Shown: in pieces, positions 1 through 64,000 of the stretch | Position numbering within the stretch: the stretch's first letter is position 1 | Layout: every line of letters begins with the position of its first letter | NCBI GenBank assembly: GCA_001724265.1 | Contig: MEDY01000108.1 | Location: forward strand, 1 to 64,000 | Source of the DNA: Rhizaria sp. SCN 62-66 | Lineage: Eukaryota | DNA: 64,000 nt | Reading direction: 5' to 3' | Translations under genes and position numbers: made by a program | The notes under the pieces: model-generated | Database searches by the model: none | What the model was told of the DNA's origin: nothing | The model's input: the letters and a program-made list of their open reading frames with translations, nothing else

Positions 1-285
1 ACCACCCTTATATGGCCGCGGGGAATTGATGTTTGGTGGTGTTTGCCCCAGTGTGAGCCTGTGAGACTTGGTGTTTTATGCAGAATGTCGGTTGTGACAG
101 CATCAACTTGAACACACTCGGATTATCAAATGAATATTTGCTGTTAAATCTTTGAAGCTGATTTATTTTCCAGTCAAAGACTGATAATATGTGCATTCTA
201 AGTGTTGCCGCGAAATGACGTCCGTCTCATATCGTCTCTCTCTTTTACGTGCGCGCTGCGCTTGTTTTGTTTCATGCGCAGTCAG

Positions 286-2457
286 ATGTCTAAGACGAGC
301 TCGCCCGCGCTGCTGCCTTCTGGTTGGTCCTCCGACCGCGACCGCTGGGGTCGTGAGTACTATATCAATCACGCCACCAGCACCACACAATGGGACCACC
401 CACAGTCAATTTTGACTTCGACGACTGCATCCACTAGTGCCAACGCCAGCAATGGTGCTGAAAAGCAAGCCGCGCCTCCTTCATACGCGGATCTAAGCGC
501 GCCCCTTAATAACAGCAGCAATAGTCATGCTCTCACCGCGAACTCTAGCGTCTCTAGCTCAAGTTCTGCTGCGAACGCTGGTGCAACCGCCGTCGACACG
601 AGCAGTGCGAGCTATTCTGCTCCACCCGTCATGCCCGGCTACTCTACTCTCACAGTTACGAGCTCATTGTCCCCGCACGAGCCGCCAATCCTGCTCTCCG
701 TCGTTCCCTCAGCTTACCAGACCGCAGCCGCGGCCGCATCACAGGCTGCAACACAGGCCGCCCTGCTCTCCGCTGGCGGCCCTGAGCCCGCCTACGCCGC
801 CGGTGCCCTCGACCCTGCGCTGGCATCCGACGCGGCTTTTGCAGACGCCCCGCGCGTGTCCCCGCTGTCGCCCGCACTGGTCATGAACTCCGCCGGCGCA
901 GATCTGTCGCTGCCGTGGCGTGTGCACCGCAACGGGCTCTGCACCGCGCTACGGCTCGGCTGCGCGGCGTTCCCGCTTGGCACCGCGCTCACGCTCATGA
1001 CACTGCTGTTTACGGCACTTACCGGCGCGATGATTGCGGTGTACATGAAGACGCGTGTTGGGCGTGCTGTGTGGGACCGCGATCTGCTCATTGGGCCAAT
1101 CATCATCAGCGCGATGATCACGTTCATGCTGTATCTGTTCCACTGTCTAGCGCACGGAGCGGCAATGGGGATTAGCCAGCTCAAGTGCTGCTGCTGCGCG
1201 CGGGTGCCTGCGCTCGGTCTTGCCGGTTCCCGCGGCAAAAGCAGCAAATACAATATCCCTCGTGCGCAGTTGCAGCAGCAGCAGAGGGTGGCGCTGAACC
1301 CGAATAACAGCGCCGAACAGAGCGATAGCTACATATCATCTGCTGCAACTAACTCCACCCCAGGGCCGTTCAACGGCAATGCACCCGTGCCTGGTAACGG
1401 TCATGGCAGCAAGTTCTTTAGCGAGAATATGACTTGGGGCGCGGCTGAAGCGCTTCAACCCTCGTATCTTCCAAAGTATACAGGTTATTTTGACCAGCTG
1501 CTCACTGATACTGCGACATATGAAGATTTGGTTGAGTACGTTGACCGTACACGCACTGCAAGGCTCGTTGCCACAGTCAACGTGCGCTGCATCAATACGG
1601 AAGCAAACTCCTTCAACTGCTCGCGCATGCAAGTCGCATATACGTAAGTTTCCACATCAATGTCTGAGTGTATAATCAACGTAAGACTTCTTTGCTTTAC
1701 ATATTGCCGTTTTGATACTTTATTCCTTTTTAAGACTCTCTAATCTATCTCATCTTCACAACATCACTTTTTTTGCCAATAATCCAACTTCTTAAAACAA
1801 CTTTTTACGAATGTCCTCAACATGATTCCGACATGTACATAATGTTTGCACGGTGCTCAGCGCGCAGGCGCCGCTTGTGGTATCTTTTGCGCGTGATGCC
1901 ACGCCGAGCCGCGAGAACGTGATCTCGTGGCTGAATCGCGAAGCGCGTGGCGAGAGCTTTATCGTCCACTTGGATCACGAGATGGCTGTTCCACTACCGC
2001 AGAAGGATTTGCTTAATGCAATCTGCACGCACTACGAGGGCGTATATGCCGCTGTAAGTGATACCGCCAACGCATGGGTTCAAGTTGAACCCACTGTCAC
2101 CCCGACGAAAGGAGCCTTTGTCGTGCACCAGGTACGTCATAGTTCACAATTTCCCCCCAATACTCGCTAAATCTTACGAATCAGCAAAACTCACACTTTA
2201 AAATCTCAACTTTTCATCTTTCATTTGTCGCGTAGGGCGAGAAGCCAACTTGCTTAGTCTCGATTCTTCGGTCTGGCTGTTGCGCGCTCATGGCGATTAC
2301 ATGCTGCTGTGCGCCGTGCTTTACTGGACTCTGGTTCTGGATCCCGCGCGTCCGTCTTGGCAGCAAGAAGATTGTGCGCATTACGCCCCCGCTGCTTGAG
2401 TCTGACCCCAACAAGCTTCGCATGACAGACTATAAGCGTTACGGCCAACAAAACTAA
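286..2457 (+). CDS. WW-domain membrane protein; C-terminal part weakly resembles the TMEM151 family. Exons 286-1643, 1861-2131, 2236-2457
   Basis: N-terminal WW motif LPSGWSSDRDRWGREYYINHATSTTQWDHP and two hydrophobic helices. GT..AG introns keep the frame, and the gene ends TAA at 2455-2457. The TMEM151 resemblance is from memory only. Confidence 0.7.
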
Positions 2458-3352
2458 CATGTTTAAGTATCTAAAGCGCGGGGAATATCTTGACGCCCTT
2501 TTGAAGAAGTATCACTGTCTGATCGGTTGACACTTTTTTCTTTTATATCTTATTCTTTCCTCATACTGCTTGTTCTCGTATATCTCGCGCAGTGTTTCGT
2601 TACTCGTGCACAAAAACCATCAAGTGCAGGACCTACTTTATATCTTTTTTATTTGCTTCTGGCAGTCATACTTTGAAAGTATTACACCAGAAAGTTATTA
2701 AATGTTTCTTTTTGCCTGTAAAAACAAACGCACCTCCGTGTTTCTTTAATATTGTACGTCCCTCATCAATGCTCGTTTCGTGTTATTGGTAGGATCAATT
2801 ATCAATTATGACACTCTCGGTCTATGTGTTGTACTGCTTCACAGCAATCATTAATACTAGTACAAAGAGTTGCGTTTGCGCCAAAAAATCTTCCTCTCAA
2901 CTGTCGTGTTCAATTGTAGGCTTCACGATTTACTCAACTTTTGTTGATGTTACTGTACTACTAGTAGTACAATTGTTACGAGTGACTTGAACTGCGTAAC
3001 CTAACTTATGCCGAGAACTCTTCAACACGAGGCTTGTATTTGGCAATCCGGCTGAATCATCTTGAATGAGTGTTACGTTAACATGGCATTCACAGAATCA
3101 TGTCGCGATTGTGCAGACTGGAGGGAACAGCTGAGCCTGTCATGAGAAGGAGTTGCACCTCTCGGGAGGAACAATCTTATTGTGATTTTTTTTTTAATGG
3201 ATGAGATAAAACTTAGTTATACATATGAATATTGAAACAGATTGATAGATCATTGATATTTTCAATGAAAATTAAGTTTTGTTTAAAAACATCAAAATAC
3301 GATTTAAATATAAAATTTGGCTGCCTGCGACATAGACCGAAAATGTCCAAAT

Positions 3353-3433
3353 GGTGTCGTAACAAAGTGGTTACTGTGGAAGACTAGAAATCTTCTGCCT
3401 TCGGGCGCGTGAGTTCGAATCTCATCGACATCG
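3353..3433 (+). tRNA. tRNA-Ser(AGA)
   Basis: Acceptor GGTGTCG/CGACATC, anticodon arm GAAGA-CT AGA AA-TCTTC, long variable arm, GTTCGAATC T-loop, T-run downstream. Confidence 0.93.
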
Positions 3434-4280
3434 CTTTCTTTTTGGCCCTCCGACGGACTGCCAACCTTTTGTTTTGCCTCCCTCTCCGCCACTCTCGCGT
3501 CAGGTACGTACGCTCCATGGCCTGGAGACGTTACGCATCTCTTTTTGTCTCAAGCAACAAACAAGACGATGAGTATCCGTACAGTATCATCATCCCTCAT
3601 GTCAGTTACTGCAGTGAACGTACTTCGCGAGTGAGCAACAACTGTGCCACAAGGATGTGCAAAGGGAGCATGACGACTAAAAGCTTATGACCAGCGCGCA
3701 TGCAGTTCGACAGGTGTTGCTCAGCATCGGCGTAAACACCATCAGACTCAACAGCAGCAGTCTTCGCCGCAATCGAAGCCGCAGCTTCAAACTGCCGTTC
3801 GCCACTGCGGGGCCCACGGTCACTGACCGCGACCCGACGGCGTGCGGAGCCGCCTCAGCGTACCGGTCTCGCGTCCTCCGTACGGCGCCGCCGCGTCCGA
3901 GGCGACTACGACTACGGTCACGCCCGCTGTGATCACGAACGCGCCCAGACGCACCGTCGTTGCTTTCTCTGTCTCTGCCACAGCGAGCAAGGGGTGTTCC
4001 TTATGACTAGTACATAGGGCTGTGTCACTACTACTGTTGTAGTAACGTCTTCGGTAATAGCAGCGACAGTTGGCAACGTGCGACTCGTGTCAGATACTAA
4101 GTAGTGTGGCAACGTGCGATACGATGTTGACCGAGCGTAGCCTTGCGGAGCTCATCGACGCTGGACAGCGTGCGGCGAGCGGGGTGAGGCAAGCTCTGCG
4201 CGCGCAAAAAAAAGAGTCACGATGGGTTGGGAACGTGCTCTGTGTGCGTGCAAGCGTTGCGAATGGGGACAAAAAGTATA

Positions 4281-4352
4281 TGTACTAGCCGGGGTTTGAA
4301 CCCGGGGCCTTTCCGTTGCGAACGGAACACTCTACCACTGAGCCACTAGCAC
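4281..4352 (-). tRNA. tRNA-Ala(CGC), copy 1
   Basis: Reverse complement folds as GTGCTAG/CTAGTAC acceptor with G3:U70, anticodon arm TTCCG-TT CGC AA-CGGAA, GGTTCAAAC T-loop. Confidence 0.93.
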
Positions 4353-4427
4353 GGCTGCTGTTTACAAGCTTCTTGTCATCTTGACGGGGAAAGAGAGAGG
4401 TGCAAAGAAACAAAACAAAAAGAAGTG

Positions 4428-4500
4428 TGTAGCTTGGGGGCATTGATCCCCCTGCCCCGCGCATGCTAAGCGCATACTCTACCATCTGAGCTAAAGCCAC
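4428..4500 (-). tRNA. tRNA-Ala(AGC), copy 1
   Basis: GTGGCTT/AAGCTAC acceptor with G3:U70, anticodon arm TGCGC-TT AGC AT-GCGCG, ATCAATG T-loop with A54 as in eukaryotic tRNA-Ala(AGC). Confidence 0.92.
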
Positions 4501-4561
4501 TGACTACATGTTGTACTTGCGCAACTTGCTTACACATTGAGGTAGCGAACAAAAAAAAGAA

Positions 4562-4634
4562 AGCCACCGGCGGGGCTCGAACCCGCGGCTAATCGGTTAA
4601 GAGCCGAACACTCTACCGACTGAGTTACGACGGC
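4562..4634 (-). tRNA. tRNA-Lys(CTT)
   Basis: GCCGTCG/CGGTGGC acceptor, anticodon loop CT CTT AA, GGTTCGAGC T-loop. Confidence 0.92.
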
Positions 4635-7203
4635 AATCGTATACACTTGTTACTTGAGAAAGAGAAGAAACAAAAAGAATAAAAATCAAAAGCAGGATGC
4701 TCTTTTAATTTGATGGCTATTGGCGAAAAATATTCAGTACAAGTAGTTGTTATTGCGTATCATGTACATTGAGCATAGCGACAATATCACTCGTATTTAC
4801 CGTTAATTCACAGCTGAAAACGCTATATATAACTCAGTAAGTTATTCGGATGTCTTATGCAAGATTTCACAATGCATCGCGCTCGGGGCACCGCAGGTGA
4901 GCCAAGCAGCGTTGAGGCAATTGCAGATGGGGCTCGCGCAACTGTTATCTTTCGTGCAGCAGCTTTGCTTGCTTATGAAAACTTGCGATCCAACTTGATT
5001 GTGAATGCACAGCTTTGTAATCCACTCTTATATTCCAAAACAGCTTCAACATGTTGTCAATTTCGCCTGATGATGAGCGTTTCCCGGCGCACGCTTCGCA
5101 TTTTCGCCTTGCAGCTCGTGAAGGCGTCTTAGGGAGTCGTGTGCATTGATGTTTTGCGCGGTCGAGCAATGCACCCTTTCTTGCGCTCTACCGTCACAAA
5201 CGCATCTTACCTTGCGTTAACGAGCATCTGGTCAGGCCAGTGAGAGAATAGTTTACGGCAGTTTGCCTCCCACTGCAGCGTCAGTAGAGCCGCTGATGTA
5301 CCCAGCTGGTACAGTGCTTATGTGCCCACGCTCTGTCGTTCTCAATATGCGCATGCGTAACAGCGATAACGGCAACAGTCGCAGTCAGTTTTCCGGTTAT
5401 CAGCAAGTCTCTCACGGCTCTCGCTCAGACTGAGCGTCGGGCCCACTCATAGTGTGTGCGACCGAGTGGTTAAATGCAGCGCAGCTGGGAGACGAACGGT
5501 ACGCGGTGCTCAAGGCAATGCTGCGGTGGCCGCACCCGCAGCTCGACATGTGTGACGATCTGCACTCTGGTCTCTCGACGATCAAACAATTCCTGAGTGA
5601 TTAAGACCTTTCATAAAAACAAGCGACTGTGTTTGATGTCTGTCGACGCTGCTGACATATGTTACACTGTGCTACTGCGTACTGAACGCAGTTCGCGTTG
5701 TGACCATGTTTATATGCCCATAGTTATGTTGAAACACTTAGTTTATTTGTTTATGTTCAAGTACTAGTATGCTTAAAAGATAATCTTCTTCAAGTCAACA
5801 CTATGAATAAGAAAATGTTTGACGTTATAATATTAGTTCTCGTCATATATCACAAGAAGTTTATTAATACAATGCGCTTTAGCTCGTTCATATGCTCTTT
5901 ATATCATCTTTTAAATTTATAATTGATCATATTTGACACCGTCAATATTCAAGCTTGATATTTCGTTGAGGTATCACATTGTAGCAGTGTAACGCTTGCG
6001 CTCTTAAGCACAACAAAGGTGTCAAATGCGTATTGCACGAAGTCCGCCTATGTACGACGAGTGTACGCGACATGCGCGCGTTGTTCATGACCAAGATGTT
6101 GCGGAACTCGTGGAAGAATAGTCCTTGCGGACGCAGTGCCACTACAGACAGTTCACTGTCATCTTGTCCGACTTGAAGTGTACACCGACAGTCACGCGAG
6201 CGGTATCCGGCCTTGCATTGCGATTGAGCAGAGGCTTCTCCGTAATGTGTTGACTCGGTGTTGTATCTTCGTCTACAGCGACTTGTGTACACACACTAAC
6301 TCACCGCAGTTTCAACTGCTCCTTCGCTGAAAGCTTCTACGTCGGTCACAACAGAAGCACAGAACATGATCGATATGTCGAGCGCAGATGCAGGAAGCAG
6401 CGGACAAGAGCAATCATTGATGGCAACTTAGGCTTCGCATTACCAAAGAAGCCAATGGCTGAGCATGACGAGCGCGAACGTACTGACACAAGAGCTCGCA
6501 TGTTGCGGACTGAGGCGCACTCACGCTTCGCCCGGCAGCAATTGTTCGGAGCACGAGTACGTGCAAAACGAGACAGTGGATGCAGCAGTGGAATCAGTTG
6601 CTACCAGTGCGCGCGCGTCAGTTCAAGTTTTGTGCTACACCCGCAGCTGAAAGCAAGCTGACATTACTCCACTTGCTCGCAATTACGTCGCACGTGGCAT
6701 TTGGAAAGTAGGCACAAGCGCTCTCAGTTTGCTTATGTTGCGCTCTATAAACTATTAATTTAAGGCACGGCGAAGTATTGGTCGCAGGACTCAGTGGCGC
6801 TGTCGCTCGGGAGTCTGAAAGCGCGACTGACGCAGTCAGCAAAGGAAGAGACAGAGACTGAGGCGCGCGCATGACACGTTTACACACGCGCTGTTGACCC
6901 TGAGGTGAGATTGGAGAAGGGGCGGTGCACGCGCTTGAGGGCGTCACGTCAACTGGGTGACCGAACGGCCACCACGGGCGCTGCCGTTGAGCTTACGTGA
7001 TACAAAGCGCGTATCAGCGGCGGGCGGCACTCCAATGCATTTCGCTGGCTGGCAAGCGGATCTGGTTAGCAATAAGAAATTACTCTCATCTCGCCAGCGA
7101 GCAGTCCGTGGCGACCGGACGACCAAAAAGAAAACTACAACTGCGCCTCGCGTTGCGTAACGCTTGCGCGGGGCGGGCATTGTGAGAAAAATCAAAAAGA
7201 ATA

Positions 7204-7275
7204 TGTACTAGCCGGGGTTTGAACCCGGGGCCTTTCCGTTGCGAACGGAACACTCTACCACTGAGCCACTAGCAC
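7204..7275 (-). tRNA. tRNA-Ala(CGC), copy 2
   Basis: Gene body identical to 4281-4352. Confidence 0.93.
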
Positions 7276-7331
7276 AGTTGTTGGTGCTTACGTTAGATCG
7301 AACTTGGGAGCAAAACACCAAAAAAGAAGTG

Positions 7332-7404
7332 TGTAGCTTGGGGGCATTGATCCCCCTGCCCCGCGCATGCTAAGCGCATACTCTACCATCTGAGCTAAAG
7401 CCAC
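7332..7404 (-). tRNA. tRNA-Ala(AGC), copy 2
   Basis: Gene body identical to 4428-4500. Confidence 0.92.
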
Positions 7405-9134
7405 TGTGTTCTTGTTACATTCACTTGATTATAACGCCAAGTGAGATGCAAAAGAAAAGGTTCAAGAACTTCACCGAAGCGAAGACCTGAAACTAATGCT
7501 TGGACAAAGCTTGGAAATTTTGTATATTATATGGCATACCTGGAAGATCGGGCCAGTTTCGACCTCGGTAAATGAATCGGGATAATAAACCATACATAAG
7601 CACTGAATGAACATAAATAGATAACAACCTAAAAGAAAATGTTGACATCTATAAATAAGCATGTGTTGTTTTCGAGTTCAGTGACTGATATGGCCTAATT
7701 GTAGCACAGAAATCTGGATTCGGGTGGAGAGTTGACGCTTACTAGTAAGTAAGCTTACTAATGCTAGCATCGGCGAGGCTCAATTCTCGACTTCGATAGT
7801 TCGCTTTGATAAAGCAGCTAGTGAGCTATTAGAAAGTTTATCAAGCGTTAATACGTGTTGATGATGCTCTGAAATTTGTTAATTGTCAATACTCAGACGT
7901 AATTGAACTAGAGCAGCGCTTTATGTCACCTAGCCTGAGTGACCATCAAGATACGCCTGTTTCTCCTCCTCTTAAACGCGACACACGCCTCGAATACTGA
8001 AATACCACATGCAAGACTTGTTTATCTCATTTATTCGCGTTGAATTTACTATGTTTTATTACCACAGCTTAAAATGATGCGAGCTGCAGTCGCCTTTTAC
8101 AGAGGAAGCTTGATGGACTCGTAGGAGTAACTGTACTAGTAGCGTTGCACTTCCCCTCCTCTCTCGGCATCTCTGTCATCTGTCCGACGTTACGTTCTCG
8201 TTCCCCACGGGTAACCGCGACGCGTTGTTGCGCTTTATCGCCGTTGTGCCCGTGTAGTGTAGCGCAAAAAGTGGTTCAGATGCTCCAGATAGTGGTGGAA
8301 AAGAAGCTTGGGCTGACAACGAATAAGGAGTGGGAGAACGCCGTCAAAGTCGTTGCTGTCGTCATTTCACCCCATCAAGCGAAAATCCCTCGGTTGTCAC
8401 AGTAGAATGTCGACCGTGGCAAGGGCCTTCCTTTGTATTTTATCAGTACTCGTGACGGATGCCGCGGTGTTCTTGGAACGCCAATGCCGGATTGGAAGTG
8501 AGCAGCTCACGTGCGCACGCATTTGATATGCAGACATGCCCACAATTGGTTATATTGCGTTTGTGACTGCGTCTGTAACTCTTTTGAATTTTGTTTTGCG
8601 TTGCACGTCTGTTTGGAAGCCACGGATTGGCATCAAATGAAACGTTGTAAAACGTCATAGGCACGTACTGTTGTGGTGAAAGAATAGCAGTGATGTAAAT
8701 ATTGTAACTAAAGTACATGTACAAAGATACCGGGAATGTTGCAAAGCTTCAAGAATCACACGCGTACTCTTGTTCAAACAAGAGTAGCAACTTTGAGAGG
8801 AAACAAACGAGATTTATGTATTAGAAAAAACTATAATATACCATACATTACCAAACAGTTCATCACGCATATGAAACACGGACAACAAAATACAAATACT
8901 TCCCATCTTGAACTAAACTTCAACTATAACCGCTATGTCAGCAGTCTACGTATTCTTCGCACCTAGACATGGCCACATACATCGTCCTATCTCCACTCTA
9001 TCTTTCTTCTCTACAATATTTCCTCGTGCCTTGTAAGCAGGAAATAGATCCTCTGACAAGGCACATCTCAGTACCTTCGCCGCCCATGGTGGCAGAGATC
9101 ACCTACGTATCTAAGTACCTCCTTGCATCGAGAC

Positions 9135-11171
9135 TTACTTGCCGCCGCCCATGGTGGCCGAGAGAACCTCCTCCTCTTTGAGGTGGCCCTGCAGCACCCG
9201 CAGCCGCTGCCGTAGCGCGCTGATCGAATCCGCCTTCTGCACCAGCAGATCATCCAGCAGCGTAATGTACTGGTCGACGCTGTGTCCCATCGTGTCGAAC
9301 CGCTTCATGAGCTCCATCTCCTGCTTCACGATGCGCATCGTCGCGTCGATGTGCAGGCGGTGGCTCTCCATCAGCGCCTCCTCTTCATGCATGATCTTCA
9401 TGCAGAGCTCGCTGTGGGTTTTGGCCAGGTCACTGCCGTACTCGAGCTTCACGCCGCCGCCAGAGCCGTCGTCGCCGTCGTCGTCGTCGTCGAGCAGGAT
9501 GCCGTTGTTGCTGTTGTTGTTGAGGTCGATCAAAGAGTCATTGCTCGGGTAATCGATGTTGTCGTTGTACATATCCTTGCTACCACCAGCCTTACCACTG
9601 ACAGCGCCAGCGGCAGCGCCAGCGCCGTTGTTCTGGTAGTGGTAATTGCCGGCGACAACGTTCCGCGGTGCCGCCCCGTTATTGTTGTTGTTTGCGGCGG
9701 CAAACCGCGGGTGCTGCGCATAGCTCTCCGGCACAGCGCTGGGGTTCACGCTGCCGTGCGCGGCGGCGGCGGCCTGTTGGGCGGCGGCGCTGGCCTGCTG
9801 CGCGCGGCGCTGGCGGTCCTTCTCGGCGTCGACCTTGGCCTCGGCCTTGGCCTGCTCGCGCGCAACGGCCAGGCGGTCGTGGTGGTTCAGGATCGCGTCC
9901 ATGTCAATCTCGTCGTCCTCTGTACCAAAGCAAAAAACAAACAGCAACAACAACAACAAAAAAGAAGAAAAAAAGAAGAAGACATAAAGAGAGAGTGAGA
10001 TATGTTCACAATAGGACAAAAGTTGATCTAGTGCTATACAGTCTCAACGATTTAAAACGAAACAACAAATAAAGATAGAGCATCACAGAATATAAAATTC
10101 AACGCAATTAAAAATTATCTCGACATAAAAAAGCTCCGTTGTTTCGGGACTCAAACGGACCTTCTTCGTCGGGCATGGTGGCGTGCTGGACGCCACGCTT
10201 ACCCATGTGCGGCATATACGCGGCCTTACTTCCCGACGAGCCCTCTTCCTTGAGCTCCTTAACGCGGTCGGCGTAGCGCAGCGTGTTGAGCGTGTGCTCG
10301 CACGCGCCGCTGTTGGGGGAGATGTTGGCGACCATGATCGTGCGCGAGTTGCCGACGAACGAGTCCTTGAGCACCTGCGTGAGGGTGCTGGCACGAAACG
10401 GCAGGTGCTTCCCGCCCTGGTCCAGCGCGCGGATGCACTCCTTGAGCGCGAGCAGCGACTTGTTGATCTCGGCGCCCTCCAGCCGCGTCCCACGGTCATT
10501 GTTCGCTGTGTCAACGCCGCGCTCGGAGCCGGCCAGGTCGATGAAGGAGAACTTACCGGCGGGCTTGAGCACCTTGCGCTCAGCTCCGGTGCCGAAGCGC
10601 TTAAACTGGATCTGCACGATGGCGTGCGAGCGCGACGAGTCGACGTTGGCGCCCGTGACGCCGGTCGAGCGGATGGAGTTGCCGTGCGTGATGTGCTCGA
10701 GAAGCTCGTCGACGGAGTTGACGCGGAAGTCGAGCAGACCGACAATGTTGACGGCCTTGGCGGCGTCCTCGCGGGCGACAAGCCGCGCGCGGGCGTTGAG
10801 CAGGTCGAACGGCTTGCCGCCATAGATCTCGAAGAATGACACCCACACCTGGAGGTCCGCGTACTGCGGCTGCTCGAGCATGCGGAACATGTCGCTTGCA
10901 GCCAGCGCGTAGAGGCCGTTCTGGTACTGCTTGCCGCCGCCGGGACCCATCATCGTGAAGGTCTTGCCAGAGCCCGTCTGGCCGTAGGCGAAGCAGGTGG
11001 CTTTGCCGTTGTTCATGGCGAAGGTGACGAGAGGACGGCACGTGCGCTGATAAACATCCTATAGATCATTGAAGAAATACAAAGTGAAAAAGTGAGGATA
11101 TAGAAATAATAAGTAATAATCTTGATAGATAATCTCAATTTATGTTGTTATACATTGTTTCTTGGTTCCTG

Positions 11172-11217
<46 letters not shown>

Positions 11218-12098
11218 ATAAACGTACCTCGTTGTTAGAGTCCTGGCCGAAGACTTCGTCAAAGATGAACTTATGACTCTCGACATACTTGGTCAAGTCA
11301 ACCTTGACTTTGGGCTCGTGGATGGTGCACGTCTGCGCGGTCTTGCCCGCGGAAACGACGTCAATCTCACCACGGTTACGTTCCTTAGTCGACAGGGGGC
11401 GCTTGCGGACGGCGACGCGGATCTTGGACCCACTGTTAGCGATTTAAAAAAAGGTATAGTATGTGCATAGAGATAACTGTAAATTGATATAGAACATAGT
11501 ATTCACACGTATTTACTAGTCGATCATATTAAGTTAAGTCAAATCTGTGCATATCAAAAATAGAGATGGTCAAATGTGTGATTTAGTGCTAAATTTGTTC
11601 GTACCTGGAGTCGCCGAGCGAGCCGCGCATGTCGCTCCAAACGTCACGCTGCTCGCCACCAGCAGCAGCGGCGGCAGCAACAGCGGCGCGTGGCTGCTGC
11701 TGCGGGGGCTGCTGGTAGCGGCTGGGCGCGGCCGCGGCCGCGGGGGCGTTGTTGTAGTTGTTGGTGGGGACGCGGGCGACAGGAGGCTGCTGCTGCGGAG
11801 GCTGCTGCTGTTGCGGCGGGGGCTGGTAGTACGCGGCGGGGGCGGCGGCGGCGGCCGGGGCGGCGGCGGGCGGCGCGTGGGAGCGCGTGTCGGCCTTGGC
11901 GAGCTCTGTCTTAACGACTGTGACGAGCTTGTACAGCGTGCGGCGGTCCGAGGGGTTGGTGACGCCGAGGGCGTCGTAGTCGGCGAAGGTGAGGTCGGCG
12001 AAGTTGGACTCGTTGACGCCGGCTTCGAGAAAGCGCGGGTAAAAGCGGCTGAGGCCGGCGGTGTGGAGCCAGAGCGCAACGCCCTTCTTGTCAGCCAT
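9135..12098 (-). CDS. Kinesin-13 (KIF2/KIF24-like microtubule depolymerase) with N-terminal SAM-like domain. Exons 12098-11605, 11432-11228, 11058-10161, 9919-9135
   Basis: [14 protein letters not shown] finger ([13 protein letters not shown]), P-loop [32 protein letters not shown] (KEC motif) and a C-terminal coiled coil. Splice phases are consistent and the gene ends TAA. Confidence 0.95.
11172..11216. repeat. (GAT)n microsatellite in a kinesin intron
   Basis: About 15 perfect GAT units. Confidence 0.95.
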
Positions 12099-12863
12099 GG
12101 TGGGACGGGTTGGGGGGATTCAACAACGCAGAGCTCAGGGGTCTGTGATTCTTAGTGACGCGTGGAGTGTTCGCGGTTAGATGAACAAAGGATGGAAGAC
12201 TGGTGTGGTATAAGAAAAAAGACAATGCATTGTTGTTGTGAAACGAAGTGAGATTGTTTTGGAAGGAGATCAGACAGAGATATGGAAGGAGTTGTGAGTG
12301 GGGGCGGGAGAGAGGCGAAGCAACGGCTATGGGGGAAACGGTGGATATACACAAGCTCCGCTGAATTAAAGAGACAAATAAGTTAATCAATGGCTATCAT
12401 CAACATAGAAGTTACTAAATCGAGTAGTATCAGCGCTGTCTGGCCTTTTTTCTCGGGCAAATCTAGATAGAGGGAATAGGCGGATGTGAAGGAGTCGAAT
12501 CAAACAACACGCTCCTGCGAACACAATGAAATAGAGAGCCTTCCAGTTCCTTCAACGCACTGACAGTTGATAAATAGAAAAAATGTACATGCTTCCTTTC
12601 GACAATAAATGAAAAATGCATACGGACGATTGTTTTGGTCGTCATTTAAAGCCCTCGAGTGTGTGATGCCATCACTCTGTCCGTTGGCTCGTGGCCGCCT
12701 CCGTTCAGCCCACGGTCACTTGCCAGATCCTTCGTTAAAATAGCTTTTCACTTGATTGCAGAACAAAAATAAAAGCCTATTGTGACGAAATTTGGATTTA
12801 TTGTATTAATTTCTAGTTCATATTCAAATATATGAGTTTGACGTTCTCACTGTCTATATACGC

Positions 12864-15637
12864 TTACCAATCCCGCGCAGAGTCCCGATCCTCCCTCCTG
12901 CTGCTACTGCTGCTGCTACTGTATGACCCACGGCTGTAGTCGCGGTCGCGGTCACTCCGCTCACGGTCACTGCGACTACGGTCACGGTCACGGTCGCTCG
13001 AACGATCGCGCTCACGGTCACTGCGCTCACGGTCACGGTCGCGGTCACTACGGTCGCGGTCACTGCGACTGTCACTGCGGTCACGGTCACGGTCACTAGT
13101 GCGGTGGTGGTCACGGTCACTCCGCTCACGGTCACTGCGCTCACGGTCACTCCGCTCGCGGTCGCGGTTGTCACTGTGTCGGCCGCTGCTGCTGCTGTTG
13201 CTGCTGCTGGTGTTGTTGTTGTTGCTGCTGTAGCGTAGGGGGTTCTGCAAGTAGCCACCATTGTTGTTCCTGTTATAACCGGCGCTGCTGCTGTTGCTGC
13301 TGTTGTTAGCGCTGCTAGAGTGCGCCTGACGGTGTTGGTTATACCCACCAGTGTTGTTGGCGTTGTTGTTGTTGTTGTTGTTGTTCTGGTGGCTATAGGG
13401 TTTACGGTGTTGGTTATAGCTGTTATTGTGGTAGTTGTGTCCCGCCTGCTTCTTATGTTCCTCATACGGCACGTTCGGATACGTCATCTCCATCCGGGTA
13501 AGTACCCCCTTAGACGGCGACGACCCGTCGTAGCTGCCCACTTCCTCGGTACTAAGTAGGTCCTGGTGTAAGTACCCCAGTCCCCAGTCCCACCACTCGA
13601 ACGGAGGCTGGGTCTTGGCGGCCGATGTAAGTACCCCCTTACCCGCGTCGGGCACGATGGCCATCTGGCGGTCGTCGCGGCCTAACTTCTGCGACATAAG
13701 CCGCACGACCCGCACTTTCCCACTGTACGCCGCCTCCAAGGGCGTGTAGATGCTCTGGTCCTCGCTGCGTTCACTGATGAACAGCGCGCAAGGAGGGCAC
13801 GTGCCGTCAGCCGGCGGCAGCAGCGGCAGCACGGGCACGGGCGCGCCAACCTCACGACTGGTGCTGCTGGCCTTATTGTTGGTGCCACTGACAGCGTAGA
13901 CGGGGGCAGGGGCGCGGCGGCTTAACTTAGCCTCGAAGGTCTCTCTCTTATCGTCGCTATCTGCCATTGCACTCGCGCTCGCACTGGCCTCAGCCTCAGT
14001 CTCGGTCTGAGTCGCAGTCTTGCTGTCCGAGCTGGCAGTGTCACTGTTGTTCCGGGGAGTGATCAAGTTGAAAATGGCCTCGGTTGTGTTCTTATCAGTC
14101 ATATAGTGGTAAAACACGTACGATAGGATGTAAAAGTCAACATACACGTGCCCATTCGCATCTTTCGTAGCGGCAGGCGGCTTAACGTCTGCACCAGAGC
14201 CAGAGCCAGACTCGGGTAAAAGCCGTTCCAAGTCGCGCATGGCCTCATCGACCTTGCCCCTGACATTCGCGGTACTTAGATCCTCCGCCTCCGCCACGCT
14301 CTTGCCGTTCTCGTACATATCCCAGACGGAGAAGCCGATGCCGAGCCGGTTGCAGAGCCCCTTCCAGCTGGGCTCCAAATCAAGTGATAGCGCCTGCACG
14401 GGGGGGAAAAGCGGGCACAGGGTTCCAAAAAAGTCGCGGAAGGCGAGGAGCTCGTACCCGGGGCCGCCGCCGAGGGACGCGACGGTAATCGCGCGCGGGG
14501 CCGCGGGGGGCTCCAGGTGTGAGTCTAAGGGGGTACTTAGACTGTTCGCCGCGAGAGAGAGCTTGTGCCGCTTGAGAGCGGCTGCGTAGGCAGTGTGGGC
14601 CGCGGTGTACGGGAGGAAGACGCCAGCGTTGTATGCGCGCTGCAGCAGAGCGTAGGTCTCGGTGTAGCGCTGGATCGACTTGAGGGTGATGTAGGCCTTC
14701 TGGAAACCTGCGGAAACGCAAAGAGCGCGTGAGTGGTCAAAGCAGAGAGAAATAAAAACACAGAGTAAAGATGCATGAGCGAAGAAGGGATGAGATATCT
14801 TCTTAAATTCACATTTCTATAACAAAGTAATATATGTCGTTAGTTGTTGGGTTTTGAAGCGCAGCGCGTACCGGGCAGGCCGTACTCGTGCTGCGACCAC
14901 GTGACCGTGCTGCTGCCTTTGTTTGGCTTGCGGCTGTAGATCTCCTCGCCCTGCCGCTCCTGCGCCGCCAGAGAGGACCCCGGCCCGCTCCGCAGCAGCA
15001 TCTGTTCCTGGCAGTGCGCGAACACGGGCGCGTTGGCGGCGAACATGCGGCACAGCAGCTGCGCGCCGTGGGGAGTGGTCGTGAAGGGCCACTTCTTGCG
15101 CCGGTCGGCGAAGTAGTGGAAGACGCGGGCGAGCGGGCTGAATTCGATGCGGTCGCGGTACTGGGGCGGGATGGACATCTCCGTGAAGTCGCGCTGCCCG
15201 CCGCCGCCGCTGGTAAAGCGAGACTGAGACTCAAGCTGAGACTGAGAAGAGTCAGAGTCTGAGGTCTGGGGCGGAAGGCCGGGAGGGTAGGGAGGAAGGG
15301 GGGTGGCGTCCAAGACACTCGTGTCGTACAACATGCTCAGATCGCCTGCAGTTTGCGCTGCGGAACAGGGGGTAGAGCTGGCGTTGGTGGTTGCGGCAAT
15401 GCGGGAGACGGAAGAGAAGAGGAACGAAGCAGCAGGCTTAGAAGAGGAAGCGGTGTTGGTGTCAGTCGAAACCTGTTGCTGTTGCGGCTGCTGTTGCGAG
15501 TTCTTATCAACGTTTGCGTGCAGGCCAGAGTCAGTAATTTCGACTGTGGTTGAACAAGTCGAAAGGGCAACAGCGGAAAGACCGCCGGGCGGGGTCGCGG
15601 ATGCAGGGGGCGCAGAGGCGGGAGTGTTGGTGCTCAT
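12864..15637 (-). CDS. Putative class I SAM-dependent methyltransferase with a C-terminal Asn-rich and RS/RD-repeat tail. Exons 15637-14872, 14707-12864
   Basis: Spliced translation gives ITVASLGGGPGYELLAF (motif I), ALSLDLEPSW (motif II), FSVWD and DFYILSYV. The tail has DRERS/DRDRS repeats. Ends TAA. Confidence 0.7.
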
Positions 15638-16278
15638 TGCGTGGCAGGCAAGAGAAGCTCTCCAAGGGCGCGAATCGGTGACTGAATCTCGAGGGGGTAC
15701 AGCACGAAGTTTAAAGTCTACAGAAAAAACAAATAATACAAATAAGGAGTTCAAAATAGTTTTAGTTTGTGATTGCGGTGATCTTTGCATTAAACGATCG
15801 GAATGTGTCTTTCTTGGTGATGGATTTTATGTAACCGTCTCGCATGCTGGCTCGGCCTGCCGCAAGGCGCTAGACTGAAGTCCACCACAAATACCAATCA
15901 CCCGATCACTATGATAGAAGAACAAGTCAAAACATGACAAAAATGATGCACGGTATAAATCAAGTAATTTTGTATGTTATATTCAAATTCAGTGGCGTAA
16001 TTCAAACATCACAGAGAGATATCATCTGCTTTGTCATAACGCAACGGTTCGCAACACACACAAAATCACGATGTCTCAACGTCAAATCATTAAGTAATCA
16101 AATTCTAGGTAAATCAAAGCCTATATAAACCCATATTCCATATGACGTCTCAAGCTCGCGCACACCTCAAACCAATAAGCCCGCTGAAAACGACCTTTCT
16201 ACCATGCAGAAAGTCCTTATCCATGCGCTTAAGTGCACAGCTTACACTTAGATCCCTCGCGTACTTAGCGCTTAGCAC

Positions 16279-17306
16279 TTAGAGGCTCTCACGCAGGAAC
16301 ACGTAGTTCCTCTTGGCTCTGATGGCGGCCTCCAACCGGGCAAAGTGCCTCACCACTGCGCGATAGTACGCCGAGAAGAGGACAATCTGCAGCGGCGTGA
16401 TGATCGCGGTGCCAATGAGGTGGATCAACGACGTGATGGTGACGCTGCTATTACACTCGTCGTACGCGGACTGAGAGGGCGCCGTGCCGCAGTAGAAGCC
16501 CGCAGAGGTGAGGTTCAGGATGCTGATGCCAACGCTGCACAAGAGGTACACGAGGAGAAAGATGACGTAATTGCGGATGCCGCGGAGGTCGTACCGAGTC
16601 GTGTTGTGCAAACCTACACAAAACAGTAAGTTTAAGCGCAAAAATAAGCCAAAAAGGTAATAAATAGTAACCTACTTGCGCATTGATTCTAAAAACATGT
16701 TATATTTCACAATTTGGTCAGTCACTAAACATTACGAGGTTTTAAGTGCATTTAAAGAGTTTTGTTATTGCGTACCTTCGATACTGAAAATCATGCCCAA
16801 AACGCCCTGGACAACGGCAAGCACGCCACGCGCCGAGCCCGTGAGATAAATAGTGAAGCCGAGCATGATGACACACAGCACTTTGACGTGCCAGTTCGCA
16901 GGCTTGGAATGCTTGAGAGCCGACGACATGTCGTTGTTACTGAACAAGTCAGTATTGTCACTGTTACTGGCATCAGTCAGATACGGCGTATAGCTACTGC
17001 TGCTGCTGTTGCTGTTGTTCGCGTTGGCAGTGTTGCGGCAGCGGCAGTCGCAAGCGCGGCAGCAGCAGCACCAGCACGATTTGTTATAACAGCTGTTTTG
17101 TTGCTGCCGCTGCTGTCGCCATAGCGTGCGCTGCTGCTGCTGCTGCTGTTGCTGCTGCTGGGTGAGATGGCCGCCGGAGCCGAAGTTGTAGTTGTACGTA
17201 TAGTACTGCTGTTGGCCGGCGAGAGAGCTCGCATTAGCGTTCATAATACTGCTGTTGTTGCGGTTGTTGTAGTGATTGACTGTGTTCAGCGAAAGGGGGT
17301 AGTGAT

Positions 17307-17347
<41 letters not shown>

Positions 17348-18726
17348 CTGCTAGTGTCTCCTGACGTTGTCGCTGCGTTGCCGCTCTGAGCAGCAGCAAC
17401 GGCGGCAGCAGCGGCGGCGGCGGCGGCGGCAGTGCCAACGGGGGGTGGACTATAATGCGCATGGGTATAACTAGACGTATAGTTATAATCATTGTTAATG
17501 TTGAAGTTATAGTTGTTATAGTAGTAATCGTCGTTGTTACTCTCGACGTCCCCACAGTCGCACCCACATGCCGCACAAGCGCCTGTGAAGCAGTCGACCA
17601 GCGCAGTCAGCTGGCGCTGGCAGCACCGCAGAGGCACGATATAAGCCATCTCGCTCTGGTTATGGTGCACGACACTGCTGTTATCGCCGACCAGGTTGCT
17701 GCTAGGGGCGTTGCTGCCGCCGCCGCTGTTGGCGTTGTTGCTGTTGCTGAAGGTGCTCGGGTTGGAGCGAATGCTACTGCTGCTGTTATTGTTATTATTG
17801 TTATTATTATTGTCGTTGTTGTTGTTGTTGTTGTTACTGATTGCGTGATTGTTGCTCGCGTTAGCGGGGCTAGAAGGAGCTGCGCTAAAGTTAAGCCGTC
17901 GCGTGTTTCTAGCAGCGTTGTTATACCGAGCCGTGACAACATTAGCCCCGGTGGCACTGTTACTGTGGGCATCTGCGCCTGCATTCGCATCCCGAGCGTG
18001 AGCGTGAGCAATTGTGTGTGTTGCATGTGTGTGGCTTTCTTCTTCCTCCTCCTCTTCTTCGTAATGCACAATCTTGGAGCCAATCTTAGTCTTATTGCCG
18101 GTTTTGTTGTTAGTGCTGCTGGCTGCGGCGTTGTAGTGGAAATGGGGCGGAATAGATGACATTTCGATGCTAACGCCGTCATCGTCGTTGTTGTTGCTCA
18201 CGGTCACTGGGACGACCCGACCGCCGCTTGACTTCGACGTCTTCGCTGTTGATGCTACTGCAGAGGTCGTTGAGGGCAGATGTAGTAAGTTGCTCCTGGC
18301 AGCGCCGCCGGGGTTGCTGCTCTGGCTTCTCGCGCTAGCACTCACACTCACACTCGCGGTAGCAGTAGCAGTGGCAGTGGCTGGGGCACTTGCACTCGCA
18401 CTGGCCTTAATGGCACCGTTTGCGTCGGAGCTTTGAAGGCGCTTTTGTTGGCGTAATTCACGCAGCGTTAGTCCGCCGTTGCCGGCGCCGCTCGTGGCAA
18501 CAAACGCAGAGGTGGAAGCTGGGGCAGATGCTGGGGCAAAGGCAGGATTTGTTGAACTATTAAGGTTAGTGTTGGCGTTGGAGCTTGGTTGAGCGCTAGC
18601 GCCGTTGGTGTGAGGACTTGTAGCTGCGGAGGCAGCAGCAGCCTGCGTATACCGATTAAAGCCGGCCGCCTCGCCAGCACCAGCAGCAGGAGAGCGCGGG
18701 GGCGCGCGCTTGCCACTGCTGCTCAT
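16279..18726 (-). CDS. Membrane protein with long Asn/Ala/Gln low-complexity N-terminus and about 4 C-terminal TM helices. Exons 18726-16776, 16613-16279
   Basis: Long ORF, GTACGC..TAG intron in phase 1, hydrophobic C-terminal segments, ends TAA. Confidence 0.7.
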
Positions 18727-19748
18727 TGCTCTCAAGCGTGGGAGATGGCAAGAGGCAGTCGAGTTGGGGGCAGGGTTGAACGGCGACCGCTGTTAGTGAA
18801 AAGAGAGATTTGGAAGGGAAGACCTCCTCCTCTAAAAGCATAATTAAAATAAAATAGAGATTTGTAGTTAATAACTTCGTTGATATCGCGGCATTTTGTT
18901 TAACGGAAATTCAATATCACTGCATATGTTCTTGCTCCACTACCTCGCGAGAATGTGACAAAAATGACAGCCTGAAACCTGTTACCGTGTCAAAATTCAC
19001 ATCTTAGCCTGAATACGTTCATGATATCACGCCATATCACGGCGAATCAAGGATATATGATTTTTAACACATATTTGTATCTATTGTAGAGCGAAAACAC
19101 GGCCAAGACCTTATCTTGTTGCACGTATCTCTCCTCAAACAAAGGTTGTTGTCGCAGTCATTTCTTAGCTTCTCGCGTTGCGTCTGCGTTTGCTGCCGCT
19201 ACCAATACCAATGCTGCTGCTCTTGACTACCGCTGTTACTACAACTCGCAGTCTCTCGCGGCGCGATAGTTCATGATAGTTTGCAAAGCGCGACATAGAG
19301 ACCTGATGATGATTGCAATGTTGTAATGCAGAGTGACAGTGGCAGGGATATGAAAACAGCAACAAAATAGCAAGAAAGCACGATTATCGTGTTTTGCCAA
19401 CAACAAAAAAAAGAGACAAAAGGCAACACGTGATTAACTGCAGCAATGCCAACCGCAAAATCACACAGCGAAAACAGACTGAAAAACATACAGTCACAAA
19501 GTGAAACACGAACAGAAAGTGCAACAAAACCAACACAACAAAAAAGAAAACAAAACACAAACAACATATAAAAACGAAAAATCAACAACAACAACAAAAC
19601 ACACTCTAAGCGCCCTTTGATTTCACACACGAAAATATACTTAAAACAAACGCATTCGCGCGTTTCTAGACCCATACACTAGACCTTGACAACAACTGCA
19701 CCCGATGGACGACGGTACTCGGACGCATGTAAGTAGCACCCGAGGTAC

Positions 19749-22700
19749 TTAGTCGAGGTGGAGCACAGCCTCGAGCACGTACACCATGACGATCGCGAGG
19801 GGGAAAAGCAGCCCGATGGCAACGGCCTGCCATTGCTTGATGGTTTCCTTACGGACCATGAAGGCGACGATGAGCTCGACGGTGATGATGGTCATCACCT
19901 CAGCTGTGTAGGTCCAGGGGAGATCGCGGATGAGCAGGATGGCCAGGAAGATGGCGACGCAGAGCGTGTTGTTCATGGTGACCGCGCCGTACAGCGAGGA
20001 TAGCGTGAGGGCCATCGAGACGTTGGTCTTTGATTGGGCGAACATGAGAGCCGCGATGACCTCGGCAGCGTTGCTAGCGAACGGCGTCACCACGAACGAG
20101 ATGTAGAACGGACGCACGCCAAGCGTGCCGCCGAGGTTTGTGATCACCTCGATCATGGGGTCCGAGAAGAAAGCGACGATCGCCATGCCGACGCAGAGCA
20201 GGGTGACACCGTAGACCTTCTTCTTCTGCTCCGACCAGCCGTGGGTGACTTCGGCCATGTGACCGTGGGCCGCCACAATCGCTTCGTCGCGGAGGCCCTC
20301 GGTCGTCTTGTGCATCAGGTCCGCGGCCTCAGCCTCAGCAACGGCCTAAGATGGACGCAATGAACAAGGAGCAAAAAGTGAGGGGAACAAAGAAAAAGTG
20401 AGGAAACATATGAATGAAAAGATGTGACATCACGAAGTACATCAAGTATATCTAGATCATTTGGAATTGCACACGTAAAAAACGTACCTCTGGGTGCGTG
20501 GGGAGCGCGACGAGGTCCTCTAGGAAGCGGCGGAAGTCCGAGATGGAGAGAGTGCGGTCCAGGTCGGAGTCGTAGGTGTGGAACATGACTTTGATGTCGA
20601 CGGTGCTGATGCCGAGCTCGAAGCGCTCGGCGAAGTCGATGACGTCCTTGATGGTTAGCGCGCCGTTGCAGTGCACATCGGCCTAGAAGAAAGAAAAAGA
20701 ACACGAAGAGTGCAAGTGTCATGTGAGTCATATAAAGCAAGAAGTGACAAAGATAGACTCATTTTAATTAAAAATATTGCTCAAATATACATTTTGATGA
20801 TACAAATATATGAATAGACACAATACTGCTTCAGTAAGTTATATGAGCAAGATATCCTGCGAAAACGTACCTCGATGAAGAGGTCGTGGATGGTGCGCGG
20901 CTGCCCCGAGCCCGGAACAACCGTGCTGACCGGCGCGCCCACCCCTGCGCTGTTGCTGTTGCTGCCGCTTCCGCCGGTCGGCGAGCCAAGCGCGCCGAGC
21001 GGGGAGGCGGCTTTACTTAAGTGCGGGAAGTTGATATTCACTACAGCCGGGTTAGCGACACCCGCGGCGGCGGCGGAGGTCGCGGACCCTGTGACGTCGG
21101 TACTCGTAAGTCCCAGGAACCGCGCATCGGCGGCGTTGTTGCGCACGTAGCGAAACAGCTTCGGAGACGCAGACGCCCACCGCGGCAGGGACAGGTCGGA
21201 CCACTCCGCGCTCGGGCTCGCACTGCTACTGCTGGCACCGAAGTTAAGCCGAGGCCCGCGGGAGGAGCCGCTGCCGCTGCCACTCATGGACAAACGGCCA
21301 GTGCCGCGTGAGCTTGAGTTACTGACGCCAAGCGAGAGCCCGAGCCCACTGCCCGACCGCGAGACCGACCCCCCCGCCCCTGCCCCCGTATTAGGGGCGG
21401 CAGTGGGCTTGTTGGACGGGTACGCGGGCGCGACGTCGGGCAGCGCTGTGAGCTTGACGAGCTTCAGCACACGCTCCCCGTTGGCAGGGTCTTCCGCGGA
21501 CATATGGCCCAGCACGCCCGTACGCGCGGCCCAGGCGTGCAGCGCGTAGCGCTCCGCAAGCCCGGCCCTAACGAGCGCGGGCGCGGTCACGCGGGAGTTG
21601 TTGAACCACGACAGCACGGCCTGCATCAGCGGCACCGGAAGCGGCGGCGGCGGCTGCGACCGGTCGATCACGGCCGCGTCGGTACGGTTCGGCTGGGCGT
21701 AGATCTCGATCGGGAGCTCGTCCTGGCCCTCGGCAGTGACGCGGTTGAATGTCTCGACGCGGGCGAAGCGCGGGGACGCGAGGGAACTTACACCCGAGCC
21801 GGGCGTGGTACTTACAGCAGCAGCGGAGCCGCCGGGAGTGGTGTTGTTGTTGCTGTTATTATAGATGGAGGCAGAGCGGTTTGCGCGGGGCGTGGTACTT
21901 ATCCCGCCGATACTTAGATCCTCCACCGCCATCGCCTGGCGGCTGAGGGACAGCGACGAGAGCGGGATCCCGGAGCCGAGTGTGCCGACGTCGACGCCGC
22001 CGGTGCTGCTGACGTTGTTAGCGTTCGCGAGCGCGGGGTTGCTGTTGGCGCCGGAGCTGCCGGGCACCCACGACGACATCGACTCAAGGCTGGACCCCGC
22101 GGCGTCGATCGGGGTTAAGCCGCTGGCGGAAGTTAGGCCGCCGGCGTTGGTGAGGCCCGACTGAGAGCTGAGGATGAACGTGCCCGGCTTGCGGCCTGAG
22201 GCGCTGAAGCTCCCGACGATCGCTGAGTTGTTGTTGTTAGAGCCAATCGCAATAAGGCTCCCCGTGCTCGCGTTATAAGCGGGAGCGTTCAGGGGGGTGG
22301 TCGCGGTCGCAGAGCCGTATCTAACGTTAGCAGCGGCGGCGGCGGCGGCGGCGTTGTTGTTGTTGTTGTTCGAGTTAATCGGGATGCGGGGGCTGCTGCT
22401 CACCTTGGCGTTGTTGTTCGTGTTGCTGAACGCGCTGCCGACGGACGCGAGCGTGGCGCTGTTGTTATTGGCCAAGCCGTGCGTTGCACCTAAGGGGCTG
22501 TCCTTGAGTCTGGCTTTGCTAACTGAGCTGTCGATGTTGTCCGTGTTGGCCAGCAGAGCGCGCGCGTTGGCTTTACTCGCCTTGTTGGCAGACTTGTTGC
22601 CACTCTCAACGTCGTTGTCATCGTCGTAATCGTAGTCGTGCTCGCTGTCGAGCGTGTTGTTGTTCGCAATCCCACCTGCCTTGGCTGCAATCTTCGCATT

Positions 22701-24941
22701 CTGACCGTTGCCGCTGTTGTCGTTGCTGGTGAAAGCTGCGTTGTGCCACAGCCCGCGGCGCGCGCCCTCACCAGCGGCCCCGCCGTAGAAAGACGCGGGC
22801 ACTGCATGATTGCCGTGACCGCCATGGCCGCCGACGCCGGAGCCGGCGATGTGCTGGCTGCCGCGGCGCGAGTGCGTGTAAGTACCCGAGCGAGACCTAC
22901 TTAGACCGGGCGCGCCCGCAGTGCCGAGGTGGAGGTGGATGCCGGTGTTGACGTCAGCCGGGTAATGGCCGGCCGGGGGGGAAGCTAAGCCGCCCTCGCC
23001 ACCTTGGTAGTACTCGCCGTCGGCCCCGTGAGTCATGTTACCAGCCCCGCCGTTGTTGCTAAAGGCAGATTTAGTGTTATCCGCTGTGAGGATGAACTCA
23101 CGGACGAAGTTGACGAACTCGTTGATGTCGACAGCAATGTTGCCGTCTGCATCCATCATGTTGAAAAACGCCTGTGCTTCTTGGTGATTCAGCTTTAACC
23201 CCATCGTCTTGAAACCCAGCCGGAGGTCCTCGGCGTCGAGCAACCCGTCACCGTCCTTGTCGAGGATGTTGAACAGAGTGACGGGGTCGAGGGCGCCGAT
23301 AAGGGACTTGTTCTCAGTGCTCCATGCCATGAACTTGTGCACACGCTGCCGGCGTTCCTGCACCATCTCCTGCAAACATAAATCGCACGAAAACAAGATT
23401 TAGGGGACATTTATAGAAATTTGGTGAGATAAAAATAAGATATATGGTGGAACGGCTCATTTGTGAGGTTAGAGTGAGGCTGCGAAGGAAGAGGTTTGCA
23501 TCTTAGGGTATATCCGTGTCATTTTGTGAGAGTTTCAAAGCAGTAAAAAAGCACATATGCGCCAATTTGGTCGCAAATATCCATACTATATGAAAGCTAA
23601 AATGAATATACAAATGTGGATATTACACAAATACATATTATATAACGGTGATGTCAAACAAAGACGTTATCTTGGTCCATATAACTGCATTTTAGTGTGA
23701 TACGCTGACGTACCTGCGAGTCAGCATCGCGCCACATGGCGATGATGTAGGCAAAAAACAGGATGGTCGACAGCGCGATGCCGATAACGCACCAGACCTT
23801 CTCGTGGATGGTGCCACCGTCGTCGTCGTGCCGGTAGAAAAGCGCCGGGATCTGGATGGTGAGGTAGGTAAGGCAGGTGATGACCATCCACCGCGCGGCC
23901 TTGGGGGTGCTAGGCAGAGCCGTGATGCCGTTGTCGGTCAGCGAGAAACGGGTCGGCGCGACGGGCTTAAGCACGAGCTTGTTGCTGCCCTCTGCGATGG
24001 GTTGATATTCGCTCATGGCCTTGCCTTCTTCGTCGAGCTGGCGGGAACCGAGGAAGACGCCCACGCAGAGCGGGACTGTAATCAGCATTACGCTCGCGCC
24101 GGCCAGAGCGCCTGGAGACAGCAAAACAGAGCGAAGACAGAAAAGCAAAAAGCCAAAGGCATCGAAAACAAAAAAAAAGTAGTTGTTCTTGTTTTGTGAG
24201 AAGTAAAAAATGAATGAGATGAATTTGATATATGAAGTTCAGCATGACATGTGTGTGATGGTTGGTGTAGTAGCGTACCGATGCCGACGGTGATGCGGTC
24301 GCGGATCTCCTCGTGCGTGCCGCTAGAGAGGCCTGAGAAGAGGACGATGAAACCATCGGGTAAGGCGCCGAGGATGGGGATGACAATGCCGCCGACGATG
24401 CCGGCGCCGTAAATGTCTAGATATGCACGCATATAACACGATGAAATGAAATGACATGTGTGAGATAGAGAGAGGGGTATGTGTAGATGTCAGATGAGCA
24501 AAAAAGGGGAATGACGAGGAAATGTCGTAAAACGCGTTAAACCAGCGTAGTATGGGTTCTATACAGCATATCGCGGTGATAAAACGTGTTTTGTTGCTGT
24601 TTTGTGCGTACCGCGAAGGATATCTGAGCCGTCAGCGAGGAGCTTCGAGCCCTTAAATATAAAGTAGGCGTCTGTGGTGCGCAGTGAGAGGCGCAAATAT
24701 GACATACAAGGCAAACGTAAAAGAAAGTAAAGGTGAACACAAAGGTCAATAATGGAGTGAAATACACGTGTCAAGAATTTGGTGATGATACAATGTTATG
24801 TGTTGATAGAGGATAGATTGGAGGATCTTAGGTGGTGAGAGCAAGAGATGCGAGTTAATGCTAAGACTTTGTGAGAGACGTACAGATGACGAGGAGAAAT
24901 ATCTCCTGGCCAACGCCTTCCGCCTCGGGGAAGATACTCAT
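19749..24941 (-). CDS. NCL/EFCAX-type Na+/Ca2+ exchanger with EF-hands (7 coding exons)
   Basis: GSKLLADGSDIL..YGAGIVGGIVIPILGALPD..SGL..GALAGASVMLIT (alpha-1 region), EF-hands DKDGDGLLDAEDL, DADGNIAVDINEF and DSDLDRTLSISDF, and FYISFVVTPFASNAAE..YGAVTMNNTL (alpha-2). All six donors are GTACG. Ends TAA. Confidence 0.92.
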
Positions 24942-25883
24942 CTCTCGCGCGCGGAGTCGTCAGAGCCACAGCGGATGAGACTGCAAAGCACACAAATGAG
25001 AGAGAGAAAGGGAGGTTGTGAGAGCTTCTTAAGGTTTGCCCCTCCGCCGTTATTCGGATATAACGGAAGGAAAACGAGGTGGCTACGAATATCAAGCGTG
25101 ACATGAAATATAATAAAGTATAATGTAAACAGTAAGCAAAATGGCAGTTGCTATAGAAACCGTTATTGGGGGAGAATAAGTGGGATAGAGAGACGGTTGG
25201 AAGAGATGTTGCGAGGACGAGTACGGTTTCTCTCAGACAAGATTTCACCAGAGAAATCGTATTGATAGAAAAAGTGATTAAAAATTAACAAAGAAAAGCC
25301 ATGTAATTATTGCTATGTCTGAGAGATTAGCCACTATCGGAGGTTTCACGGCATAATTTGATCCCGCAGAGTGGCATCAAGGCGCACGACAACACCTACG
25401 TCGCTGCCGAACCAACAGGAAATATTGACTGGCCACAGTTGCAACCTCCCATTCAGACCAACATTTCACATCATTAACGCAGTTATAGAAGGACCAGTTG
25501 CCAGTGCTTCCTGTTCGCGCTTTGATTCTATGCGAATACATTGCTTTCTGAGCCATTTTATCTTTTTGTGAGGCTGTATCTGCGAGAACAACACTGCCTG
25601 TCGAAGTGACTGTGGGCGGTCAGCCCGCCTGACCTTGACTCGACCATCTCAAATCCAAACTTCTAACCCGCGCCATCCCCTTCGTCCAGCTTTCTGCTCG
25701 CAAACATCCCCCACTTTTTGCGTTGCGATATCATTACACACTAAATTACACTCGCTCAAAGCCACATCTTGCGTGCCAACTGTCTCCTTCCTGCGCCCAC
25801 CTCATTGCCGAAACCAATCTAAGGTCAGAACCCTTTCGCGCGCGAACAAACCCTTTCCGCCGTGTTCTGTTCCGCGATCCGAA

Positions 25884-28800
25884 ATGGCCACGTGCGTTCA
25901 CGCGAACGAGGTCAACGCGCCCCGCGCCGACTCTCTCGTACATAAGGACGAATGCTGCCAGTGCTTCGTCACCCCCAAGACGGCGGGCACGAACGGCCTC
26001 GGCGTCTGCCTGACGTGCTTCACTGGCGGCTGCGCGGGTCCCCAGCCCTCAGCGGCCTCCGTCGCCGACGCCGCCGTTACCGCCAGCGCGGGCTACGCGA
26101 CGGGTCACGCCGCGCGGCACTTCGCGGTCACCAAGCACCATGTCTACCTCTTCCACAAGCAGACTCAGGACGACTCAGCTGCCGCCAACTCTGCGAATAC
26201 GGTCACAGAACTCGCGGCCCTCGCGTCCGCGGAGCCCCCCGTGGTGGACACATACACGGCGCACTGCTTCACATGTGCGCTTGATCTTTCGCTGGATGCG
26301 GCTGTGAACCCGAAGCTCGCTGCCGCTGCGAATGCCATTAAGTCAGCCACTCCCGCCTCGGCCCCCGCTCCCACCACGTACGTCGCTCCACTTATCAAAA
26401 CATCACATTTGACGACATATATCGATACATAGGCGTGCAAAACTAAACAAATATGTTTATATAGATGATGATTTTATTATGATGTTAATTTTGACTCAGT
26501 TAAAGCTTATCTTCACCGTTTTTTTCAAATGTATTTTTGTTTTTTCGCATCTACAGTGACTTCTTCGGCGGGTCTGCCGAGCCCCCCGCGGCACCCTGCG
26601 AGCACACCCTGCTGCTCCCGGCGCTGCAGCAGTCCCAGGGCACGCTGCCCGACCTGTCGAACGCCAAGCTTGCCAAGTGCACTGATTGCGACCTGTGTCA
26701 GAACCTGTGGCTGTGTCTGACGTGCGGCAACCTCGGCTGCTCCCGGTATGTTTTCTCAATATTAACAACAAAGATAGCATACGATGTTTTTAAATCTGCA
26801 CCCTAAGATGTTTTGATATTATTTGTACTGTTTTGTTTAGTTTTGCTTTGAAATACGGTTATCTCTGTGGTCTATGTGTCTCTTTTGTGGCTTTGCCAAG
26901 AAACTAAAGTAACTAAACGAGCACTTGAACAACCAAGATCTTCACCTATTAATCTAAAACTAAATCACAACACCACAGTTACCATCTAACACATGATACT
27001 AATATTCTATTCAAATTTACATTTATTTCGCTGCGTATATTCATATATAGCCGCGACTACGACGGCTCCGGCGGCAACAACCACGCTGTCGACCACGCCA
27101 AATCCACCGGCCACTGTCTCGTCCTCAAGGCCGGCACCCTGTCCCCCGAGGGCACCGGCGACATCTGGTGCTACGACTGCGACAGCGCCGTCAAGGATGA
27201 CCAGCTCGAGGCGACGCTTGCGGCCTTCGGGATTTTGCTGAGTCAGCAGTCCAAGACGAGCAAGTCCATGGCCGAGGTTGCGATGGAGCGCAACTTGACC
27301 GCAACCTTCCAGTCCGTCCACGACCCTACGGGCAAAGAGCTCTCGCTGCTGTTCGGACCCGCGCTCACGGGCGTCGTCAACATCGGCAACTCGTGCTACA
27401 TGTCCTCCGTCGTGCAAAGTCTCGCCGCGTGTGGCAGCGTGCGCGCCCGCTACGGCGGACTCGCGGGGCTGGAACACCTGACCACGTGTCGCAACCAGCG
27501 CCCCGGCGCCTGCTATCTCTGCCAGCTTGCCAAGGTGTTTGTCGGGCTCGGAAGCGGCGTGTTTGCGCTGCCGCCCACAAGTGAAGCCGCTGCGGCTTAC
27601 ATTAAGGCTCAGCGCGCTACCCGTGATAAGTCTATTCACTGCAAGAGCGATGCCAACGCTGACGCTGCAGCTGCTGCGAATGGTAACGCGAACGATGATA
27701 GCTTTGTGGTCAGTGAGCCTGCTGCTAAGGTCTCCCGCCTCGCCACCGACACCGATGACAACATCAGTAGCGATCCTAACACGAGCCTCACTGGCTCTAC
27801 CAACGCTCCTGCGGCTGCTGCTGCTGTAGCAAGCAGTCACCCGGTGGTTGTGCAGCCTGGCGTCTCGCTGCGCGCCCTCAAGAAACTCTTCAGCGCGGGC
27901 AACGGCGACTTCTCGGGCAACGCGCAGCAGTGTGCGTACGAGTATCTGTGCCACGTCAAGGACAACATCACGCGCAGCTAGACCGCGCTCAAGGACCGCG
28001 GGTCGAACCCCATAGAGAGCTTCCTTTTTGCGACGTCGTCGCGTCTGCAGTGCCGCCAGTGCCGCGGGGTGCGGTACACCACTAGCAAGGCCAGCGACAT
28101 CGTGCTGCCGCTAAGTCAAGCCGCCATCGACCGTGAGCAGCAGCAGCTGCAGAACAGCAAGGACGCTGCGACGGCGACCAGTGCCCCCTCCTTGGATGTG
28201 AGTTTCGAGGAGTGCATGGCGACTTACGCGGACACGCAGTCGGTCGAGGGTTTCAATTGCTCCAAGTGCCTCACCAAAACCACGTCGGATGTATGTACCG
28301 GTCTAAGTACCCTGCCCGAGACGCTGGTGGTGCAGGTGAAGCGGTTTGGTCTTTTCAACTCGCAGTCATGGGTTCCCACGAAACTCATGACGAACATCAC
28401 CTTCAACGGCTGTGGTGGTCACGGGAACGGTCAGATGATGACTGACACCGATGCAGCCGTGGCTGCGGGCGCGACGCGCGCGAGCGGACTGGTGGACTGC
28501 GAGGGCTTTGTTCCCCCCGTCATCGATTTGGCGGCTTACATTCAGAGCGGCATCAAGGACGGCGAGGAGCTCCTGCCCGAGAGCAACGATTGCGCCGCCA
28601 ATAGTAAGCAGGCGGGGGGCCTGGCGGCGAAGATGGCTGCGGTCAGCGCAGACACGGTCGAGATGATCTGCGGCTTTACTGGTACGTTCAGTTCCTCTTT
28701 AAGATACTACTTTTGAATGCATATATAAAAGTGTAGCCTGCCTTGCTTTCGTCTCCCATCCATTGCATCCCGATATATTTTTCATGATTCTCTTGTTTCT

Positions 28801-29324
28801 CTTGCGTTTTTCTGTGCGCACCCCTAGGCATGGACGGCGACCGCGTGCGGTATGCACTCGTGCAGTGCGACAACGACGCCGACCGCGCCGCCGAGTGGCT
28901 TTTCTCCCATATGGATGATGTGATCAGCTACGACGATGGCAACGACTCTGCCGCCACCGTCGCTGGTGCTGCTGCTGGCGGTCCAAGTGCCTCTGGGGGT
29001 GCGCTGGGGTCGACTAAGTACCGCCTGCGGTCATTCATCTGCCACGAGGGGCGCTCGACGCTCAGCGGCCACTACGTCTGCTACAAGACGGCCACGGCCA
29101 CCACAAACAGCTTCAGCACCAACGTCAACGCTAACAACGCTCAGGACGCGGCAAGCTACGGCACGTATGCACTGAATTCGCACGCGAGTGACGAGGCGAC
29201 GGGCGCCGTGGCCGTTCCTGACGGCACCAAGCTTGGCTGGGTCTGTTTCAACGACCAGAAGGTGTTTCAGGCGGCGACCGCGCCGGTCGGCCAGGCGTAC
29301 ATCTACTTCTTCGAGCGCGTGTAA
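25884..29324 (+). CDS. USP5: Ubiquitin-specific protease USP5/USP13/Ubp14 (isopeptidase T). Exons 25884-26377, 26557-26745, 27051-28681, 28828-29324; one in-frame TAG at 27979-27981
   Basis: N-terminal ZnF (HKDECCQCF), ZnF-UBP (NLWLCLTCGNLGCSR..GGNNHAVDH..DIWCYDCD), Cys box GVVNIGNSCYMSSVVQ, UBA (ALVQCDNDADRAAEWLFSHMDD), His box ICHEGRSTLSGHYVCY, WVCFNDQKV. Ends TAA. Confidence 0.93.
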
Positions 29325-29507
29325 AGAGGGAAGGATATATCGGCGGTGTGTCCGTCTGTGTTGATGAATTTGTGGTGGCAGCGGAGTTCCATTGTTTATG
29401 TACTTTCATATGTTATTATATTGTGAATACAGTTTATCTTGATGCTCGTTGTCTCACTTTGTATTCTTCCTTTCGCTCATGTGGTTGCTGACATCAGCTA
29501 CCTCTAA

Positions 29508-30043
29508 ATGTACGTTCAAGCTTTACGTTAATCGCGCTCCATATCGATGTCAGCGGAGCTTATCTTAACTCACTAGGTTGATTCTCTTTTTCATTGCCTT
29601 ATAGGGCTGCTGCGGCTGGCAAGGTGTCGTTCAAGATCATTCTTGCGTCTGACCCCAAGCTCCCTTACAAGATGTACGTTCTACTCAAATCTTTCGGGAC
29701 AATCATAATCTCGATTTAACCAAGTTTCCTGTAATATTCACACTTCCAAGTTTGCGGAGCATCTTCTCATGTACTTTTATTTCTATAAATTCTGATCTTT
29801 GTGCTCAAATTCTCTTGTTTGTTTACCACCTCGAACAGCGTGAGCGTGCCCGACCAGGCCCCCTTCGCGGCCGTCGTCAAGTTCGCCGCGCAGCAGTTCT
29901 CCGTTCCTTCCGACACGTCCGCGATCATCACTCCCGACGGCGTGGGCGTGAGCACGAACCAGACTGCGCAGGAGGTATTTATGTCTTATGGCAGCGAGCT
30001 ACGGCTCATTCCGCGTGACCGCGTCGGCTCCGATGAGATCTGA
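29508..30043 (+). CDS. UFM1: Ubiquitin-fold modifier 1. Exons 29508-29509, 29605-29673, 29839-30043
   Basis: Spliced product [73 protein letters not shown]. Ends TGA. Confidence 0.96.
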
Positions 30044-30389
30044 ATCCACTACTTTTCTGAACAAAGAAGCACCTGTGTGTGATAGAAACGTCGAAATATA
30101 GTCTTGCAAGTGTGGTTACATGTTTTGATTTGATCTTGTATCATTCGAGTCAATTTTTATCCGCTCTAGTGTTTCAACTCAGACATCTAAACGTGGGCTT
30201 TAACGGCCAACATACGTGTTCTCTAGAATAAAACCCTTGTTTATTATCTGTTTTAAGTATTAATTATCGTATATATCAGTCTAAATATCGTTATTGTTCA
30301 TCTTCCATCTTTAACCGAAAAGACTCACAAATTTCATTGTGAAGTTGGGACTTAGCCACAATCAAGAATACGTTGCTGCAGCGAAATGC

Positions 30390-33300
30390 TCACTTGCCAT
30401 GCTTAAGCGCAGTCATCCGCTCCAGATTGCGCACGAGCGCGTCTAGATAGACTTCCTCCGCGGCCGCAGCAGTGCGCGACAGGAGAGGATCGCTCTCCTC
30501 GGCGAGAAGTAAAGCCGCCTCGTAGTCTGAGTACTCCCTTACATTTGCGGCGGCGCTACTCCCCGCAGCAGCAGCGTGGAGCTCTTGACTCGCGTTCTGT
30601 TGGGCGCGTGCGATGGGGTACTTAGACGGCGATGTAAGGTGCTGCTGGTTATGCGTACTTACGAACCTAGCGTTCCCATGACTGTGGCCGTGGCCGTGGC
30701 CGTGGCCGTCTTTGTTCGGTGTCAGGGTGACTGTGAGGCCCTTGGACGCGTAAGAACCAGCGTTACCATTTAGACGCGCGGCGCTAGCGTGGTTATGATG
30801 GTCATCGTTCACATCTAAGGGGTCGTTATAGTCGTCGATGTAAGTACTGAACGACTCGCGGCGCGCACGGTGCCCCTTAGATCCGATGATGCCGCCTTCG
30901 CTCGCACTTGCGCGGGGCTTGACACTTACATTCGCGGCAGTATTGACACCACGCTTAACCGTGTTGGTGGCGTTGACACGAGCAGCATTACCACTTACAT
31001 TCCTCGCAGCAGCAGTACTTGCATGAGCACTGCTAGGACGAGCGCTGACCGACTTGCTGCGACTGCTGTTGTTATCGATGTTAGTATTGTTGTAAGTGTT
31101 GCTGTGCGTGTTGATGCGGGCAGTGCTGGGCCCGGTGACGCCCTTAGGGACTGCAGCTGCGCCCTGAGACGGCTGCTGCTGCTGTCGTTGTTGCTGAGTA
31201 ACAACAACAGAAGATAAAGCCGGGACTACAAGTTTGCGGGACACACCACGAGCACTCGCACTAGCATTAGCATGAGCATTAGTATGAGCGTTATTACCGC
31301 GACCACTTGCCCCACGACTGTTCGCAGTCGTGCGAGAATGAGCGTTGGCGTTGTTGTTGGGAATGAGGCCGTACATATCGCTCTCCGCCTTGATAGCCCG
31401 CTGCAACAGCACTGCTAAAGCCTTGAACGCGCTCTCACCGTCGCCGCCGCCACTTACACTGCGTTGAGGCGTACTTACACCCTTCGCTGTCTTCACAGCG
31501 CCAGACGCAGCCGAGGTACCGACACCAGGCTTATTCTGTGATGTTTGCTGCGGCTGAGGGGCGCTTAGATTGCCTTCCCAGCGTGACAGCCGGCTCGCAA
31601 GCTTCTGCTTGAGGGTACTGAGCGCGACGGACCGCGGCGGCATCGGTGTGAGGGTCCTCTCCTGCTCGCGGTCACTGCCTTCACGATACCACAACAGTCC
31701 GAACAACTCGTCCGGCACAATGCTGTCGCGCACTTCAGTGAAGTTGTAGCCGACGCGCCGGATGCGGCCTGAGTTCTTGAGGTGCGCGAGCGACTCTAAA
31801 GTTAAGCCGTCCTTGCACAGGAGGTCGAGAACGGGCATGAGTAGGCCGCCACCGCGCGGGCCGTACGGAGGGGCGGAAGTTAAGCCGCACTGATCTTCCA
31901 GTAAACGCGTATTACCCGCGCTGGAACTGAGGCTAGAGCGACCGAGACCACAACGCGAGCTTGACACAGTGAAAGCAGAGCCAGAACTGGAGCCAGTGTT
32001 AGATCCAGAGCTAAAACCGTGATTGTTGTTGCTGTTAGAAGCGTATTGGCGGCAGCAGCAGAGAGAAAGCAAAGAAAGACGTGCCTTCTCGCGGCGTTGG
32101 TGCATCACGATGTGGTGGAGCACCTTAGCCCGCCTAAGTACCTCCTTGTCCTCGGCCTTGTGTCTAAGTACCCGCGCGCGGCGGGTAAGTAAGCGGCGCA
32201 TGCGGGGACACTTACACTCCTCGGGGTAAGTGTCTGCAGAGTCTGTGTCAGCATGTGAACCATGTGTTCCTTTGTTATAACTGTTATAAGCGAGGGAACA
32301 AATGAGTGTGAGGTCCTTGCTGTCAGCCGGAATACCTTCTAACGCACACTGCTCACAGTCACCTGTCGCAGCCTGCTCGTGGGCAGCATGCTCACAGCCA
32401 CTGATGTCGACGGCGTCGTCACAGTCGTCGTTGTCGCTGTAAATGTCGTCGGCATCGTCGTCGTCGTCGTCGTCGTCTTCATCGTCACTCTGGTAGCTGA
32501 CACAGTCATACTCAGAATCACCAAAAAGGACTGAGAAAACGCTCCTAGTGTACGCATTCTTGCTCTTTTTAGCGTTGTTGCGACTGTCTACAGCAGCGAC
32601 CTGTGACTGAGCCGTGCGTAGATGTGAGAACGGACATTCGTCGAAGTGCGGCCTATGTAAAAGCGCCTGCTCAAGCTGGCCCCAAACAACGTTGTCACTC
32701 ACAATACTCGCAGTGTTGTTCGTGCTAGCAGCAATGTGAGTCATGCTCTGGCCGTCGATGCTTTCATTGGAGCTGCTAGGAAGTGAAAGAGCGGCAGCTT
32801 CAGCCTCAGTGATGCCGTAAACGACAAAACCGTCTCTTTCGTGAGCGTAATCATCCGCGTTTTTGTTCTGGAAATAGCTTCGAGACGCGATCAACCGGCG
32901 GGACTTCGTCAGCATTCGCTTCATTTGACCGTGGTCACTGCTCCACACATGCAGCAGCCCCCCTCCACTTACAGCGGAGGCGCTTACACCAGCACCAGCT
33001 CCCGCGCCAGTTCCAGGTTTAGCCGCCCCATAGGTACTTAGACTCGACGGCGACGCGTACAGTGCGAGGATCTTTGTCGCGCGCAGCGGCGCAAAGGGGT
33101 CAAGCTCACTCAGCAAACTGTCAGTGTAAGTGGCCAAGGTGCCGGCCACGGCCCCAGGCACGTCGTCAAGCTTCAGTGAGAGTAAGGTAGTGTTTGCGGA
33201 GAGCAACGTGACTGCCGCGTCAACGGCGGCCGCGTCTGCGCCGTTGTTGCGGATGTCAAGCGCCAACAACCACTGGTCGGCAGTGAGAGTGGTGAGCAAG

Positions 33301-35951
33301 TTGGCCAACCCGGCGTCTCCGAGTGCGTTGTGCGATAAATCCAGCGAAAGCAGGCCTTGCGATGACAACACACGAGTCAGCGCCGCGTCAGCTTGCTCGG
33401 AAGCGCTCTTCTGCTGCTGCTGAGCTGCGCTGCCGCTCGCGCCGCTACCCTTAGGCGGCGAGGAAGTCGTAAGAACCCCCTTAGAGGAAGTCGTAAGGAC
33501 CCCCTTAGAATTGCGCAGCGAAGCCCTCCAGCGGTACTCCTCCCTACGCTGCGCCTGTGCCTCGAGGAAGCGGCTTAACATAAAGACGCACTGGGGGCCC
33601 AGGTTGCACTCACTAAAGGCCACATGGTTGACTGAGAGAGTCGCAAGCGCGTCCAGCAGCAACTGCAGCGTGGCCAAAGTTAGGCCGCCGCAGCGGCGGA
33701 GGTAAAAGACCCTGAGGTTGACGGTGTGCTTGAGGTACTTAGCTAGGGAGGTCCACGCCGCGGTTGTAAGGGTCACGGAGCGAAGCTCTAAGTGGCGCAG
33801 TGTAAGGGGGTGCGTGCCGAGCACACGTGGGACTAAGTGGCAGACGGCGACGGAGCGCTCACGGTCACTTAGATCGTCGGGACTGCCGCCTTTAGTCAGG
33901 GAAGTGCTGAGATTACCGGCAGGCTTATTCTGACTAGCGCTGTTGTTGTTGTAGCTCTCGTTGTTGTTGCCGCCAGTGAGCGCGGGATCCAAGGGGCTGG
34001 CGGTACTTAGACGAAAAACAGTGAGTCCAGGCAGCTTAAGCGCGGCAAGAGTCAGCACTTCAAGCATAGGGCGGCTTAACTTTGACACATCCGCAATCCA
34101 CTGGTGGTGCGACAGGTACCGGAAAAAGACCGTGTTGCGAATCTTGGTGTACAGCCTGTGCTGCGCGATGCCTGCGTCAGTCAAAGCTGAGAGGAAGTTA
34201 AGCCGCGGCTTGAGATCGGAACGCGTGCGGGACGAGTCACCGGTGACTGCAGAGGTACTCAGCCTGCTGTTGTTGTTGCTTTTGTTTGTGATGTTATTTT
34301 TAGACGGGGGCGTGGTGTTAGTGAGCTCAGCATATGCCTTGAGGATCAAAGCACGTGTTTTGTCATCGTTGACTGAAACGCCACCAGTCGCACTGCCGCT
34401 GTTGGTAAATAGCAAAGCGTCTAGAACAGCCTTGATGTCGTTGTTTGCCTTGCTAGCGCCAGTGCTATTGTTGTTGGCAGTACTGACATCGGAGAGTGAC
34501 GTGATCGGCTTGGGAGGGTAGAAAGTGGGTGTAAGTACGCCGGACGCGGCCTGACTTTTGCTAGACTTGATGCCGGAAGCTTGGCTTCCACCAGTGCGAG
34601 CCTTTTCACGGGCAATAATGGCAGCAGTAGCGGCCTTAGCATCGGCCTTGGCCTTGGCCTCAGCAGCCTCAGCCTCAGCCTGTAGTCGAGACAAACACAA
34701 AATGACAAATTTGGCAAAGAATGCAAATGTACAGATGAGCTGGGTTTTAAAAACACCATAAAAACAGCCAATAATCCAATAAATATTTAGTTTTACACTA
34801 AAAATAGTGAAAAAGGAACATGAATATTGTTAAAATGCACTTTACTAGTTACAACATACTTCTCCGGGCCTCATCGTGAGGGCCGTTTTGATCACAAGCG
34901 GCCTCGCTTGGACCGGCCGCTCCTGGCCCACAATGCCGCAGCCGGGGTTGTTGTAGCTGGACCCACCGGCACTTGCGCTACTGGTGTTGTTGTTGTAGTA
35001 CGCGGCAAATGTGCTGGGACCGAACGCGTTGTGAAACGCGATATCCTCAGCGGTAGTTCCGAAAAACTCCCCTGCGCCCGCCTGCTCGCAGTCGCCGTGC
35101 GCTGTATACAGCCGCATCTGGTGGTCAATCGTAGCCATGGCGGTGATCGCGGCTAGCCGCCGCTGCTGGCGTTGTTTGCGGCGCTGCTCGCGCTGTTTAA
35201 CCCGTAAATGCAGCTGCGAGTAGTCGATGTGGTACTTAGACAGCACGCGCGCCGCGTGCGCCTGCTCGCGGGTAAGGACCCCGGCGCCGTCGGAAGTTAG
35301 GCCGCCGTCACCTCCGCCCTTAGAGATGCTGGCAGAGGGCAGGGGCAGGTGGAGCAGCTTGGCGAGAGAGTCTAAGCACCACTCAGAGCTCCCCGCCTCT
35401 TCATTATGACTGCTATTACTGTCGCCGTCAGCGGCGTTGTCGCCGGTGAGGCTGCTGGTAGCGCGGTTCTTGTTGGCTGCAGCAGTAGCAGCGCTGATGT
35501 TTGAGGTGGATTTGGTCTTGTTGTTGTGGTTGAGCAAGTGTGAGGCTTGAGTGAGATCACGGGTCAGACCTTCGTCCTCAGTCTCGTCTCCATTGCCCTG
35601 CCCATTCCCGCCACCGGCAGCAGTCGACGCGTTGTTGTCGCTGCAAACGGCGGCAGCAAAGGGCGACACCTGCTGCGCGTACGCCGGCGGAGCGCAGTAG
35701 GGCGCTGTGGGGCCGTAGATGGCCGTGGCAGCGGCGGCGCCAGTGTTCCACACAGCCCTGGCCACAGCGTTCACAGTCGGGGGCTTGTGCTCGGTCTGTT
35801 TCGCGGGGTAGTCGCCGCTGGGCACAAACGGGGTGTCGGCCGCGGTGGAAAAAAGCCCCGGGGTAGTAGCAAAGGTCGCGCGGGACCCAGGGTGCGGCGC
35901 GGGGGGCTGCGAGTGCCAGGCGGCGAGCGCGGGCGGTGGGAGCGAGGTCAT
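30390..35951 (-). CDS. CEP78: CEP78-like centriolar LRR protein. Exons ~35951-34860 and 34679-30390; true start uncertain
   Basis: LRR block VAFSECNLG..QAQRREEYRWRASLR..GLLSLDLSHNALGDAG..ADQWLLALDIRNNG..NTTLLSL matches the remembered CEP78 signature (RRHEETWAESLR..EDLWLRALDL..NTTL). Ends TGA. Confidence 0.75.
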
Positions 35952-36322
35952 CGGGCACGATCACCGGGATATCTCTATAGAACAAGGCGCTGCGAAAACA
36001 TAATTAAAATAGATAGTATATTAGTACATATATTTAAAATAATGCTTTGTAGACGTTTAGTTTGACGATTATATATGAAGGTCAAAAGGCGGGAAGATGA
36101 ACCAAGTTTGAAAATTAAAGAGCCGTTGAGACTTGCCGCTCGTCCGGTCTGTTGAGACCCTCTCGGCCACATGAGACACATCATTGCATATCTTGACCAA
36201 ATATATATAGTATATAACTTGTGAATTCACAGCATTCTATTTATTGTACATATTCTAATACCATAAAGTTGGATTTCAACTTATAGTAATATATCAAAAC
36301 AAGATATCGACTTAAATGTGCG

Positions 36323-39300
36323 TTAATGCCGCGCATGCGGAGGAAGAGGAGGCAGCGGTATCGTAGGCCGTTTAAGCACAGACACTGGTTGTGAGCCCTG
36401 CTGCGGTGAGACTGGACGTGAACCAAGTGCCTTAGTGTCAGGCGTTTGTGAGCTCCTGCTCGTGAATCCATGAGCTTGCTGCCGCGACAGCCGCGGCTGA
36501 TGCGACTGCTGCGGCTGACCTGACTGCTGTTGCTGTTGTAGTTTCGAGACTTCATGATGCTGATGCTGCTGCAACTGCTGCTGCTAATCGTACGTGCTAC
36601 AATTGCGCTGAGCTTGCTGCTTTAGCAAGATTGAAGATGATGTTAACACCTTGCTGCAGTGTGAGATCGCATCGTTCGACTGTGAAAGCGGAATCAAAGA
36701 CGATGATGACTGTAGCGATGCGCAAAATTGCGAATCAACGTTAGCCGCGTTGTGAATAACTGTGCTACTCACACCAGTGCTCAAATTATTGTTGTTTGCG
36801 TCTAAATTGATGCTATCAGTGCTTTGTGTAGCGTTGGTGCGTGTGTGGGCGCTCTGGGGAATGATCGGCAGCAAGTATGAGTCGAAAGGCAGCGTCTCGT
36901 TGCAATCAAACGTGGCACTGTTTAGTTGTGCACTTGCATCGTCAAAATGCACGCATTTATCCTTCGCGGCACCACTGTTAGTTGCCGAGCTAACGTGGTT
37001 GTTGTTATTGCTGACGTTAGTGTGGTTATGATCAGTAGTTGCAATGATTTTCTGGCCGTTAGCAGTGCTACAATGTGCTTTGCTGTGAGCTGCGTTGTCG
37101 TCGCCGCTCGCAATGTCATTAACAATGTTTTCGCTGTCTTCGTCGTCGCCACTAAAGTTAGCATCATCGCTATTGCAATCGCTCCCGTTTTCACCGACGC
37201 TGCTCTCATCATCACAGGCGCTGTCAACGCCATCATCATGAGCAACCGTGTGGGTGATTTTGTTGTCGTTTCTGCTAACTCTAGTCGTATCACTCGCGGC
37301 TTTGTTCTCAGGAGCAGTTGTACTGGCTGCGAAGTAGTTGCTGCAAATGATGTGACTATAATGCTGGACAGAGTCAACGCTGGCTGTGCTCGAATCGCAC
37401 TGCATACCTGGGGCAAGTTGATTGTTAACGCTATTGCTTGCCTTTAAGACGCTATCTGTGATAAGGTCGAAACTCAAACTCGAATCACTAATTTCTCTCG
37501 TATCAAACGTGCTACGAGTTACTGCGTTCGCCGCAACTAAAGTCGGAAACAATTTGCTCGCTTGCTGTTGTTGCTGCTGCTGTTGCATATGCTCTTGTTG
37601 TTGATGCAGTTGCTGACACCTATGTTTCTGCTCACAGTCACGTTGCTGCTGCTGTGTATCCTCAAGTTGCCGCTGCAACTTTGGCTGCTATCCTGATTGT
37701 GATCGCAAGTTTGCTTGTGCATGCATGTACGCGTGCGACTTTGAGTTACAGGCAGGCGGTTTCACAACTTGTTGGTACTTGGACTCCGTCACACGATCGA
37801 ACACCGAACTTTCGCAAGCACTGGCATCGGGTTTTGTGATATTACTCTTTGTCTCTCTCTCTTTCACTGACGACAACGCTACTGCTACTTGTGTTGATGT
37901 AGCTGGCGCTGTGGCTGTTGCTGTTGCTGTAGCTGTTGATGCAACTGATGCAAGAGGCTTAGACGTGCGAAGCTCACTGGCGCCTGTAAGCCCCACCTTA
38001 GCCAGCAACGGTGTCGCTACCTTAAGCTGATATGTAAGTATCTCTTGCATTAAATCAGGCCGCCCCCTTAGCCTCTCTTGTGCCCTCGCCCACAGCTACG
38101 GCACTGCCCGCAACGCTTTTTTGATGTCAAGCCGCTTCTGCGGCAGCTTCTCGAGCATGCCACTAACAACGCCCCTGAGTCGCTCTGAGTACCCTGGATG
38201 TAAAGGTCGCGGCTTGCCTTTGATTATCTTGATTGCAAGCGCAGGCAGCGATGCGGCACGGAAAGGGCGCTTTAACTGCAAGATCTCGTATGCAATTACG
38301 CCCAGTGCCCAAACGTCTGATGGGAAAGAGTATGGCTGCCCCTTGATGACCTCTGGCGACAAGTAGTACGGAGTGCCAATGCGAGTCAGGGCCAGTGCGG
38401 CTGTCGCTGCGAGCGGGCGAGATACGCCGAAATCACCGATCAACAAAGTCAAGCCGCTCTGCGATATGACGGAGTCACCCTGCTGCAAAACTGAGTCGCC
38501 ATCGGGAGCGGCTGTATCTGGACTCTTGTGACAGGAGCACGTGCAGCCGTTGCTGTTGTTGTCGTTACGTGTGTCACTGTTAGCGCTCTTGTTGTGCTCA
38601 CACTGTGGAACCTTTGCAACGTCCTCCGTCTCAATCGTGATTTTAGCGGCATTGGCAATGCTGTTATTGTCACTATGATCATAGCTTGCAAGAGTCTCTG
38701 GACGGATAGGGTTTGGGGTTAGAGTTTCGTTCGAAGTTAGATGCGGCAAGTGTACCACCGACGAAAAAACAGCTTGCCTGTGGTCAGCAGAAACGCTGCT
38801 GCTGTGAGTGGCTTGACTTTGAGGTAGATCGTAGTAACTCGGACCAGCGGTTGCATCGAACGTGTCCGCGACAGAAGTGTGTGAGTTATTATGTTGACCG
38901 ATGTTAATGCTGCTTGTATCGGCAGTGCTGGTGGCTGGCGGCAGCGACCACTGCTTGCGTCGACGAACAGTCAACTGCGGTGCCGGCGACTGTGATTGCA
39001 ATTGGGACTGCAACTGCTGGTGTGACTGCGGAAGCGTTGGCAACGGTGACATTAATGGCAGTGCATGCGATGACAATGATGGCGCTGCAAGCTTAGGTGC
39101 TGTTGTTGAAGCTGCCGCTGCTGTTGGCGCTGCTCCAAGCTCTATCTGATCAACACTTGTGCGTTGTGGTTGCGGCAGCTGCTGCTGCTTTTGCTTTGTG
39201 CAGCCACACTTGGAGCAACTTACAGCGACTAACTGCACATCGTTGGGTGGCTGTGACTGGGACTGCAACTTAGACACGCAATCAGCACCCGCCAGGCTGG

Positions 39301-40765
39301 AGCTGCTGCGGCTGCATGCGGCTGCATTACCGGTTGCGTGAGCTAGCATATTGTTGTGCAAGAAGACATTGCTTGTCTTCAAGTCACGGTGCAAGATCTT
39401 GCGGTTGTGAATGTGGACAACACCGAGCATTAACTGGCAGATAATATCCCAGCAAACAGTCTCCGGAAAGTAGTAGCCCGGTAAGACCGCAGCAGTGTGC
39501 CGCTCTGTGTTTGCAACCGTGTTATTAGAGCAGTTAGAGCTATTTCCGTCGATGTTGAATGTTGGCAGCCCACTTGCGCTCACGCTTGCACTGGCCGTCG
39601 CACTTTCAAGGACGTCTTTTCTGCAGCTGAGCCGCTCATCGCTTGTCTCCCGCTGCTGCTTTGTCTTGGCCGCTTGCGCCTTAGCTAGCTTCCTTCTCTC
39701 AACTTGTTGTGCAATCATTGAAGTTAAGTCGCCACCGTTACAGTACTGCATCACAATGGCTAATGCTCCCTCGACTGTAATGAAGCTGTCTAAGTAGCCC
39801 ACAACATTTGGGTGTCCCCTGATAGCGGCGGCATTTCCACCCGCTGTTGGTGTACTGTTAGTTGTGTGGAAGCTACCGGATCTCTTGTTGCTGCACGCAA
39901 CGAATGATGATACTTCGCGCAAAATCGCGATAAAGTCACTGTTCAACTCGTCTTCGTCTTCGTAACGTGCGCGCTCACTCTCAACGTAGCAAGCGTGGCT
40001 AATGGCTCCATCGGTGTTGTTGTCTATGCTATTACCATTCGCGCTTGGGTTCGGAGGAGAATTAACATGTGATGCCTTTTCAGCGCAGCGAGTCAGCATG
40101 TCTTCCTGTACTAGCGCTCCTCCGCCTTTTGTTGGCATATATGCGCCCTTCGTTTTGTACGGCACTTGGATTAGCTTTATCACGACTAATCCATCGTTGG
40201 CGTCGCCCGCAGCATCGTGACTGTGAGCACGCTGCTGCGGCGGACCGTGCTCATGCAGCGCAGCATTATTTGAGGCTGCAGAGTCCTTGGAAGACTCTGC
40301 ATCTTTCCACTTGCTCTGGTAGGGCTTGCTACTAACACCACTTAGATCAGATGTCGTTACACTTGAGTCAGAGGTACTGAGGTTTCTCTCGAGGGAGATG
40401 CCTGTGATGGTGCTGCCAGGTCCAATCAGCATACCAGAGCTGAAGCTAAGCCACTGCTGCGCTTGCTGCAGCTGCTTGTAGTGTTGCTGTTGTTGCTGTG
40501 AGTGGGAAAGCAATTGCGCAGGTGCAGCAGAATCAGCGCGAGTTGGAGTCGCTCCAGTAAAGGTTGCATGGGCCGCAATTGCAGCGATCTCTGCAGCGCT
40601 CTTATCGCTGCTCGGTGCATTCGTTGAAAACGGTGGCAGCGTTAACGGGGGTGTAATATAGTTTTGTAAAGGTGTTGGCGACTCAAGAGGGAATGGACGG
40701 CATAGAACTGCGCATCCGTACGACCCTTTGCCTATCACGCGAAGCGCCACGTAGCGGTGCAACAT
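36323..40765 (-). CDS. NEK/NIMA-family Ser/Thr kinase, a single exon of about 1480 aa if the three in-frame TAGs (38096-98, 37688-90, 36584-86) are read as sense
   Basis: IGKGSYG, VIK, HPNVVGYLDSF, IVMQYCNGGDL, HRDLKTSNVFL, IGDFGVSR, IGTPYYLSPE, SDVWALG. Four consecutive ORF-track segments share one frame and are separated only by TAG. Final stop is TAA. Confidence 0.88.
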
Positions 40766-41410
40766 TGCGACGCCCTCCTCACAACTACCTCGAGAGATGA
40801 TTATGTTTAGGTTTCAGTATTGATAGACTTGTTTGAATAGGTCTTTTAGTGGGCTGACCATGGAAGTTTGAAATAATGGAGATATAGCGTATTTTGTGAG
40901 AAATGAGTGCCACGTCGACAGTCCCCGTGAACCCGCTTACAAAATCAAATTAACGCAGCGCTAAACAGATGATCATAAAATAAGCTTGCATTTTTTAGAT
41001 GTTGGCCATTTTTTTAAATACTGATGATATTGTTTTGTTCCTAAAATCAACGTGATAGCTGATACATAGATGTAAATCGATGTTCAAGTCAGCCTCCCTG
41101 AGTGGCCAATGAGTGACTGTGGGCACTCTGACTGCCTGGCCAAGAGTCGGGAGCACTCATGATGTAGGAAATTACTTGGATTGCGTCTTCTTTTGCGGGG
41201 AATGATCTGTTGATTGCATATTTATTTATTCGGACATACCTCGCTTTCTCTCGTTGACTCAATTTCTTCCTGCACTGAAGATTGAATTCCTTGCAAGCAA
41301 GGCCGCTCCAACTCACCGACCTTGGCCCTCTCGTTCCGCTTTTTTTGCCTTCCCTCTTTCGCTCGTGCGCAAATTCTTCTTGCGGTCATATAAACTCAAA
41401 CGTTGAGCAG

Positions 41411-42625
41411 ATGCAAGTTGGGGCACAGACCCACACCTTGGAGGAGTGGCAGGCGGCCATCCAGATCACGGTCGACGCCGTGCGTTCCGGGGCGCTCGAG
41501 CTTCCCACGGGACTCGCGCGCAATACTCTCCTCACAACCTGCCGCTTGCCCGATGGCGGCGCCGCGCTGCTGCCGGGCTTTCCCGAGCTTCCGTTGGGCA
41601 CAGAGCTTATTGCGACGCAGCAGACGTTCCACTTGGTGTCGCACATCGACGCCCTGCACGAGGTTGTCAACACAGGCAACAAGGACACTGTGTGGGCCAA
41701 ATTAGCGCGCAGGGATATGCTCGAAAACCATCCCAAGGAGCTCCAATCGAACTACATTAAGCCGGTTGCTGTCAGGCTGGATTCGAAGATGTACAAGGGC
41801 GTGCTCGTGCACGGCATTCCGGGCCGCGGCAAGTCGGTCGCCCTCAACTTTGCCATTCTTCACTTCATCGCTAAGGGCGCGCCCGTCGTGGTCGAGCTGG
41901 CGGGCGACCGCGTCATCTACGTTCCTGGCGGCGGCGCGGGCGCTGTGGGCGTGTATCCGGCCAAGGGCTACCGCGGCGGCGTCCCGCGGGAAGTGATCAA
42001 CGCTGTCTACCAGCCCCAAACGGTGTACTTCTACGACCCGCAGCAGCAGCCGTCGCACTTGGTGGGCGTGCTGCAGCCCATTGCCAAGGCGACATGCACC
42101 GTGATGCCCACGATGCCGAACATGAAGCTGTATTTCTCTATCCACACGTACCGGCTCCTCAAGCTGCACCTGTACGACCTCACGTGGGCCGAGTTCGCTG
42201 CCGTCGCCGGCGTGCTCAAGCCCAACATGACGAAAGACGTCGTCGACGCGCACGTCGCTGCGTACGGGACAAACCTCCGGTGCCTGGCCGGCGAACAGCA
42301 GTGCCGAGAATTCACCGAGCAGCTTGCCGCGGCGAAAGAAGCGTTCGCGTCAGACCGGCTGTTCTCGGCCGGACTCAACACGGACGAGCTGTTCAGCGAG
42401 CGCAGTCTAATGCACCGCTTCTACGGTCTCTGTCGACCGGCCTCCATGCGCGGCGGTACTGAGGGAATGTACACAGCTCGGCCGTACTGCAACACAGAGG
42501 TCTCGCGCAAGATGCACGCGGACCTGCAGCGGACTTATCTTGCAATGTGCGCAGTGTCAAAGGGGGACGATATCGCACCCGGGGGAAAGTACACGCTGGC
42601 GACGATTCTAAGCGATAAACTTTAA
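41411..42625 (+). CDS. Crinkler/RHS-type P-loop NTPase domain protein; start uncertain
   Basis: Walker A VLVHGIPGRGKS, Walker-B-like TVYFYDP, then TVMPTMP, LYDLTWAEF and YGTNLRCL, in the order typical of CRN-type NTPases. No intron in the ORF and no low-complexity inserts. Ends TAA. Confidence 0.6.
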   Translation: MQVGAQTHTLEEWQAAIQITVDAVRSGALELPTGLARNTLLTTCRLPDGGAALLPGFPELPLGTELIATQQTFHLVSHIDALHEVVNTGNKDTVWAKLARRDMLENHPKELQSNYIKPVAVRLDSKMYKGVLVHGIPGRGKSVALNFAILHFIAKGAPVVVELAGDRVIYVPGGGAGAVGVYPAKGYRGGVPREVINAVYQPQTVYFYDPQQQPSHLVGVLQPIAKATCTVMPTMPNMKLYFSIHTYRLLKLHLYDLTWAEFAAVAGVLKPNMTKDVVDAHVAAYGTNLRCLAGEQQCREFTEQLAAAKEAFASDRLFSAGLNTDELFSERSLMHRFYGLCRPASMRGGTEGMYTARPYCNTEVSRKMHADLQRTYLAMCAVSKGDDIAPGGKYTLATILSDKL

Positions 42626-43328
42626 GCGTGGACGTAAAGTCTCTTTGATTACTGACCTCATTGGGCCAAACACACCCTTCTGGTTTGTGGTCGCCGTAAC
42701 GCATTCGCACGAGTGGTTGTGATGTCGCTCGTAACGGATGAAAATAACCCTCGCTAAGCAGGCAAACTTATGAGCAACATTAGCCTCGGGTGCTTTGTCA
42801 GGGAGCGGAGTCACAAGATCTTTCACGTAAATGGAGATTTCGCTGCGCGGCGCACGGGCTGCGGCCGGAGGTGAGCGACGCCGCGCTCGCCATGTATGCG
42901 GCGAAGCACGTACGAATCTGCGGTGATTGACCGATAGTACGAGCGCGGCGGCGCTGCTTGACTTAGAGTCTGCGTACGTCACACAACAGCAGCAGGCGCA
43001 ACAGTAGCAGGTGACTGACGTGTTTGCACCCCCAAGCGGTACACAAACTTTCTGAGTAAATGACATTGCCGCAGCAATGGGCAGTACAATATTGAAATAA
43101 GCTCAACGTTACATTTGCATATTCATTTATTCAATGGCGCATACATATCTGTTGATCTTGAGTAGAAAACCGGATGAGTACCTCAGGACTAAAAGGATTA
43201 CTAGCTCGCCGGACCAAGTCGCTCCTCCTGGTGACGTGGGCAAGACTGGGACGGATTTTGAATAGTGTGAGTCGTTTTTAGCTGATCGCTAGTTGTGATT
43301 TACCTTTTCTTCTAAGGTTTTAAGCAGC

Positions 43329-44808
43329 ATGTCCTCTCCTGGTACGTATTTAAATGACCAAGAAAAGCTTCTTTTCCCCGCCATATCCTCTCTCAAACAC
43401 CTTCGCTCTACAAGCCCGACTCTCGTCCTCTCTCGGGCCTCATTTCCGCTTTGTTCCGCACTGCTGCTCCATTTCCCCCCTCTTCAAAGACCCTGCTGCG
43501 CTTCACTACATTTCTGGTGTCGTGCACAACTACGCTTGGGGCCGTCCCGCCTCATCCTCGATCATCCCCACCCTCCTCACCAACTCACAGCCTTGGGCCT
43601 CTGCCTCTAGCTCAAGCGCGAGCTCGAGCTCTAGTTCGGGCTCCAAGAGTGGCGATGATGGGAAGGTCTACGCAGAGCTGTGGTGGGCCACGCACCCCAA
43701 CGGCCAGTCCCGCATTCTCCCGTCCTCTTTCCTCTCACACAACAACAACACCAACGCTAATACTGACGTTCACACTGACGTGAAGCCGCCTGTTGCTGCT
43801 GTTGCCGCTGAGACTGCTGCACCGATCGCCGAGGCCGACTGCCCGAAGATCCAGCAGACTCTCCTCAACGGCGCCTCTCTGCCCTACATCCTCAAGGTCC
43901 TCTCCATCGACACGGCTCTCAGCCTGCAGGCGCACCCGAACAAGCACTTAGCCGCCGCGCTGCACGCTAAGTACCCCGAGGTGTACAAGGACGGCAACCA
44001 CAAGCCTGAGCTCGTGGTCGCGCTCGCGCCCATGCAGGCCATGTGCGGCTTTAGGCCCCCCGCGGAGATCCTGCGCTTTGCGGAACACATCCCTGCGTTC
44101 CAGCAGTTCATCGGAGCTCAGGCCTTCACTGCACTCCAGACTCTCACTAAGGCAACCACTGAGCAGCAAGAGCAGCAGGAGCAGGAGCAGAAGCGTGTGT
44201 TGAAGCAGGTGTTTGAGTTTGCGATGCGCAACGAGCAGACCACGGTCACCCCCTTAGTCGACCAGCTGACTACTTACATGCGCGACGTCGTCGTCTCACA
44301 GACACAGTCCGAGACTGTGTCCGTGGCGCTAGCGCAGCTCATCCTGTCGCTGTCCACGCAATACCCGCACGACATCGGCGTCTTCGGTCCTCTGCTGCTC
44401 AACTGCATTGCTCTCGCGCCCGGACACAGCGTGTTTCTGCAGCCCGACGAGCCGCACGCGTACCTCAGCGGCGAGTGCGTCGAGATCATGGCCGCAAGCG
44501 ACAACGTGGTACGTGTGGGACTCACGCCCAAGTTCCGCGACGTCGGCACGCTCGTCGACATGCTCAGCTACGAAGTTAAGCCGCCCAGGATTCACGACGG
44601 CGCCCCTGTAAGTACTCTGGCTTTTCCCTCGTCATCATCCCTCTTAGATGCGGGCTTAGACGCGGGGTTTAAGCGTTGGTTTAAGGCGTATGCGCCCCCG
44701 TTTGAGTTCCCTGAGTTCATGGTTCTTGCTGGAAACATCCCTCCCTACGCGCAGGAAGTTAAGCCGCCGCAGGCTGCTGAGAATGAGGCTAAGCGCAGCT
44801 CCGACGCC

Positions 44809-44840
<32 letters not shown>

Positions 44841-45201
44841 TGCTAGCACGGATGATTCGAGCAAGGGCGAGGGCTTTGGAGTCATTCAGCTGCCTGTCAT
44901 GACGACACCCTCATTGCTTGTCTGTATCAAGGGCTCGGGCTCTGTCACCTTCACTCGTGACAGTGATGATAACAACAAGGCTGACGCTAACGAGAACTCT
45001 GCTGCGAGCGGAGTGTTTGAGTTGCTGCCTGGCGCGGCGCTGTTTGTTCCTGGCGGAGTGCGTGTAAGTGTCACTGCGAGTCCCTTAGACGGATTGAGCA
45101 CCTACTTAGCCTGCGAGAACATCGCGGAGGTGTCTAAGGGGGTCACTAAGTATGCCGAGGATAAGTCGAAGGAGATGTTCCCCTTTGCCGTCATTGGGTA
45201 A
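43329..45201 (+). CDS. MPI: Mannose-6-phosphate isomerase, class I. Exons 43329-43341, 43490-45201
   Basis: NYAWG, YAELWWATHP, LPYILKVLSIDTALSLQAHPNK, YKDGNHKPE, EPHAYLSGECVEIMAASDNVVRVGLTPK. Ends TAA. Confidence 0.96.
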
Positions 45202-45978
45202 GTAACTCTACAGCCTAAGTACCCCTGCTCTTTGTATGCGCAACAATCCTTGTTCATTGTTGTGTTGATCTATGGTTTGTTTTTTCTGTTGTGTTAGTTA
45301 GCTCTCTTTGTTGTCATATGATCGTTACTTATTGTGCGTATTATCGTTGTTAAGCGGTGCATAACTGCCACTACTGTTGTGTTTTTGTGTATGTTCGAGG
45401 TTTACGCATGCTGCTCCGAGACTGTCACTGACTACTGTGTGTTTGTGCTTCCTTGTTTGAGAATCTTAATATCATAATGTAAGCGTAAATGTAAGTGCAA
45501 GTGTGTCTCTTCTGAGCGGTGTAAGTAAGCCTCTGTCTGTGTGTGTTTTTTGTCTATGAGTGATTAGCATTGATGCTGCAACTTTTGTCGTGCTAAACTG
45601 TGCTTATAAGTGATATTTTGCTTCCTAGACCTTGTTTTAAGTACCGCTTAGGCTCTGTGTGTAAGTGATACTTAGACTGGATGTTTAAAGTGCGACTTAG
45701 ACGAGGAATACAGAGCAGCTTCAACTTATTCGTGCATGTATCAGCACAAAGTTTGACTAGAACACAAGACACACGATGGAGCGCGTACACAAACCAAGAC
45801 GCGTGGCCATCATACAAGACGGCACAGCACAAGCAAATATCAGTCACAGTATAAAACTTCGTTGCAGTTGCAGCGACACCCAAACTTAGCCTCATGAACA
45901 ATAACACAAATCGTGTGTCAACTCGCCTATTACCACGCTCAAACTGTTCTCTTTGTTGCTCACACACATTGTACTCAT

Positions 45979-47317
45979 ATGTTCCCTCTCACTCTTGCTT
46001 TGCTCTCCCGGATAAATGACGACTCCAGTCGGCCAAAATAGGCGACAAGCACGTGCACCTCTGCTAACACCAACTCTAAAGTCACCCCCTGCCATGTCGA
46101 CCTACCTTAGAGGCTTAACTTCGATAAAGTCAAGTCGCGCCGTCATGGTTTGGCGCGTGTCTCTGGGCTTGGCAACTCGTTTCTGATCCTCGATGTAAGT
46201 GCGAAGGAGTGTAAGTGTGTCTGCACGTGTACGGGTAAGGGACTTCGCAGTGGCTCTGACCTCAAGTGCACGTGCGAGTGTGAGTGTGGCTACGTGCCTT
46301 TGCCACGCTTGTACTCACTCGCAACACGCTCGAACAATTGCAAAAACAACAGCAACGGCACGAGCACTTCTGATGCAACAGCTGGGATCTCCTCTAGTGA
46401 CAACTCGAACCCTTTGCCATTGTTCCCCCCTCTCAGCACTGCTTACATCTCTGAACTGTGCTTAAGTGCCGGGACTGATGGCTTCATTGCCATCATGCCA
46501 GAGACTCTGCTCACAGTGAATTGCAATAGCAGCACCATCAATAACAATAATAACACCAAGAACAGCAACAGCACCAGCACCAGCACCGGCATTGCTGACA
46601 GCACTTACACTGCTTCTCCAAGCCACAGTGCTCCGATGGATCTAAGTACCCCTGCCTCGGACACTTACATCTTCCGTCTGTGCAACAACGATGGCTCTGA
46701 CGCTGAGATGTGTGGCAACGCGGTGCGCTGTGCAGCCGCCTACTTAGCTAGTTTAAGGGGATTGTCGTCGACGGCATCTTCACAGCAGCAGCAGCAGCAG
46801 TCTGCGCAAAACGCCCCCTGGCCTTGGCGGCTTGACTTTGATACCGCCGCAGGTGTCAAGCAGTGCCTCATCAAGAAGCCGCCACTGTCGTTTTTGTCGT
46901 CCTCCCATAATACGGAGACGGGGGACGTGGAGTGGGAAGTGGCTGTGGGCATGGGCAAGCCGTCTCTGTCATCGTCTCAGTACCCTCTTAGCGCAGGACC
47001 TTCTCCGGTGACATTGAGGTATTACACACCTCTTAGCCCAACACACCTCCTTACAATGCCGTCTAAGGGCGTTGATCAATGTGACCCTCAGCGCGTTCCT
47101 GTTATCGCCACTGCAGTCCTACCTCTACCTCTTACTGTCTGCCCCTTAGGCAAAGCCGGCACGCCGGTCCCTCCGCCGCCGCTGCCCCCTTATCTGTCTA
47201 AGTTCCCCTTTTCAGACGCGCCGCAGTTCGAGAGCGTAGGTATGTTCTTCAAGGCGTGTATTGTCGACACAGGTGTGCCCCACTGTGTGATCTTCTTTCC
47301 CCCCGCCTTCAAGAACC

Positions 47318-47349
<32 letters not shown>

Positions 47350-48072
47350 TTGAAGAGTGATAAAACGTATGTGAACGAAGACGGCTCGACTTCTGGTGTA
47401 AGTACCTCTAGAGGCGACCCTTACACCGATTTCCCGCCGCACTGCAACGCGTTCTATTACAATACGGACGTCAACGCCAACTGCGGTAACTCTGCTGCTG
47501 TGACACCGCTGACTTGGGATGAGGCAACAAACCCTTACATTTTTCCTGCACTGACCTCCCGTCTAAGTGCCCACCCGTATTTCCCTCGCGGCTGCAACAT
47601 CGAGTTCGCACGCCTCCAGCTTACACCTCCATCGCCAACTGTGAGCGATGGAAGGGTGTACTTAGACGTGGAGATCCAGTCCAAGGTTTGGGAACGCGGC
47701 TGTGGTGAAACGCAGGCCTGTGGCACTGGCGGCTGCGCTGTGGCCATCGCGGCGGCGCTAAACTCACTTCTTACCGCTCCAAACAACAACAACAACAACA
47801 ACAACAGCAGCAGCAGTAGTAACGACAGCATTTTAAGCACGAACGTTTTTTCTCCAGTCTATCACGTCAAGTTCCCTGGCGGCAGTATGTCCGTCAACTG
47901 GCCTCTGTCTGCGACAGCGACATTGACGCCCATCAACAGCAGCAGCAACAACAACACGGCAGACATAGAGGTGCCGACTGCGGCTGAGTTGCAGTTGGTG
48001 CCGGATATGATCAAGACAGGGCCGGCGGTGATCCACAACAGCTTGACGGTTTGGGCCGATATGCCATTTTAA
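45979..48072 (+). CDS. dapF: Diaminopimelate epimerase with large low-complexity insertions; the only upstream in-frame ATG (45979) is reached through two TAGs (46039-41, 46108-10)
   Basis: SGLGNSF, NNDGSDAEMCGNAVRC, VDTGVPHCV, FPRGCNIEF, VWERGCGETQACGTG, FPGG, TGPA. Both catalytic Cys are present. Ends TAA. Confidence 0.9.
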
Positions 48073-48438
48073 AATAACGCTACATACTTACGACAACCCT
48101 ATTTATTCACAGTAATACAACGATCCTCATATGCATATCATCGCTTTTCTTACTCCCACCACAAACGACTTTTGCTCCTACTGGGCTGAGCCCAGCAAGT
48201 CAGCAAACAAGGCACGTGAGCAGCCTTCGCGTTGCCTTCCAGAACAGGCACTTTCCGTCATGAAACCCAGATTAATTTGAGACTTCCAAATGCAACCCGC
48301 CGTGAATCTTCTAAATCGTTTATTCTATCTTCACATCAAGTTTCCATGACGACCTATGCGTCATTTCGTTTCTCTTTCTTACCAATCAAATCGTTACCAC
48401 CCTACGTCTCGCTATCTCTCCACTCTAGGCGCCCCAAG

Positions 48439-50709
48439 ATGCGATTCCTTGCCCGAATCCTTCTTCCCGCGCTTCTCTGCTCATGTTTTGCCCTTGCGCT
48501 TACCCGCAGCGCCGTCGGCTTCTCTTTCGGCGACGTCCCGCCGTCCGACGCTGAGAACATGACTGCCGAGCAGGCCCACAAGCAGGCCATGGTGCACGCC
48601 ATGGCCAACGACGCGCGCGCCGCCGTGCCGTACTTCCGCGTTGCGGCCGAGCGCGCGCCTCACGTTCCCTCGTTTCGCAACAACCTCGGCGTGGCGCTTA
48701 TGCGCAGCGGCAACTTCCCCCATGCGCTCGACGCCTTCCTCACCGTCCTCCGGTACGCCCGTTCGCCAAGCAAGACTATACCTCTGCTATGTATTCTTTG
48801 CTGAACATAAAACGTCTGCAGTATAACATAATACTTTATTATATATCTAATTTCTTAAATGTGTTCTTGTTTGTCAGAATCTTGTTCATGATATCCTCTG
48901 CTTTCTATCACCTCTACATTTTTTCTCATTTTCTCTCTCCCCTTGCCACGTATTTCGCCGTGTACGTGCCCACACAGCCTGGACCCGAACAGCGCCGACG
49001 GAAAGGACAACCTGAAGGAGCTGTACAAGCTTTGGCCGAGTATGGACGTCGACGCGACCGCCGCAGCCGTCCTGGGCGTCCCGCAGACGGTCATGACTAT
49101 CGACATCTCCGCGACAGGGCAGGTCAACATGAACAAGGCCGCCGCCAACGCCGCCAACAACGGCAATGGTGGTGGGGGTGCGCACAGTCACTTGCTCGAC
49201 ATCGAGGACGAGGCGGATGAACTCTTCAACTCCCTCACTTCCTCCTCTAACAAGAACTCCAATATCAACAATGAGAAGACGAAAGCTAGTGCAGTTGAAC
49301 TTGATGAGGATGCCTTTGGCGACGACGACGAAGAGGACGACCAGGACGAGAACGGCAACCCGCGTCAGCGCCAGCCGCGTCTAAGTACCCCCTCATCCTC
49401 AGCCGCGTCTAAGGGTGCTGCGGCGGCGGCGCCCCCAGGGCAGCGGTGCCCAGCCGACAACTCGCCGCTGCCGCTGCCCCCGCACGTGACCGTGGGCGCC
49501 ACGGGTCCCGCGAGCACCGCGCTGCCCGCCGGCGTTACCACCCACTGGCACCCGCCGGGACGCGAGAAGTTTAGCCGCCGGAACACCAACCCCCGGTCCC
49601 GGTTAACGCGGCTCACAGTCTCCGAGCTCAACCTGCCGCAGAACCGCGTCTTCCGCCTCGGCCGGCTGCCGTTCGTGCTGGTGCCCGACTCGACCGCGGA
49701 GAAGCCGTTTCTGACGCCCGCAAACAAGCGCTACGTTGAGGGGGAAGAGAGCGCCGTCGTCGGCGACCCCTTAGACGCGTCTAAATGGTACCCCTGGTCG
49801 CCGCAGGACCTCGCGCAACGGTTCCCGCACGCCATCACCGACTATTACCCCGTGAACATGGCCGTGGCGGATGTTAAGCCGTACCTAACCCCCTTACCCG
49901 TAGCCGTTCGCGAGATCCTCACTCCGTCTAAGGGTACTTACCCGCCCGAGGACTTAGACTTCCCTGGCCGGTACATGCAGTGGAACGTGCGCGAGCGCGA
50001 CTGGGAGGTACTTACCCGCGATGTAAGTGCCAACCTCCCGCAGATGTTCCGCCAGGACCGAACCTGGCTCACCCAGTGCCTCGGAGACCCGCATCACAAG
50101 GAGATCGTCTCGGCCGAGTCAAACCCCGTGGCGCCGCCGGTCAACGACGACGGATCGTCGACGTCATCGCTGATCGAGGAGTTCACCACGAAGCTGCACT
50201 GGCGCATGGTGGTTATTGGCACCGAGGGCGCGGGCATGTTCAACCACTACGACGTGCTGCCCACGGCCTCATTCCAGCTCCAGGTCCACGGCGCTAAGCG
50301 CTGGCACGTGTGTGCGCCCGACCAGCGGCCCTTCCTCTACGGCGTCGCTGGAGGGGTCGACGCCTTCTACCCGAAGTTAAGCCGTCATCCGGCTTTCGCG
50401 CACGCGCGGTGCTGGGAAGACGTGGTCCGGGCGGGCGAAATCATCTTCTACCCGAAGTCTTATTGGCACCAGACGGAGAACCAGATCACGCCCTCGGTGG
50501 CGTACTCCAGCTCGATCCTGCACACGGACTCGTACAGGGACATCCGGGATGAGCTGCGGCAGGTGTGCGCGCGGGGGAAGTTCGGGTGGAAGTTAAGCCG
50601 CGGCTTGTGTTCGAAGCTCGAGGAGTCGTGCTACCCGCTGTGGGAGAAGATGTATGGCGGGGGGAAGAAGCAGGCGGATGAGGTCGCGATGGACGATGTG
50701 CTGCAGTGA
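48439..50709 (+). CDS. Signal peptide + TPR + JmjC (cupin) 2-oxoglutarate oxygenase. Exons 48439-48752, 48978-50709
   Basis: Hydrophobic N-terminus MRFLARILLPALLCSCFALALT, TPR-like FRNNLGVALMRSGNFPHALDAF..LDPN, JmjC GAGMFNHYD..VHGAKRW..GEIIFYPKSYWHQTEN (HxD...H). Ends TGA. Confidence 0.85.
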
Positions 50710-51269
50710 GTGTAAGTGTGACGAGGCGCTACTTAGATGACATCGAATCTCATCTATGTGCGATGAGATTGGTTGAAAAGAGAGTGAACGAGGACACTGG
50801 GGCGAGGAGTACATCTGAGTATAACGTGCTCCTGCGAGCGAGATGCGCAGTGATGTAAGCATATGGCTCGTAGTCAGGCTAAGTGTGATTTATGTAAGTA
50901 TTGTAGAGGTATATGTATCGTTTATGTGTGCATTGTATAGTTGTAACAAAATTGTTTTTTAGTTAGAATCCTATCAACATCATTGGATGGAATGGTTCAC
51001 GTTGGACTTACTCGGCCAGATGCTAGGTATGATCTTGCTCTTAGGCTGTAAGGCCAGATTAGATATGATTGAGATACAAAAGGATATATATTATTGTCTG
51101 AAATACGGGTCATCAAACATGTGGACTTAAGCTTACGCTAAAGCTTAAGTCAAAGGTGACTAAAGCTTAAACTACTACAGCTGTATTTAAAGAAATGTCT
51201 TGTGTACAGAGGAATTAAAGCGTTTCATCATTCAGATTTGAAAGGCTCATCTATCATTAGATACAGGTT

Positions 51270-51720
51270 TTCTAGAGGTTTTTGTAATTAAAAAATAATT
51301 AATAAATATAATACACTAATTTTTATTTTAACAAACAAAGGATGTATATAAAAGAATACTTATCATTAAAACAAGTAATTATCCATTTAAATAATTTTTA
51401 TTAGTTTTATTTGATATGATAAATGTAAAAGTCGTTTAAAGCCCGTGTCGCATTTCTTTTTGAGGTGAAAAACTGTTTTTCGCCCAATCTTTTTTCTTAA
51501 AAAAACTGCTCACTTTTATGCAACTAAATAATGCCAATAAGTTATATTATAAACATTTTTTATCTGCAATAATTTTATGCTAAAAAAACTAAATCCTTTT
51601 AAAAAACATTATAATCTACTTCATTAAATTTAATAATGCTGTTAAAATAAATACAATATTAATTTTTAAGTTATATTAATTTTGATATTGCATATCTCGA
51701 TATAACTCTTTAGGATTTGC
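51270..51720. other. Very AT-rich intergenic island
   Basis: About 450 bp of mostly A/T runs, sharply different from its flanks; no ORF. Confidence 0.6.
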
Positions 51721-53146
51721 TTTCGTTTAGCCGTCTCGTTCGTGAAGCTCAGTATTCTATGCTAACACTAGTATGCATGTTTCATTAGGGTTGATAGGAT
51801 AGTTTGCGGCATTTTCAATCGTCAAGCTGCTTATCGTCAAGCTGCTTATTCTTTGTGTAACCATGGTTATCAGCGCCTGAATCGACTCGGGGTGAAATCT
51901 GCGTCGGCACCTAAGCAACTAAATATAGAGCGATAGCAACAATGTGTTGTACCTGCGGACGCTCTGAATCTTCGTCCGCAGAACAACAGAACATCACCTC
52001 TCAGGTCGTCGTTGCTGTTGCTGCTGTTGCTGCTGAGGCATTGACGCAGGCACAGGCACACCAATGACAACGCGGTGAGTGGCGACACGGATACTGATGA
52101 CACTAAATGCACGCAATGATTCTTGACTCTCTTGGCTCTCAAGTAAGCTTAACACGTGAAGTGATTCGCTGTTTGTGTATTCACCAGATAACAACTAAAA
52201 TTGCTACATGTATCCGTAAAATGAAGCTAAATATGTCGATGCAGTATCCAGAGATAAGTTTAGTTTTCGTCACTCCACACACCTCTGCGAATGTGCAACG
52301 TAAGATGACTTGCCCAAAAAATATACACAACGTTACTGTAGTATGAGAAGGACAAACTCTACTCAATTCTTGCTAATCGGCAATCAATAGCAAGTGTTAT
52401 AGAGTTTAAAAATCACAGAAGACATGACATTGCCAAACTCACAGGTTTGCTCCCGGTCATGTGTCTCAAAACGCTGCAACAATGTGGCGTCAAAAAGGCT
52501 GATCTCTGTCGTCACGGTGCGCGGGCCGCTTGCCCCGCACGCACGACATCACGCGGCCGACGGGTACGGCGCCGCGCAGTAAGTCTGCTGGGCTCGGCTG
52601 AAAGACAATGAATCACGGTGTGTTGAACGAGCCATTGCTAATACGGAGCACTTCCTAATCAAAGAGACAGCTTCAGGGATGGGGTACTAAGTACATTGTT
52701 GCGGTGCTTGCTTCCGGCTCTGAGTACTAGCCATAGACAATGTCTGTCTGCGGAAGCAGCAAAGGCGCCGTTGCGCAACAGTCCCAATGCACAAATGTTC
52801 AACTGGTTCTCTCCAATACCCATTGAAAACAGAATATACCGAAGCAATTCACAGCACGTCTTTGTTGAGCCGCTCGAGAGCAGTTGTCGTGCCGCTCGCG
52901 ACACGTCAGGCGCAGTTCTTAAGATCGTGTCAGTCAAGAGCGCGAAGTGTTGCAGCAGCAACAAAGCTATAGATAGGGGCAATTTGTTGACATTGGCATT
53001 GACCCAAGATAAAATCGTGTGAAATCCACGTTTGTTCAAACCTTAAAGCATGGAAAGCCAGTTTTAGTAGTACACTGCCTTCAGTAGCGTTGCCAAAGCC
53101 AACAACACGCAGGCTTAACACAAGTTTAAAGGTCTCCACCGCCACT

Positions 53147-53212
53147 AACACACACACAAACACACACACACACACACAGACAGAGAGAAAGAGAGAGATG
53201 CCAGAGAGAGAA
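53147..53212. repeat. (CA)n/(GA)n compound microsatellite
   Basis: Directly visible dinucleotide runs. Confidence 0.85.
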
Positions 53213-53578
53213 GACGCGGACAGCTTAGATTGTATACACAGATACGTAGGAAGGTGAAAGGAATATGGATTGTTCCCACTCCTTCACAGTGCCTTGCAAC
53301 TCGTGCAAAAGCGTAACGGTGCGTACAGCTTGCCAGCTCAATCTTGACGTCGAATAAGATTTTTGTATTTCTGACGACAAAAAAACACAATGCAGATATA
53401 ATTAATTCATTTGACGATCAATATCTGGCGATACACCATGGGCAAATTGCCGCCTCGTTAGGCTCCCCTCCAAAAATAGAGCGCCACAAACGACTATAAA
53501 TAGATGGAATATCTTCGACTAGATTGGTTAAATGAAGGCGTTGCTTGCACTGCAAAGTGCCGGAAACGTAGTTCCACA

Positions 53579-53710
53579 GCTCACATAGCGTAGTGGTCAT
53601 TGCGACGCCCTTCTAGAATTCACTCTCGGTTTTGCTACTCGATTCTCTGAAGTCGGTGCCAACGAGAGGAAGACAGGCGTAAGTCGCGGGTTCGACTCCC
53701 GCTGTGAGTA
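53579..53710 (+). tRNA. tRNA-Arg(TCT) with a 59-nt intron (53616-53674) at the canonical 37/38 position
   Basis: Acceptor GCTCACA/TGTGAGT, anticodon stem ACGCC/GGCGT, loop CT TCT A^A, GGTTCGACTCC T-arm, T9 terminator. The intron contains a CTCTCG/CGAGAG stem. Confidence 0.85.
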
Positions 53711-53992
53711 ACCCTTTTTTTTTGCGCGACCACCCACCCGCACCCGTCCGTGCCCGTCGGTGCAGGCCGTCTGGTTTTTTTTGGGCTCCCTGGTTCACTT
53801 TTGAGGGTACCCCAGACAATCACCCTGTCCTAGCGCCCGACAGCGTCGGGTCTCTGTCCGCGCCTCCGCCGCGCTCGCCTCGGCCATCCACGGCAACAGC
53901 AGCGCGAACAGCAACGCCAGCGCGGGTAGTTGGAACAAGGCGGTGCTACTGGAGCATGCCCGCGTGTTGTCTCTGTTGTTAATTATTTAATA

Positions 53993-54187
53993 GACTCTAA
54001 ACTGGTCCCGCTGCCGCCGGTGCTGTCGCGCAACGGACGCGTGCCCGTGGTGTCGACGGTCTACGCCAACGGCAACAGCGCGCACGGGCACGGACACGGC
54101 AGCAGCCGCGGCCACGGGGGAAAGGGCGGCAGAGGGGAGGTGTCGCCGCGCAAGGCGTGTTACTTCTTCAACAAGGTGCTGGCCTAA
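53993..54187 (+). pseudogene. Orphan terminal-exon-like coding fragment
   Basis: GC-rich coding-like codons after a TAATAG acceptor-like site, ending FFNKVLA-TAA-TAA. No clear upstream exons. Confidence 0.3.
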
Positions 54188-55147
54188 TAACGCGAGCGCG
54201 GGCGCTGGTGATGATGGCGATAGAAGCAGCAGTAGCATTTGCTTAATGTTGTATTAATATTAGTAGGCTTGATGGTTTTTGTGTCGAGTGGGTGTTCAGT
54301 ATTTCTTTACCGGTTACATGTACTCCGTCCGAGTAGCTTGTAAAACCAGGAGCACGGCGAAGCCCTTGTCTCGCGCTCGTGACACGATTTTGTTTTTTGG
54401 AGGTACAATATGTTCATATTTGTTAGACCGAAACGGACCTCGCCAATTATTGTCTTCTGATCAGCCTATGCTATTGGTCGAGTTCGGTTTAAGCTTCCTA
54501 ATGAAGGCTTGACCTTGGTAAGTTACTCAAGCTTAAGCTTGATACAGTAAGTGCGTTCTTACCCTTTGCGGCGACTGTGACGTTTACAAGGTCGCTGCTG
54601 CTTGAGCCTAATTACGTCACTATTATCCACCTACTTTGTATTGAAGTTTTAAGCTCATTACCTACTACTAGTATGTATTAATACATATGTTCGGGAAGTC
54701 TCTAAACAATCTTTCAACAATAACAAGTCCCTCTCAACTTCAGGTCAAGACATCAACTCTCTATATCGCATTTTCACCTGAAGACGGATGTCAGAGGACA
54801 AAAAGTTCAACACTAACCTTGAGTCGCACTCTCGTTACATTACAGAGCGCACCACTGCTTTGGGCGCGCCGTTTCCTGTGTCTCTCAAGCGCATCAAGCG
54901 CATCAACCAGACGCTGGACGTTGGTTCTGACAGATGACTTTAACTTGAAATCGAACTAAGACTAGAGTTAGCAGATATCAGCTCAAGGTAAACAAATAGA
55001 AAAAAAGTATGTATTCTTTCTTACAAATAGATAGTTAAGACCCGAAGAAACTATGAAGATATTCCACAAAACATATTTAGCTAATTTAATGTATGTATAT
55101 CAATAGTTTGACAAACACGCTCATCAAACTGAAAGCAGGTCGAGTTT

Positions 55148-55219
55148 GCGCTATTGGTCTAGTGGTTATGATTGATCGTTGCCAACGATTAGAGCCGTGT
55201 TCGATTCACGGATAGCGCA
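55148..55219 (+). tRNA. tRNA-Gly(GCC)
   Basis: GCGCTAT/ATAGCGC acceptor, GATCG-TT GCC AA-CGATT anticodon arm, GTTCGATTC T-loop, T11 terminator. Confidence 0.94.
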
Positions 55220-55360
55220 CCTTTTTTTTTTTCCCGGCCTTTCTTTACTGGTCCCACCTCGCCAGCGCACGCAGTCCCCACTGCTTTCTTTTTTGCCCCC
55301 TCTGACTCTCAGCAACCAAGTTTGCGTGAATTCACGCCACTTTCCCCAAAGCCCCTCGAA

Positions 55361-55630
55361 GCGTTACCTGAGAGACAGTCCTAAGGATCAGCGTTACCTG
55401 GGAATGGAAGACGTATCAACCGATTTGTTTCGTTGATCCTTACGACTGTCCCATGTGCCGCTTTAGGGTCAGGTTCGCCTTGCACGGAGGCCTGTATTCG
55501 TATCAGTAACGGGGTAGATGCGCGGCGGCACAGTGAGTGGAGCATGCACTTCGAGCCAGCCTTGAAAGAATACGAAAACGAAGAAATTAATGCACTAGTG
55601 AACGTACGTTGCTGGCTTCCACTTTGCGTC
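55361..55630. ncRNA. Candidate structured ncRNA of unknown class (three consecutive stem domains)
   Basis: 20-bp stem 55374-55393/55431-55450, TGTGCCGC/GCGGCACA stem, and GTGGA..AGCCAGC/GCTGGCT-TCCAC stem. No family motif recognised. Confidence 0.4.
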
Positions 55631-55973
55631 CCCAAAGAGCGTGTTTGCTAATCGTGCATATATTGCTATGTATATTGCGCAAACTTGATAAAATCTAAAG
55701 AACAGAACATCTGTGTTGGATTTCCACGAGGATGATGCTACATAAGCGAACCTCGATCGATCGATCAACGCAGAGAGAGAGGTACCGGTTACAGCACAAC
55801 AACAGCAACAGTGGTAGCAACAGCAGAAGCAATAAACGTCACAGCAGCAAAAGTAACAGTGGAGGCAGAAGCAAGAAGCCAGAAGCTTCGCACGCACACG
55901 CTAGTTAGCTAGATAGTTACCGTAAGTTAGTTCGTTAGTTACTGTCATATACAGTCAAGACAATAACAATAAC

Positions 55974-56324
55974 TCATACAGGGAGACTGCAGACTGCGAT
56001 ACCGGCATCAAACACAGTACCCACGGCCACCAATACCCGCTCTGGGCCGGTCACCATCTCGAACGCATCCTCAAACTGCTCTGACTCGGACTTAGACTCT
56101 GTTTTTGACTGCGCCTTTGACTGCGACTGTGAGGGTAAGTGCGAGTGTAAGTGCGAGCGCGAGCGCAGCCGCGGCAGTAATGGTGACGGCAATGGGACGG
56201 CGACCGACGATCCGCCGAGCTTGAGCCCTGCGGCCGCTGGCTCTGGCTCCGAGAGCAACGTGATGGCCGCCTGTTTGGGCTCACCAGTCGCCGATAAGGG
56301 CACGAACGATACATGCAATGGCGC

Positions 56325-56377
<53 letters not shown>

Positions 56378-59300
56378 TTGTAATCAAACCAAACAAACAC
56401 GAACGAGAAATAAAAGCAATTTAAAGAGAGAAACGCAATTAAGGGAGAGAAAAAACAATTAATGGGAGTAATAACATAAAAGGCAGCAGAGGAGATGCAA
56501 AGAAAGGGGAAAAGCATTGGGAGCAATACAAAATGGGGAGAAAAGCACAGGGAGAAGAAGAAGAAAGACAAAAAGCGCAGTTGTTAAATGTGAGAGTAAA
56601 TGTTTGTTTGTTGTTTTTCGAGATAAGCACGCATCCATTGACATAAAGCCATGTAAAGTTATACATCGTGTGCAACAGATTGAGATGATTTTAGAGCAGC
56701 AGATGCTGATATAACAAACACACAACTCAAAGTGTCAATTACGCTGCTCGATAGTAGTTGCAATTAGTCACCAAATATAAACGAAACGAAATAAACACGG
56801 ATCAAAGTTCTCAGCTGAACCAGTATAAACAAAGCAAACACTGTCACTCACCAAGTTTGATTAACGTAAACAAAGCTAAACAAAACCGCAACGCTAAATA
56901 AAGCGAAGCTAAGCAAAGCTAAGAGAAGTTCCGATATTCAAAGAGAGCTCGTATACTATGACATCTCTCTCTGAAGTATTAATAGTGCAGGAATGGCAGA
57001 CGTACCTAGACTGGAGGGATCAGACGCAGTTGCGATAAAGCGGTGAATCAACGGATGTGACGCCACCCAAAGCCCCCTCTGCTGCCCATGGTCATTCTTC
57101 AGCTGCTCACGGTCACTCTGCTCACCACTGCGAGGATGATTGTGCACATCGAAGGGGCGGCTTACTTTACTGTCAGAAAGCCAGAGGTTATCAGCAGCAC
57201 CATCAATCGCCACTGTAGCCACCGCTTTCGTCCCCACCTTGTACTCATAATACCTCACCTGCTTATTCTTATTCTTCTTCTTACCGACAGCGTCGTCCGC
57301 AGTCGCCGTGTAAGTGTCCTCAGTGTGAGTGTCATTGGTGTAAGGGTGCGCAGTGCAAGTGTAAGGGTATGCGGCTAAACTTCGGTCCTGCGTGGAAGCC
57401 ACCCAGATTCGTTTCGCTGCCTTATCAATAATGACGCCATTGGGCTGAGACAGGCCCTCCACCACTAATGAGCACTCAGTACCCATGAGTGCGTTCTCCT
57501 TTTTGTTGTTGTTCTTGTTGTTATTGCGGTTACTCGTGGGTGTAGCACCCGTGAGTGAACAGAGGGCAAGGGAGCCCCAACGACGAAATGAAGCCATTTC
57601 GAACAGAGTGCCAGGGCCGTCTGCGGCAGGGGTGTTTAAGAAGTTACTATTGATGTTGTTGTTGTTGTTGTTGTTGTTGTTGAGAAAGAGGAAAAGAAGG
57701 AAACAGCGAGAGATAAAAGAATCAACAGTAAAAAGACGTGAGAGTGAGTGGGTCAAGTTAGAGGTGGTAAGATTGCGCACGTGCTCATAGCTGCACACAT
57801 GCTTACGAGTTGTTTCGATGTACAAGAGCGTCATATCCACAGAAAAATAAATCGACTTATATCAACAAAACACGTGGAGTACATCGAATCATGCGTTTCT
57901 TGTGATATCACACTACAAAGCAAACATGTTTAAAGCAAACACGTATGCATTCATCAAGCCAATCACATCAAAGCACTCACATCCAAAGCATTGACTCCGT
58001 AGCGTCTTATCAAAACATGTGTAAAAGAATTGCCTCCGTAGCATCACTTCAAAGCGTGTGAGAAACATTGACTCTGTCACAGTCGCAGTGACAGCTTCGT
58101 CAAAGCATAACCAACAACTTGCAAAGCACAAGAGTATCTTATACAGGCGGCAACCAAAGCTTCTTGTTTTCTCCGACCGATACTTTTGAATAATTAAAGA
58201 GTCAAAACAGCACACTTATAACAACAAATAATTAGCATATATAACATCAATAATGAAGCAAGCGTGGTAATATGTGAGTAACTAAGCAAACGTACGTCGC
58301 CACAAAGGTATCCCTATCGAGAAATGCAACCCCGTTAAGATTCCTCAGTTGTTTGGGATGTGATTGGGCATCTGCCACTGCAACTAGCCTCAAAGCCAGA
58401 GATGGTAAAAGATCGGTTACGTTTGCACGTAGTTGGCTCACAGTTACAACACTCTCACTCTCATCGAAGCGATGACTACCATCACCGTCGCTTTTGTTGT
58501 CACCGTCGCTGTTGCTGTTGCTGTTGTTGTTGTTGGTCTCGTTGTCCCTGTTGCTTGTCGTAGGAGTGGGAGTAATTGAAATGAGGTCAAAAACGGCCAC
58601 TGCAGGCCCTTTCCGAGCCACCAAAACCACAGCAACTCGAATGCCCCCCGCCTCCTTATTATGACTCCTTGTAGTTTCACCACCATTATCACCATCACTA
58701 TTGTCGTTGCCGTCATCTTGTGATGACGGTGTTGATGATGTTGACGTTGATTCATCAGTTACTGAGAGTGTGAAACCTAAGGGTTGAAAGTCAGGCCGCG
58801 TTTCAAAGTCCCAACCCCTTAGAGGCAGTGCTCGAAACAAGCCGCCCCCCTTAGATACATCACCCTTAAACTCATTCGACGCGCCCTACTTAGACGCATC
58901 CCCCTTAGACGCAGCCAACGCGTTTGCAGCGAGCTTGTTGGCAGCTTCAATAGCAACATCGTTTGCAATTGCGACTAAAACTGCCCCTTGGTATTGTTGT
59001 TTCCCTAACATCGCCAGCCTTCCGGCCGAGGTGGAGAGATCAAGCCCTTCCCCCGCCCCCGCCATAGTAGGATCCCCTGCCTCCCTCATAGTCGCGGTGG
59101 CAACCGATTGGTCGCCGAAAGCGCGGCGATAGGGGGCGGAGGCGGCGAACAGCAGAGGACCAGCTAAGCGTAAATCCTCAGCTGCACGCATGAGGGGCGA
59201 AGAGGCGTCGATAGCGACACAGGAGGACGCTGATGATGCCGATGCTGGTGCAAGGGCGCTGTCGATATAGGGCCGGAGAGCGACAGAGAGGAGGCAAAGT

Positions 59301-59660
59301 ATAGCAGAGCACACGTGTTTGGTTTGCGAGAGACACAAAGTGAGAGGGATAAAGCGGCATGGCAATAGGACAAAAGGAAATAAACAAGTAAGGTTAATTA
59401 AGGATTAAGGAAACGCACGTATACTTGCTTACAAAACGATTGGCGCCAAGACTAGCGAGATATATGAGAAGATATGTTTCCGGGGAAAGACATCGATGAC
59501 GAAGGACGGACCTGTTTTTTGTCATAAGAAGCGGTAGCCTTGCATTGTTGGGGGTGAGAGTGGTGAAAAAGTCGAGAGCTGCAAGGTAGTTATATATGCC
59601 ATAGGCGAGCGCGAGCGCTAGGAACGCTGATACAGAAGCACAACGACTCTTGAGAATCAT
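55974..59660 (-). CDS. Paraoxonase/arylesterase-like beta-propeller protein with an N-terminal signal anchor; multi-exon; in-frame TAG at 58886-58888
   Basis: PON-like motifs in order: AAEDL, DFQPLGF, LRNLNGVAF..FVAT, FEMASFRRWGSL, VVEGLSQPNGV, ADNLWLS, LWVASHP, VGTVFD..VCSL. One junction (58295 to ~57621) is not phase-resolved. Ends TGA. Confidence 0.78.
56324..56375. repeat. (GTT)n/(AAC)n microsatellite at the 3' end of a paraoxonase-like gene intron
   Basis: About 16 perfect units immediately upstream of the acceptor on the minus strand. Confidence 0.9.
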
Positions 59661-60027
59661 CGTCCCAGTCGACTTTGCTATGGGTCGGTGGCAGCAAACG
59701 GGGGAGTCGGAGGTGTGAGAGCTCGAGGATATGATCATAGATCGGGAAATTAATAACCATCCGAACTTTAACGCGCTGTTTAAAACATTAATCTTTAATT
59801 ATATTCCTTGAAGTTCCGTTTTCACGCTAGGGGATATCTTTTCGTTAACACTCGCAGCCTTGCCCGGAGCAGCGCGACGAGAGCGACCTAAGTTTGAATT
59901 CCTTCCTTCATTTTTCTTCCGCTCACATCTTTCTGGCTTTAAACAACCACACCTTTGCATTTTTATACTTCTTAAAACCACTCGCACGTGTTTTTAGGGT
60001 CGTCTAGATCTTTCGCAGAGCTTGCGA

Positions 60028-63000
60028 ATGCGTCCCTCAGGCTCAGGCTCAGGCTCTGTCAGTGGCAGCGGTGGCAGTGGCATTCCTATTGCTCCCCCTC
60101 CTACTCCTCTCCCGTACGCTCTATCACTTTTTAACAACATTTATACCAACTTACACCATTATTTTGTGTTATCTCCTGATCATTTGGCTTAGCCACAACG
60201 TATTATCTCTTTGAAACCCTGTTTCGTCAACCACAATCATCCCTCATCGTTTTCGTTTCTCCTATCTTTACTCTTTGATACCTTCCTCCCTTTTAGCCCC
60301 GCTGCATTGCTCTCCAAGCTCCGCGCAATTCCGGCCGTTTCGCAAGCGTCCCTTACCCCTCAAGCCGTTACCGACCTCAAATGGGGGTTTGTCGAGCCTA
60401 CCTTAGCTGCTTTAGCAAGGGCTTCTGGATCAACAGCTATTGATGATCTAGTTGAATCACGTCGTAAAGAAAGGGCGTTTGAACGGGCATCTCCTCTGGG
60501 ACCGAACAAAGCGCGCGAGGCGGCGTATCAGGTACGCGTACTTCCATGTATACTAATTAGATTCGCACTGTTACTGCACTTACATTCAAACACTCGCTTG
60601 AGATTGAGAAGTCTTGATCTGATTTGCAGATGTGATGCTTGTAGACTATACTTTGCTTTGGCTTGATGAGTCGCTACGATATTCGCTATATATATGAGTT
60701 ATTTACTCACAAAATGCAGTTTTCCTTCAAGATTGATTCATATTCGCTCACATCTTTGCTGTTTCATTCTTGCTTCTCTTGTTTGGTTCATGTTGTTCAC
60801 GACTACCATTTACCTTGCGTTTACATATTGCATATATCTGTCGACACTTTGTGCTGTCACTCTATCTTTTCGCTTTGTATATGTGTCTTAGGCGGCTTGT
60901 CTTAAAACAGCGGCTAATATTGCATCTGTTTCCTTACCCGCCCCCTCACAGTCACAAGCTGTTATAAGCCGCCTTTCTCAAAACTCTCATAACTCTCAAA
61001 ACTCAGCCTCTAATGCTGCTGCTGCTGCTGCTGGTTTGACTGGTGACAAAGGGGGGGTTTCAGTTTCAGTTGTTGCTGTTGAGAAAGTGACTGTAGCATC
61101 GGTTTTGACTGCTTTGGCCGCAAAGGCGGCTTATGTTTCGACAGCGACTGAGAGTATGCCTGGCCAGGGCGTTTCCACCAAACAACAACAACAACAACAA
61201 CAACGCTTGCAACAACAACAACAACAACAACAGCAACAGCAACATCAGCAGCAGCAACAGTCTCAAATGCAGTCACAACTGAAATCTCCACCTCAACCTC
61301 AGCCTCAGCCTCAGCAGCAGCCTCAGCAGCAGCCTCAGCAGCAGCAACAGCAACAGCAACAGATTACAGAGTTGCAGCAGCGTTTGTCGCAATTGCAAGC
61401 TATGGTTGCTCACCAACATCAACCTCAGTCTTTACAACAACAACAACAACTACAACAACAACAGCAGCAGCAATTACAACAGCATCAGCATTTGCAGCAG
61501 CAGCAACAGCAACAACAAAGGGGTATGATTGCAACACCTAGCCGTTTTTCAGCAAGGCCACAGTCACCTATCATCACCCCTGCCTTTGCCGCTGCCCCTT
61601 TTGCCACATCTGACCCTCATGCAGAGTCTATTTCTCATCAATCTCAGTCTGCGAATGCGCAGGGGCGGGGGCCTGGTGCCAGAGTAGAGAGACGGGGGCC
61701 TGCGGGTTTAACAACGGCACAGCTGCAGCGGCCACAATCAGGTCGTGGCCTAGTAAATACTGTTAACAATAATAACACTATCAACAACATCAACAATATC
61801 AGTCCTAGTAACGCTACGAATAACAGCATTGTCAATCCTAGGAGTACGAATCACAATAGTATCGTTTACTCTGATTCTTCGAATGCCGGCTCTGCGAGTG
61901 CTGCTTTCACTGCTAATGCCAACGCTGTTTCTTCCTCCTCCAACGCGACTGCAACTGGGGCTGCCACGGTGACTGATGTTTTCAGCACAGGCCTCGGCCG
62001 CCGCCGACCTGCCCCCGCTACTATGGCGGGGGCGGGGGGCGCTATGGCGGGAGCGGGGGGGTCGTCGTCATCGTCGATGTTGTTGGAGAAGGGAAAAGTA
62101 GGGGCTACGCTGGCAGCTTTGGCTGGAGGGCCTGATGTTGACGATGATGACAACGGTCACGCTGCGCAAAAACAGCAACAACAACAAAAACAGCAGCAGC
62201 AGCAACAACAACAACAGCAGTTTCAACAATAGCAGCAGCAGCGGCGGCCTCAGCAGCCTCGATGGCATCATCCTGATGACGACCACGACGACGATAATGA
62301 TGGCCGCTTTAACGCCGATAACGATGACGTCAACGGTCGTTTCCGTTACCACAGCGCCACTGAGCCCGAGCCGGAGCCAGAGGCTGAGGCTGAGTTTGAG
62401 AATGGAGCTGTGACGGAGGCTGGAGCAGGAGCTGCTTTGAGTAATCACAATTCCCGTGTCAATACTAAAAAAACACCCCTTCCTGGCTCTAGCTCAAACT
62501 CAAAATCTAAACCCAGCAGCAGCAGCAGTAGCGGCGGCGGCGGCGGCAGCGGCGGCGGCGACAAAGGGGGTGATGCTGGTAGTAATAACGGTAGTTTGAT
62601 GGCTACTTTACGCCGGGCTCAGGCCCGAGCTTCAGCTGAATCCTCTCGGGCTGAGAAGGCTGAACGCATTGCCGCCGCCGCACAACGGGAGATAGCTTTA
62701 TTACGACAACAGCTCGAAAGGTCCGAGGCTGCTTCCGCCGCCGCTGCCGCCGCCGCCGAACTTGTTGCTGAAACGGCTGAGGCTGCTGAAGCCGAGGCTG
62801 CTGAGGCGACGAAAGCAGCAACTGCAGTCGCGGCGGCGTCAGCGGGGGCGGGGGCGACTCATGCAGCCTCTCTCTCTCACGCTGCTGCCGTTGGCTATAA
62901 CAATAATAATAACTCTAGCAATGGCACTGCTACTGGGAGTGGTTCTACTGCGTCTGGCTATGATCGTGGCAGCCCTCTCCCTATGCCTCCGCGCAATCGT

Positions 63001-64000
63001 ACTCGCACTAGCAACATCAGTAATAATTACAGCAACAGCAACAGCAACTCAACTGCTGCTGCTACTACTAATCCTGCTACTGCTGCTTCTCATCCCACTG
63101 CTGCTTCGAATGTATCAACAGCGGCAGCGGCGGCGGCGGCGGCGGCGGCGGCAACTCGATGTGCTTCCTTAGCACCTAACGCCAATAGTTGCCCCCACTG
63201 TCCCTTGTCATTACTTGCCGCGTTAGATGCCGTAGCCCTTGCAGCCGGCGCCACAGCCGCTTTGACTGGGCTCCATCAAGATGCTGAATCTATGCTCGCG
63301 TCGGCAAGCGCTCACAGTCAAAGCCACGGCGGTGGCGGCGGTGGGAGTAATCTTTCTACGGCAGTGCCAGTGGTTGCAGTCAGGGCATTAGCAAGCTCTC
63401 TAGCTGCTGCTAAGGCTGCCACTGCTGAAGGGGTCTTGGCGTTACGCTCCCGCATTGGCTGCGGCGGCAGTGGTCAGAGCCACCACAACAACAACGGTTA
63501 CGGTGATAGTAATAATGATGGTGATTATGGTGTTGGCGGCAATAGTAGCGATGGTGTCTTTGCTTCAGCTCCTTTCCGTAGCCGCTATTCAAACTCATCT
63601 CACAACTCCTCAGTTTCTCCTCATACTGTCACACTCGTGGCGGGCAACGGTGTGTCGATGACTCTCGAAGCACAGCCCTTCATGGCTGTCCCTTCCGCAC
63701 ATGTAAGTGCACATGAAAATGTAAGTGTGGGTCCTACAACACCTGCTGCGAATGTGAGTGCGAGTGTAAGTGCGAGTAATACACTTGCTGCGTCTGCTTC
63801 CCTCGCAGCCTCAACAGGTCTTTCATTCCTTCACGTCTCAACTCCTACAACAACAGCAGCAGCGGCGGCGGCGGCGGCGGCGGCGGCGGCCGCAGAGTGC
63901 GGCTTAACTTCCTGCGCCGGGGCTGACCCAGCCTCCGTCCGCCGCCTCTTAACCGCCGCCGCTACCATGGCGGGGGCGGGGGGCGGTGTAATAGCGGCGG
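60028..64000 (+). CDS. Large polyQ/Ala/Asn low-complexity protein, 3' end beyond the window. Exons 60028-60113, 60297-60531, 60892->64000; in-frame TAG at 62230-62232
   Basis: GTACGC..TAG introns keep the frame. The frame stays open for ~1.77 kb after the TAG, which lies inside a CAA/CAG run. Confidence 0.72.

Follow-up and report, generated by a model that had tools for sequence, protein, structure and literature searches.

The pairing-centre and dosage-compensation motifs of Caenorhabditis elegans are chromosome-specific 12-mers bound by zinc-finger proteins; they occur as hundreds of copies with either orientation and in regional clusters, are read as duplex DNA, and are found mostly outside coding sequence; they are not known to imprint proteins. 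Rickettsia palindromic elements are selfish in-frame insertions of 100-150 bp in genes. Exonic U1 snRNP sites, or 5' splice-site mimics, are known from telescripting, and TAAGT matches the donor consensus. The uptake sequences USS (Pasteurellaceae) and DUS (Neisseriaceae) are fixed 9- to 12-mers located in genes in both orientations and several frames. One account reports that the tripeptides encoded by them become more frequent and that they favour poorly conserved genes and residues (PMC2817400), and another that their 'dialect' differs among related lineages (PMC3630211). HIP1 (GCGATCGC) of cyanobacteria is described as a short palindrome, 15- to 300-fold over-represented within and between ORFs, which that description does not account for as a peptide or RNA motif and considers to be maintained by selection (PMC5861425). 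HIP1 has also been tied to orphan methyltransferases (PMC4390886).

The window analyzed here, a whole stretch of 64 kb from a wastewater protist, is eukaryotic, containing introns and genes for kinesin-13, a USP5-like protein and PMI. STAAGTACC in this DNA is best explained as belonging to a family of short duplex-DNA words that is specific to the lineage and of which it is the most frequent member. The words reshape the proteins of the protist, an effect similar to that of DNA-uptake words in some bacteria. Like USS and DUS, the protist words are fixed sequences found in genes in both orientations and several frames, raise tripeptide frequencies and sit at poorly conserved residues; as in the dialects, the C:G proportions of the S position vary, being 17:8 for the window and 8:18 for another metagenome. 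They differ in that the host is a eukaryote with introns, that several word families are present instead of one, and that an inverted form with two half-sites occurs. To our knowledge, the protist has no DNA uptake system, and we know of no counterpart in it of the USS-favouring drive (uptake followed by recombination). Strong over-representation is shared with HIP1, although HIP1, which is periodic over 10-90 kb, is a perfect 8-bp palindrome, whereas the protist unit is an asymmetric half-site in a eukaryotic host, for which, unlike HIP1, we know of no methyltransferase. The C. elegans motifs are likewise short eukaryotic words in either orientation and in regional clusters, but STAAGTACC is translated at 22 of 25 sites. 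Palindromic DNA translated within ORFs is common to the Rickettsia elements, but the protist units are 9-20 bp and appear as substitutions in aligned PMI columns.

Distribution of STAAGTACC

The data comprise the window, in which 37.3 kb of long ORFs were used for ORF tests, and a second data set of 47.2 kb of flanks from another metagenome, in which the search word was masked. Counting both strands, the window contains 25 copies of STAAGTACC, compared with a mean of 0.55 and a largest value of 4 in 100 dinucleotide-preserving shuffles of the 64 kb (~45-fold over-representation). All 24 coordinates listed in a preliminary description of this DNA are correct, and a 25th site is located at 43967. 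The first base is C in 17 copies (C form) and G in 8 (G form); NTAAGTACC starting with A or T adds two sites, i.e., 2/27. The sites are listed below, with sense and antisense relative to the ORF.

9111..9119, plus, C form; outside long ORFs
13498..13506, plus, G form; antisense to ORF 12867-14816 (minus), SKGVLT; left part of a full element
13568..13576, plus, G form; antisense, GYL
13627..13635, plus, G form; antisense, GVLT; full-element variant with end CTTAC
14271..14279, minus, C form; sense, LST
14532..14540, minus, C form; sense, LSTPLD; within the full element 14523-14542
19744..19752, minus, C form; its TAA is the stop codon of ORF 19752-20345 (minus)
21807..21815, minus, G form; sense, VST; EF-hand ORF
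22878..22886, plus, G form; antisense, GTY; partner CTTAGAC 21 nt past TAAG
28303..28311, plus, C form; sense, LST; USP5-like gene
29014..29022, plus, C form; sense, TKY
30617..30625, minus, C form; sense, SKY
32134..32142, plus, C form; antisense, VLR
32164..32172, plus, C form; antisense, VLR
33033..33041, minus, C form; sense, LST
33734..33742, minus, C form; sense, AKY
34002..34010, minus, C form; sense, LST
35231..35239, minus, C form; sense, SKY
43967..43975, plus, C form; sense, AKYP; well-aligned PMI block; absent from the earlier list
45215..45223, plus, C form; non-coding, 14 nt past the PMI stop codon
46642..46650, plus, C form; sense, LSTP
47398..47406, plus, G form; sense, VST
49381..49389, plus, C form; sense, LSTP; JmjC-like gene
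49933..49941, minus, G form; antisense, GTY; short full-element variant with CCCTTAGA at 49927-49934
50007..50015, minus, G form; antisense, VLT

The exonic location claimed previously holds for the 22 sites in long ORFs but not for those at 9111, 19744 and 45215, and non-coding DNA at 45.46-45.71 kb also contains a cluster of family words. Among the 14 sense copies in long ORFs, 7 are translated as [L/V]ST and 7 as xKY, and the 8 antisense copies give VL[R/T], GTY or GYL. Synonymous-codon shuffles of the ORFs predict only 0.78 sense and 0.25 antisense copies, and codon-pair-keeping shuffles 2.1 and 0.43, with 0/300 reaching either observed count; against both kinds of shuffle, the enrichment extends to four word families and holds for either orientation. 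The excess is thus independent of codon and codon-pair usage, the control by which the preliminary description would have been refuted, and present on both strands. This supports the DNA-level pattern overlying the protein code that was proposed there; both orientations in single ORFs, also noted there, are seen, e.g., in 12867-14816 and 30393-34829.

Words are very unevenly spread, with high density in two regions (30-35 kb, 44-51 kb) and almost none at 1-9 kb, which is not obviously expected of a chromosome-wide structural signal. Nucleosome positioning, an earlier suggestion, is not borne out: the spectrum of 723 TAAG/CTTA sites in 110.8 kb has no 150-200-bp wave, and its top peak is the coding period of 3.

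Word family and half-site

Each family word consists of the half-site GT-S-TAAG and a tail, which is TG or one of the 4-base sequences TACC, GGGG and CCGC. GTSTAAG occurs 59 times (13.5 expected), and the base before TAAG is C or G, not A or T (GTCTAAG, 32; GTGTAAG, 27; GTTTAAG, 12; GTATAAG, 2); the second data set has no excess of GTWTAAG (6 vs 4.4). A site that accepts G.C and C.G but excludes A.T behaves as expected for minor-groove reading of duplex DNA. The consensus is sharp, as GTCTAAGTACC has 8 copies and each of its 24 single-base neighbours at positions 4-11 has at most one. The related words, previously noted as common, exceed expectation in the window (CCCTTAGA, 16 vs 0.94; GTTAAGCCG, 16 vs 0.60; TGTAAGTG, 23 vs 2.03), with locations as follows.

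13918..63908, both strands, 16 sites of GTTAAGCCG, of which 5 have the 14-mer GGAAGTTAAGCCGC: 13918-, 14178-, 17890+, 21243+, 22114+, 31801+, 31879+, 33571-, 34072-, 34197+, 44575+, 44758+, 49873+, 50376+, 50592+, 63900-
13507..58909, both strands, 16 sites of CCCTTAGA (reverse complement TCTAAGGG): 13507+, 14524-, 30814-, 30874+, 33478+, 33502+, 35317+, 45082+, 45133-, 47062-, 49408-, 49768+, 49927-, 58816+, 58848+, 58902+
2053..63772, 23 sites of TGTAAGTG, some from Cys-Lys-Cys coding repeats (e.g., 46210, 56146)
45040..45165, plus, six closely spaced family words within the final 50 codons of PMI
45460..45710, plus, closely spaced family words in the non-coding stretch that separates PMI from the next gene

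With its four tails, the half-site resembles several different sites instead of one.

Inverted 20-bp element

The 20-bp element GT[C/G]TAAGTACCCCCTTAGAC is made of two inverted half-sites separated by 6 bp. STAAG-N6-CTTAS occurs 7 times in the window (0.16 expected), and the 6-bp gap is preferred. The six such sites described earlier are all present, with one more at 54547; the 10-bp distance of AA and TT described with them simply follows from the N6 spacing.

14523..14542, minus, complete 20-bp element GTCTAAG-TACCCC-CTTAGAC; two inverted GTCTAAG half-sites, 6-bp gap
13496..13515, plus, 20-bp element, G form; left arm GGGTAAG, right arm CTTAGAC
33469..33508, plus, two STAAG-N6-CTTAS units, GTAAGAACCCCCTTAG and GTAAGGACCCCCTTAG (33469, 33493), in a 24-nt tandem repeat; 33474 A>G differs between samples
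37986..38001, plus, STAAG-N6-CTTAS with a different spacer, GTAAGCCCCACCTTAG
54547..54562, plus, STAAG-N6-CTTAS, GTAAGTGCGTTCTTAC; not in the earlier list

The C form, whose inverted arms are 7 bp long, folds into an 8-bp hairpin (-8.8 and -10.9 kcal/mol). Hairpin covariation was not found: of 25 full copies, 13 have the G form, in which the pairing is broken without compensation. This form folds no better than its own shuffles (z = -0.38 and +0.06). As the stem is not maintained, the sequence of the element matters and its structure does not.

For the family as a whole, there is about an even chance that the words are duplex-DNA signals which a sequence-specific protein recognizes and which selection or a repair/conversion drive maintains. 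Such a protein would read each half-site, with one molecule bound to a single half-site and two to the full element; the dimeric protein site proposed earlier fits this anatomy of inverted half-sites with a preferred spacing, as far as can be judged from sequence. Words would arise through base substitution where the encoded protein tolerates it, with codon choice and even amino acids giving way, and their high copy number would be upheld by selection for binding or by a word-favouring bias of repair or gene conversion (molecular drive). Duplex words read and kept in this manner would best be regarded as a eukaryotic parallel of USS/DUS and HIP1.

Strand asymmetry and RNA-level signals

In window ORFs, 12 of 14 C-form copies of STAAGTACC are sense, whereas 6 of 8 G-form copies are antisense, a bias that a purely strand-blind model leaves unexplained; it is not repeated in the second data set. 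In ORFs of at least 190 aa from both data sets, 30 copies are sense and 15 antisense, and some RNA-level component may therefore exist. An unlikely explanation, but one with several observations on its side, is that the words are unspliced mimics of 5' splice donors which bind U1 snRNP on the transcript and might, for example, keep 3' ends from forming prematurely or retain RNA in the nucleus. As in exonic U1 sites, the core is TAAGT, corresponding to positions +2 to +6 of the donor GTAAGT, and the introns in the window, which from the sequence are likely real, use donors GTAAGT or GTATGT. In the ORF set, sense-strand GTAAGT (20 vs 4.4) and TGTAAGT (18 vs 0.8) are enriched, and the TAAG tetramer is raised in sense (133 vs 91), whereas CTTA is not (114 vs 113). 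However, antisense STAAGTACC is enriched about as much as sense, antisense GGCTTAACT is found 7 times (0.44 or 0.23 expected), and the sense:antisense ratio of TAAG-oriented words (44:24, predicted 3.26:2.41) is near that given by coding compatibility alone. Furthermore, an initial C pairs with U1 no better than A or T, yet C predominates and A/T is scarce; the GGGG and CCGC tails are unlike a donor, and words occur in fixed inverted pairs.

Recurrence in other samples

The words are also present elsewhere in the lineage. In the 47.2 kb from the second metagenome, STAAGTACC (7 vs 0.17), AGTTAAGCC (7 vs 0.25), TGTAAGTG (7 vs 0.91) and CCCTTAGA (8 vs 0.63) are enriched. Exact 9- to 17-mers recur in unrelated genes and on 18 contigs of that metagenome, each in unique flanks. 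In a 20-kb stretch, listed DNA contigs from two other studies cover 12 of 13 STAAGTACC sites, and none of the 6 between-sample differences listed falls in a site.

This recurrence bears on a neutral origin, in which slippage, template switching and short duplications ('cryptic simplicity') would regenerate words in weakly constrained, repeat-rich coding DNA with no reader. Short-range clustering is consistent with such a process: pairs per 10 nt decrease from ~92-112 below 30 nt to ~40-55 beyond 170 nt, STAAGTACC pairs within 1 kb have the same orientation in 9 cases and different orientations in 3, and the units at 33469 and 33493 lie in a tandem repeat. The window is also rich in (AAC)n, (CAG)n and hexamer-periodic repeats, and the words prefer poorly conserved residues. 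The origin nevertheless seems improbable, because identical words recur, each in unique flanks, in unrelated genes and in another metagenome, because the consensus far exceeds its one-base neighbours, and because A/T-rich words impose A/T third positions on ORFs in which these are 67% G+C.

Reading frame and protein imprint

An insertional origin, in which the 20-bp unit is a miniature mobile element, a transposon footprint or an intron stump (GTAAGT...TTAG) and half-words are its decayed remains, would explain the 25 copies of the 17-mer core in unrelated, unique flanks, the inverted arms and hairpin of the C form, and the GT start and AG end of the G form. It is quite doubtful, since flanking direct repeats are not visible around these 25 copies, solo STAAGTACC copies have no residual second half downstream, and half-words outnumber full units ~4-5 to 1 in the window. 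The frame is moreover continuous through the element for hundreds of codons on either side; in L015, it lies in one frame between the Pfam domains TBCC_N (56-125) and TBCC (341-439), so the 16-nt GT..AG stretch is retained. Of the 29 residues covered by words in PMI, 17 align in columns that at least 80% of 59 homologues occupy, indicating that words arose by substitution, not insertion.

Words avoid conserved residues: column conservation in PMI is 0.40 at words vs 0.58 (p = 0.024), and the kinesin motor exon (10111-11058) has none of the four words (0/80 sites). A translation-level cause, namely selection for off-frame stops ('ambush') or codon-pair preference, could draw on the TAA or TAG in one frame of every word and the raised +1-frame TAA (99 vs 75), but is contradicted by off-frame stop totals that show no excess (+1, 343 vs 370; +2, 694 vs 693), by the persistence of the excess when all codon pairs are kept, by enrichment of GGTACTTAC, which is stop-free in all frames, and by words outside ORFs, and is very hard to credit.

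On the duplex-word reading, the protein imprint would be secondary to the DNA. TTA and CTA codons are rare, as stated previously (9.1 and 6.6 per 1000 codons, vs 22.8 for CTC and 21.7 for CTG), and 43 of 101 TTA codons lie in CTTA. For the recurring peptides pointed out earlier, SKG (14 vs 3.0) and LST (20 vs 7.7) are in excess, whereas SKY (3 vs 1.2) is not significant; GVL (13 vs 3.8) and GLT (17 vs 4.6) also recur, and SKG, LST, GVL and GLT are raised 3-5 fold.

Enrichment of the words in the window

The 64-kb window contains 25 exact STAAGTACC 9-mers (S, C or G) on both strands, compared with 0.55 on average, and never more than 4, in dinucleotide-preserving shuffles. All 24 coordinates listed for this word in the preliminary description are correct by exact pattern search, which adds one further site at 43967. 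The first base is C at 17 and G at 8 sites, and NTAAGTACC preceded by A or T gives merely 2 more sites in the window. The 16-bp quasi-palindrome STAAG-N6-CTTAS is present at the six positions described for it and also at 54547 (7 vs 0.16 expected). The related words, which had been called common, are enriched in the window as well: CCCTTAGA (16 vs 0.94), GTTAAGCCG (16 vs 0.60) and TGTAAGTG (23 vs 2.03).

Independence from codon usage and imprint on protein sequence

In the coding set of 27 long ORFs of the window (37.3 kb), STAAGTACC occurs 14 times in the sense and 8 times in the antisense orientation. Synonymous-codon shuffles that keep amino acids and codon usage (n = 300) give 0.78 and 0.25 (largest, 3 and 2), and shuffles that also keep codon pairs give 2.1 and 0.43, with the observed counts reached in 0 of 300. 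The codon-pair control is conservative, because the words themselves feed the codon-pair counts. The remaining word families give a like result in either orientation under both shuffles. The proposal of a DNA-level pattern lying over the protein code is thus upheld: enrichment outlasts both shuffles, in both orientations and several frames, and therefore does not vanish upon codon-pair and amino-acid control, the outcome that had been named beforehand as speaking against it.

Sense copies of STAAGTACC encode [L/V]ST (7) or xKY (7), and antisense copies encode VL[R/T], GTY or GYL. Consistent with the earlier suggestion that the words create recurring peptides, SKG (14 vs 3.0), LST (20 vs 7.7), GVL (13 vs 3.8) and GLT (17 vs 4.6) are in excess, and TCTAAGGG spells 11 of the 14 SKG tripeptides. 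Third codon positions are 67% G+C in the G+C-rich exons of the window. Selection for hidden stops is ruled out, as off-frame stop totals are no higher than expected (343 vs 370 in the +1 frame and 694 vs 693 in the +2 frame).

Anatomy of the word family and the 20-bp element

When all words in the ORF set are scanned against synonymous shuffles, the excess beyond codon repeats lies almost solely around TAAG. The enriched 7-mers include TGTAAGT (18 vs 0.8), GTCTAAG (19 vs 2.1) and TAAGTAC (18 vs 2.2) on the sense strand, and GTACTTA (11 vs 1.2) and CTTAGAC (9 vs 1.4) on the other strand; the shared core is GT-S-TAAG (59 vs 13.5). The position before TAAG accepts C or G and rejects A or T (GTCTAAG 32, GTGTAAG 27, GTTTAAG 12, GTATAAG 2). 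The tails after TAAG fall into the classes TACC, GGGG, CCGC and TG, in a count that includes the searched elements and is inflated for TACC and GGGG. The 14-mer GGAAGTTAAGCCGC has five copies in the window. The word consensus is sharp: with GTCTAAGTACC present 8 times, the 33 words one base away from it sum to 18 copies, 10 of these being altered at the first three positions, and each neighbour altered at positions 4-11 has at most 1 copy.

STAAGTACC is one half, and CCCTTAGA the other half, of the 20-bp unit GTCTAAG-TACCCC-CTTAGAC, which consists of two inverted GTCTAAG half-sites with a 6-bp gap. The following elements are found in the window.

Elements of the 20-bp type in the window
14523-14542, complete 20-bp element, C form
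13496-13515, 20-bp element, G form
13627, variant of the 20-bp element
33469, variant of the 20-bp element
33493, variant of the 20-bp element
49927, variant of the 20-bp element

The spacing N6 is found 28 times, 22 of these being copies of the searched 17-mer element; the other spacings from 4 to 14 occur 1-3 times each, and zero spacing (TAAGCTTA) 7 times. The counts for STAAG-N6-CTTAS (7 vs 0.16) correspond to an operator-like arrangement of two inverted half-sites at a fixed 6-bp spacing. In 3 cases, a number too small to build on, a half-site partner lies one helical turn further out, at TAAG+21.

At two sites, 34196-34215 and 50591-50610, GGAAGTTAAGCCGC runs identically into GGCTTG, giving the perfect palindrome AAGCCGCGGCTT; the 14-mer can therefore also be read as TTAAG-N6-CTTG. 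A further word, TTACCCG, occurs 12 times (vs 2.4) on the sense strand of the window ORF set, often within CTTACCCGCG and adjoining other words (regions of 13627, 35231 and 50007); it resembles Reb1-type Myb sites.

The same words in other DNA

Of the 13 STAAGTACC sites in 30901-50900, 12 are covered by DNA contigs from runs of two further studies, and the listed pieces differ by 0-1 letters each (joints between contigs, which fall at (CAG)n/(CAA)n repeats and have short sides, were left out). None of the six listed differences between samples is inside STAAGTACC, and one (33474 A>G) is in the spacer of a tandem element variant. As the sites are unchanged in these contigs, the words do not stem from an error in a single assembly.

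Searching metagenome contigs for the 17-mer TAAGTACCCCCTTAGAC gave 23 loci, 18 of which come from one metagenome and look alike (G+C 0.51-0.67, with (AAC)n tracts). The flanks of the 25 copies compared, which are those of the scanned loci and the window's two, are mutually unrelated; all they share is (C)AGT[G/C] ahead of the core, with no common sequence behind it. The flanks, with the searched unit masked, make up a second data set of 47.2 kb. Three loci taken as chance matches (L004, L019 and L020; G+C 0.36-0.39), L010 (another record) and L012, save for the tail that does not overlap L011, were left out of these counts.

The second data set contains STAAGTACC (7 vs 0.17), AGTTAAGCC (7 vs 0.25), TGTAAGTG (7 vs 0.91) and CCCTTAGA (8 vs 0.63) in excess. 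GTSTAAG is enriched (29 vs 7.5) and GTWTAAG is without enrichment there (6 vs 4.4). Over-representation of at least about 15-fold, the level that defines hyper-abundant words, is found in both the window and the second data set. At the S position, the G form prevails in the other metagenome (18:8) and the C form in the window (17:8); this difference in C/G preference between lineages is dialect-like. No orthologues shared by the window and the other metagenome were found among the loci. Hexamer-type repeats in several loci of the second metagenome are the sole cross-matches between the two data sets.

A viral source of the words is rejected: the 17-mer has no match among viral contigs, and the 14-mer GGAAGTTAAGCCGC has single matches per contig, as by chance; loci L024-L103 were left aside.

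Host and location of the words within genes

The window is eukaryotic. Its genes encode a kinesin-13 motor, a WW protein, an EF-hand protein, a protein kinase, a USP5-like ubiquitin hydrolase, phosphomannose isomerase (PMI), a DAP-epimerase-fold protein and a JmjC/cupin protein, and AT-rich stretches with GT..AG ends and in-frame stops, as read from the sequence, resemble ordinary introns. The closest named kinesin-13 relatives are 60-66% identical and belong to several supergroups (plasmodiophorids, Acrasis, fungi). The DNA of the window is present in bioreactor, wastewater and activated-sludge metagenome runs.

Word density is uneven, being high at 30-35 kb and 44-51 kb and low at 1-9 kb, and a dense non-coding stretch of words lies at 45.46-45.71 kb. 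The conserved kinesin motor exon (10111-11058) contains none of the 80 sites of four words. In PMI, the columns under words are less conserved among homologues than the others (0.40 vs 0.58; Mann-Whitney p = 0.024, single protein), and at 43967 the word is read AKYP, a relative having ASYP there. The peptides STPLD, SKGVL, KYPLR and LRGYL are absent from two proteins of relatives, P0122 (kinesin, 78%) and P0002 (PMI, 41%).

The proteins encoded at 43354-45198 (PMI) and 26953-28716 (USP5-like gene) are far longer than their homologues and contain long low-occupancy inserts. PMI has 615 aa vs about 400-450 in homologues, and the USP5-like gene has a UCH domain about twice as long as the Pfam profile.

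Proposed recognition at the level of duplex DNA

Enrichment on both strands, occurrence in non-coding DNA, the sharp consensus, a position that takes S and not W, and fixed inverted spacing without stem conservation suggest that duplex DNA, rather than RNA or protein, is what is recognised. Tolerance of S but not W is the pattern produced when a base pair is read through the minor groove. The words, A/T-rich in a setting of G+C-rich codons, greatly outnumber their one-base neighbours. Something therefore favours them, either selection for binding or a repair/conversion bias.

An RNA-level mimic of the 5' splice donor is an unlikely reading, which the sense excess of STAAGTACC in ORFs (30:15) and of GTAAGT on the sense strand keeps in play. 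In the window, the C form is 12 sense to 2 antisense and the G form 2 sense to 6 antisense, as if splice donors were avoided; this idea was dropped, as the G form is mainly sense in the second data set (13:4, with the C form 3-5:3).

That the words are a neutral mutational by-product is equally improbable.

Insertional origin is very unlikely, the 25 copies having no flanking direct repeat that would represent a target-site duplication, with 7-bp arms confined to the C form. A miniature mobile element or in-frame insertion is rejected for the half-words of PMI, where, in a comparison with 59 homologues, 17 of the 29 word-covered residues are in columns at least 80% filled. The PRMT5-like ORF of L011, a metagenome locus carrying two elements, has no match among solved structures.

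A spliceosomal intron or micro-intron is rejected on reading-frame grounds. GT..AG ends are present in the G form of the full element and absent from the C form (17 of 25 in the window and 8 of 26 in the other data set). Removal of the 16-nt GT..AG stretch would shift the frame, and ORFs continue through the unit for hundreds of codons. In the metagenome locus L015, where the unit falls at residue 320, a single frame contains the Pfam domain TBCC_N (56-125) before it and TBCC (341-439) after it. The 19 distinct copies of the other metagenome encode [V/L]STPLD (13), KYPLR (2) and, on the other strand, SKGVL (4). Contigs of a poly-A metatranscriptome run, which does not bear on splicing or editing since its library may contain DNA, are collinear over 49064-49779 and 45140-45399 and ungapped at the words. 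That run covers, unspliced, most of an intron read from the sequence (34703-34922; intron about 34681-34859, minus strand).

A hairpin function in RNA or DNA is likewise rejected. The C form folds at -8.8 and -10.9 kcal/mol; the G form, which makes up 13 of the 25 copies, disrupts the stem, leaving the right arm unchanged and without a compensating change, and it is not superior to shuffles in folding. Nucleosome positioning, which the preliminary description had put forward, is not borne out: the 723 TAAG/CTTA sites in 110.8 kb have their strongest period at 2.99 and no 150-200-bp wave, and the peaks near 9.5 and 11.4, where phasing of about 10 bp was sought, are weaker.

Relation to uptake sequences and HIP1

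For a few bacteria, it is textbook knowledge that short words can take precedence over codon choice and amino-acid sequence; there they reveal a DNA-reading machine (uptake receptors or methyltransferases) and a drive that spreads the word. To our knowledge, no eukaryotic nuclear genome has been reported to carry translated, strand-blind words at such density. Literature searches on HIP1 and uptake sequences gave bacterial cases only, those on the exact words gave, among the matches listed, use as primers or constructs, and a further search gave nothing related.

Like the bacterial DNA uptake sequences (USS/DUS) and the cyanobacterial word HIP1, the words of the window occur in both orientations, inside ORFs, in several frames and unexplained by codon usage. 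For USS, the published account describes encoded tripeptides as about doubled and the words as placed in poorly conserved genes and residues (PMC2817400). Similarly, the words of the window raise encoded tripeptides, and those of PMI, one protein, are at poorly conserved residues. HIP1 is reported to have a 15-300-fold excess, to be neither a peptide nor an RNA motif and to be under selection (PMC5861425). Unlike in these systems, the host is a eukaryote, and not a competent bacterium or a cyanobacterium. The kinesin, WW, EF-hand and USP5-like genes and the AT-rich GT..AG introns identify it as such, so there is likeness without membership in USS/DUS or HIP1. That the words are a eukaryotic system that works like USS/DUS and HIP1 and belongs to neither is a reading to which we give about even weight.

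A fuller version is offered tentatively, as possible rather than probable. The words might be a eukaryotic counterpart of uptake and HIP words, with lineage dialects and a dedicated DNA-binding reader, and might spread through a drive by conversion or repair, or be under selection as a label of 'own DNA' in recombination, repair or chromosome pairing. Under this pressure, several per cent of the residues of tolerant proteins would be altered. Should a reader protein exist, the words would give a workable way into a genome-wide recognition system of protists that is new, and also a natural experiment on the DNA-level pressure that proteins can absorb. For practical use, the words offer a sharp k-mer signature by which this lineage can be binned from metagenomes.

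In-frame TAG codons, repeats and tRNA genes

Single in-frame TAG codons join long open frames on the coding strands at 27979-27981, 36584-36586, 37688-37690, 38096-38098, 58886-58888 and 62230-62232, and a like TAG is found around 1775 on the minus strand of the metagenome locus L021. When the USP5-like protein is aligned to human USP5, the match continues straight across the TAG at 27979. CAG directly follows the TAG at 36584, 37688, 62230 and the L021 site, and the TAGs at 36584, 62230 and L021 are in or beside CAG/CAA runs. Joins of two frames of at least 100 codons in the window number 7 for TAG, the rarest stop triplet, 3 for TGA and 2 for TAA; the excess in other loci is weak (TAG 10, TAA 9, TGA 4). 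From these sequence features, readthrough of TAG, or its decoding as glutamine, may occur in the organism of the window.

Hexamer-periodic repeats (CACGGTCAC and relatives) at 12950-13160, inside the ORF 12867-14816, hold 9 of the 18 window copies. In all four runs, depth rises sharply, 40- to 2400-fold, at the (CAG)n/(CAA)n tracts of 37571-38237 and 46242-46908, presumably by cross-mapping from many organisms. Seven tRNA genes are found in the window. The cluster at 3353-7404 includes Ser(AGA), Lys(CTT) and the duplicated pair Ala(CGC) and Ala(AGC) at 4281-4500 and 7203-7404. A 132-nt tRNA at 53579-53710, called solely by Rfam and absent from the ARAGORN output, is perhaps intron-bearing, and Gly(GCC) is at 55148-55221.

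Follow-up and report, generated by a model that had tools for sequence, protein, structure and literature searches.

UAG as a probable sense codon in an uncultured eukaryote: an in-frame TAG in a USP5/Ubp14-type gene and its genomic context

The stretch of DNA analysed here (64,000 nucleotides, hereafter the window) carries an in-frame TAG within a USP5/Ubp14-type deubiquitinase gene. The evidence collected below makes it probable that UAG has been reassigned to sense throughout the genome, with UAA and UGA still serving as stops, in an uncultured, intron-bearing eukaryote of bioreactor and wastewater metagenomes. Under this reading the deubiquitinase gene, 936 codons long, would simply be intact and would have a UAG sense codon at position 538. 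Such codons are rare, numbering about 6 in 11,000 in the window. Nuclear codes in which UAG alone has changed its meaning are already known (documented in the available parts of PMC5304391 and PMC11687900), and the present organism would add another case.

The structure of the gene was read from Pfam domains, an alignment of homologues (A1), human USP5 (PDB 3IHP) and the contigs of a sequencing run, X5. The type of this run is labelled 'RNA? (probably DNA)'; its contigs were taken as cDNA because they contain three exact GT..AG joints. The splice joints of X5 have a depth of 0 in X3 and X4, which are DNA runs from independent studies. The parts of the gene are as follows.

25884..26377, plus strand: exon 1 of the USP5-like gene, starting with the ATG at 25884 and coding for the variant zf-UBP (Pfam PF17807, zf-UBP_var, 5.2e-15; 26377 joined to 26557 in X5 record 17; frame check)
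26557..26745, plus strand: exon 2, first half of the zf-UBP (X5 record 17, with 26377 joined to 26557 and 26744/5 joined to 27050/1; GT..AG ends)
27051..28681, plus strand: exon 3, with the remaining zf-UBP, the Cys box, the QQC box, the TAG and the start of the UBA (Pfam, A1 alignment, PDB 3IHP, RNA contigs)
27979..27981, plus strand: the in-frame TAG in exon 3, codon 538 of the spliced USP5/Ubp14-like coding sequence (DNA runs X3 and X4 and a spliced X5 contig)
28828..29324, plus strand: exon 4, with the UBA, the His box and the stop TAA at 29322-29324 (Pfam on protein P0001; 28680/1 joined to 28827/8 in X5 record 18)

With the splice junctions of the RNA contigs, the coding sequence runs from the ATG at 25884 to the TAA at 29322-29324, and the TAG is its sole internal stop. 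The local codons are ACG CGC AGC TAG ACC GCG, and the reading quoted in the original prediction, QQCAYEYLCHVKDNITRS*TALKDRGSNPIESFLFATSSRLQCRQCRGVRYT, was reproduced exactly in the frame of the ORF 26953-28716. In addition to the variant zf-UBP, Pfam recognized PF02148 (zf-UBP, 7.9e-10), PF00627 (UBA, 9.2e-06) and, twice, PF00443 (UCH). The first UCH match (2.5e-18) lies at residues 139-485 of the read-through ORF and spans the TAG; the second (5.5e-09) covers the C-terminal part with the His box, in exon 4 (P0001). The product thus has the domain set of USP5/Ubp14, with zf-UBP_var, zf-UBP, the Cys and His boxes of the USP family and a UBA inserted in the catalytic domain, and its best protein matches carry the names USP5/13 or Ubp14. 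The order of zf-UBP_var, zf-UBP, USP Cys box, inserted UBA and His box is the same in USP5/IsoT and yeast Ubp14. Unlike them, the present protein has just one UBA that scores in Pfam, a QQC box in place of the QQD box (QQC is also found in the closest relative, P0002) and, separating the Cys box from the QQC box, a long insert of low complexity.

The original prediction held that the frame is collinear with USP5/Ubp14 around the TAG, and the orthologue alignment bears this out. All 7 USP5/Ubp14 homologues in A1 are collinear through the TAG, without gaps in the three rows closest in length, and human USP5, the sole PDB match of the segment, also aligns across it. Past the TAG the coding score stays in the same frame (0.54, versus -0.69 and -0.38 in the other two), with a GC3 of 0.79. 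The exon parts downstream in fact give the strongest coding signal of the gene (0.54 and 0.68; GC3 0.79-0.80). As was also claimed, a stop at the TAG would cost the enzyme its UBA and His box, both of which map downstream of it by Pfam. A product ending there would, as judged from its domains, not be a complete functional protein.

One rival explanation is an artefact, or removal of the TAG at the RNA level. The TAG could be a sequencing or assembly error, it could be changed by RNA editing, or it could be lost with a very short intron, for which an in-frame 27-nt GT...AG stretch that ends at the TAG (27955-27981) offers itself. The DNA runs agree on the TAG independently. A contig from X3 (record 2, 27832-30672) has 0 differences from the window and includes the TAG, and one from X4 (record 9, 26041-29008) includes it as well and differs only at 28285. 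This is a T/G site at which both haplotypes bear the TAG, and the TAG is common to samples dated from 2015 to 2025. In the RNA, X5 record 18 joins 27816-28680 to 28827-29392, so that intron 3 is spliced out, and it crosses 27955-27981 without gap or change, its sole difference being again at 28285. X5 record 17 has introns 1 and 2 removed. The true introns of the gene are AT-rich, 146-305 nt long and have the donor GTAYGT, whereas the 27-nt stretch has neither this donor nor the low G+C content and aligns with sequence of conserved length in the homologues. The claim that no intron signature is present at the TAG therefore stands. A spliced read excising 27979-27981 had been named as one observation that would refute the prediction; the opposite was seen. 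UAG is retained in mature RNA at two sites, here and at 37688-37690 (X5 record 20), as judged on contigs, which are consensus sequences and in which a minority of edited reads could stay hidden. Among the contigs listed for the polyA RNA run X7, none lies over 27979, a gap in cover that is neutral either way. Since the TAG is present in independent DNA runs and in a spliced cDNA contig, sequencing error, a mini-intron and editing at the consensus level are all contradicted, and we give an origin of this kind practically no weight.

The gene might instead be a pseudogene, or code for a truncated protein, in a genome with the standard code, the TAG being a nonsense mutation. A young pseudogene would look like this, with one stop in an otherwise intact gene. 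However, the TAG is borne by both haplotypes and has persisted over the samples from 2015 to 2025, the gene yields a correctly spliced transcript, and the coding signal is strongest in the exons behind the TAG. Other genes of the window have in-frame stops too, and these are TAG only. We thus regard decay of this copy as highly improbable; in all likelihood the gene codes for an intact USP5-type deubiquitinase.

Three other genes contain a further five exonic in-frame TAGs, which gives 6 TAGs in 4 genes; homology on both sides of the TAG is available at the USP5 site only. The additional sites are listed here.

38096..38098, minus strand: TAG no. 1 of a NEK-type kinase gene (ORF 36323-40813), 4 codons beyond the point where the PDB NEK alignments stop
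37688..37690, minus strand: TAG no. 2 of the kinase gene, covered and unchanged in X5 record 20 (37317-37829)
36584..36586, minus strand: TAG no. 3 of the kinase gene, immediately 5' of CAG CAG CAG
58886..58888, minus strand: TAG in the ORF 58247-59404
62230..62232, plus strand: TAG within a poly-Q run, CAA CAA TAG CAG CAG CAG, linking ORFs of 446 and at least 589 codons

Of 17 coding stretches, which total 10,932 codons and were chosen as free of TAA and TGA, 4 contain the six sites, and one has three of them. In the kinase gene, the 405 nt between TAGs no. 1 and no. 2 are not coding-like in frame (-0.25), while the 1101 nt after TAG no. 2 are coding in the same frame (0.43); the ORF ends with a TAA at 36323-36325, after which the G+C content drops to 0.26. 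The part downstream of the TAG at 62230-62232 is coding in frame (0.34), as is the ORF 58247-59404 (0.20, versus -0.29 and -0.14). A local coding score was computed for every TAG flanked on either side by 50 or more open codons, 88 in all. This screen flagged the TAG at 46108, as well as those at 20104 and 21547, of which the latter two are antisense to minus-strand genes and were rejected. Outside the known genes, another 87 ORFs with a TAG were scanned with Pfam, and no additional informative site emerged; the only matches were one exon of a Na/Ca exchanger and one with an EF-hand, and their TAGs proved to be intron ends.

The three stop codons behave differently in the window. TAG makes up 24% of its stop triplets. 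When TAG is read through, ORFs of 905, 589, 342, 650 and 653 aa grow to 1496, 1110, 587, 788 and 724 aa, respectively; the gains from 650 to 788 and from 653 to 724 aa, however, cross intron or leader sequence. When TAA or TGA is read through, the largest ORFs gain 5-44 codons only. Thus only TAG, and not TAA or TGA, joins large ORFs. Conversely, about 10 ORF ends could be assigned with confidence by a fall of G+C content after the stop and the absence of a splice donor, and they comprise 7-8 TAA, 1-2 TGA and 0 TAG, a small sample in which the gene ends were assigned in this analysis. Apparent exceptions were examined and set aside. A cluster TAG TAA ... TAA at 34830-34847, which would have made TAA a second sense codon, sits in a GTATGT...CAG intron, together with its seemingly terminal TAG at 34845; and the TAG that appeared to end the ORF 56956-57861 is made intronic by an upstream GTACGT donor.

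These observations bear on a further explanation, in which the code is standard and individual genes rely on programmed or leaky readthrough of their TAG. Decoding by near-cognate tRNAs would then give full-length USP5 alongside the truncated form. In eukaryotes and their viruses, near-cognate Gln or Tyr tRNAs are established agents of UAG readthrough, and the rarity of in-frame TAGs (six sites) would agree with it. So would the tRNA genes of the window, among which ARAGORN and Rfam found 8 (Ser-AGA, Ala-CGC twice, Ala-AGC twice, Lys-CUU, Gly-GCC and an intron-bearing Arg-UCU) and none with the anticodon CUA. A candidate suppressor tRNA at 53579-53710, seen by Rfam only and missed by ARAGORN, was rejected because it is an Arg-UCU tRNA with a 59-nt intron and not CUA. 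However, TAGs occur in nearly a quarter of the coding stretches and three times in one of them, and no confident gene end falls on TAG. The codons 3' of the six TAGs (ACC, CTG, CAG, CAG, CAG and GGC) share no common motif, and the 120 nt from the TAG of the USP5-type gene (27979-28098) fold no better than shuffled sequences (z 0.25). The truncated USP5 form would be inactive, the His box being absent from it. Because there are TAGs in several genes, only TAG joins ORFs, no confident gene end uses TAG and neither a readthrough motif nor a structure is present, we favour a variant code over readthrough in one gene, and consider readthrough under the standard code very unlikely. The original prediction had described a readthrough site. 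It correctly held that a complete USP5-type enzyme requires decoding of the TAG, and that no intron or artefact accounts for it; its framing as readthrough gives way to the five further TAGs in three genes, the TAG-only joining of ORFs and the absence of TAG from the confident gene ends. A reassigned UAG would presumably be served by a dedicated tRNA with the anticodon CUA and by an eRF1 with weakened recognition of UAG, in line with other UAG-only codes. No eRF1 gene was detected within the window by Pfam scans.

The identity of the amino acid is less certain than the change of code. We lean to glutamine, which would correspond to NCBI table 15 and whose chance we put slightly above even; leucine is a minor possibility, and Glu, Ser, Tyr and others, taken together, a somewhat larger one. 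Glutamine is favoured because of the poly-Q contexts and the USP5 column. When runs of Q in the ORFs of the window were examined (at least 5 of 6 flanking residues Q), the central residue was Q in 62 of 79 cases and L in 4. The USP5 column at the TAG holds E, E, Q, E, S, H and H in the homologues and C in human, so that 0 of 8 homologues have a hydrophobic residue. Against glutamine, poly-Q tracts are also the places at which CAG-to-TAG changes would arise and be tolerated under any meaning of TAG.

The same change of code, UAG being sense and UAA and UGA stops, could also have occurred with leucine as the residue. The rhizarian 'exLh' (Sainouroidea) reads UAG in this way and ends its genes in UAA (56) or UGA (15), and it is described as the sole rhizarian with a known changed nuclear code (PMC5304391, in the part available). 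TAA dominates the gene ends of the present organism as well, and L does interrupt Q runs in 4 of the 79 cases. The column of NEK homologues at kinase TAG no. 1 points towards leucine too, given its hydrophobic character: 121 of 138 homologues have a residue there, 95 of the 121 being hydrophobic, with L in 14 and Q in 2, and in the 98 rows that have P one column earlier, L occurs in 14 and Q in 1. However, the NEK alignment is gappy right after the kinase domain and the query may hold an insertion of one residue, and the rhizarian affinity comes from a single-gene tree. The poly-Q contexts and the USP5 column, which is free of hydrophobic residues, speak against leucine, and the sparse use of TAG here (6 in 10,932 codons) differs from the 384 UAG in 71 genes of exLh (same part of PMC5304391). 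A leucine code of the exLh type therefore appears rather unlikely to us.

In the kinesin-13 tree, the sequence from the window groups with Spongospora, Plasmodiophora and Amorphochlora, all Rhizaria, with an SH-aLRT of 97. This suggests a rhizarian lineage, on one single-gene tree; the USP5 and PMI searches matched mostly fungi and metagenome proteins, the protein atlas gave no taxonomic information, and a supported grouping came from the kinesin-13 tree only. A scan of metagenomes for an exact 46-base pattern from the 3' end of the window found 0 stretches, and a scan for kinesin-related loci found 108 pattern stretches, of which 0 were confirmed by tblastn. A literature search covering 2018 onwards yielded no paper on UAG reassignment in Cercozoa, and among the papers listed for stop codons in eukaryotic MAGs and activated sludge none dealt with a comparable eukaryote.

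Among known systems, a nuclear code with UAG as Gln and UAA and UGA as stops (NCBI table 15) is used by Iotanema spirale, Protocruzia tuzeti and some phyllopharyngean ciliates. Codes in which both UAA and UAG mean Gln (NCBI table 6) occur in many ciliates, hexamitid diplomonads, Streblomastix, ulvophytes and Amoeboaphelidium protococcarum. The table 6 codes are similar to the present one in that a stop codon is read as, probably, Gln; unlike there, TAA here ends 7-8 of the roughly 10 confident ORFs and its readthrough joins none. With table 15 the present code shares UAG as the only reassigned codon and a minor one, and UAA as the main terminator. However, I. spirale uses UAG for about 8% of its Gln codons (PMC5304391, in the part available), compared to about 1% here if the residue is Gln, and the present organism is apparently neither a ciliate nor a fornicate, to judge from its introns of 146-305 nt, G+C-rich exons and rhizarian kinesin-13 grouping. 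With exLh it shares the reassignment of UAG only, gene ends in UAA or UGA and, if the kinesin-13 tree is right, possibly the supergroup; the kinase TAG no. 1, in its hydrophobic column, would fit Leu. It differs in that UAG is used heavily in exLh, compared to 6 in about 11,000 codons here, that the contexts lean to Gln, and that exLh came from an insect whereas the present organism came from wastewater and bioreactor metagenomes.

Tentatively, the organism may belong to a new protist lineage, possibly a filosan cercozoan, that is common in wastewater reactors and reassigned UAG alone to Gln, independently of exLh and at a very early stage of capture. In such an early capture, UAG would account for about 1% of the Gln codons and would already have been lost from gene ends.

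Few nuclear codes split the meanings of UAG and UAA; those described in PMC11687900, in the part available, belong to a single rhizarian, to Iotanema, to Scotinosphaera and to a handful of ciliates. A further case in an uncultured, non-ciliate, intron-rich eukaryote would be an independent data point on stop-codon capture, and an unusual one for the rarity of its UAG. Gene callers that assume the standard code stop at TAG and so cut the proteins of this organism there, as in the kinase, which appears in the protein library as the 889-aa P0136, cut at TAG no. 1; the annotations of the organism and its relatives in metagenome catalogues would therefore be systematically wrong. If the filosan lineage and the glutamine reading are true, UAG would have two meanings within Rhizaria, and the organism would offer a natural system for studying how the spread of a freed stop codon begins.

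The window is nuclear DNA from an intron-bearing eukaryote, and the TAG at 27979-27981 interrupts exon 3 of a gene on the forward strand whose domain set, judged from profile matches, is that of the USP5/IsoT/Ubp14 architecture; the names on its best database matches are USP5/13 or Ubp14.

Domains of the USP5-like gene (forward strand, Pfam E-values)
zf-UBP variant, 5.2e-15
zf-UBP, 7.9e-10
UCH, N-terminal and central parts, 2.5e-18
UBA, 9.2e-06
UCH, C-terminal part with the His box, 5.5e-09

Introns of the USP5-like gene (forward strand; each AT-rich, with a GTAYGT donor and a YAG acceptor)
26378-26556, intron 1
26746-27050, intron 2
28682-28827, intron 3

Spliced contigs of the cDNA-type run X5
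25820-26377, 26557-26744 and 27050-27759 joined, record 17, introns 1 and 2 removed
27816-28680 and 28827-29392 joined, record 18, intron 3 removed

The X5 contigs show all three predicted joints exactly, and the depth at these joints is 0 in the DNA runs X3 and X4. The tool labels X5 as 'RNA? (probably DNA)'; we took its contigs to be cDNA on the strength of the three joints, all exact and of GT..AG type. In the polyA RNA run X7, contigs reach into intron 3 (28341-28761) and across the intron 34681-34857 (contig 34703-34922), which suggests that the library contains unspliced transcripts or carried-over DNA. Joined at the X5 junctions, the coding sequence has 936 codons, from the ATG at 25884 to the TAA at 29322-29324, and its sole internal stop is the TAG, at codon 538. 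The USP QQD box at 27934-27942 (forward strand) reads QQC; the motif QQCAYEY is common to this protein and P0002, its closest relative in our alignment, while QQD stands in the six remaining homologues of the alignment.

The TAG, in the context ACG CGC AGC TAG ACC GCG, is real in both DNA and transcript. The translation originally quoted around it is identical to the computed one. Record 2 of X3 (27832-30672) contains it with no differences to the window, and record 9 of X4 (26041-29008) contains it with a single difference, at 28285; both runs come from studies distinct from the window's likely source sample. Record 18 of X5 crosses it and again differs only at 28285. Sequencing error is thus ruled out by the contigs of the three runs. 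The unbroken spliced record 18 of X5 rules out a mini-intron, among them the in-frame GT..AG stretch of 27 nt at 27955-27981, and excludes RNA editing at the consensus level, at which contigs could hide a minority of edited reads. Removal of the TAG by splicing had been named as one of the results that would count against the original prediction; the opposite was found. The difference at 28285 is T>G on the forward strand (TCG to GCG, Ser to Ala), present in X4, X5 and X7 and absent from X3. Across the studies the organism is present as two haplotypes, and the TAG is in both. The listed runs with the stretch, dated 2015 to 2025, are bioreactor, wastewater and activated-sludge metagenomes.

Homology and coding signal continue beyond the TAG. 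Collinearity with USP5/Ubp14 proteins across the site, as originally claimed, was found for the seven homologues in our alignment; at this point P0002 (45% identity) and two further homologues do not differ from it in length. Human USP5 (3IHP), which alone among PDB entries matches the segment, also aligns across it. After the TAG the codon-usage score is highest in the same frame (0.54 vs -0.69 and -0.38; GC3 0.79), and exon 4 scores higher still, at 0.68. Termination at the TAG would, as had been stated, cost the protein its His box, so that what remained could not function as a USP.

Other genes are affected as well. Stop-to-stop ORFs change little with TAA or TGA readthrough; with TAA, the largest go from 1479, 905, 872 and 675 to 1484, 905, 891 and 719 aa. 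With TAG, 905, 135, 367 and 87 codons fuse into a NEK-type kinase of 1496 codons, 446 and 589 into at least 1110, and 342 and 244 into 587. TAGs at 34845, 56956, 60892, 11061 and 20348 were dropped as intron ends or as lying inside introns, which leaves six in four genes.

Exonic in-frame TAGs
27979, forward strand, USP5-like gene
38096, 37688 and 36584, reverse strand, NEK-type kinase gene
62230, forward strand, poly-Q protein gene
58886, reverse strand, ORF of an unknown protein

The frequency is 6 in 10,932 codons over 17 coding stretches; these were picked as TAA/TGA-free ORFs, which makes the zero counts of TAA and TGA partly a matter of construction, and the ORF-joining contrast is the fairer test. 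Terminal stops were counted at about 10 ORF ends beyond which G+C falls and which have no donor; in this small sample they were TAA in 7-8, TGA in 1-2 and TAG in none. TAA is the main terminator despite a coding GC3 of 0.6-0.8, and the window's proteins bear long inserts rich in N, Q, S and A.

In the kinase gene (36323-40813, reverse strand), exon-like G+C holds up to the TAA at 36323 and then falls to 0.26. The 1101 nt between the second and third TAGs have a clear coding score in frame (0.43), and record 20 of X5 contains the second TAG unchanged. The 405 nt between the first and second (37691-38095) are open in frame but lack a coding score there (-0.25 vs 0.12 in another frame), possibly reflecting low-complexity sequence or an unrecognised intron. 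A low-complexity insert several hundred residues long interrupts the kinase domain itself.

We therefore consider it probable that UAG is read as a sense codon genome-wide. The original prediction was right that the TAG is decoded; its reading as a local readthrough site gives way to a variant code, since other genes in the window also carry exonic in-frame TAGs. No motif is common to the codons that follow the six TAGs, and the 120 nt from the USP5-like TAG show no better folding than shuffled sequence (z 0.25). UAA and UGA would stay stops, and by analogy with described UAG-only codes (PMC5304391) one would expect a tRNA with a CUA anticodon and weaker recognition of UAG by eRF1. No tRNA(CUA) was found among the window's eight tRNA genes (Ser-AGA, two Ala-CGC, two Ala-AGC, Lys-CUU, Gly-GCC and an intron-bearing Arg-UCU), and metagenome scans yielded no further sequence. 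The tRNA at 53579-53710 (forward strand; Rfam 50.5 bits, missed by ARAGORN) appears to be Arg(UCU), interrupted after position 37 by an intron of 59 nt. The Ala(CGC) and Ala(AGC) pair is duplicated at 4281-4634 and 7203-7404 (reverse strand; Rfam 66.8 and 48.5 bits in each copy) and, with Lys(CUU) and Ser(AGA) nearby, forms a small cluster with local duplication. In the region 45980-46140 (forward strand), a diaminopimelate-epimerase gene (PF01678, 3.4e-20) has no in-frame ATG between the TAG at 46108-46110 and the conserved N-terminal GLGNxF motif; the nearest, at about 45980, lies upstream of TAGs at 46039 and 46108. Both would then be further sense TAGs, within a leader peptide, unless the one at 46108 marks the acceptor of an intron.

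Given reassignment, the evidence on the amino acid is conflicting. Gln is somewhat favoured; another residue such as Glu, Ser or Tyr is unlikely, and Leu a little more so. The TAG at 62230 lies inside CAA CAA TAG CAG CAG CAG, and the kinase TAG at 36584 is immediately 5' of CAG CAG CAG. Of the 79 positions in the window's ORFs at which at least five of six flanking residues are Q, 62 have Q and 4 have L at the centre, although CAG-to-TAG changes arise and are tolerated in such tracts whatever TAG means. In the USP5 alignment the TAG faces E, E, Q, E, S, H, H and, for the human protein, C, none of which is hydrophobic. The first kinase TAG, which comes after a conserved Pro just beyond the kinase domain, favours a hydrophobic residue such as Leu over Gln: 121 of 138 homologues in the representative library have a residue there, in 95 of them one of F, I, L, V, M, Y and W, with L in 14 and Q in 2 of the 121, in a gappy alignment in which the query may hold a one-residue insertion.

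Nuclear codes in which only UAG is reassigned are already known. PMC5304391 describes them in the uncultured rhizarian exLh (Leu) and Iotanema spirale (Gln), and PMC11687900 in Scotinosphaera (Ser) and in Protocruzia and several phyllopharyngean ciliates (Gln, Leu); NCBI table 15 has UAG as Gln with UAA and UGA as stops. The UAR = Gln codes of Amoeboaphelidium and others, in which TAA is sense, do not fit, because TAA terminates genes here. The portion of the literature covered by our search contained no report of a cercozoan or sludge eukaryote with a UAG-only code. Best named matches of USP5 and PMI (fungi and unnamed metagenome proteins) were uninformative on lineage. In a kinesin-13 tree, with 31 rows that we chose from the 120 listed matches, Spongospora, Plasmodiophora and Amorphochlora form a group with the window and six unnamed relatives (SH-aLRT 97); as a tree of one gene, built by a quick method, it gives a lead on the lineage but does not place the organism. 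What may be new is the lineage and how seldom the codon is used. In the public protein library the kinase is present only as the 889-aa fragment P0136, which ends at the first TAG and illustrates how standard-code gene calling truncates the proteins of this organism.

Follow-up and report, generated by a model that had tools for sequence, protein, structure and literature searches.

The 64,000-nucleotide stretch of DNA analysed here (the window) raises the question of whether UAG still terminates translation in the organism from which it derives. The initial annotation had placed eight in-frame TAG triplets in five otherwise open genes, and all of them were recovered at the same positions (Table 1); the five genes contain neither an internal TAA or TGA nor a frameshift lesion, as had likewise been proposed. 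The claim that UAG is read as sense whereas UAA and UGA remain stops was supported by a spliced cDNA that keeps the TAG at 27979, by in-frame counts of 8 TAG, 0 TAA and 0 TGA, and by the lack of TAG among 13 gene ends. UAG is thus very probably a sense codon and UAA and UGA are the stops. The joint reading, in which UAG is translated, most likely as glutamine, and UAA as the main stop together with UGA terminates all genes, is quite probable.

Table 1. In-frame TAG codons and features of the genes carrying them
Feature	Position	Strand	Description
TAG, USP5/UBP14-like gene	27979..27981	+	codon 343 of ORF 26953-28716
TAG, NEK	38096..38098	-	codon 906, ORF 40813-36323; directly past the kinase domain (AVP-TAG-LW)
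TAG, NEK	37688..37690	-	codon 1042, ORF 40813-36323; Gln-rich tail (SG-TAG-QPKLQ)
TAG, NEK	36584..36586	-	codon 1410; Gln-rich tail (YD-TAG-QQQLQQ); TAA 86 codons further on
TAG, DapF	46039..46041	+	codon 48 of ORF 45898-48072; N-terminal extension
TAG, DapF	46108..46110	+	codon 71 of ORF 45898-48072; two codons ahead of the first DapF strand (LNFDKV...GLGNSF)
TAG, PON-like gene	58886..58888	-	codon 173 of ORF 59404-58247; first long exon
TAG, polyQ gene	62230..62232	+	codon 521 of ORF 60670-63999; within the poly-Gln run CAA CAA TAG CAG CAG CAG
USP5 exon	27051..28681	+	zf-UBP end, UCH Cys box, TAG; Pfam UCH and zf-UBP
USP5 spliceosomal intron	28682..28827	+	GTACGT...CCTAG, 146 nt, phase 1
Last USP5 exon	28828..29324	+	UBA domain, His box; TAA at 29322-29324
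NEK-like kinase ORF	36323..40813	-	1496 codons without TAA or TGA, TAA end; three TAGs in one frame
DapF-like (diaminopimelate epimerase) gene	45979..48072	+	only usable ATG to TAA; Pfam DAP_epimerase

RNA support was obtained for the TAG of the USP5/UBP14-like gene; for the remaining seven, the evidence comes from DNA and open reading frames, with probable RNA cover at NEK 37688. Record 18 of run X5 aligns with positions 27816-28680 and then without a gap with 28827-29392, whereby 146 nt with GT..AG ends are skipped. This joint (28680>28827, GT..AG ends, cut +1) is found in X5 only, whereas the DNA contigs of X2 and X4 retain the intron; X5 was labelled 'probably DNA' by the tool, and its reading as cDNA rests on the splice joint. 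Since the sole differing letter of record 18 is located at 28285, UAG 27979 is present in the spliced RNA, and editing, an intron and an assembly error are therefore excluded for the USP5 site. Record 17 of the same run begins its alignment at 27050, the position of the exon acceptor (tatatag/), and 750 more of its letters fall outside the 64-kb stretch. Upstream of the TAG lies the Cys box (GNSCY); downstream, the frame continues across the splice through the UBA domain and His box (GHYVCY...FNDQKV) to a C-terminus (...YIYFFERV) and a TAA that match the ends of homologous proteins. In run X9 (polyA RNA), the USP5 intron is represented by unspliced pieces, and none of the X9 pieces listed covers a TAG.

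An independent check was provided by contigs of runs X2 and X4, which belong to two further studies and were compared at six of the eight sites (those of USP5, NEK and DapF). The nine differing letters tabulated in X2 and X4 include none at these six TAGs; all runs were compared as contigs, which lose rare variants. Locus L001 is identical across 4467 bases that include both DapF TAGs, and contigs from at least three studies agree in the TAG letters. NEK TAG 37688 lies within record 21 of X5 (37317-37829, 0 differing letters) as well as in X2 and X4, and probably has RNA support. In agreement with the initial annotation, no intron of the type seen in this genome (G/GTACG ... TAG/G) spans the TAG sites, with the caveat that GTACGA directly precedes NEK TAG 36584 and therefore leaves some room for an intron there; the sequence downstream of this TAG is CAG-rich and coding-like.

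The affected genes are assigned with differing precision. The best solved relatives of the NEK-like kinase are NEK1, NEK2 and NEK7, and 16 of 17 PDB matches of the DapF-like protein are diaminopimelate epimerases. For the gene described earlier as paraoxonase-like, the label is backed by a weak Arylesterase match that lies one exon further on and falls below the Pfam cut-off (E 0.0054), and the exon carrying TAG 58886 is without a Pfam or PDB match; open codons on the two sides of this TAG number 172 and 212, and those flanking TAG 62230 of the polyQ gene 446 and 589. The in-frame TAGs occupy weakly constrained positions and make up about 0.07% of codons, equivalent to 1.4% of Gln codons if UAG encodes glutamine.

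With the standard code, 8 of 1170 TAG, 2 of 1618 TAA and 3 of 2164 TGA triplets are flanked on each side by 100 or more open codons, and with a threshold of 150 the numbers fall to 3 TAG, 0 TAA and 0 TGA. TAGs with long open flanks are accordingly more frequent than expected by chance. The eight TAGs at the lower threshold comprise five of the sites in Table 1, two triplets antisense to genes and one intronic triplet, and every one of the five TAA or TGA triplets is antisense, off-frame or intronic. Hand trimming left 20 coding segments with 11,271 codons, in which the in-frame numbers of 8 TAG, 0 TAA and 0 TGA compare with 189 TAG, 342 TAA and 442 TGA in the remaining two frames. The absence of TAA and TGA is to some extent a consequence of the use of these triplets to bound the ORFs. 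Under a model of random nonsense mutation, TAG accounts for 0.53 of the single-step paths, and the probability that all eight lesions are TAG is about 0.006. The previous tally of gene ends stood with respect to the lack of TAG and the ten TAA codons, but the number of TGA ends is three rather than four, as 13 and not 14 ends could be fixed in the window. If TAG represented 25% of stops, its absence from 13 ends would have a probability of about 0.02, which refers to a small sample. The TAA of the PMI gene is the first stop of any type past the conserved end.

These data also bear on explanations that leave the meaning of UAG unchanged. The TAGs might be untranslated, as missed introns, pseudogene lesions, assembly errors or RNA-edited sites, and several features of the window lend themselves to this view: introns often end in TAG/G, four further in-frame TAGs (11059, 14817, 34845 and 56956) are indeed intronic or acceptors, and splice-like motifs occur near NEK 36584 and both DapF TAGs, which lie outside the RNA cover. 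Of these motifs, GTACGA has been mentioned above, and a pyrimidine-rich, acceptor-like run precedes DapF 46108, for which no donor was seen; the sole in-frame ATG upstream of the DapF domain is that at 45979. Against this stand the unedited TAG 27979 of the spliced cDNA, the identical letters in contigs of at least three studies, and TAG flanks that are GC-rich and coding-like whereas introns are T-rich. Moreover, every TAG is in frame in genes free of TAA, TGA and frameshifts, and the low probability of eight TAGs out of eight argues in the same direction, which makes an untranslated origin highly improbable.

Alternatively, UAG might formally still be a stop that is leaky or has a dual meaning and is read by a near-cognate tRNA such as tRNA-Gln (CUG) at a rate sufficient for function, in the manner of programmed read-through or of context-dependent codes. 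This is in keeping with the rarity of in-frame UAG, its restriction to weakly constrained positions and the lack of a tRNA(CUA) gene in the window. The base after the triplet is C at 4 of the 8 sense TAGs and G at 10 of the 13 real stops, and a C after the stop codon is the weakest termination context. On the other side, TAG is absent from all 13 gene ends. The NEK gene carries three TAGs, so that low read-through at each would compound, and the USP5 TAG is located in the middle of a catalytic domain, whereas classical read-through sites are found near the C-terminus. Read-through of a genuine stop is accordingly rather improbable. A context-dependent stop/sense code of the Condylostoma or Blastocrithidia type did not fit the data, as none of the 13 ends is a TAG, although occasional use as a stop could escape so small a sample. 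The preferred reading remains that UAG is a sense codon.

The initial annotation named glutamine as the most likely meaning, which agrees with a neighbour context like that of CAG and CAA, but not with the hydrophobic column at NEK 38096. A Gln neighbour is present at 3 of the 8 TAGs, and the corresponding fractions are 0.389 for CAG (n=386), 0.512 for CAA (n=162), 0.157 for TTG and about 0.09 for GAG, AAG, TAC and TGG. At least three Gln neighbours in eight have a probability of 0.035 for a CTG-like codon, 0.02-0.05 for GAG, AAG, TAC, TGG and TCG, and 0.12 for a TTG-like codon, which is therefore not rejected. The neighbour likelihood places Q above the next residue, P, by 10^1.4 and above L by 10^1.9, and the neighbour score is +2.21 for Q versus -0.70 for S. 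It was also observed that the case for glutamine rests on low-complexity context, where a change from CAG to TAG might be tolerable whatever UAG means.

The alternative that UAG specifies leucine or another hydrophobic residue, by way of a CUA tRNA derived from tRNA-Leu, draws on the single TAG that lies in a conserved column. This triplet, NEK 38096, comes after a conserved Pro at the end of the kinase domain, where 138 homologues show F31 V22 I21 L17 A11 Y7 and Q1 and the closest ones read LPVV, LPMV, YPIM and IPVV; the HMM emission of this column is 0.138 for L and 0.019 for Q. TTG is likewise found beside Gln runs in this window, and UAG=Leu has precedents, namely the rhizarian exLh and certain phyllopharyngean ciliates (PMC5304391; PMC11687900). 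On the other hand, the case for leucine is made by one column, in which some homologues also have A, P, S, K, E or R, and at the USP5 site 8 homologues show E, Y, Q, H, E, N and two gaps, a polar and variable column with emissions of 0.037 for L and 0.084 for Q. Neither of the two alignable columns (USP5 and NEK) places a TAG at a conserved Gln, and by themselves they favour L over Q by about 3:1. When the context term, which disagrees with leucine, is included, the combined rough posterior is 0.92 for Q and 0.04 for L, a figure that leans on this term. Taken together, glutamine is the somewhat favoured identity, leucine is rather unlikely, and so, to about the same degree, is any residue other than Gln or Leu.

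If UAG has ceased to act as a stop, an amino acid, most likely glutamine, would be inserted at it by the ribosome. By analogy with the codes in which UAG alone has changed, as described in PMC5304391 and PMC11687900, a dedicated tRNA with the anticodon CUA may decode UAG but not UAA. Such a tRNA(CUA) would probably have arisen from tRNA-Gln(CUG) through one anticodon change, and an eRF1 N-domain with poor UAG binding might act alongside it. As the initial annotation had stated, no tRNA(CUA) is encoded in the window; the eight tRNA genes in these 64 kb specify Ser-AGA, Ala-CGC (two), Ala-AGC (two), Lys-CTT, Gly-GCC and Arg-TCT (with an intron). A gene for eRF1 is likewise absent from the window, and scans returned the same locus or no match.

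The source is an uncultured single-celled eukaryote that several studies have sampled, from wastewater, bioreactors and fuel cells. The sequence does not resemble that of a ciliate, as noted before, given a GC content of 52%, a 146-nt intron and a multi-gene contig of 64 kb. The named best matches of three proteins are mostly from fungi, animals and plants, and PMI groups only with environmental sequences. It is an evenly balanced proposition that UAG alone was captured here in an event separate from those in ciliates, fornicates, sainouroid rhizarians and green algae, and that the capture is at an early stage, with UAG at about 1% of the codons of its amino acid and at unconstrained positions only. 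If so, the order of events (tRNA first or eRF1 first) could be readable from the genome and those of its environmental relatives. The very low UAG usage and the presence in many public metagenomes make it possible to test how capture begins, if the tRNA genes and eRF1 of this organism are set against those of its relatives. On the practical side, standard gene callers cut such proteins short at TAG, as exemplified by the NEK protein in the database (P0134), which stops exactly at the first TAG.

To our knowledge, UAA and UAG are nearly always reassigned jointly. Codes that separate them indicate that the eukaryotic termination machinery can distinguish the two codons, and an apparently unrelated further lineage would, if confirmed, add an independent origin. 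The organism appears to add another case to the known UAG-only codes, a rare type found in few lineages. A UAR=Gln code (NCBI table 6 type, as in Amoeboaphelidium, hexamitins and many ciliates) was rejected, as TAA is the commonest terminator and absent in frame. The aphelid Amoeboaphelidium protococcarum, an algal parasite of ponds and reactors, resembles the present organism as a non-ciliate with a stop change to Gln, but according to the accounts in PMC6299283 and PMC5304391 both UAG and UAA are sense there, whereas TAA ends 10 of 13 genes here and never occurs in frame.

The comparison covered a UAG=Gln variant (Iotanema, Protocruzia, Hartmannula and Trochilia) and a UAG=Leu variant (exLh and TARA phyllopharyngeans). 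The earlier list of known cases was incomplete, as PMC11687900 adds Scotinosphaera (UAG=Ser) and, among ciliates, Protocruzia tuzeti and the phyllopharyngeans. Outside ciliates, the UAG-only cases given in PMC5304391 and PMC11687900 are exLh, Iotanema and Scotinosphaera; the last of these, a green alga, shares the UAG-only change, but Ser is not favoured here by the neighbour score. In phyllopharyngean ciliates and P. tuzeti, UAG specifies Leu or Gln and UAA is the preferred stop, and suppressor tRNA(CUA) genes, the mechanism proposed above for the present organism, are reported for two of three UAG=Leu ciliate genomes (PMC11687900). These organisms resemble the present case in the uncoupling of UAG from UAA and in their recognition by mining of metagenome data, although they are ciliates and the window lacks ciliate traits. 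The sainouroid rhizarian exLh (UAG=Leu; 56 UAA and 15 UGA ends) is likewise a non-ciliate protist known from sequence data alone, with a UAG-only change and UAA and UGA ends, and the hydrophobic NEK column would fit leucine of the exLh type. According to PMC5304391, however, UAG is frequent in exLh (384 in 71 genes) and located at conserved Leu, whereas here it is rare and beside Gln codons at 3 of 8 sites. In the fornicate Iotanema spirale, a gut flagellate, UAG specifies Gln and UAA and UGA are stops, and as here UAG alone is sense and most genes end in UAA (104 versus 15 UGA ends in Iotanema, 10 versus 3 in the window; PMC5304391). The same source gives UAG a share of about 8% of Gln codons, compared with about 1.4% in the present case should UAG mean Gln, and bases the Gln assignment on hundreds of conserved columns, as against two disagreeing columns in this window, which derives from wastewater or bioreactor DNA with 52% GC and introns of 146 nt and longer.

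As a contig of nuclear eukaryotic type, the window has a GC content of 47-59% (4-kb windows), spliceosomal introns, eight tRNA genes and some 15 protein-coding genes, the products of which carry numerous poly-Q, poly-N and poly-A tracts. The public sequencing runs that contain it are labelled as bioreactor, wastewater, activated-sludge or fuel-cell metagenomes; at least 0.92 of its sampled words were present in four runs, and X1 to X4 are the DNA runs containing it. A metagenome scan with the PMI gene of the window returned only the same sequence (metagenome contig L001, 100% identity), and the kinesin motor had no match in a scan of contigs from prokaryote genomes.

Translation with TAG left open recovered exactly the eight in-frame TAG codons that the initial annotation had reported from five genes. 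The proposed identities of USP5 (Pfam UCH and zf-UBP), NEK (Pkinase, with NEK1, NEK2 and NEK7 as best solved relatives) and DapF (DAP_epimerase; diaminopimelate epimerases account for 16 of 17 PDB matches) were upheld by family matches, whereas the name paraoxonase-like (PON-like) is kept with reservation, resting on a weak Arylesterase match (E 0.0054) in the exon after the TAG-bearing one. The latter exon gave no family match and no relative in a PDB search, and the polyQ gene gave no family match. A public prediction of the NEK protein (P0134, 889 amino acids) has its C-terminus exactly at the first NEK TAG, with residues 1-126 of the query matching its last 126; standard-code gene calling cuts the proteins of this organism short at TAG. 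The coordinates of the relevant features are compiled in the table.

Positions of in-frame TAG codons and associated features in the window (a slash in a motif marks the splice point)
Feature	Position	Strand	Remark
USP5 TAG	27979	+	sense codon, proven
NEK TAGs	38096, 37688	-	sense codons, strong case
NEK TAG	36584	-	sense codon, moderate case
DapF TAGs	46039, 46108	+	sense codons, moderate case
PON-like TAG	58886	-	sense codon, good case
polyQ TAG	62230	+	sense codon, strong case
TAG rejected as sense codon	11059	-	kinesin intron acceptor; aligns to a gap in 26/42 tblastn HSPs
TAGs rejected as sense codons	14817, 34845, 56956	-	each just inside an intron, after a GTACG or GTATG donor
TAG rejected as sense codon	60889	+	within an AT-rich leader
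TAGs rejected as sense codons	21148, 13236		both antisense to genes
USP5 intron	28682-28827	+	G/GTACGT...CCTAG/G, phase 1
Intron donors	28682, 26378	+	
Intron donors	11227, 11604, 20487, 20870, 23713, 57005, 58295	-	
Intron acceptors	27050, 28827	+	
Intron acceptors	11059, 20346, 20683	-	
True stops with context examined	1645, 9135, 16279, 19749, 45199, 50707, 55974		and six others
DapF gene	45979-48072	+	
DapF stretch of particular note	46196-46330	+	
Repeat-filled spacer	45470-45680		
EF-hand ORF	19749-23399	-	
tRNA cluster	4281-4634 and 7203-7404	-	Ala(CGC), Ala(AGC), Lys(CTT)
tRNA-Arg(UCU)	53579-53710	+	59-nt intron after position 37

Two of the genes show further peculiarities. DapF, here found in a eukaryote, has an N-terminal extension and poly-Asn runs, and its Cys-rich insert is encoded by GT-rich TGTAAGTG-like repeats that also fill a spacer; this insert could be an intron that stays in frame and starts with GTAAGT. 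The EF-hand ORF extends across two GTACGT introns. A second EF-hand-like stretch lies in the following exon, and the last exon, which is hydrophobic, membrane-like and without known family, ends with TAA at 19749; the region appears to be one multi-exon gene.

Four runs, all consisting of contigs rather than reads, were aligned to positions 27000-46999, which hold six of the eight sites. All six are covered by DNA contigs of X2 and X4, which originate from studies distinct from the probable source, and the letters differing from the window fill nine rows, none of them at a TAG of these six sites. The separate contig L001 is identical over 4467 bases including both DapF TAGs. Run X5 was read here as cDNA, in contrast to the label 'probably DNA' assigned by the run-classifying tool: its record 18 aligns to 27816-28680 and resumes at 28827-29392 without a gap, skipping 146 nt with GT and AG ends through which the DNA contigs of X2 and X4 run. 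The TAG at 27979 is unchanged in this spliced contig, which extends beyond the TAA stop at 29322 and has its sole differing letter at 28285. Record 17 starts to align exactly at the acceptor 27050 and a further 750 letters of it lie elsewhere, a pattern that fits splicing to upstream exons, and record 21 also covers the NEK TAG at 37688. Pieces of the polyA RNA run X9 that lie at the USP5 intron are unspliced, and none of the listed pieces of this run lies over any TAG; stretches without RNA cover count neither way. Editing, an intron and an assembly error are excluded at the USP5 TAG. The Cys box of USP5 precedes this codon and the UBA domain and His box follow it, so that, judged from the sequence, an active enzyme would need translation through UAG; in the alignment, the USP5 C-terminus matches those of the homologues.

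Introns of the window mostly start with G/GTACG followed by T or A, and in a few cases with GTATGT, rather than with GTAAGT, and they end with a pyrimidine run and TAG/G. The unusual 5' consensus would suggest a matching change in U1 snRNA. The acceptor at 11059 yields the junction ...SNNE/DVYQRT..., which fits kinesin-13. Positions 11059, 14817, 34845 and 56956 illustrate that TAG can be overcounted in this genome when ORFs are the basis of the count. The claim that no intron covers the eight TAGs held insofar as none of them has donor-to-acceptor anatomy, with caveats at two sites. GTACGA lies directly upstream of NEK 36584, where the downstream sequence, unlike the T-rich introns, is CAG-rich, has a GC content of 57% and stays open over 86 codons to a TAA, and DapF 46108 is preceded by a pyrimidine-rich run without a preceding donor. 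The sole in-frame ATG for the DapF domain, at 45979, lies upstream of both DapF TAGs. A first codon-score model was set aside on account of one mis-framed training region and its noise in low-complexity sequence.

To assess chance, every stop of the standard code that is flanked on each side by a long open stretch was counted. At least 100 open codons on both sides were found at 8 of 1170 TAG, 2 of 1618 TAA and 3 of 2164 TGA triplets, and at least 150 at three TAG and at no TAA or TGA. Five of the eight TAGs in the former class are sites of the initial annotation; the remaining three lie antisense, off-frame or in introns, as do all five TAA and TGA cases. Twenty coding segments trimmed by hand (11,271 codons) contain eight TAG, no TAA and no TGA in frame, compared with 189, 342 and 442 in the two other frames. 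The absence of TAA and TGA is in part circular, given that these codons served to delimit the ORFs, but it is not circular in the NEK frame, which runs for 1496 codons without either. Random nonsense lesions would be expected to yield TAG at 0.53 of the single-step paths, giving a probability of about 0.006 for eight TAGs out of eight.

After exon chaining, 13 gene ends could be fixed, ten with TAA, three with TGA and none with TAG. The initial annotation, which had likewise found no terminal TAG, counted four TGA among 14 genes. In PMI, TAA is the earliest stop of any type and lies 20-29 residues beyond the end of the homologues. UAA is clearly a stop, since TAA ends ten of the 13 genes and the USP5 end matches those of its homologues, and the common code with UAR read as Gln is therefore excluded. 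The nucleotide after a true stop is G in 10 of 13 cases, with GT in seven (TAAGT or TGAGT), as against G at two and C at four of the eight sense TAGs. TAAGT and TGAGT form a strong termination context and also resemble a canonical 5' splice site. A sense meaning of UAG, alongside UAA and UGA as retained stops, is very probable and well supported.

A leaky stop, at which near-cognate tRNA-Gln reads UAG, is an improbable alternative to a reassigned codon; UAG is rare in frame and is followed by C at half of the eight sites, which would fit a leaky stop, but NEK alone contains three TAGs and no gene ends in TAG (0/13). For a reassigned UAG, published UAG-only codes (as described in PMC5304391 and PMC11687900) offer the analogy of a tRNA(CUA) that would read UAG but not UAA and of an eRF1 that would be weakened for UAG. 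For eRF1, the changes T32G in Iotanema and L69A in exLh are reported in PMC5304391. The eight tRNA genes include no tRNA(CUA), in agreement with the initial annotation, and a relaxed ARAGORN run of the window gave no CTA anticodon. A candidate suppressor with CTA in its loop region folds as tRNA-Arg(UCU) according to Rfam and ARAGORN; it was missed by default ARAGORN and found by Rfam and with introns allowed. The Ala(CGC) and Ala(AGC) pair occurs a second time at a distance of about 2.9 kb, and the identical Rfam scores suggest a recent tandem duplication.

As to the encoded amino acid, only the TAGs at USP5 27979 and NEK 38096 lie in alignable columns. The USP5 column shows E in the nearest relative (P0006, with the same exon borders), followed by Y, Q, H, E, N and two gaps. 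The NEK column comprises 138 segments out of 150 matches, the protein of the window itself and matches ending before the column being left out, and contains F31, V22, I21, L17, A11, Y7, P6, S5, W4, C3, G2, M2, one each of H, E, T, Q, R and K, and one gap; the preceding Pro is conserved in 91 of the 138 segments, and the closest homologues read LPVV, LPMV, YPIM and IPVV. Profile emissions from the two columns alone (A 0.15, L 0.13, V 0.12, Q lower) lean slightly to small or hydrophobic residues. A Gln codon adjoins TAG at 3 of 8 sites (0.375), close to the fractions for CAG (0.389) and CAA (0.512) and above those for TTG (0.157), CTG (0.097) and GAG, AAG, TAC, TGG and TCG (0.08-0.11); at least three of eight would arise with a probability of 0.12 for a TTG-like codon and of 0.02-0.05 for the other codons compared (CTG, GAG, AAG, TAC, TGG and TCG). 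By the neighbour likelihood, Q exceeds P by 10^1.4 and L by 10^1.9; joined with the two columns, this gives a rough posterior of 0.92 for Q and 0.04 for L, which was discounted because CAG to TAG changes in CAG runs could be tolerated whatever UAG encodes. Gln, named earlier as most likely, has the support of the neighbour context but not of the hydrophobic NEK column (Q 1/138), and its chances appear somewhat better than even. The same column speaks for Leu (L17), which the neighbour context disfavours and which we regard as rather unlikely; some other residue is an improbable reading.

The nearest sequences to the kinesin-13 motor are environmental (69-74% identity), followed by named matches at 57-63% from a cryptophyte, chytrids, plants, animals and a ciliate; a search of the motor against a protein atlas gave no taxonomic lead. 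USP5 has its nearest match at 34% identity, with fungi and a plant among the named ones. For PMI (nearest 41%), the 78 named matches comprise 70 from fungi, seven from animals and one plant record, a fungal majority that probably reflects database make-up. A fungal affinity was dropped because the PMI tree, which lacks a true outgroup, joins the window only to five environmental sequences (SH-aLRT 98) and places this group apart from the fungal (95) and animal (95) clades sampled. Nothing suggests a ciliate. An independent origin of the UAG reassignment would be plausible. In the PMI tree, a record labelled as the fern Adiantum sits inside basidiomycete fungi beside an environmental sequence and probably stems from a fungal contaminant in a public plant assembly.

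The literature searched, supplements aside, contained no report of a code of this kind in a eukaryote from wastewater or a bioreactor. Reassignments of UAG alone that are described in PMC5304391 and PMC11687900 include those of the rhizarian exLh (Leu), Iotanema (Gln), Scotinosphaera (Ser) and Protocruzia as well as three phyllopharyngean events (Leu, Gln and Gln). Features of these codes are also found here, namely an in-frame UAG in mRNA (USP5) and the retention of UAA and UGA as stops without UAG terminators among the 13 gene ends of the window. UAG-only codes are a rare, already documented type, of which the present lineage is a further case, of clear interest for research on genetic-code evolution and with public data available for follow-up.
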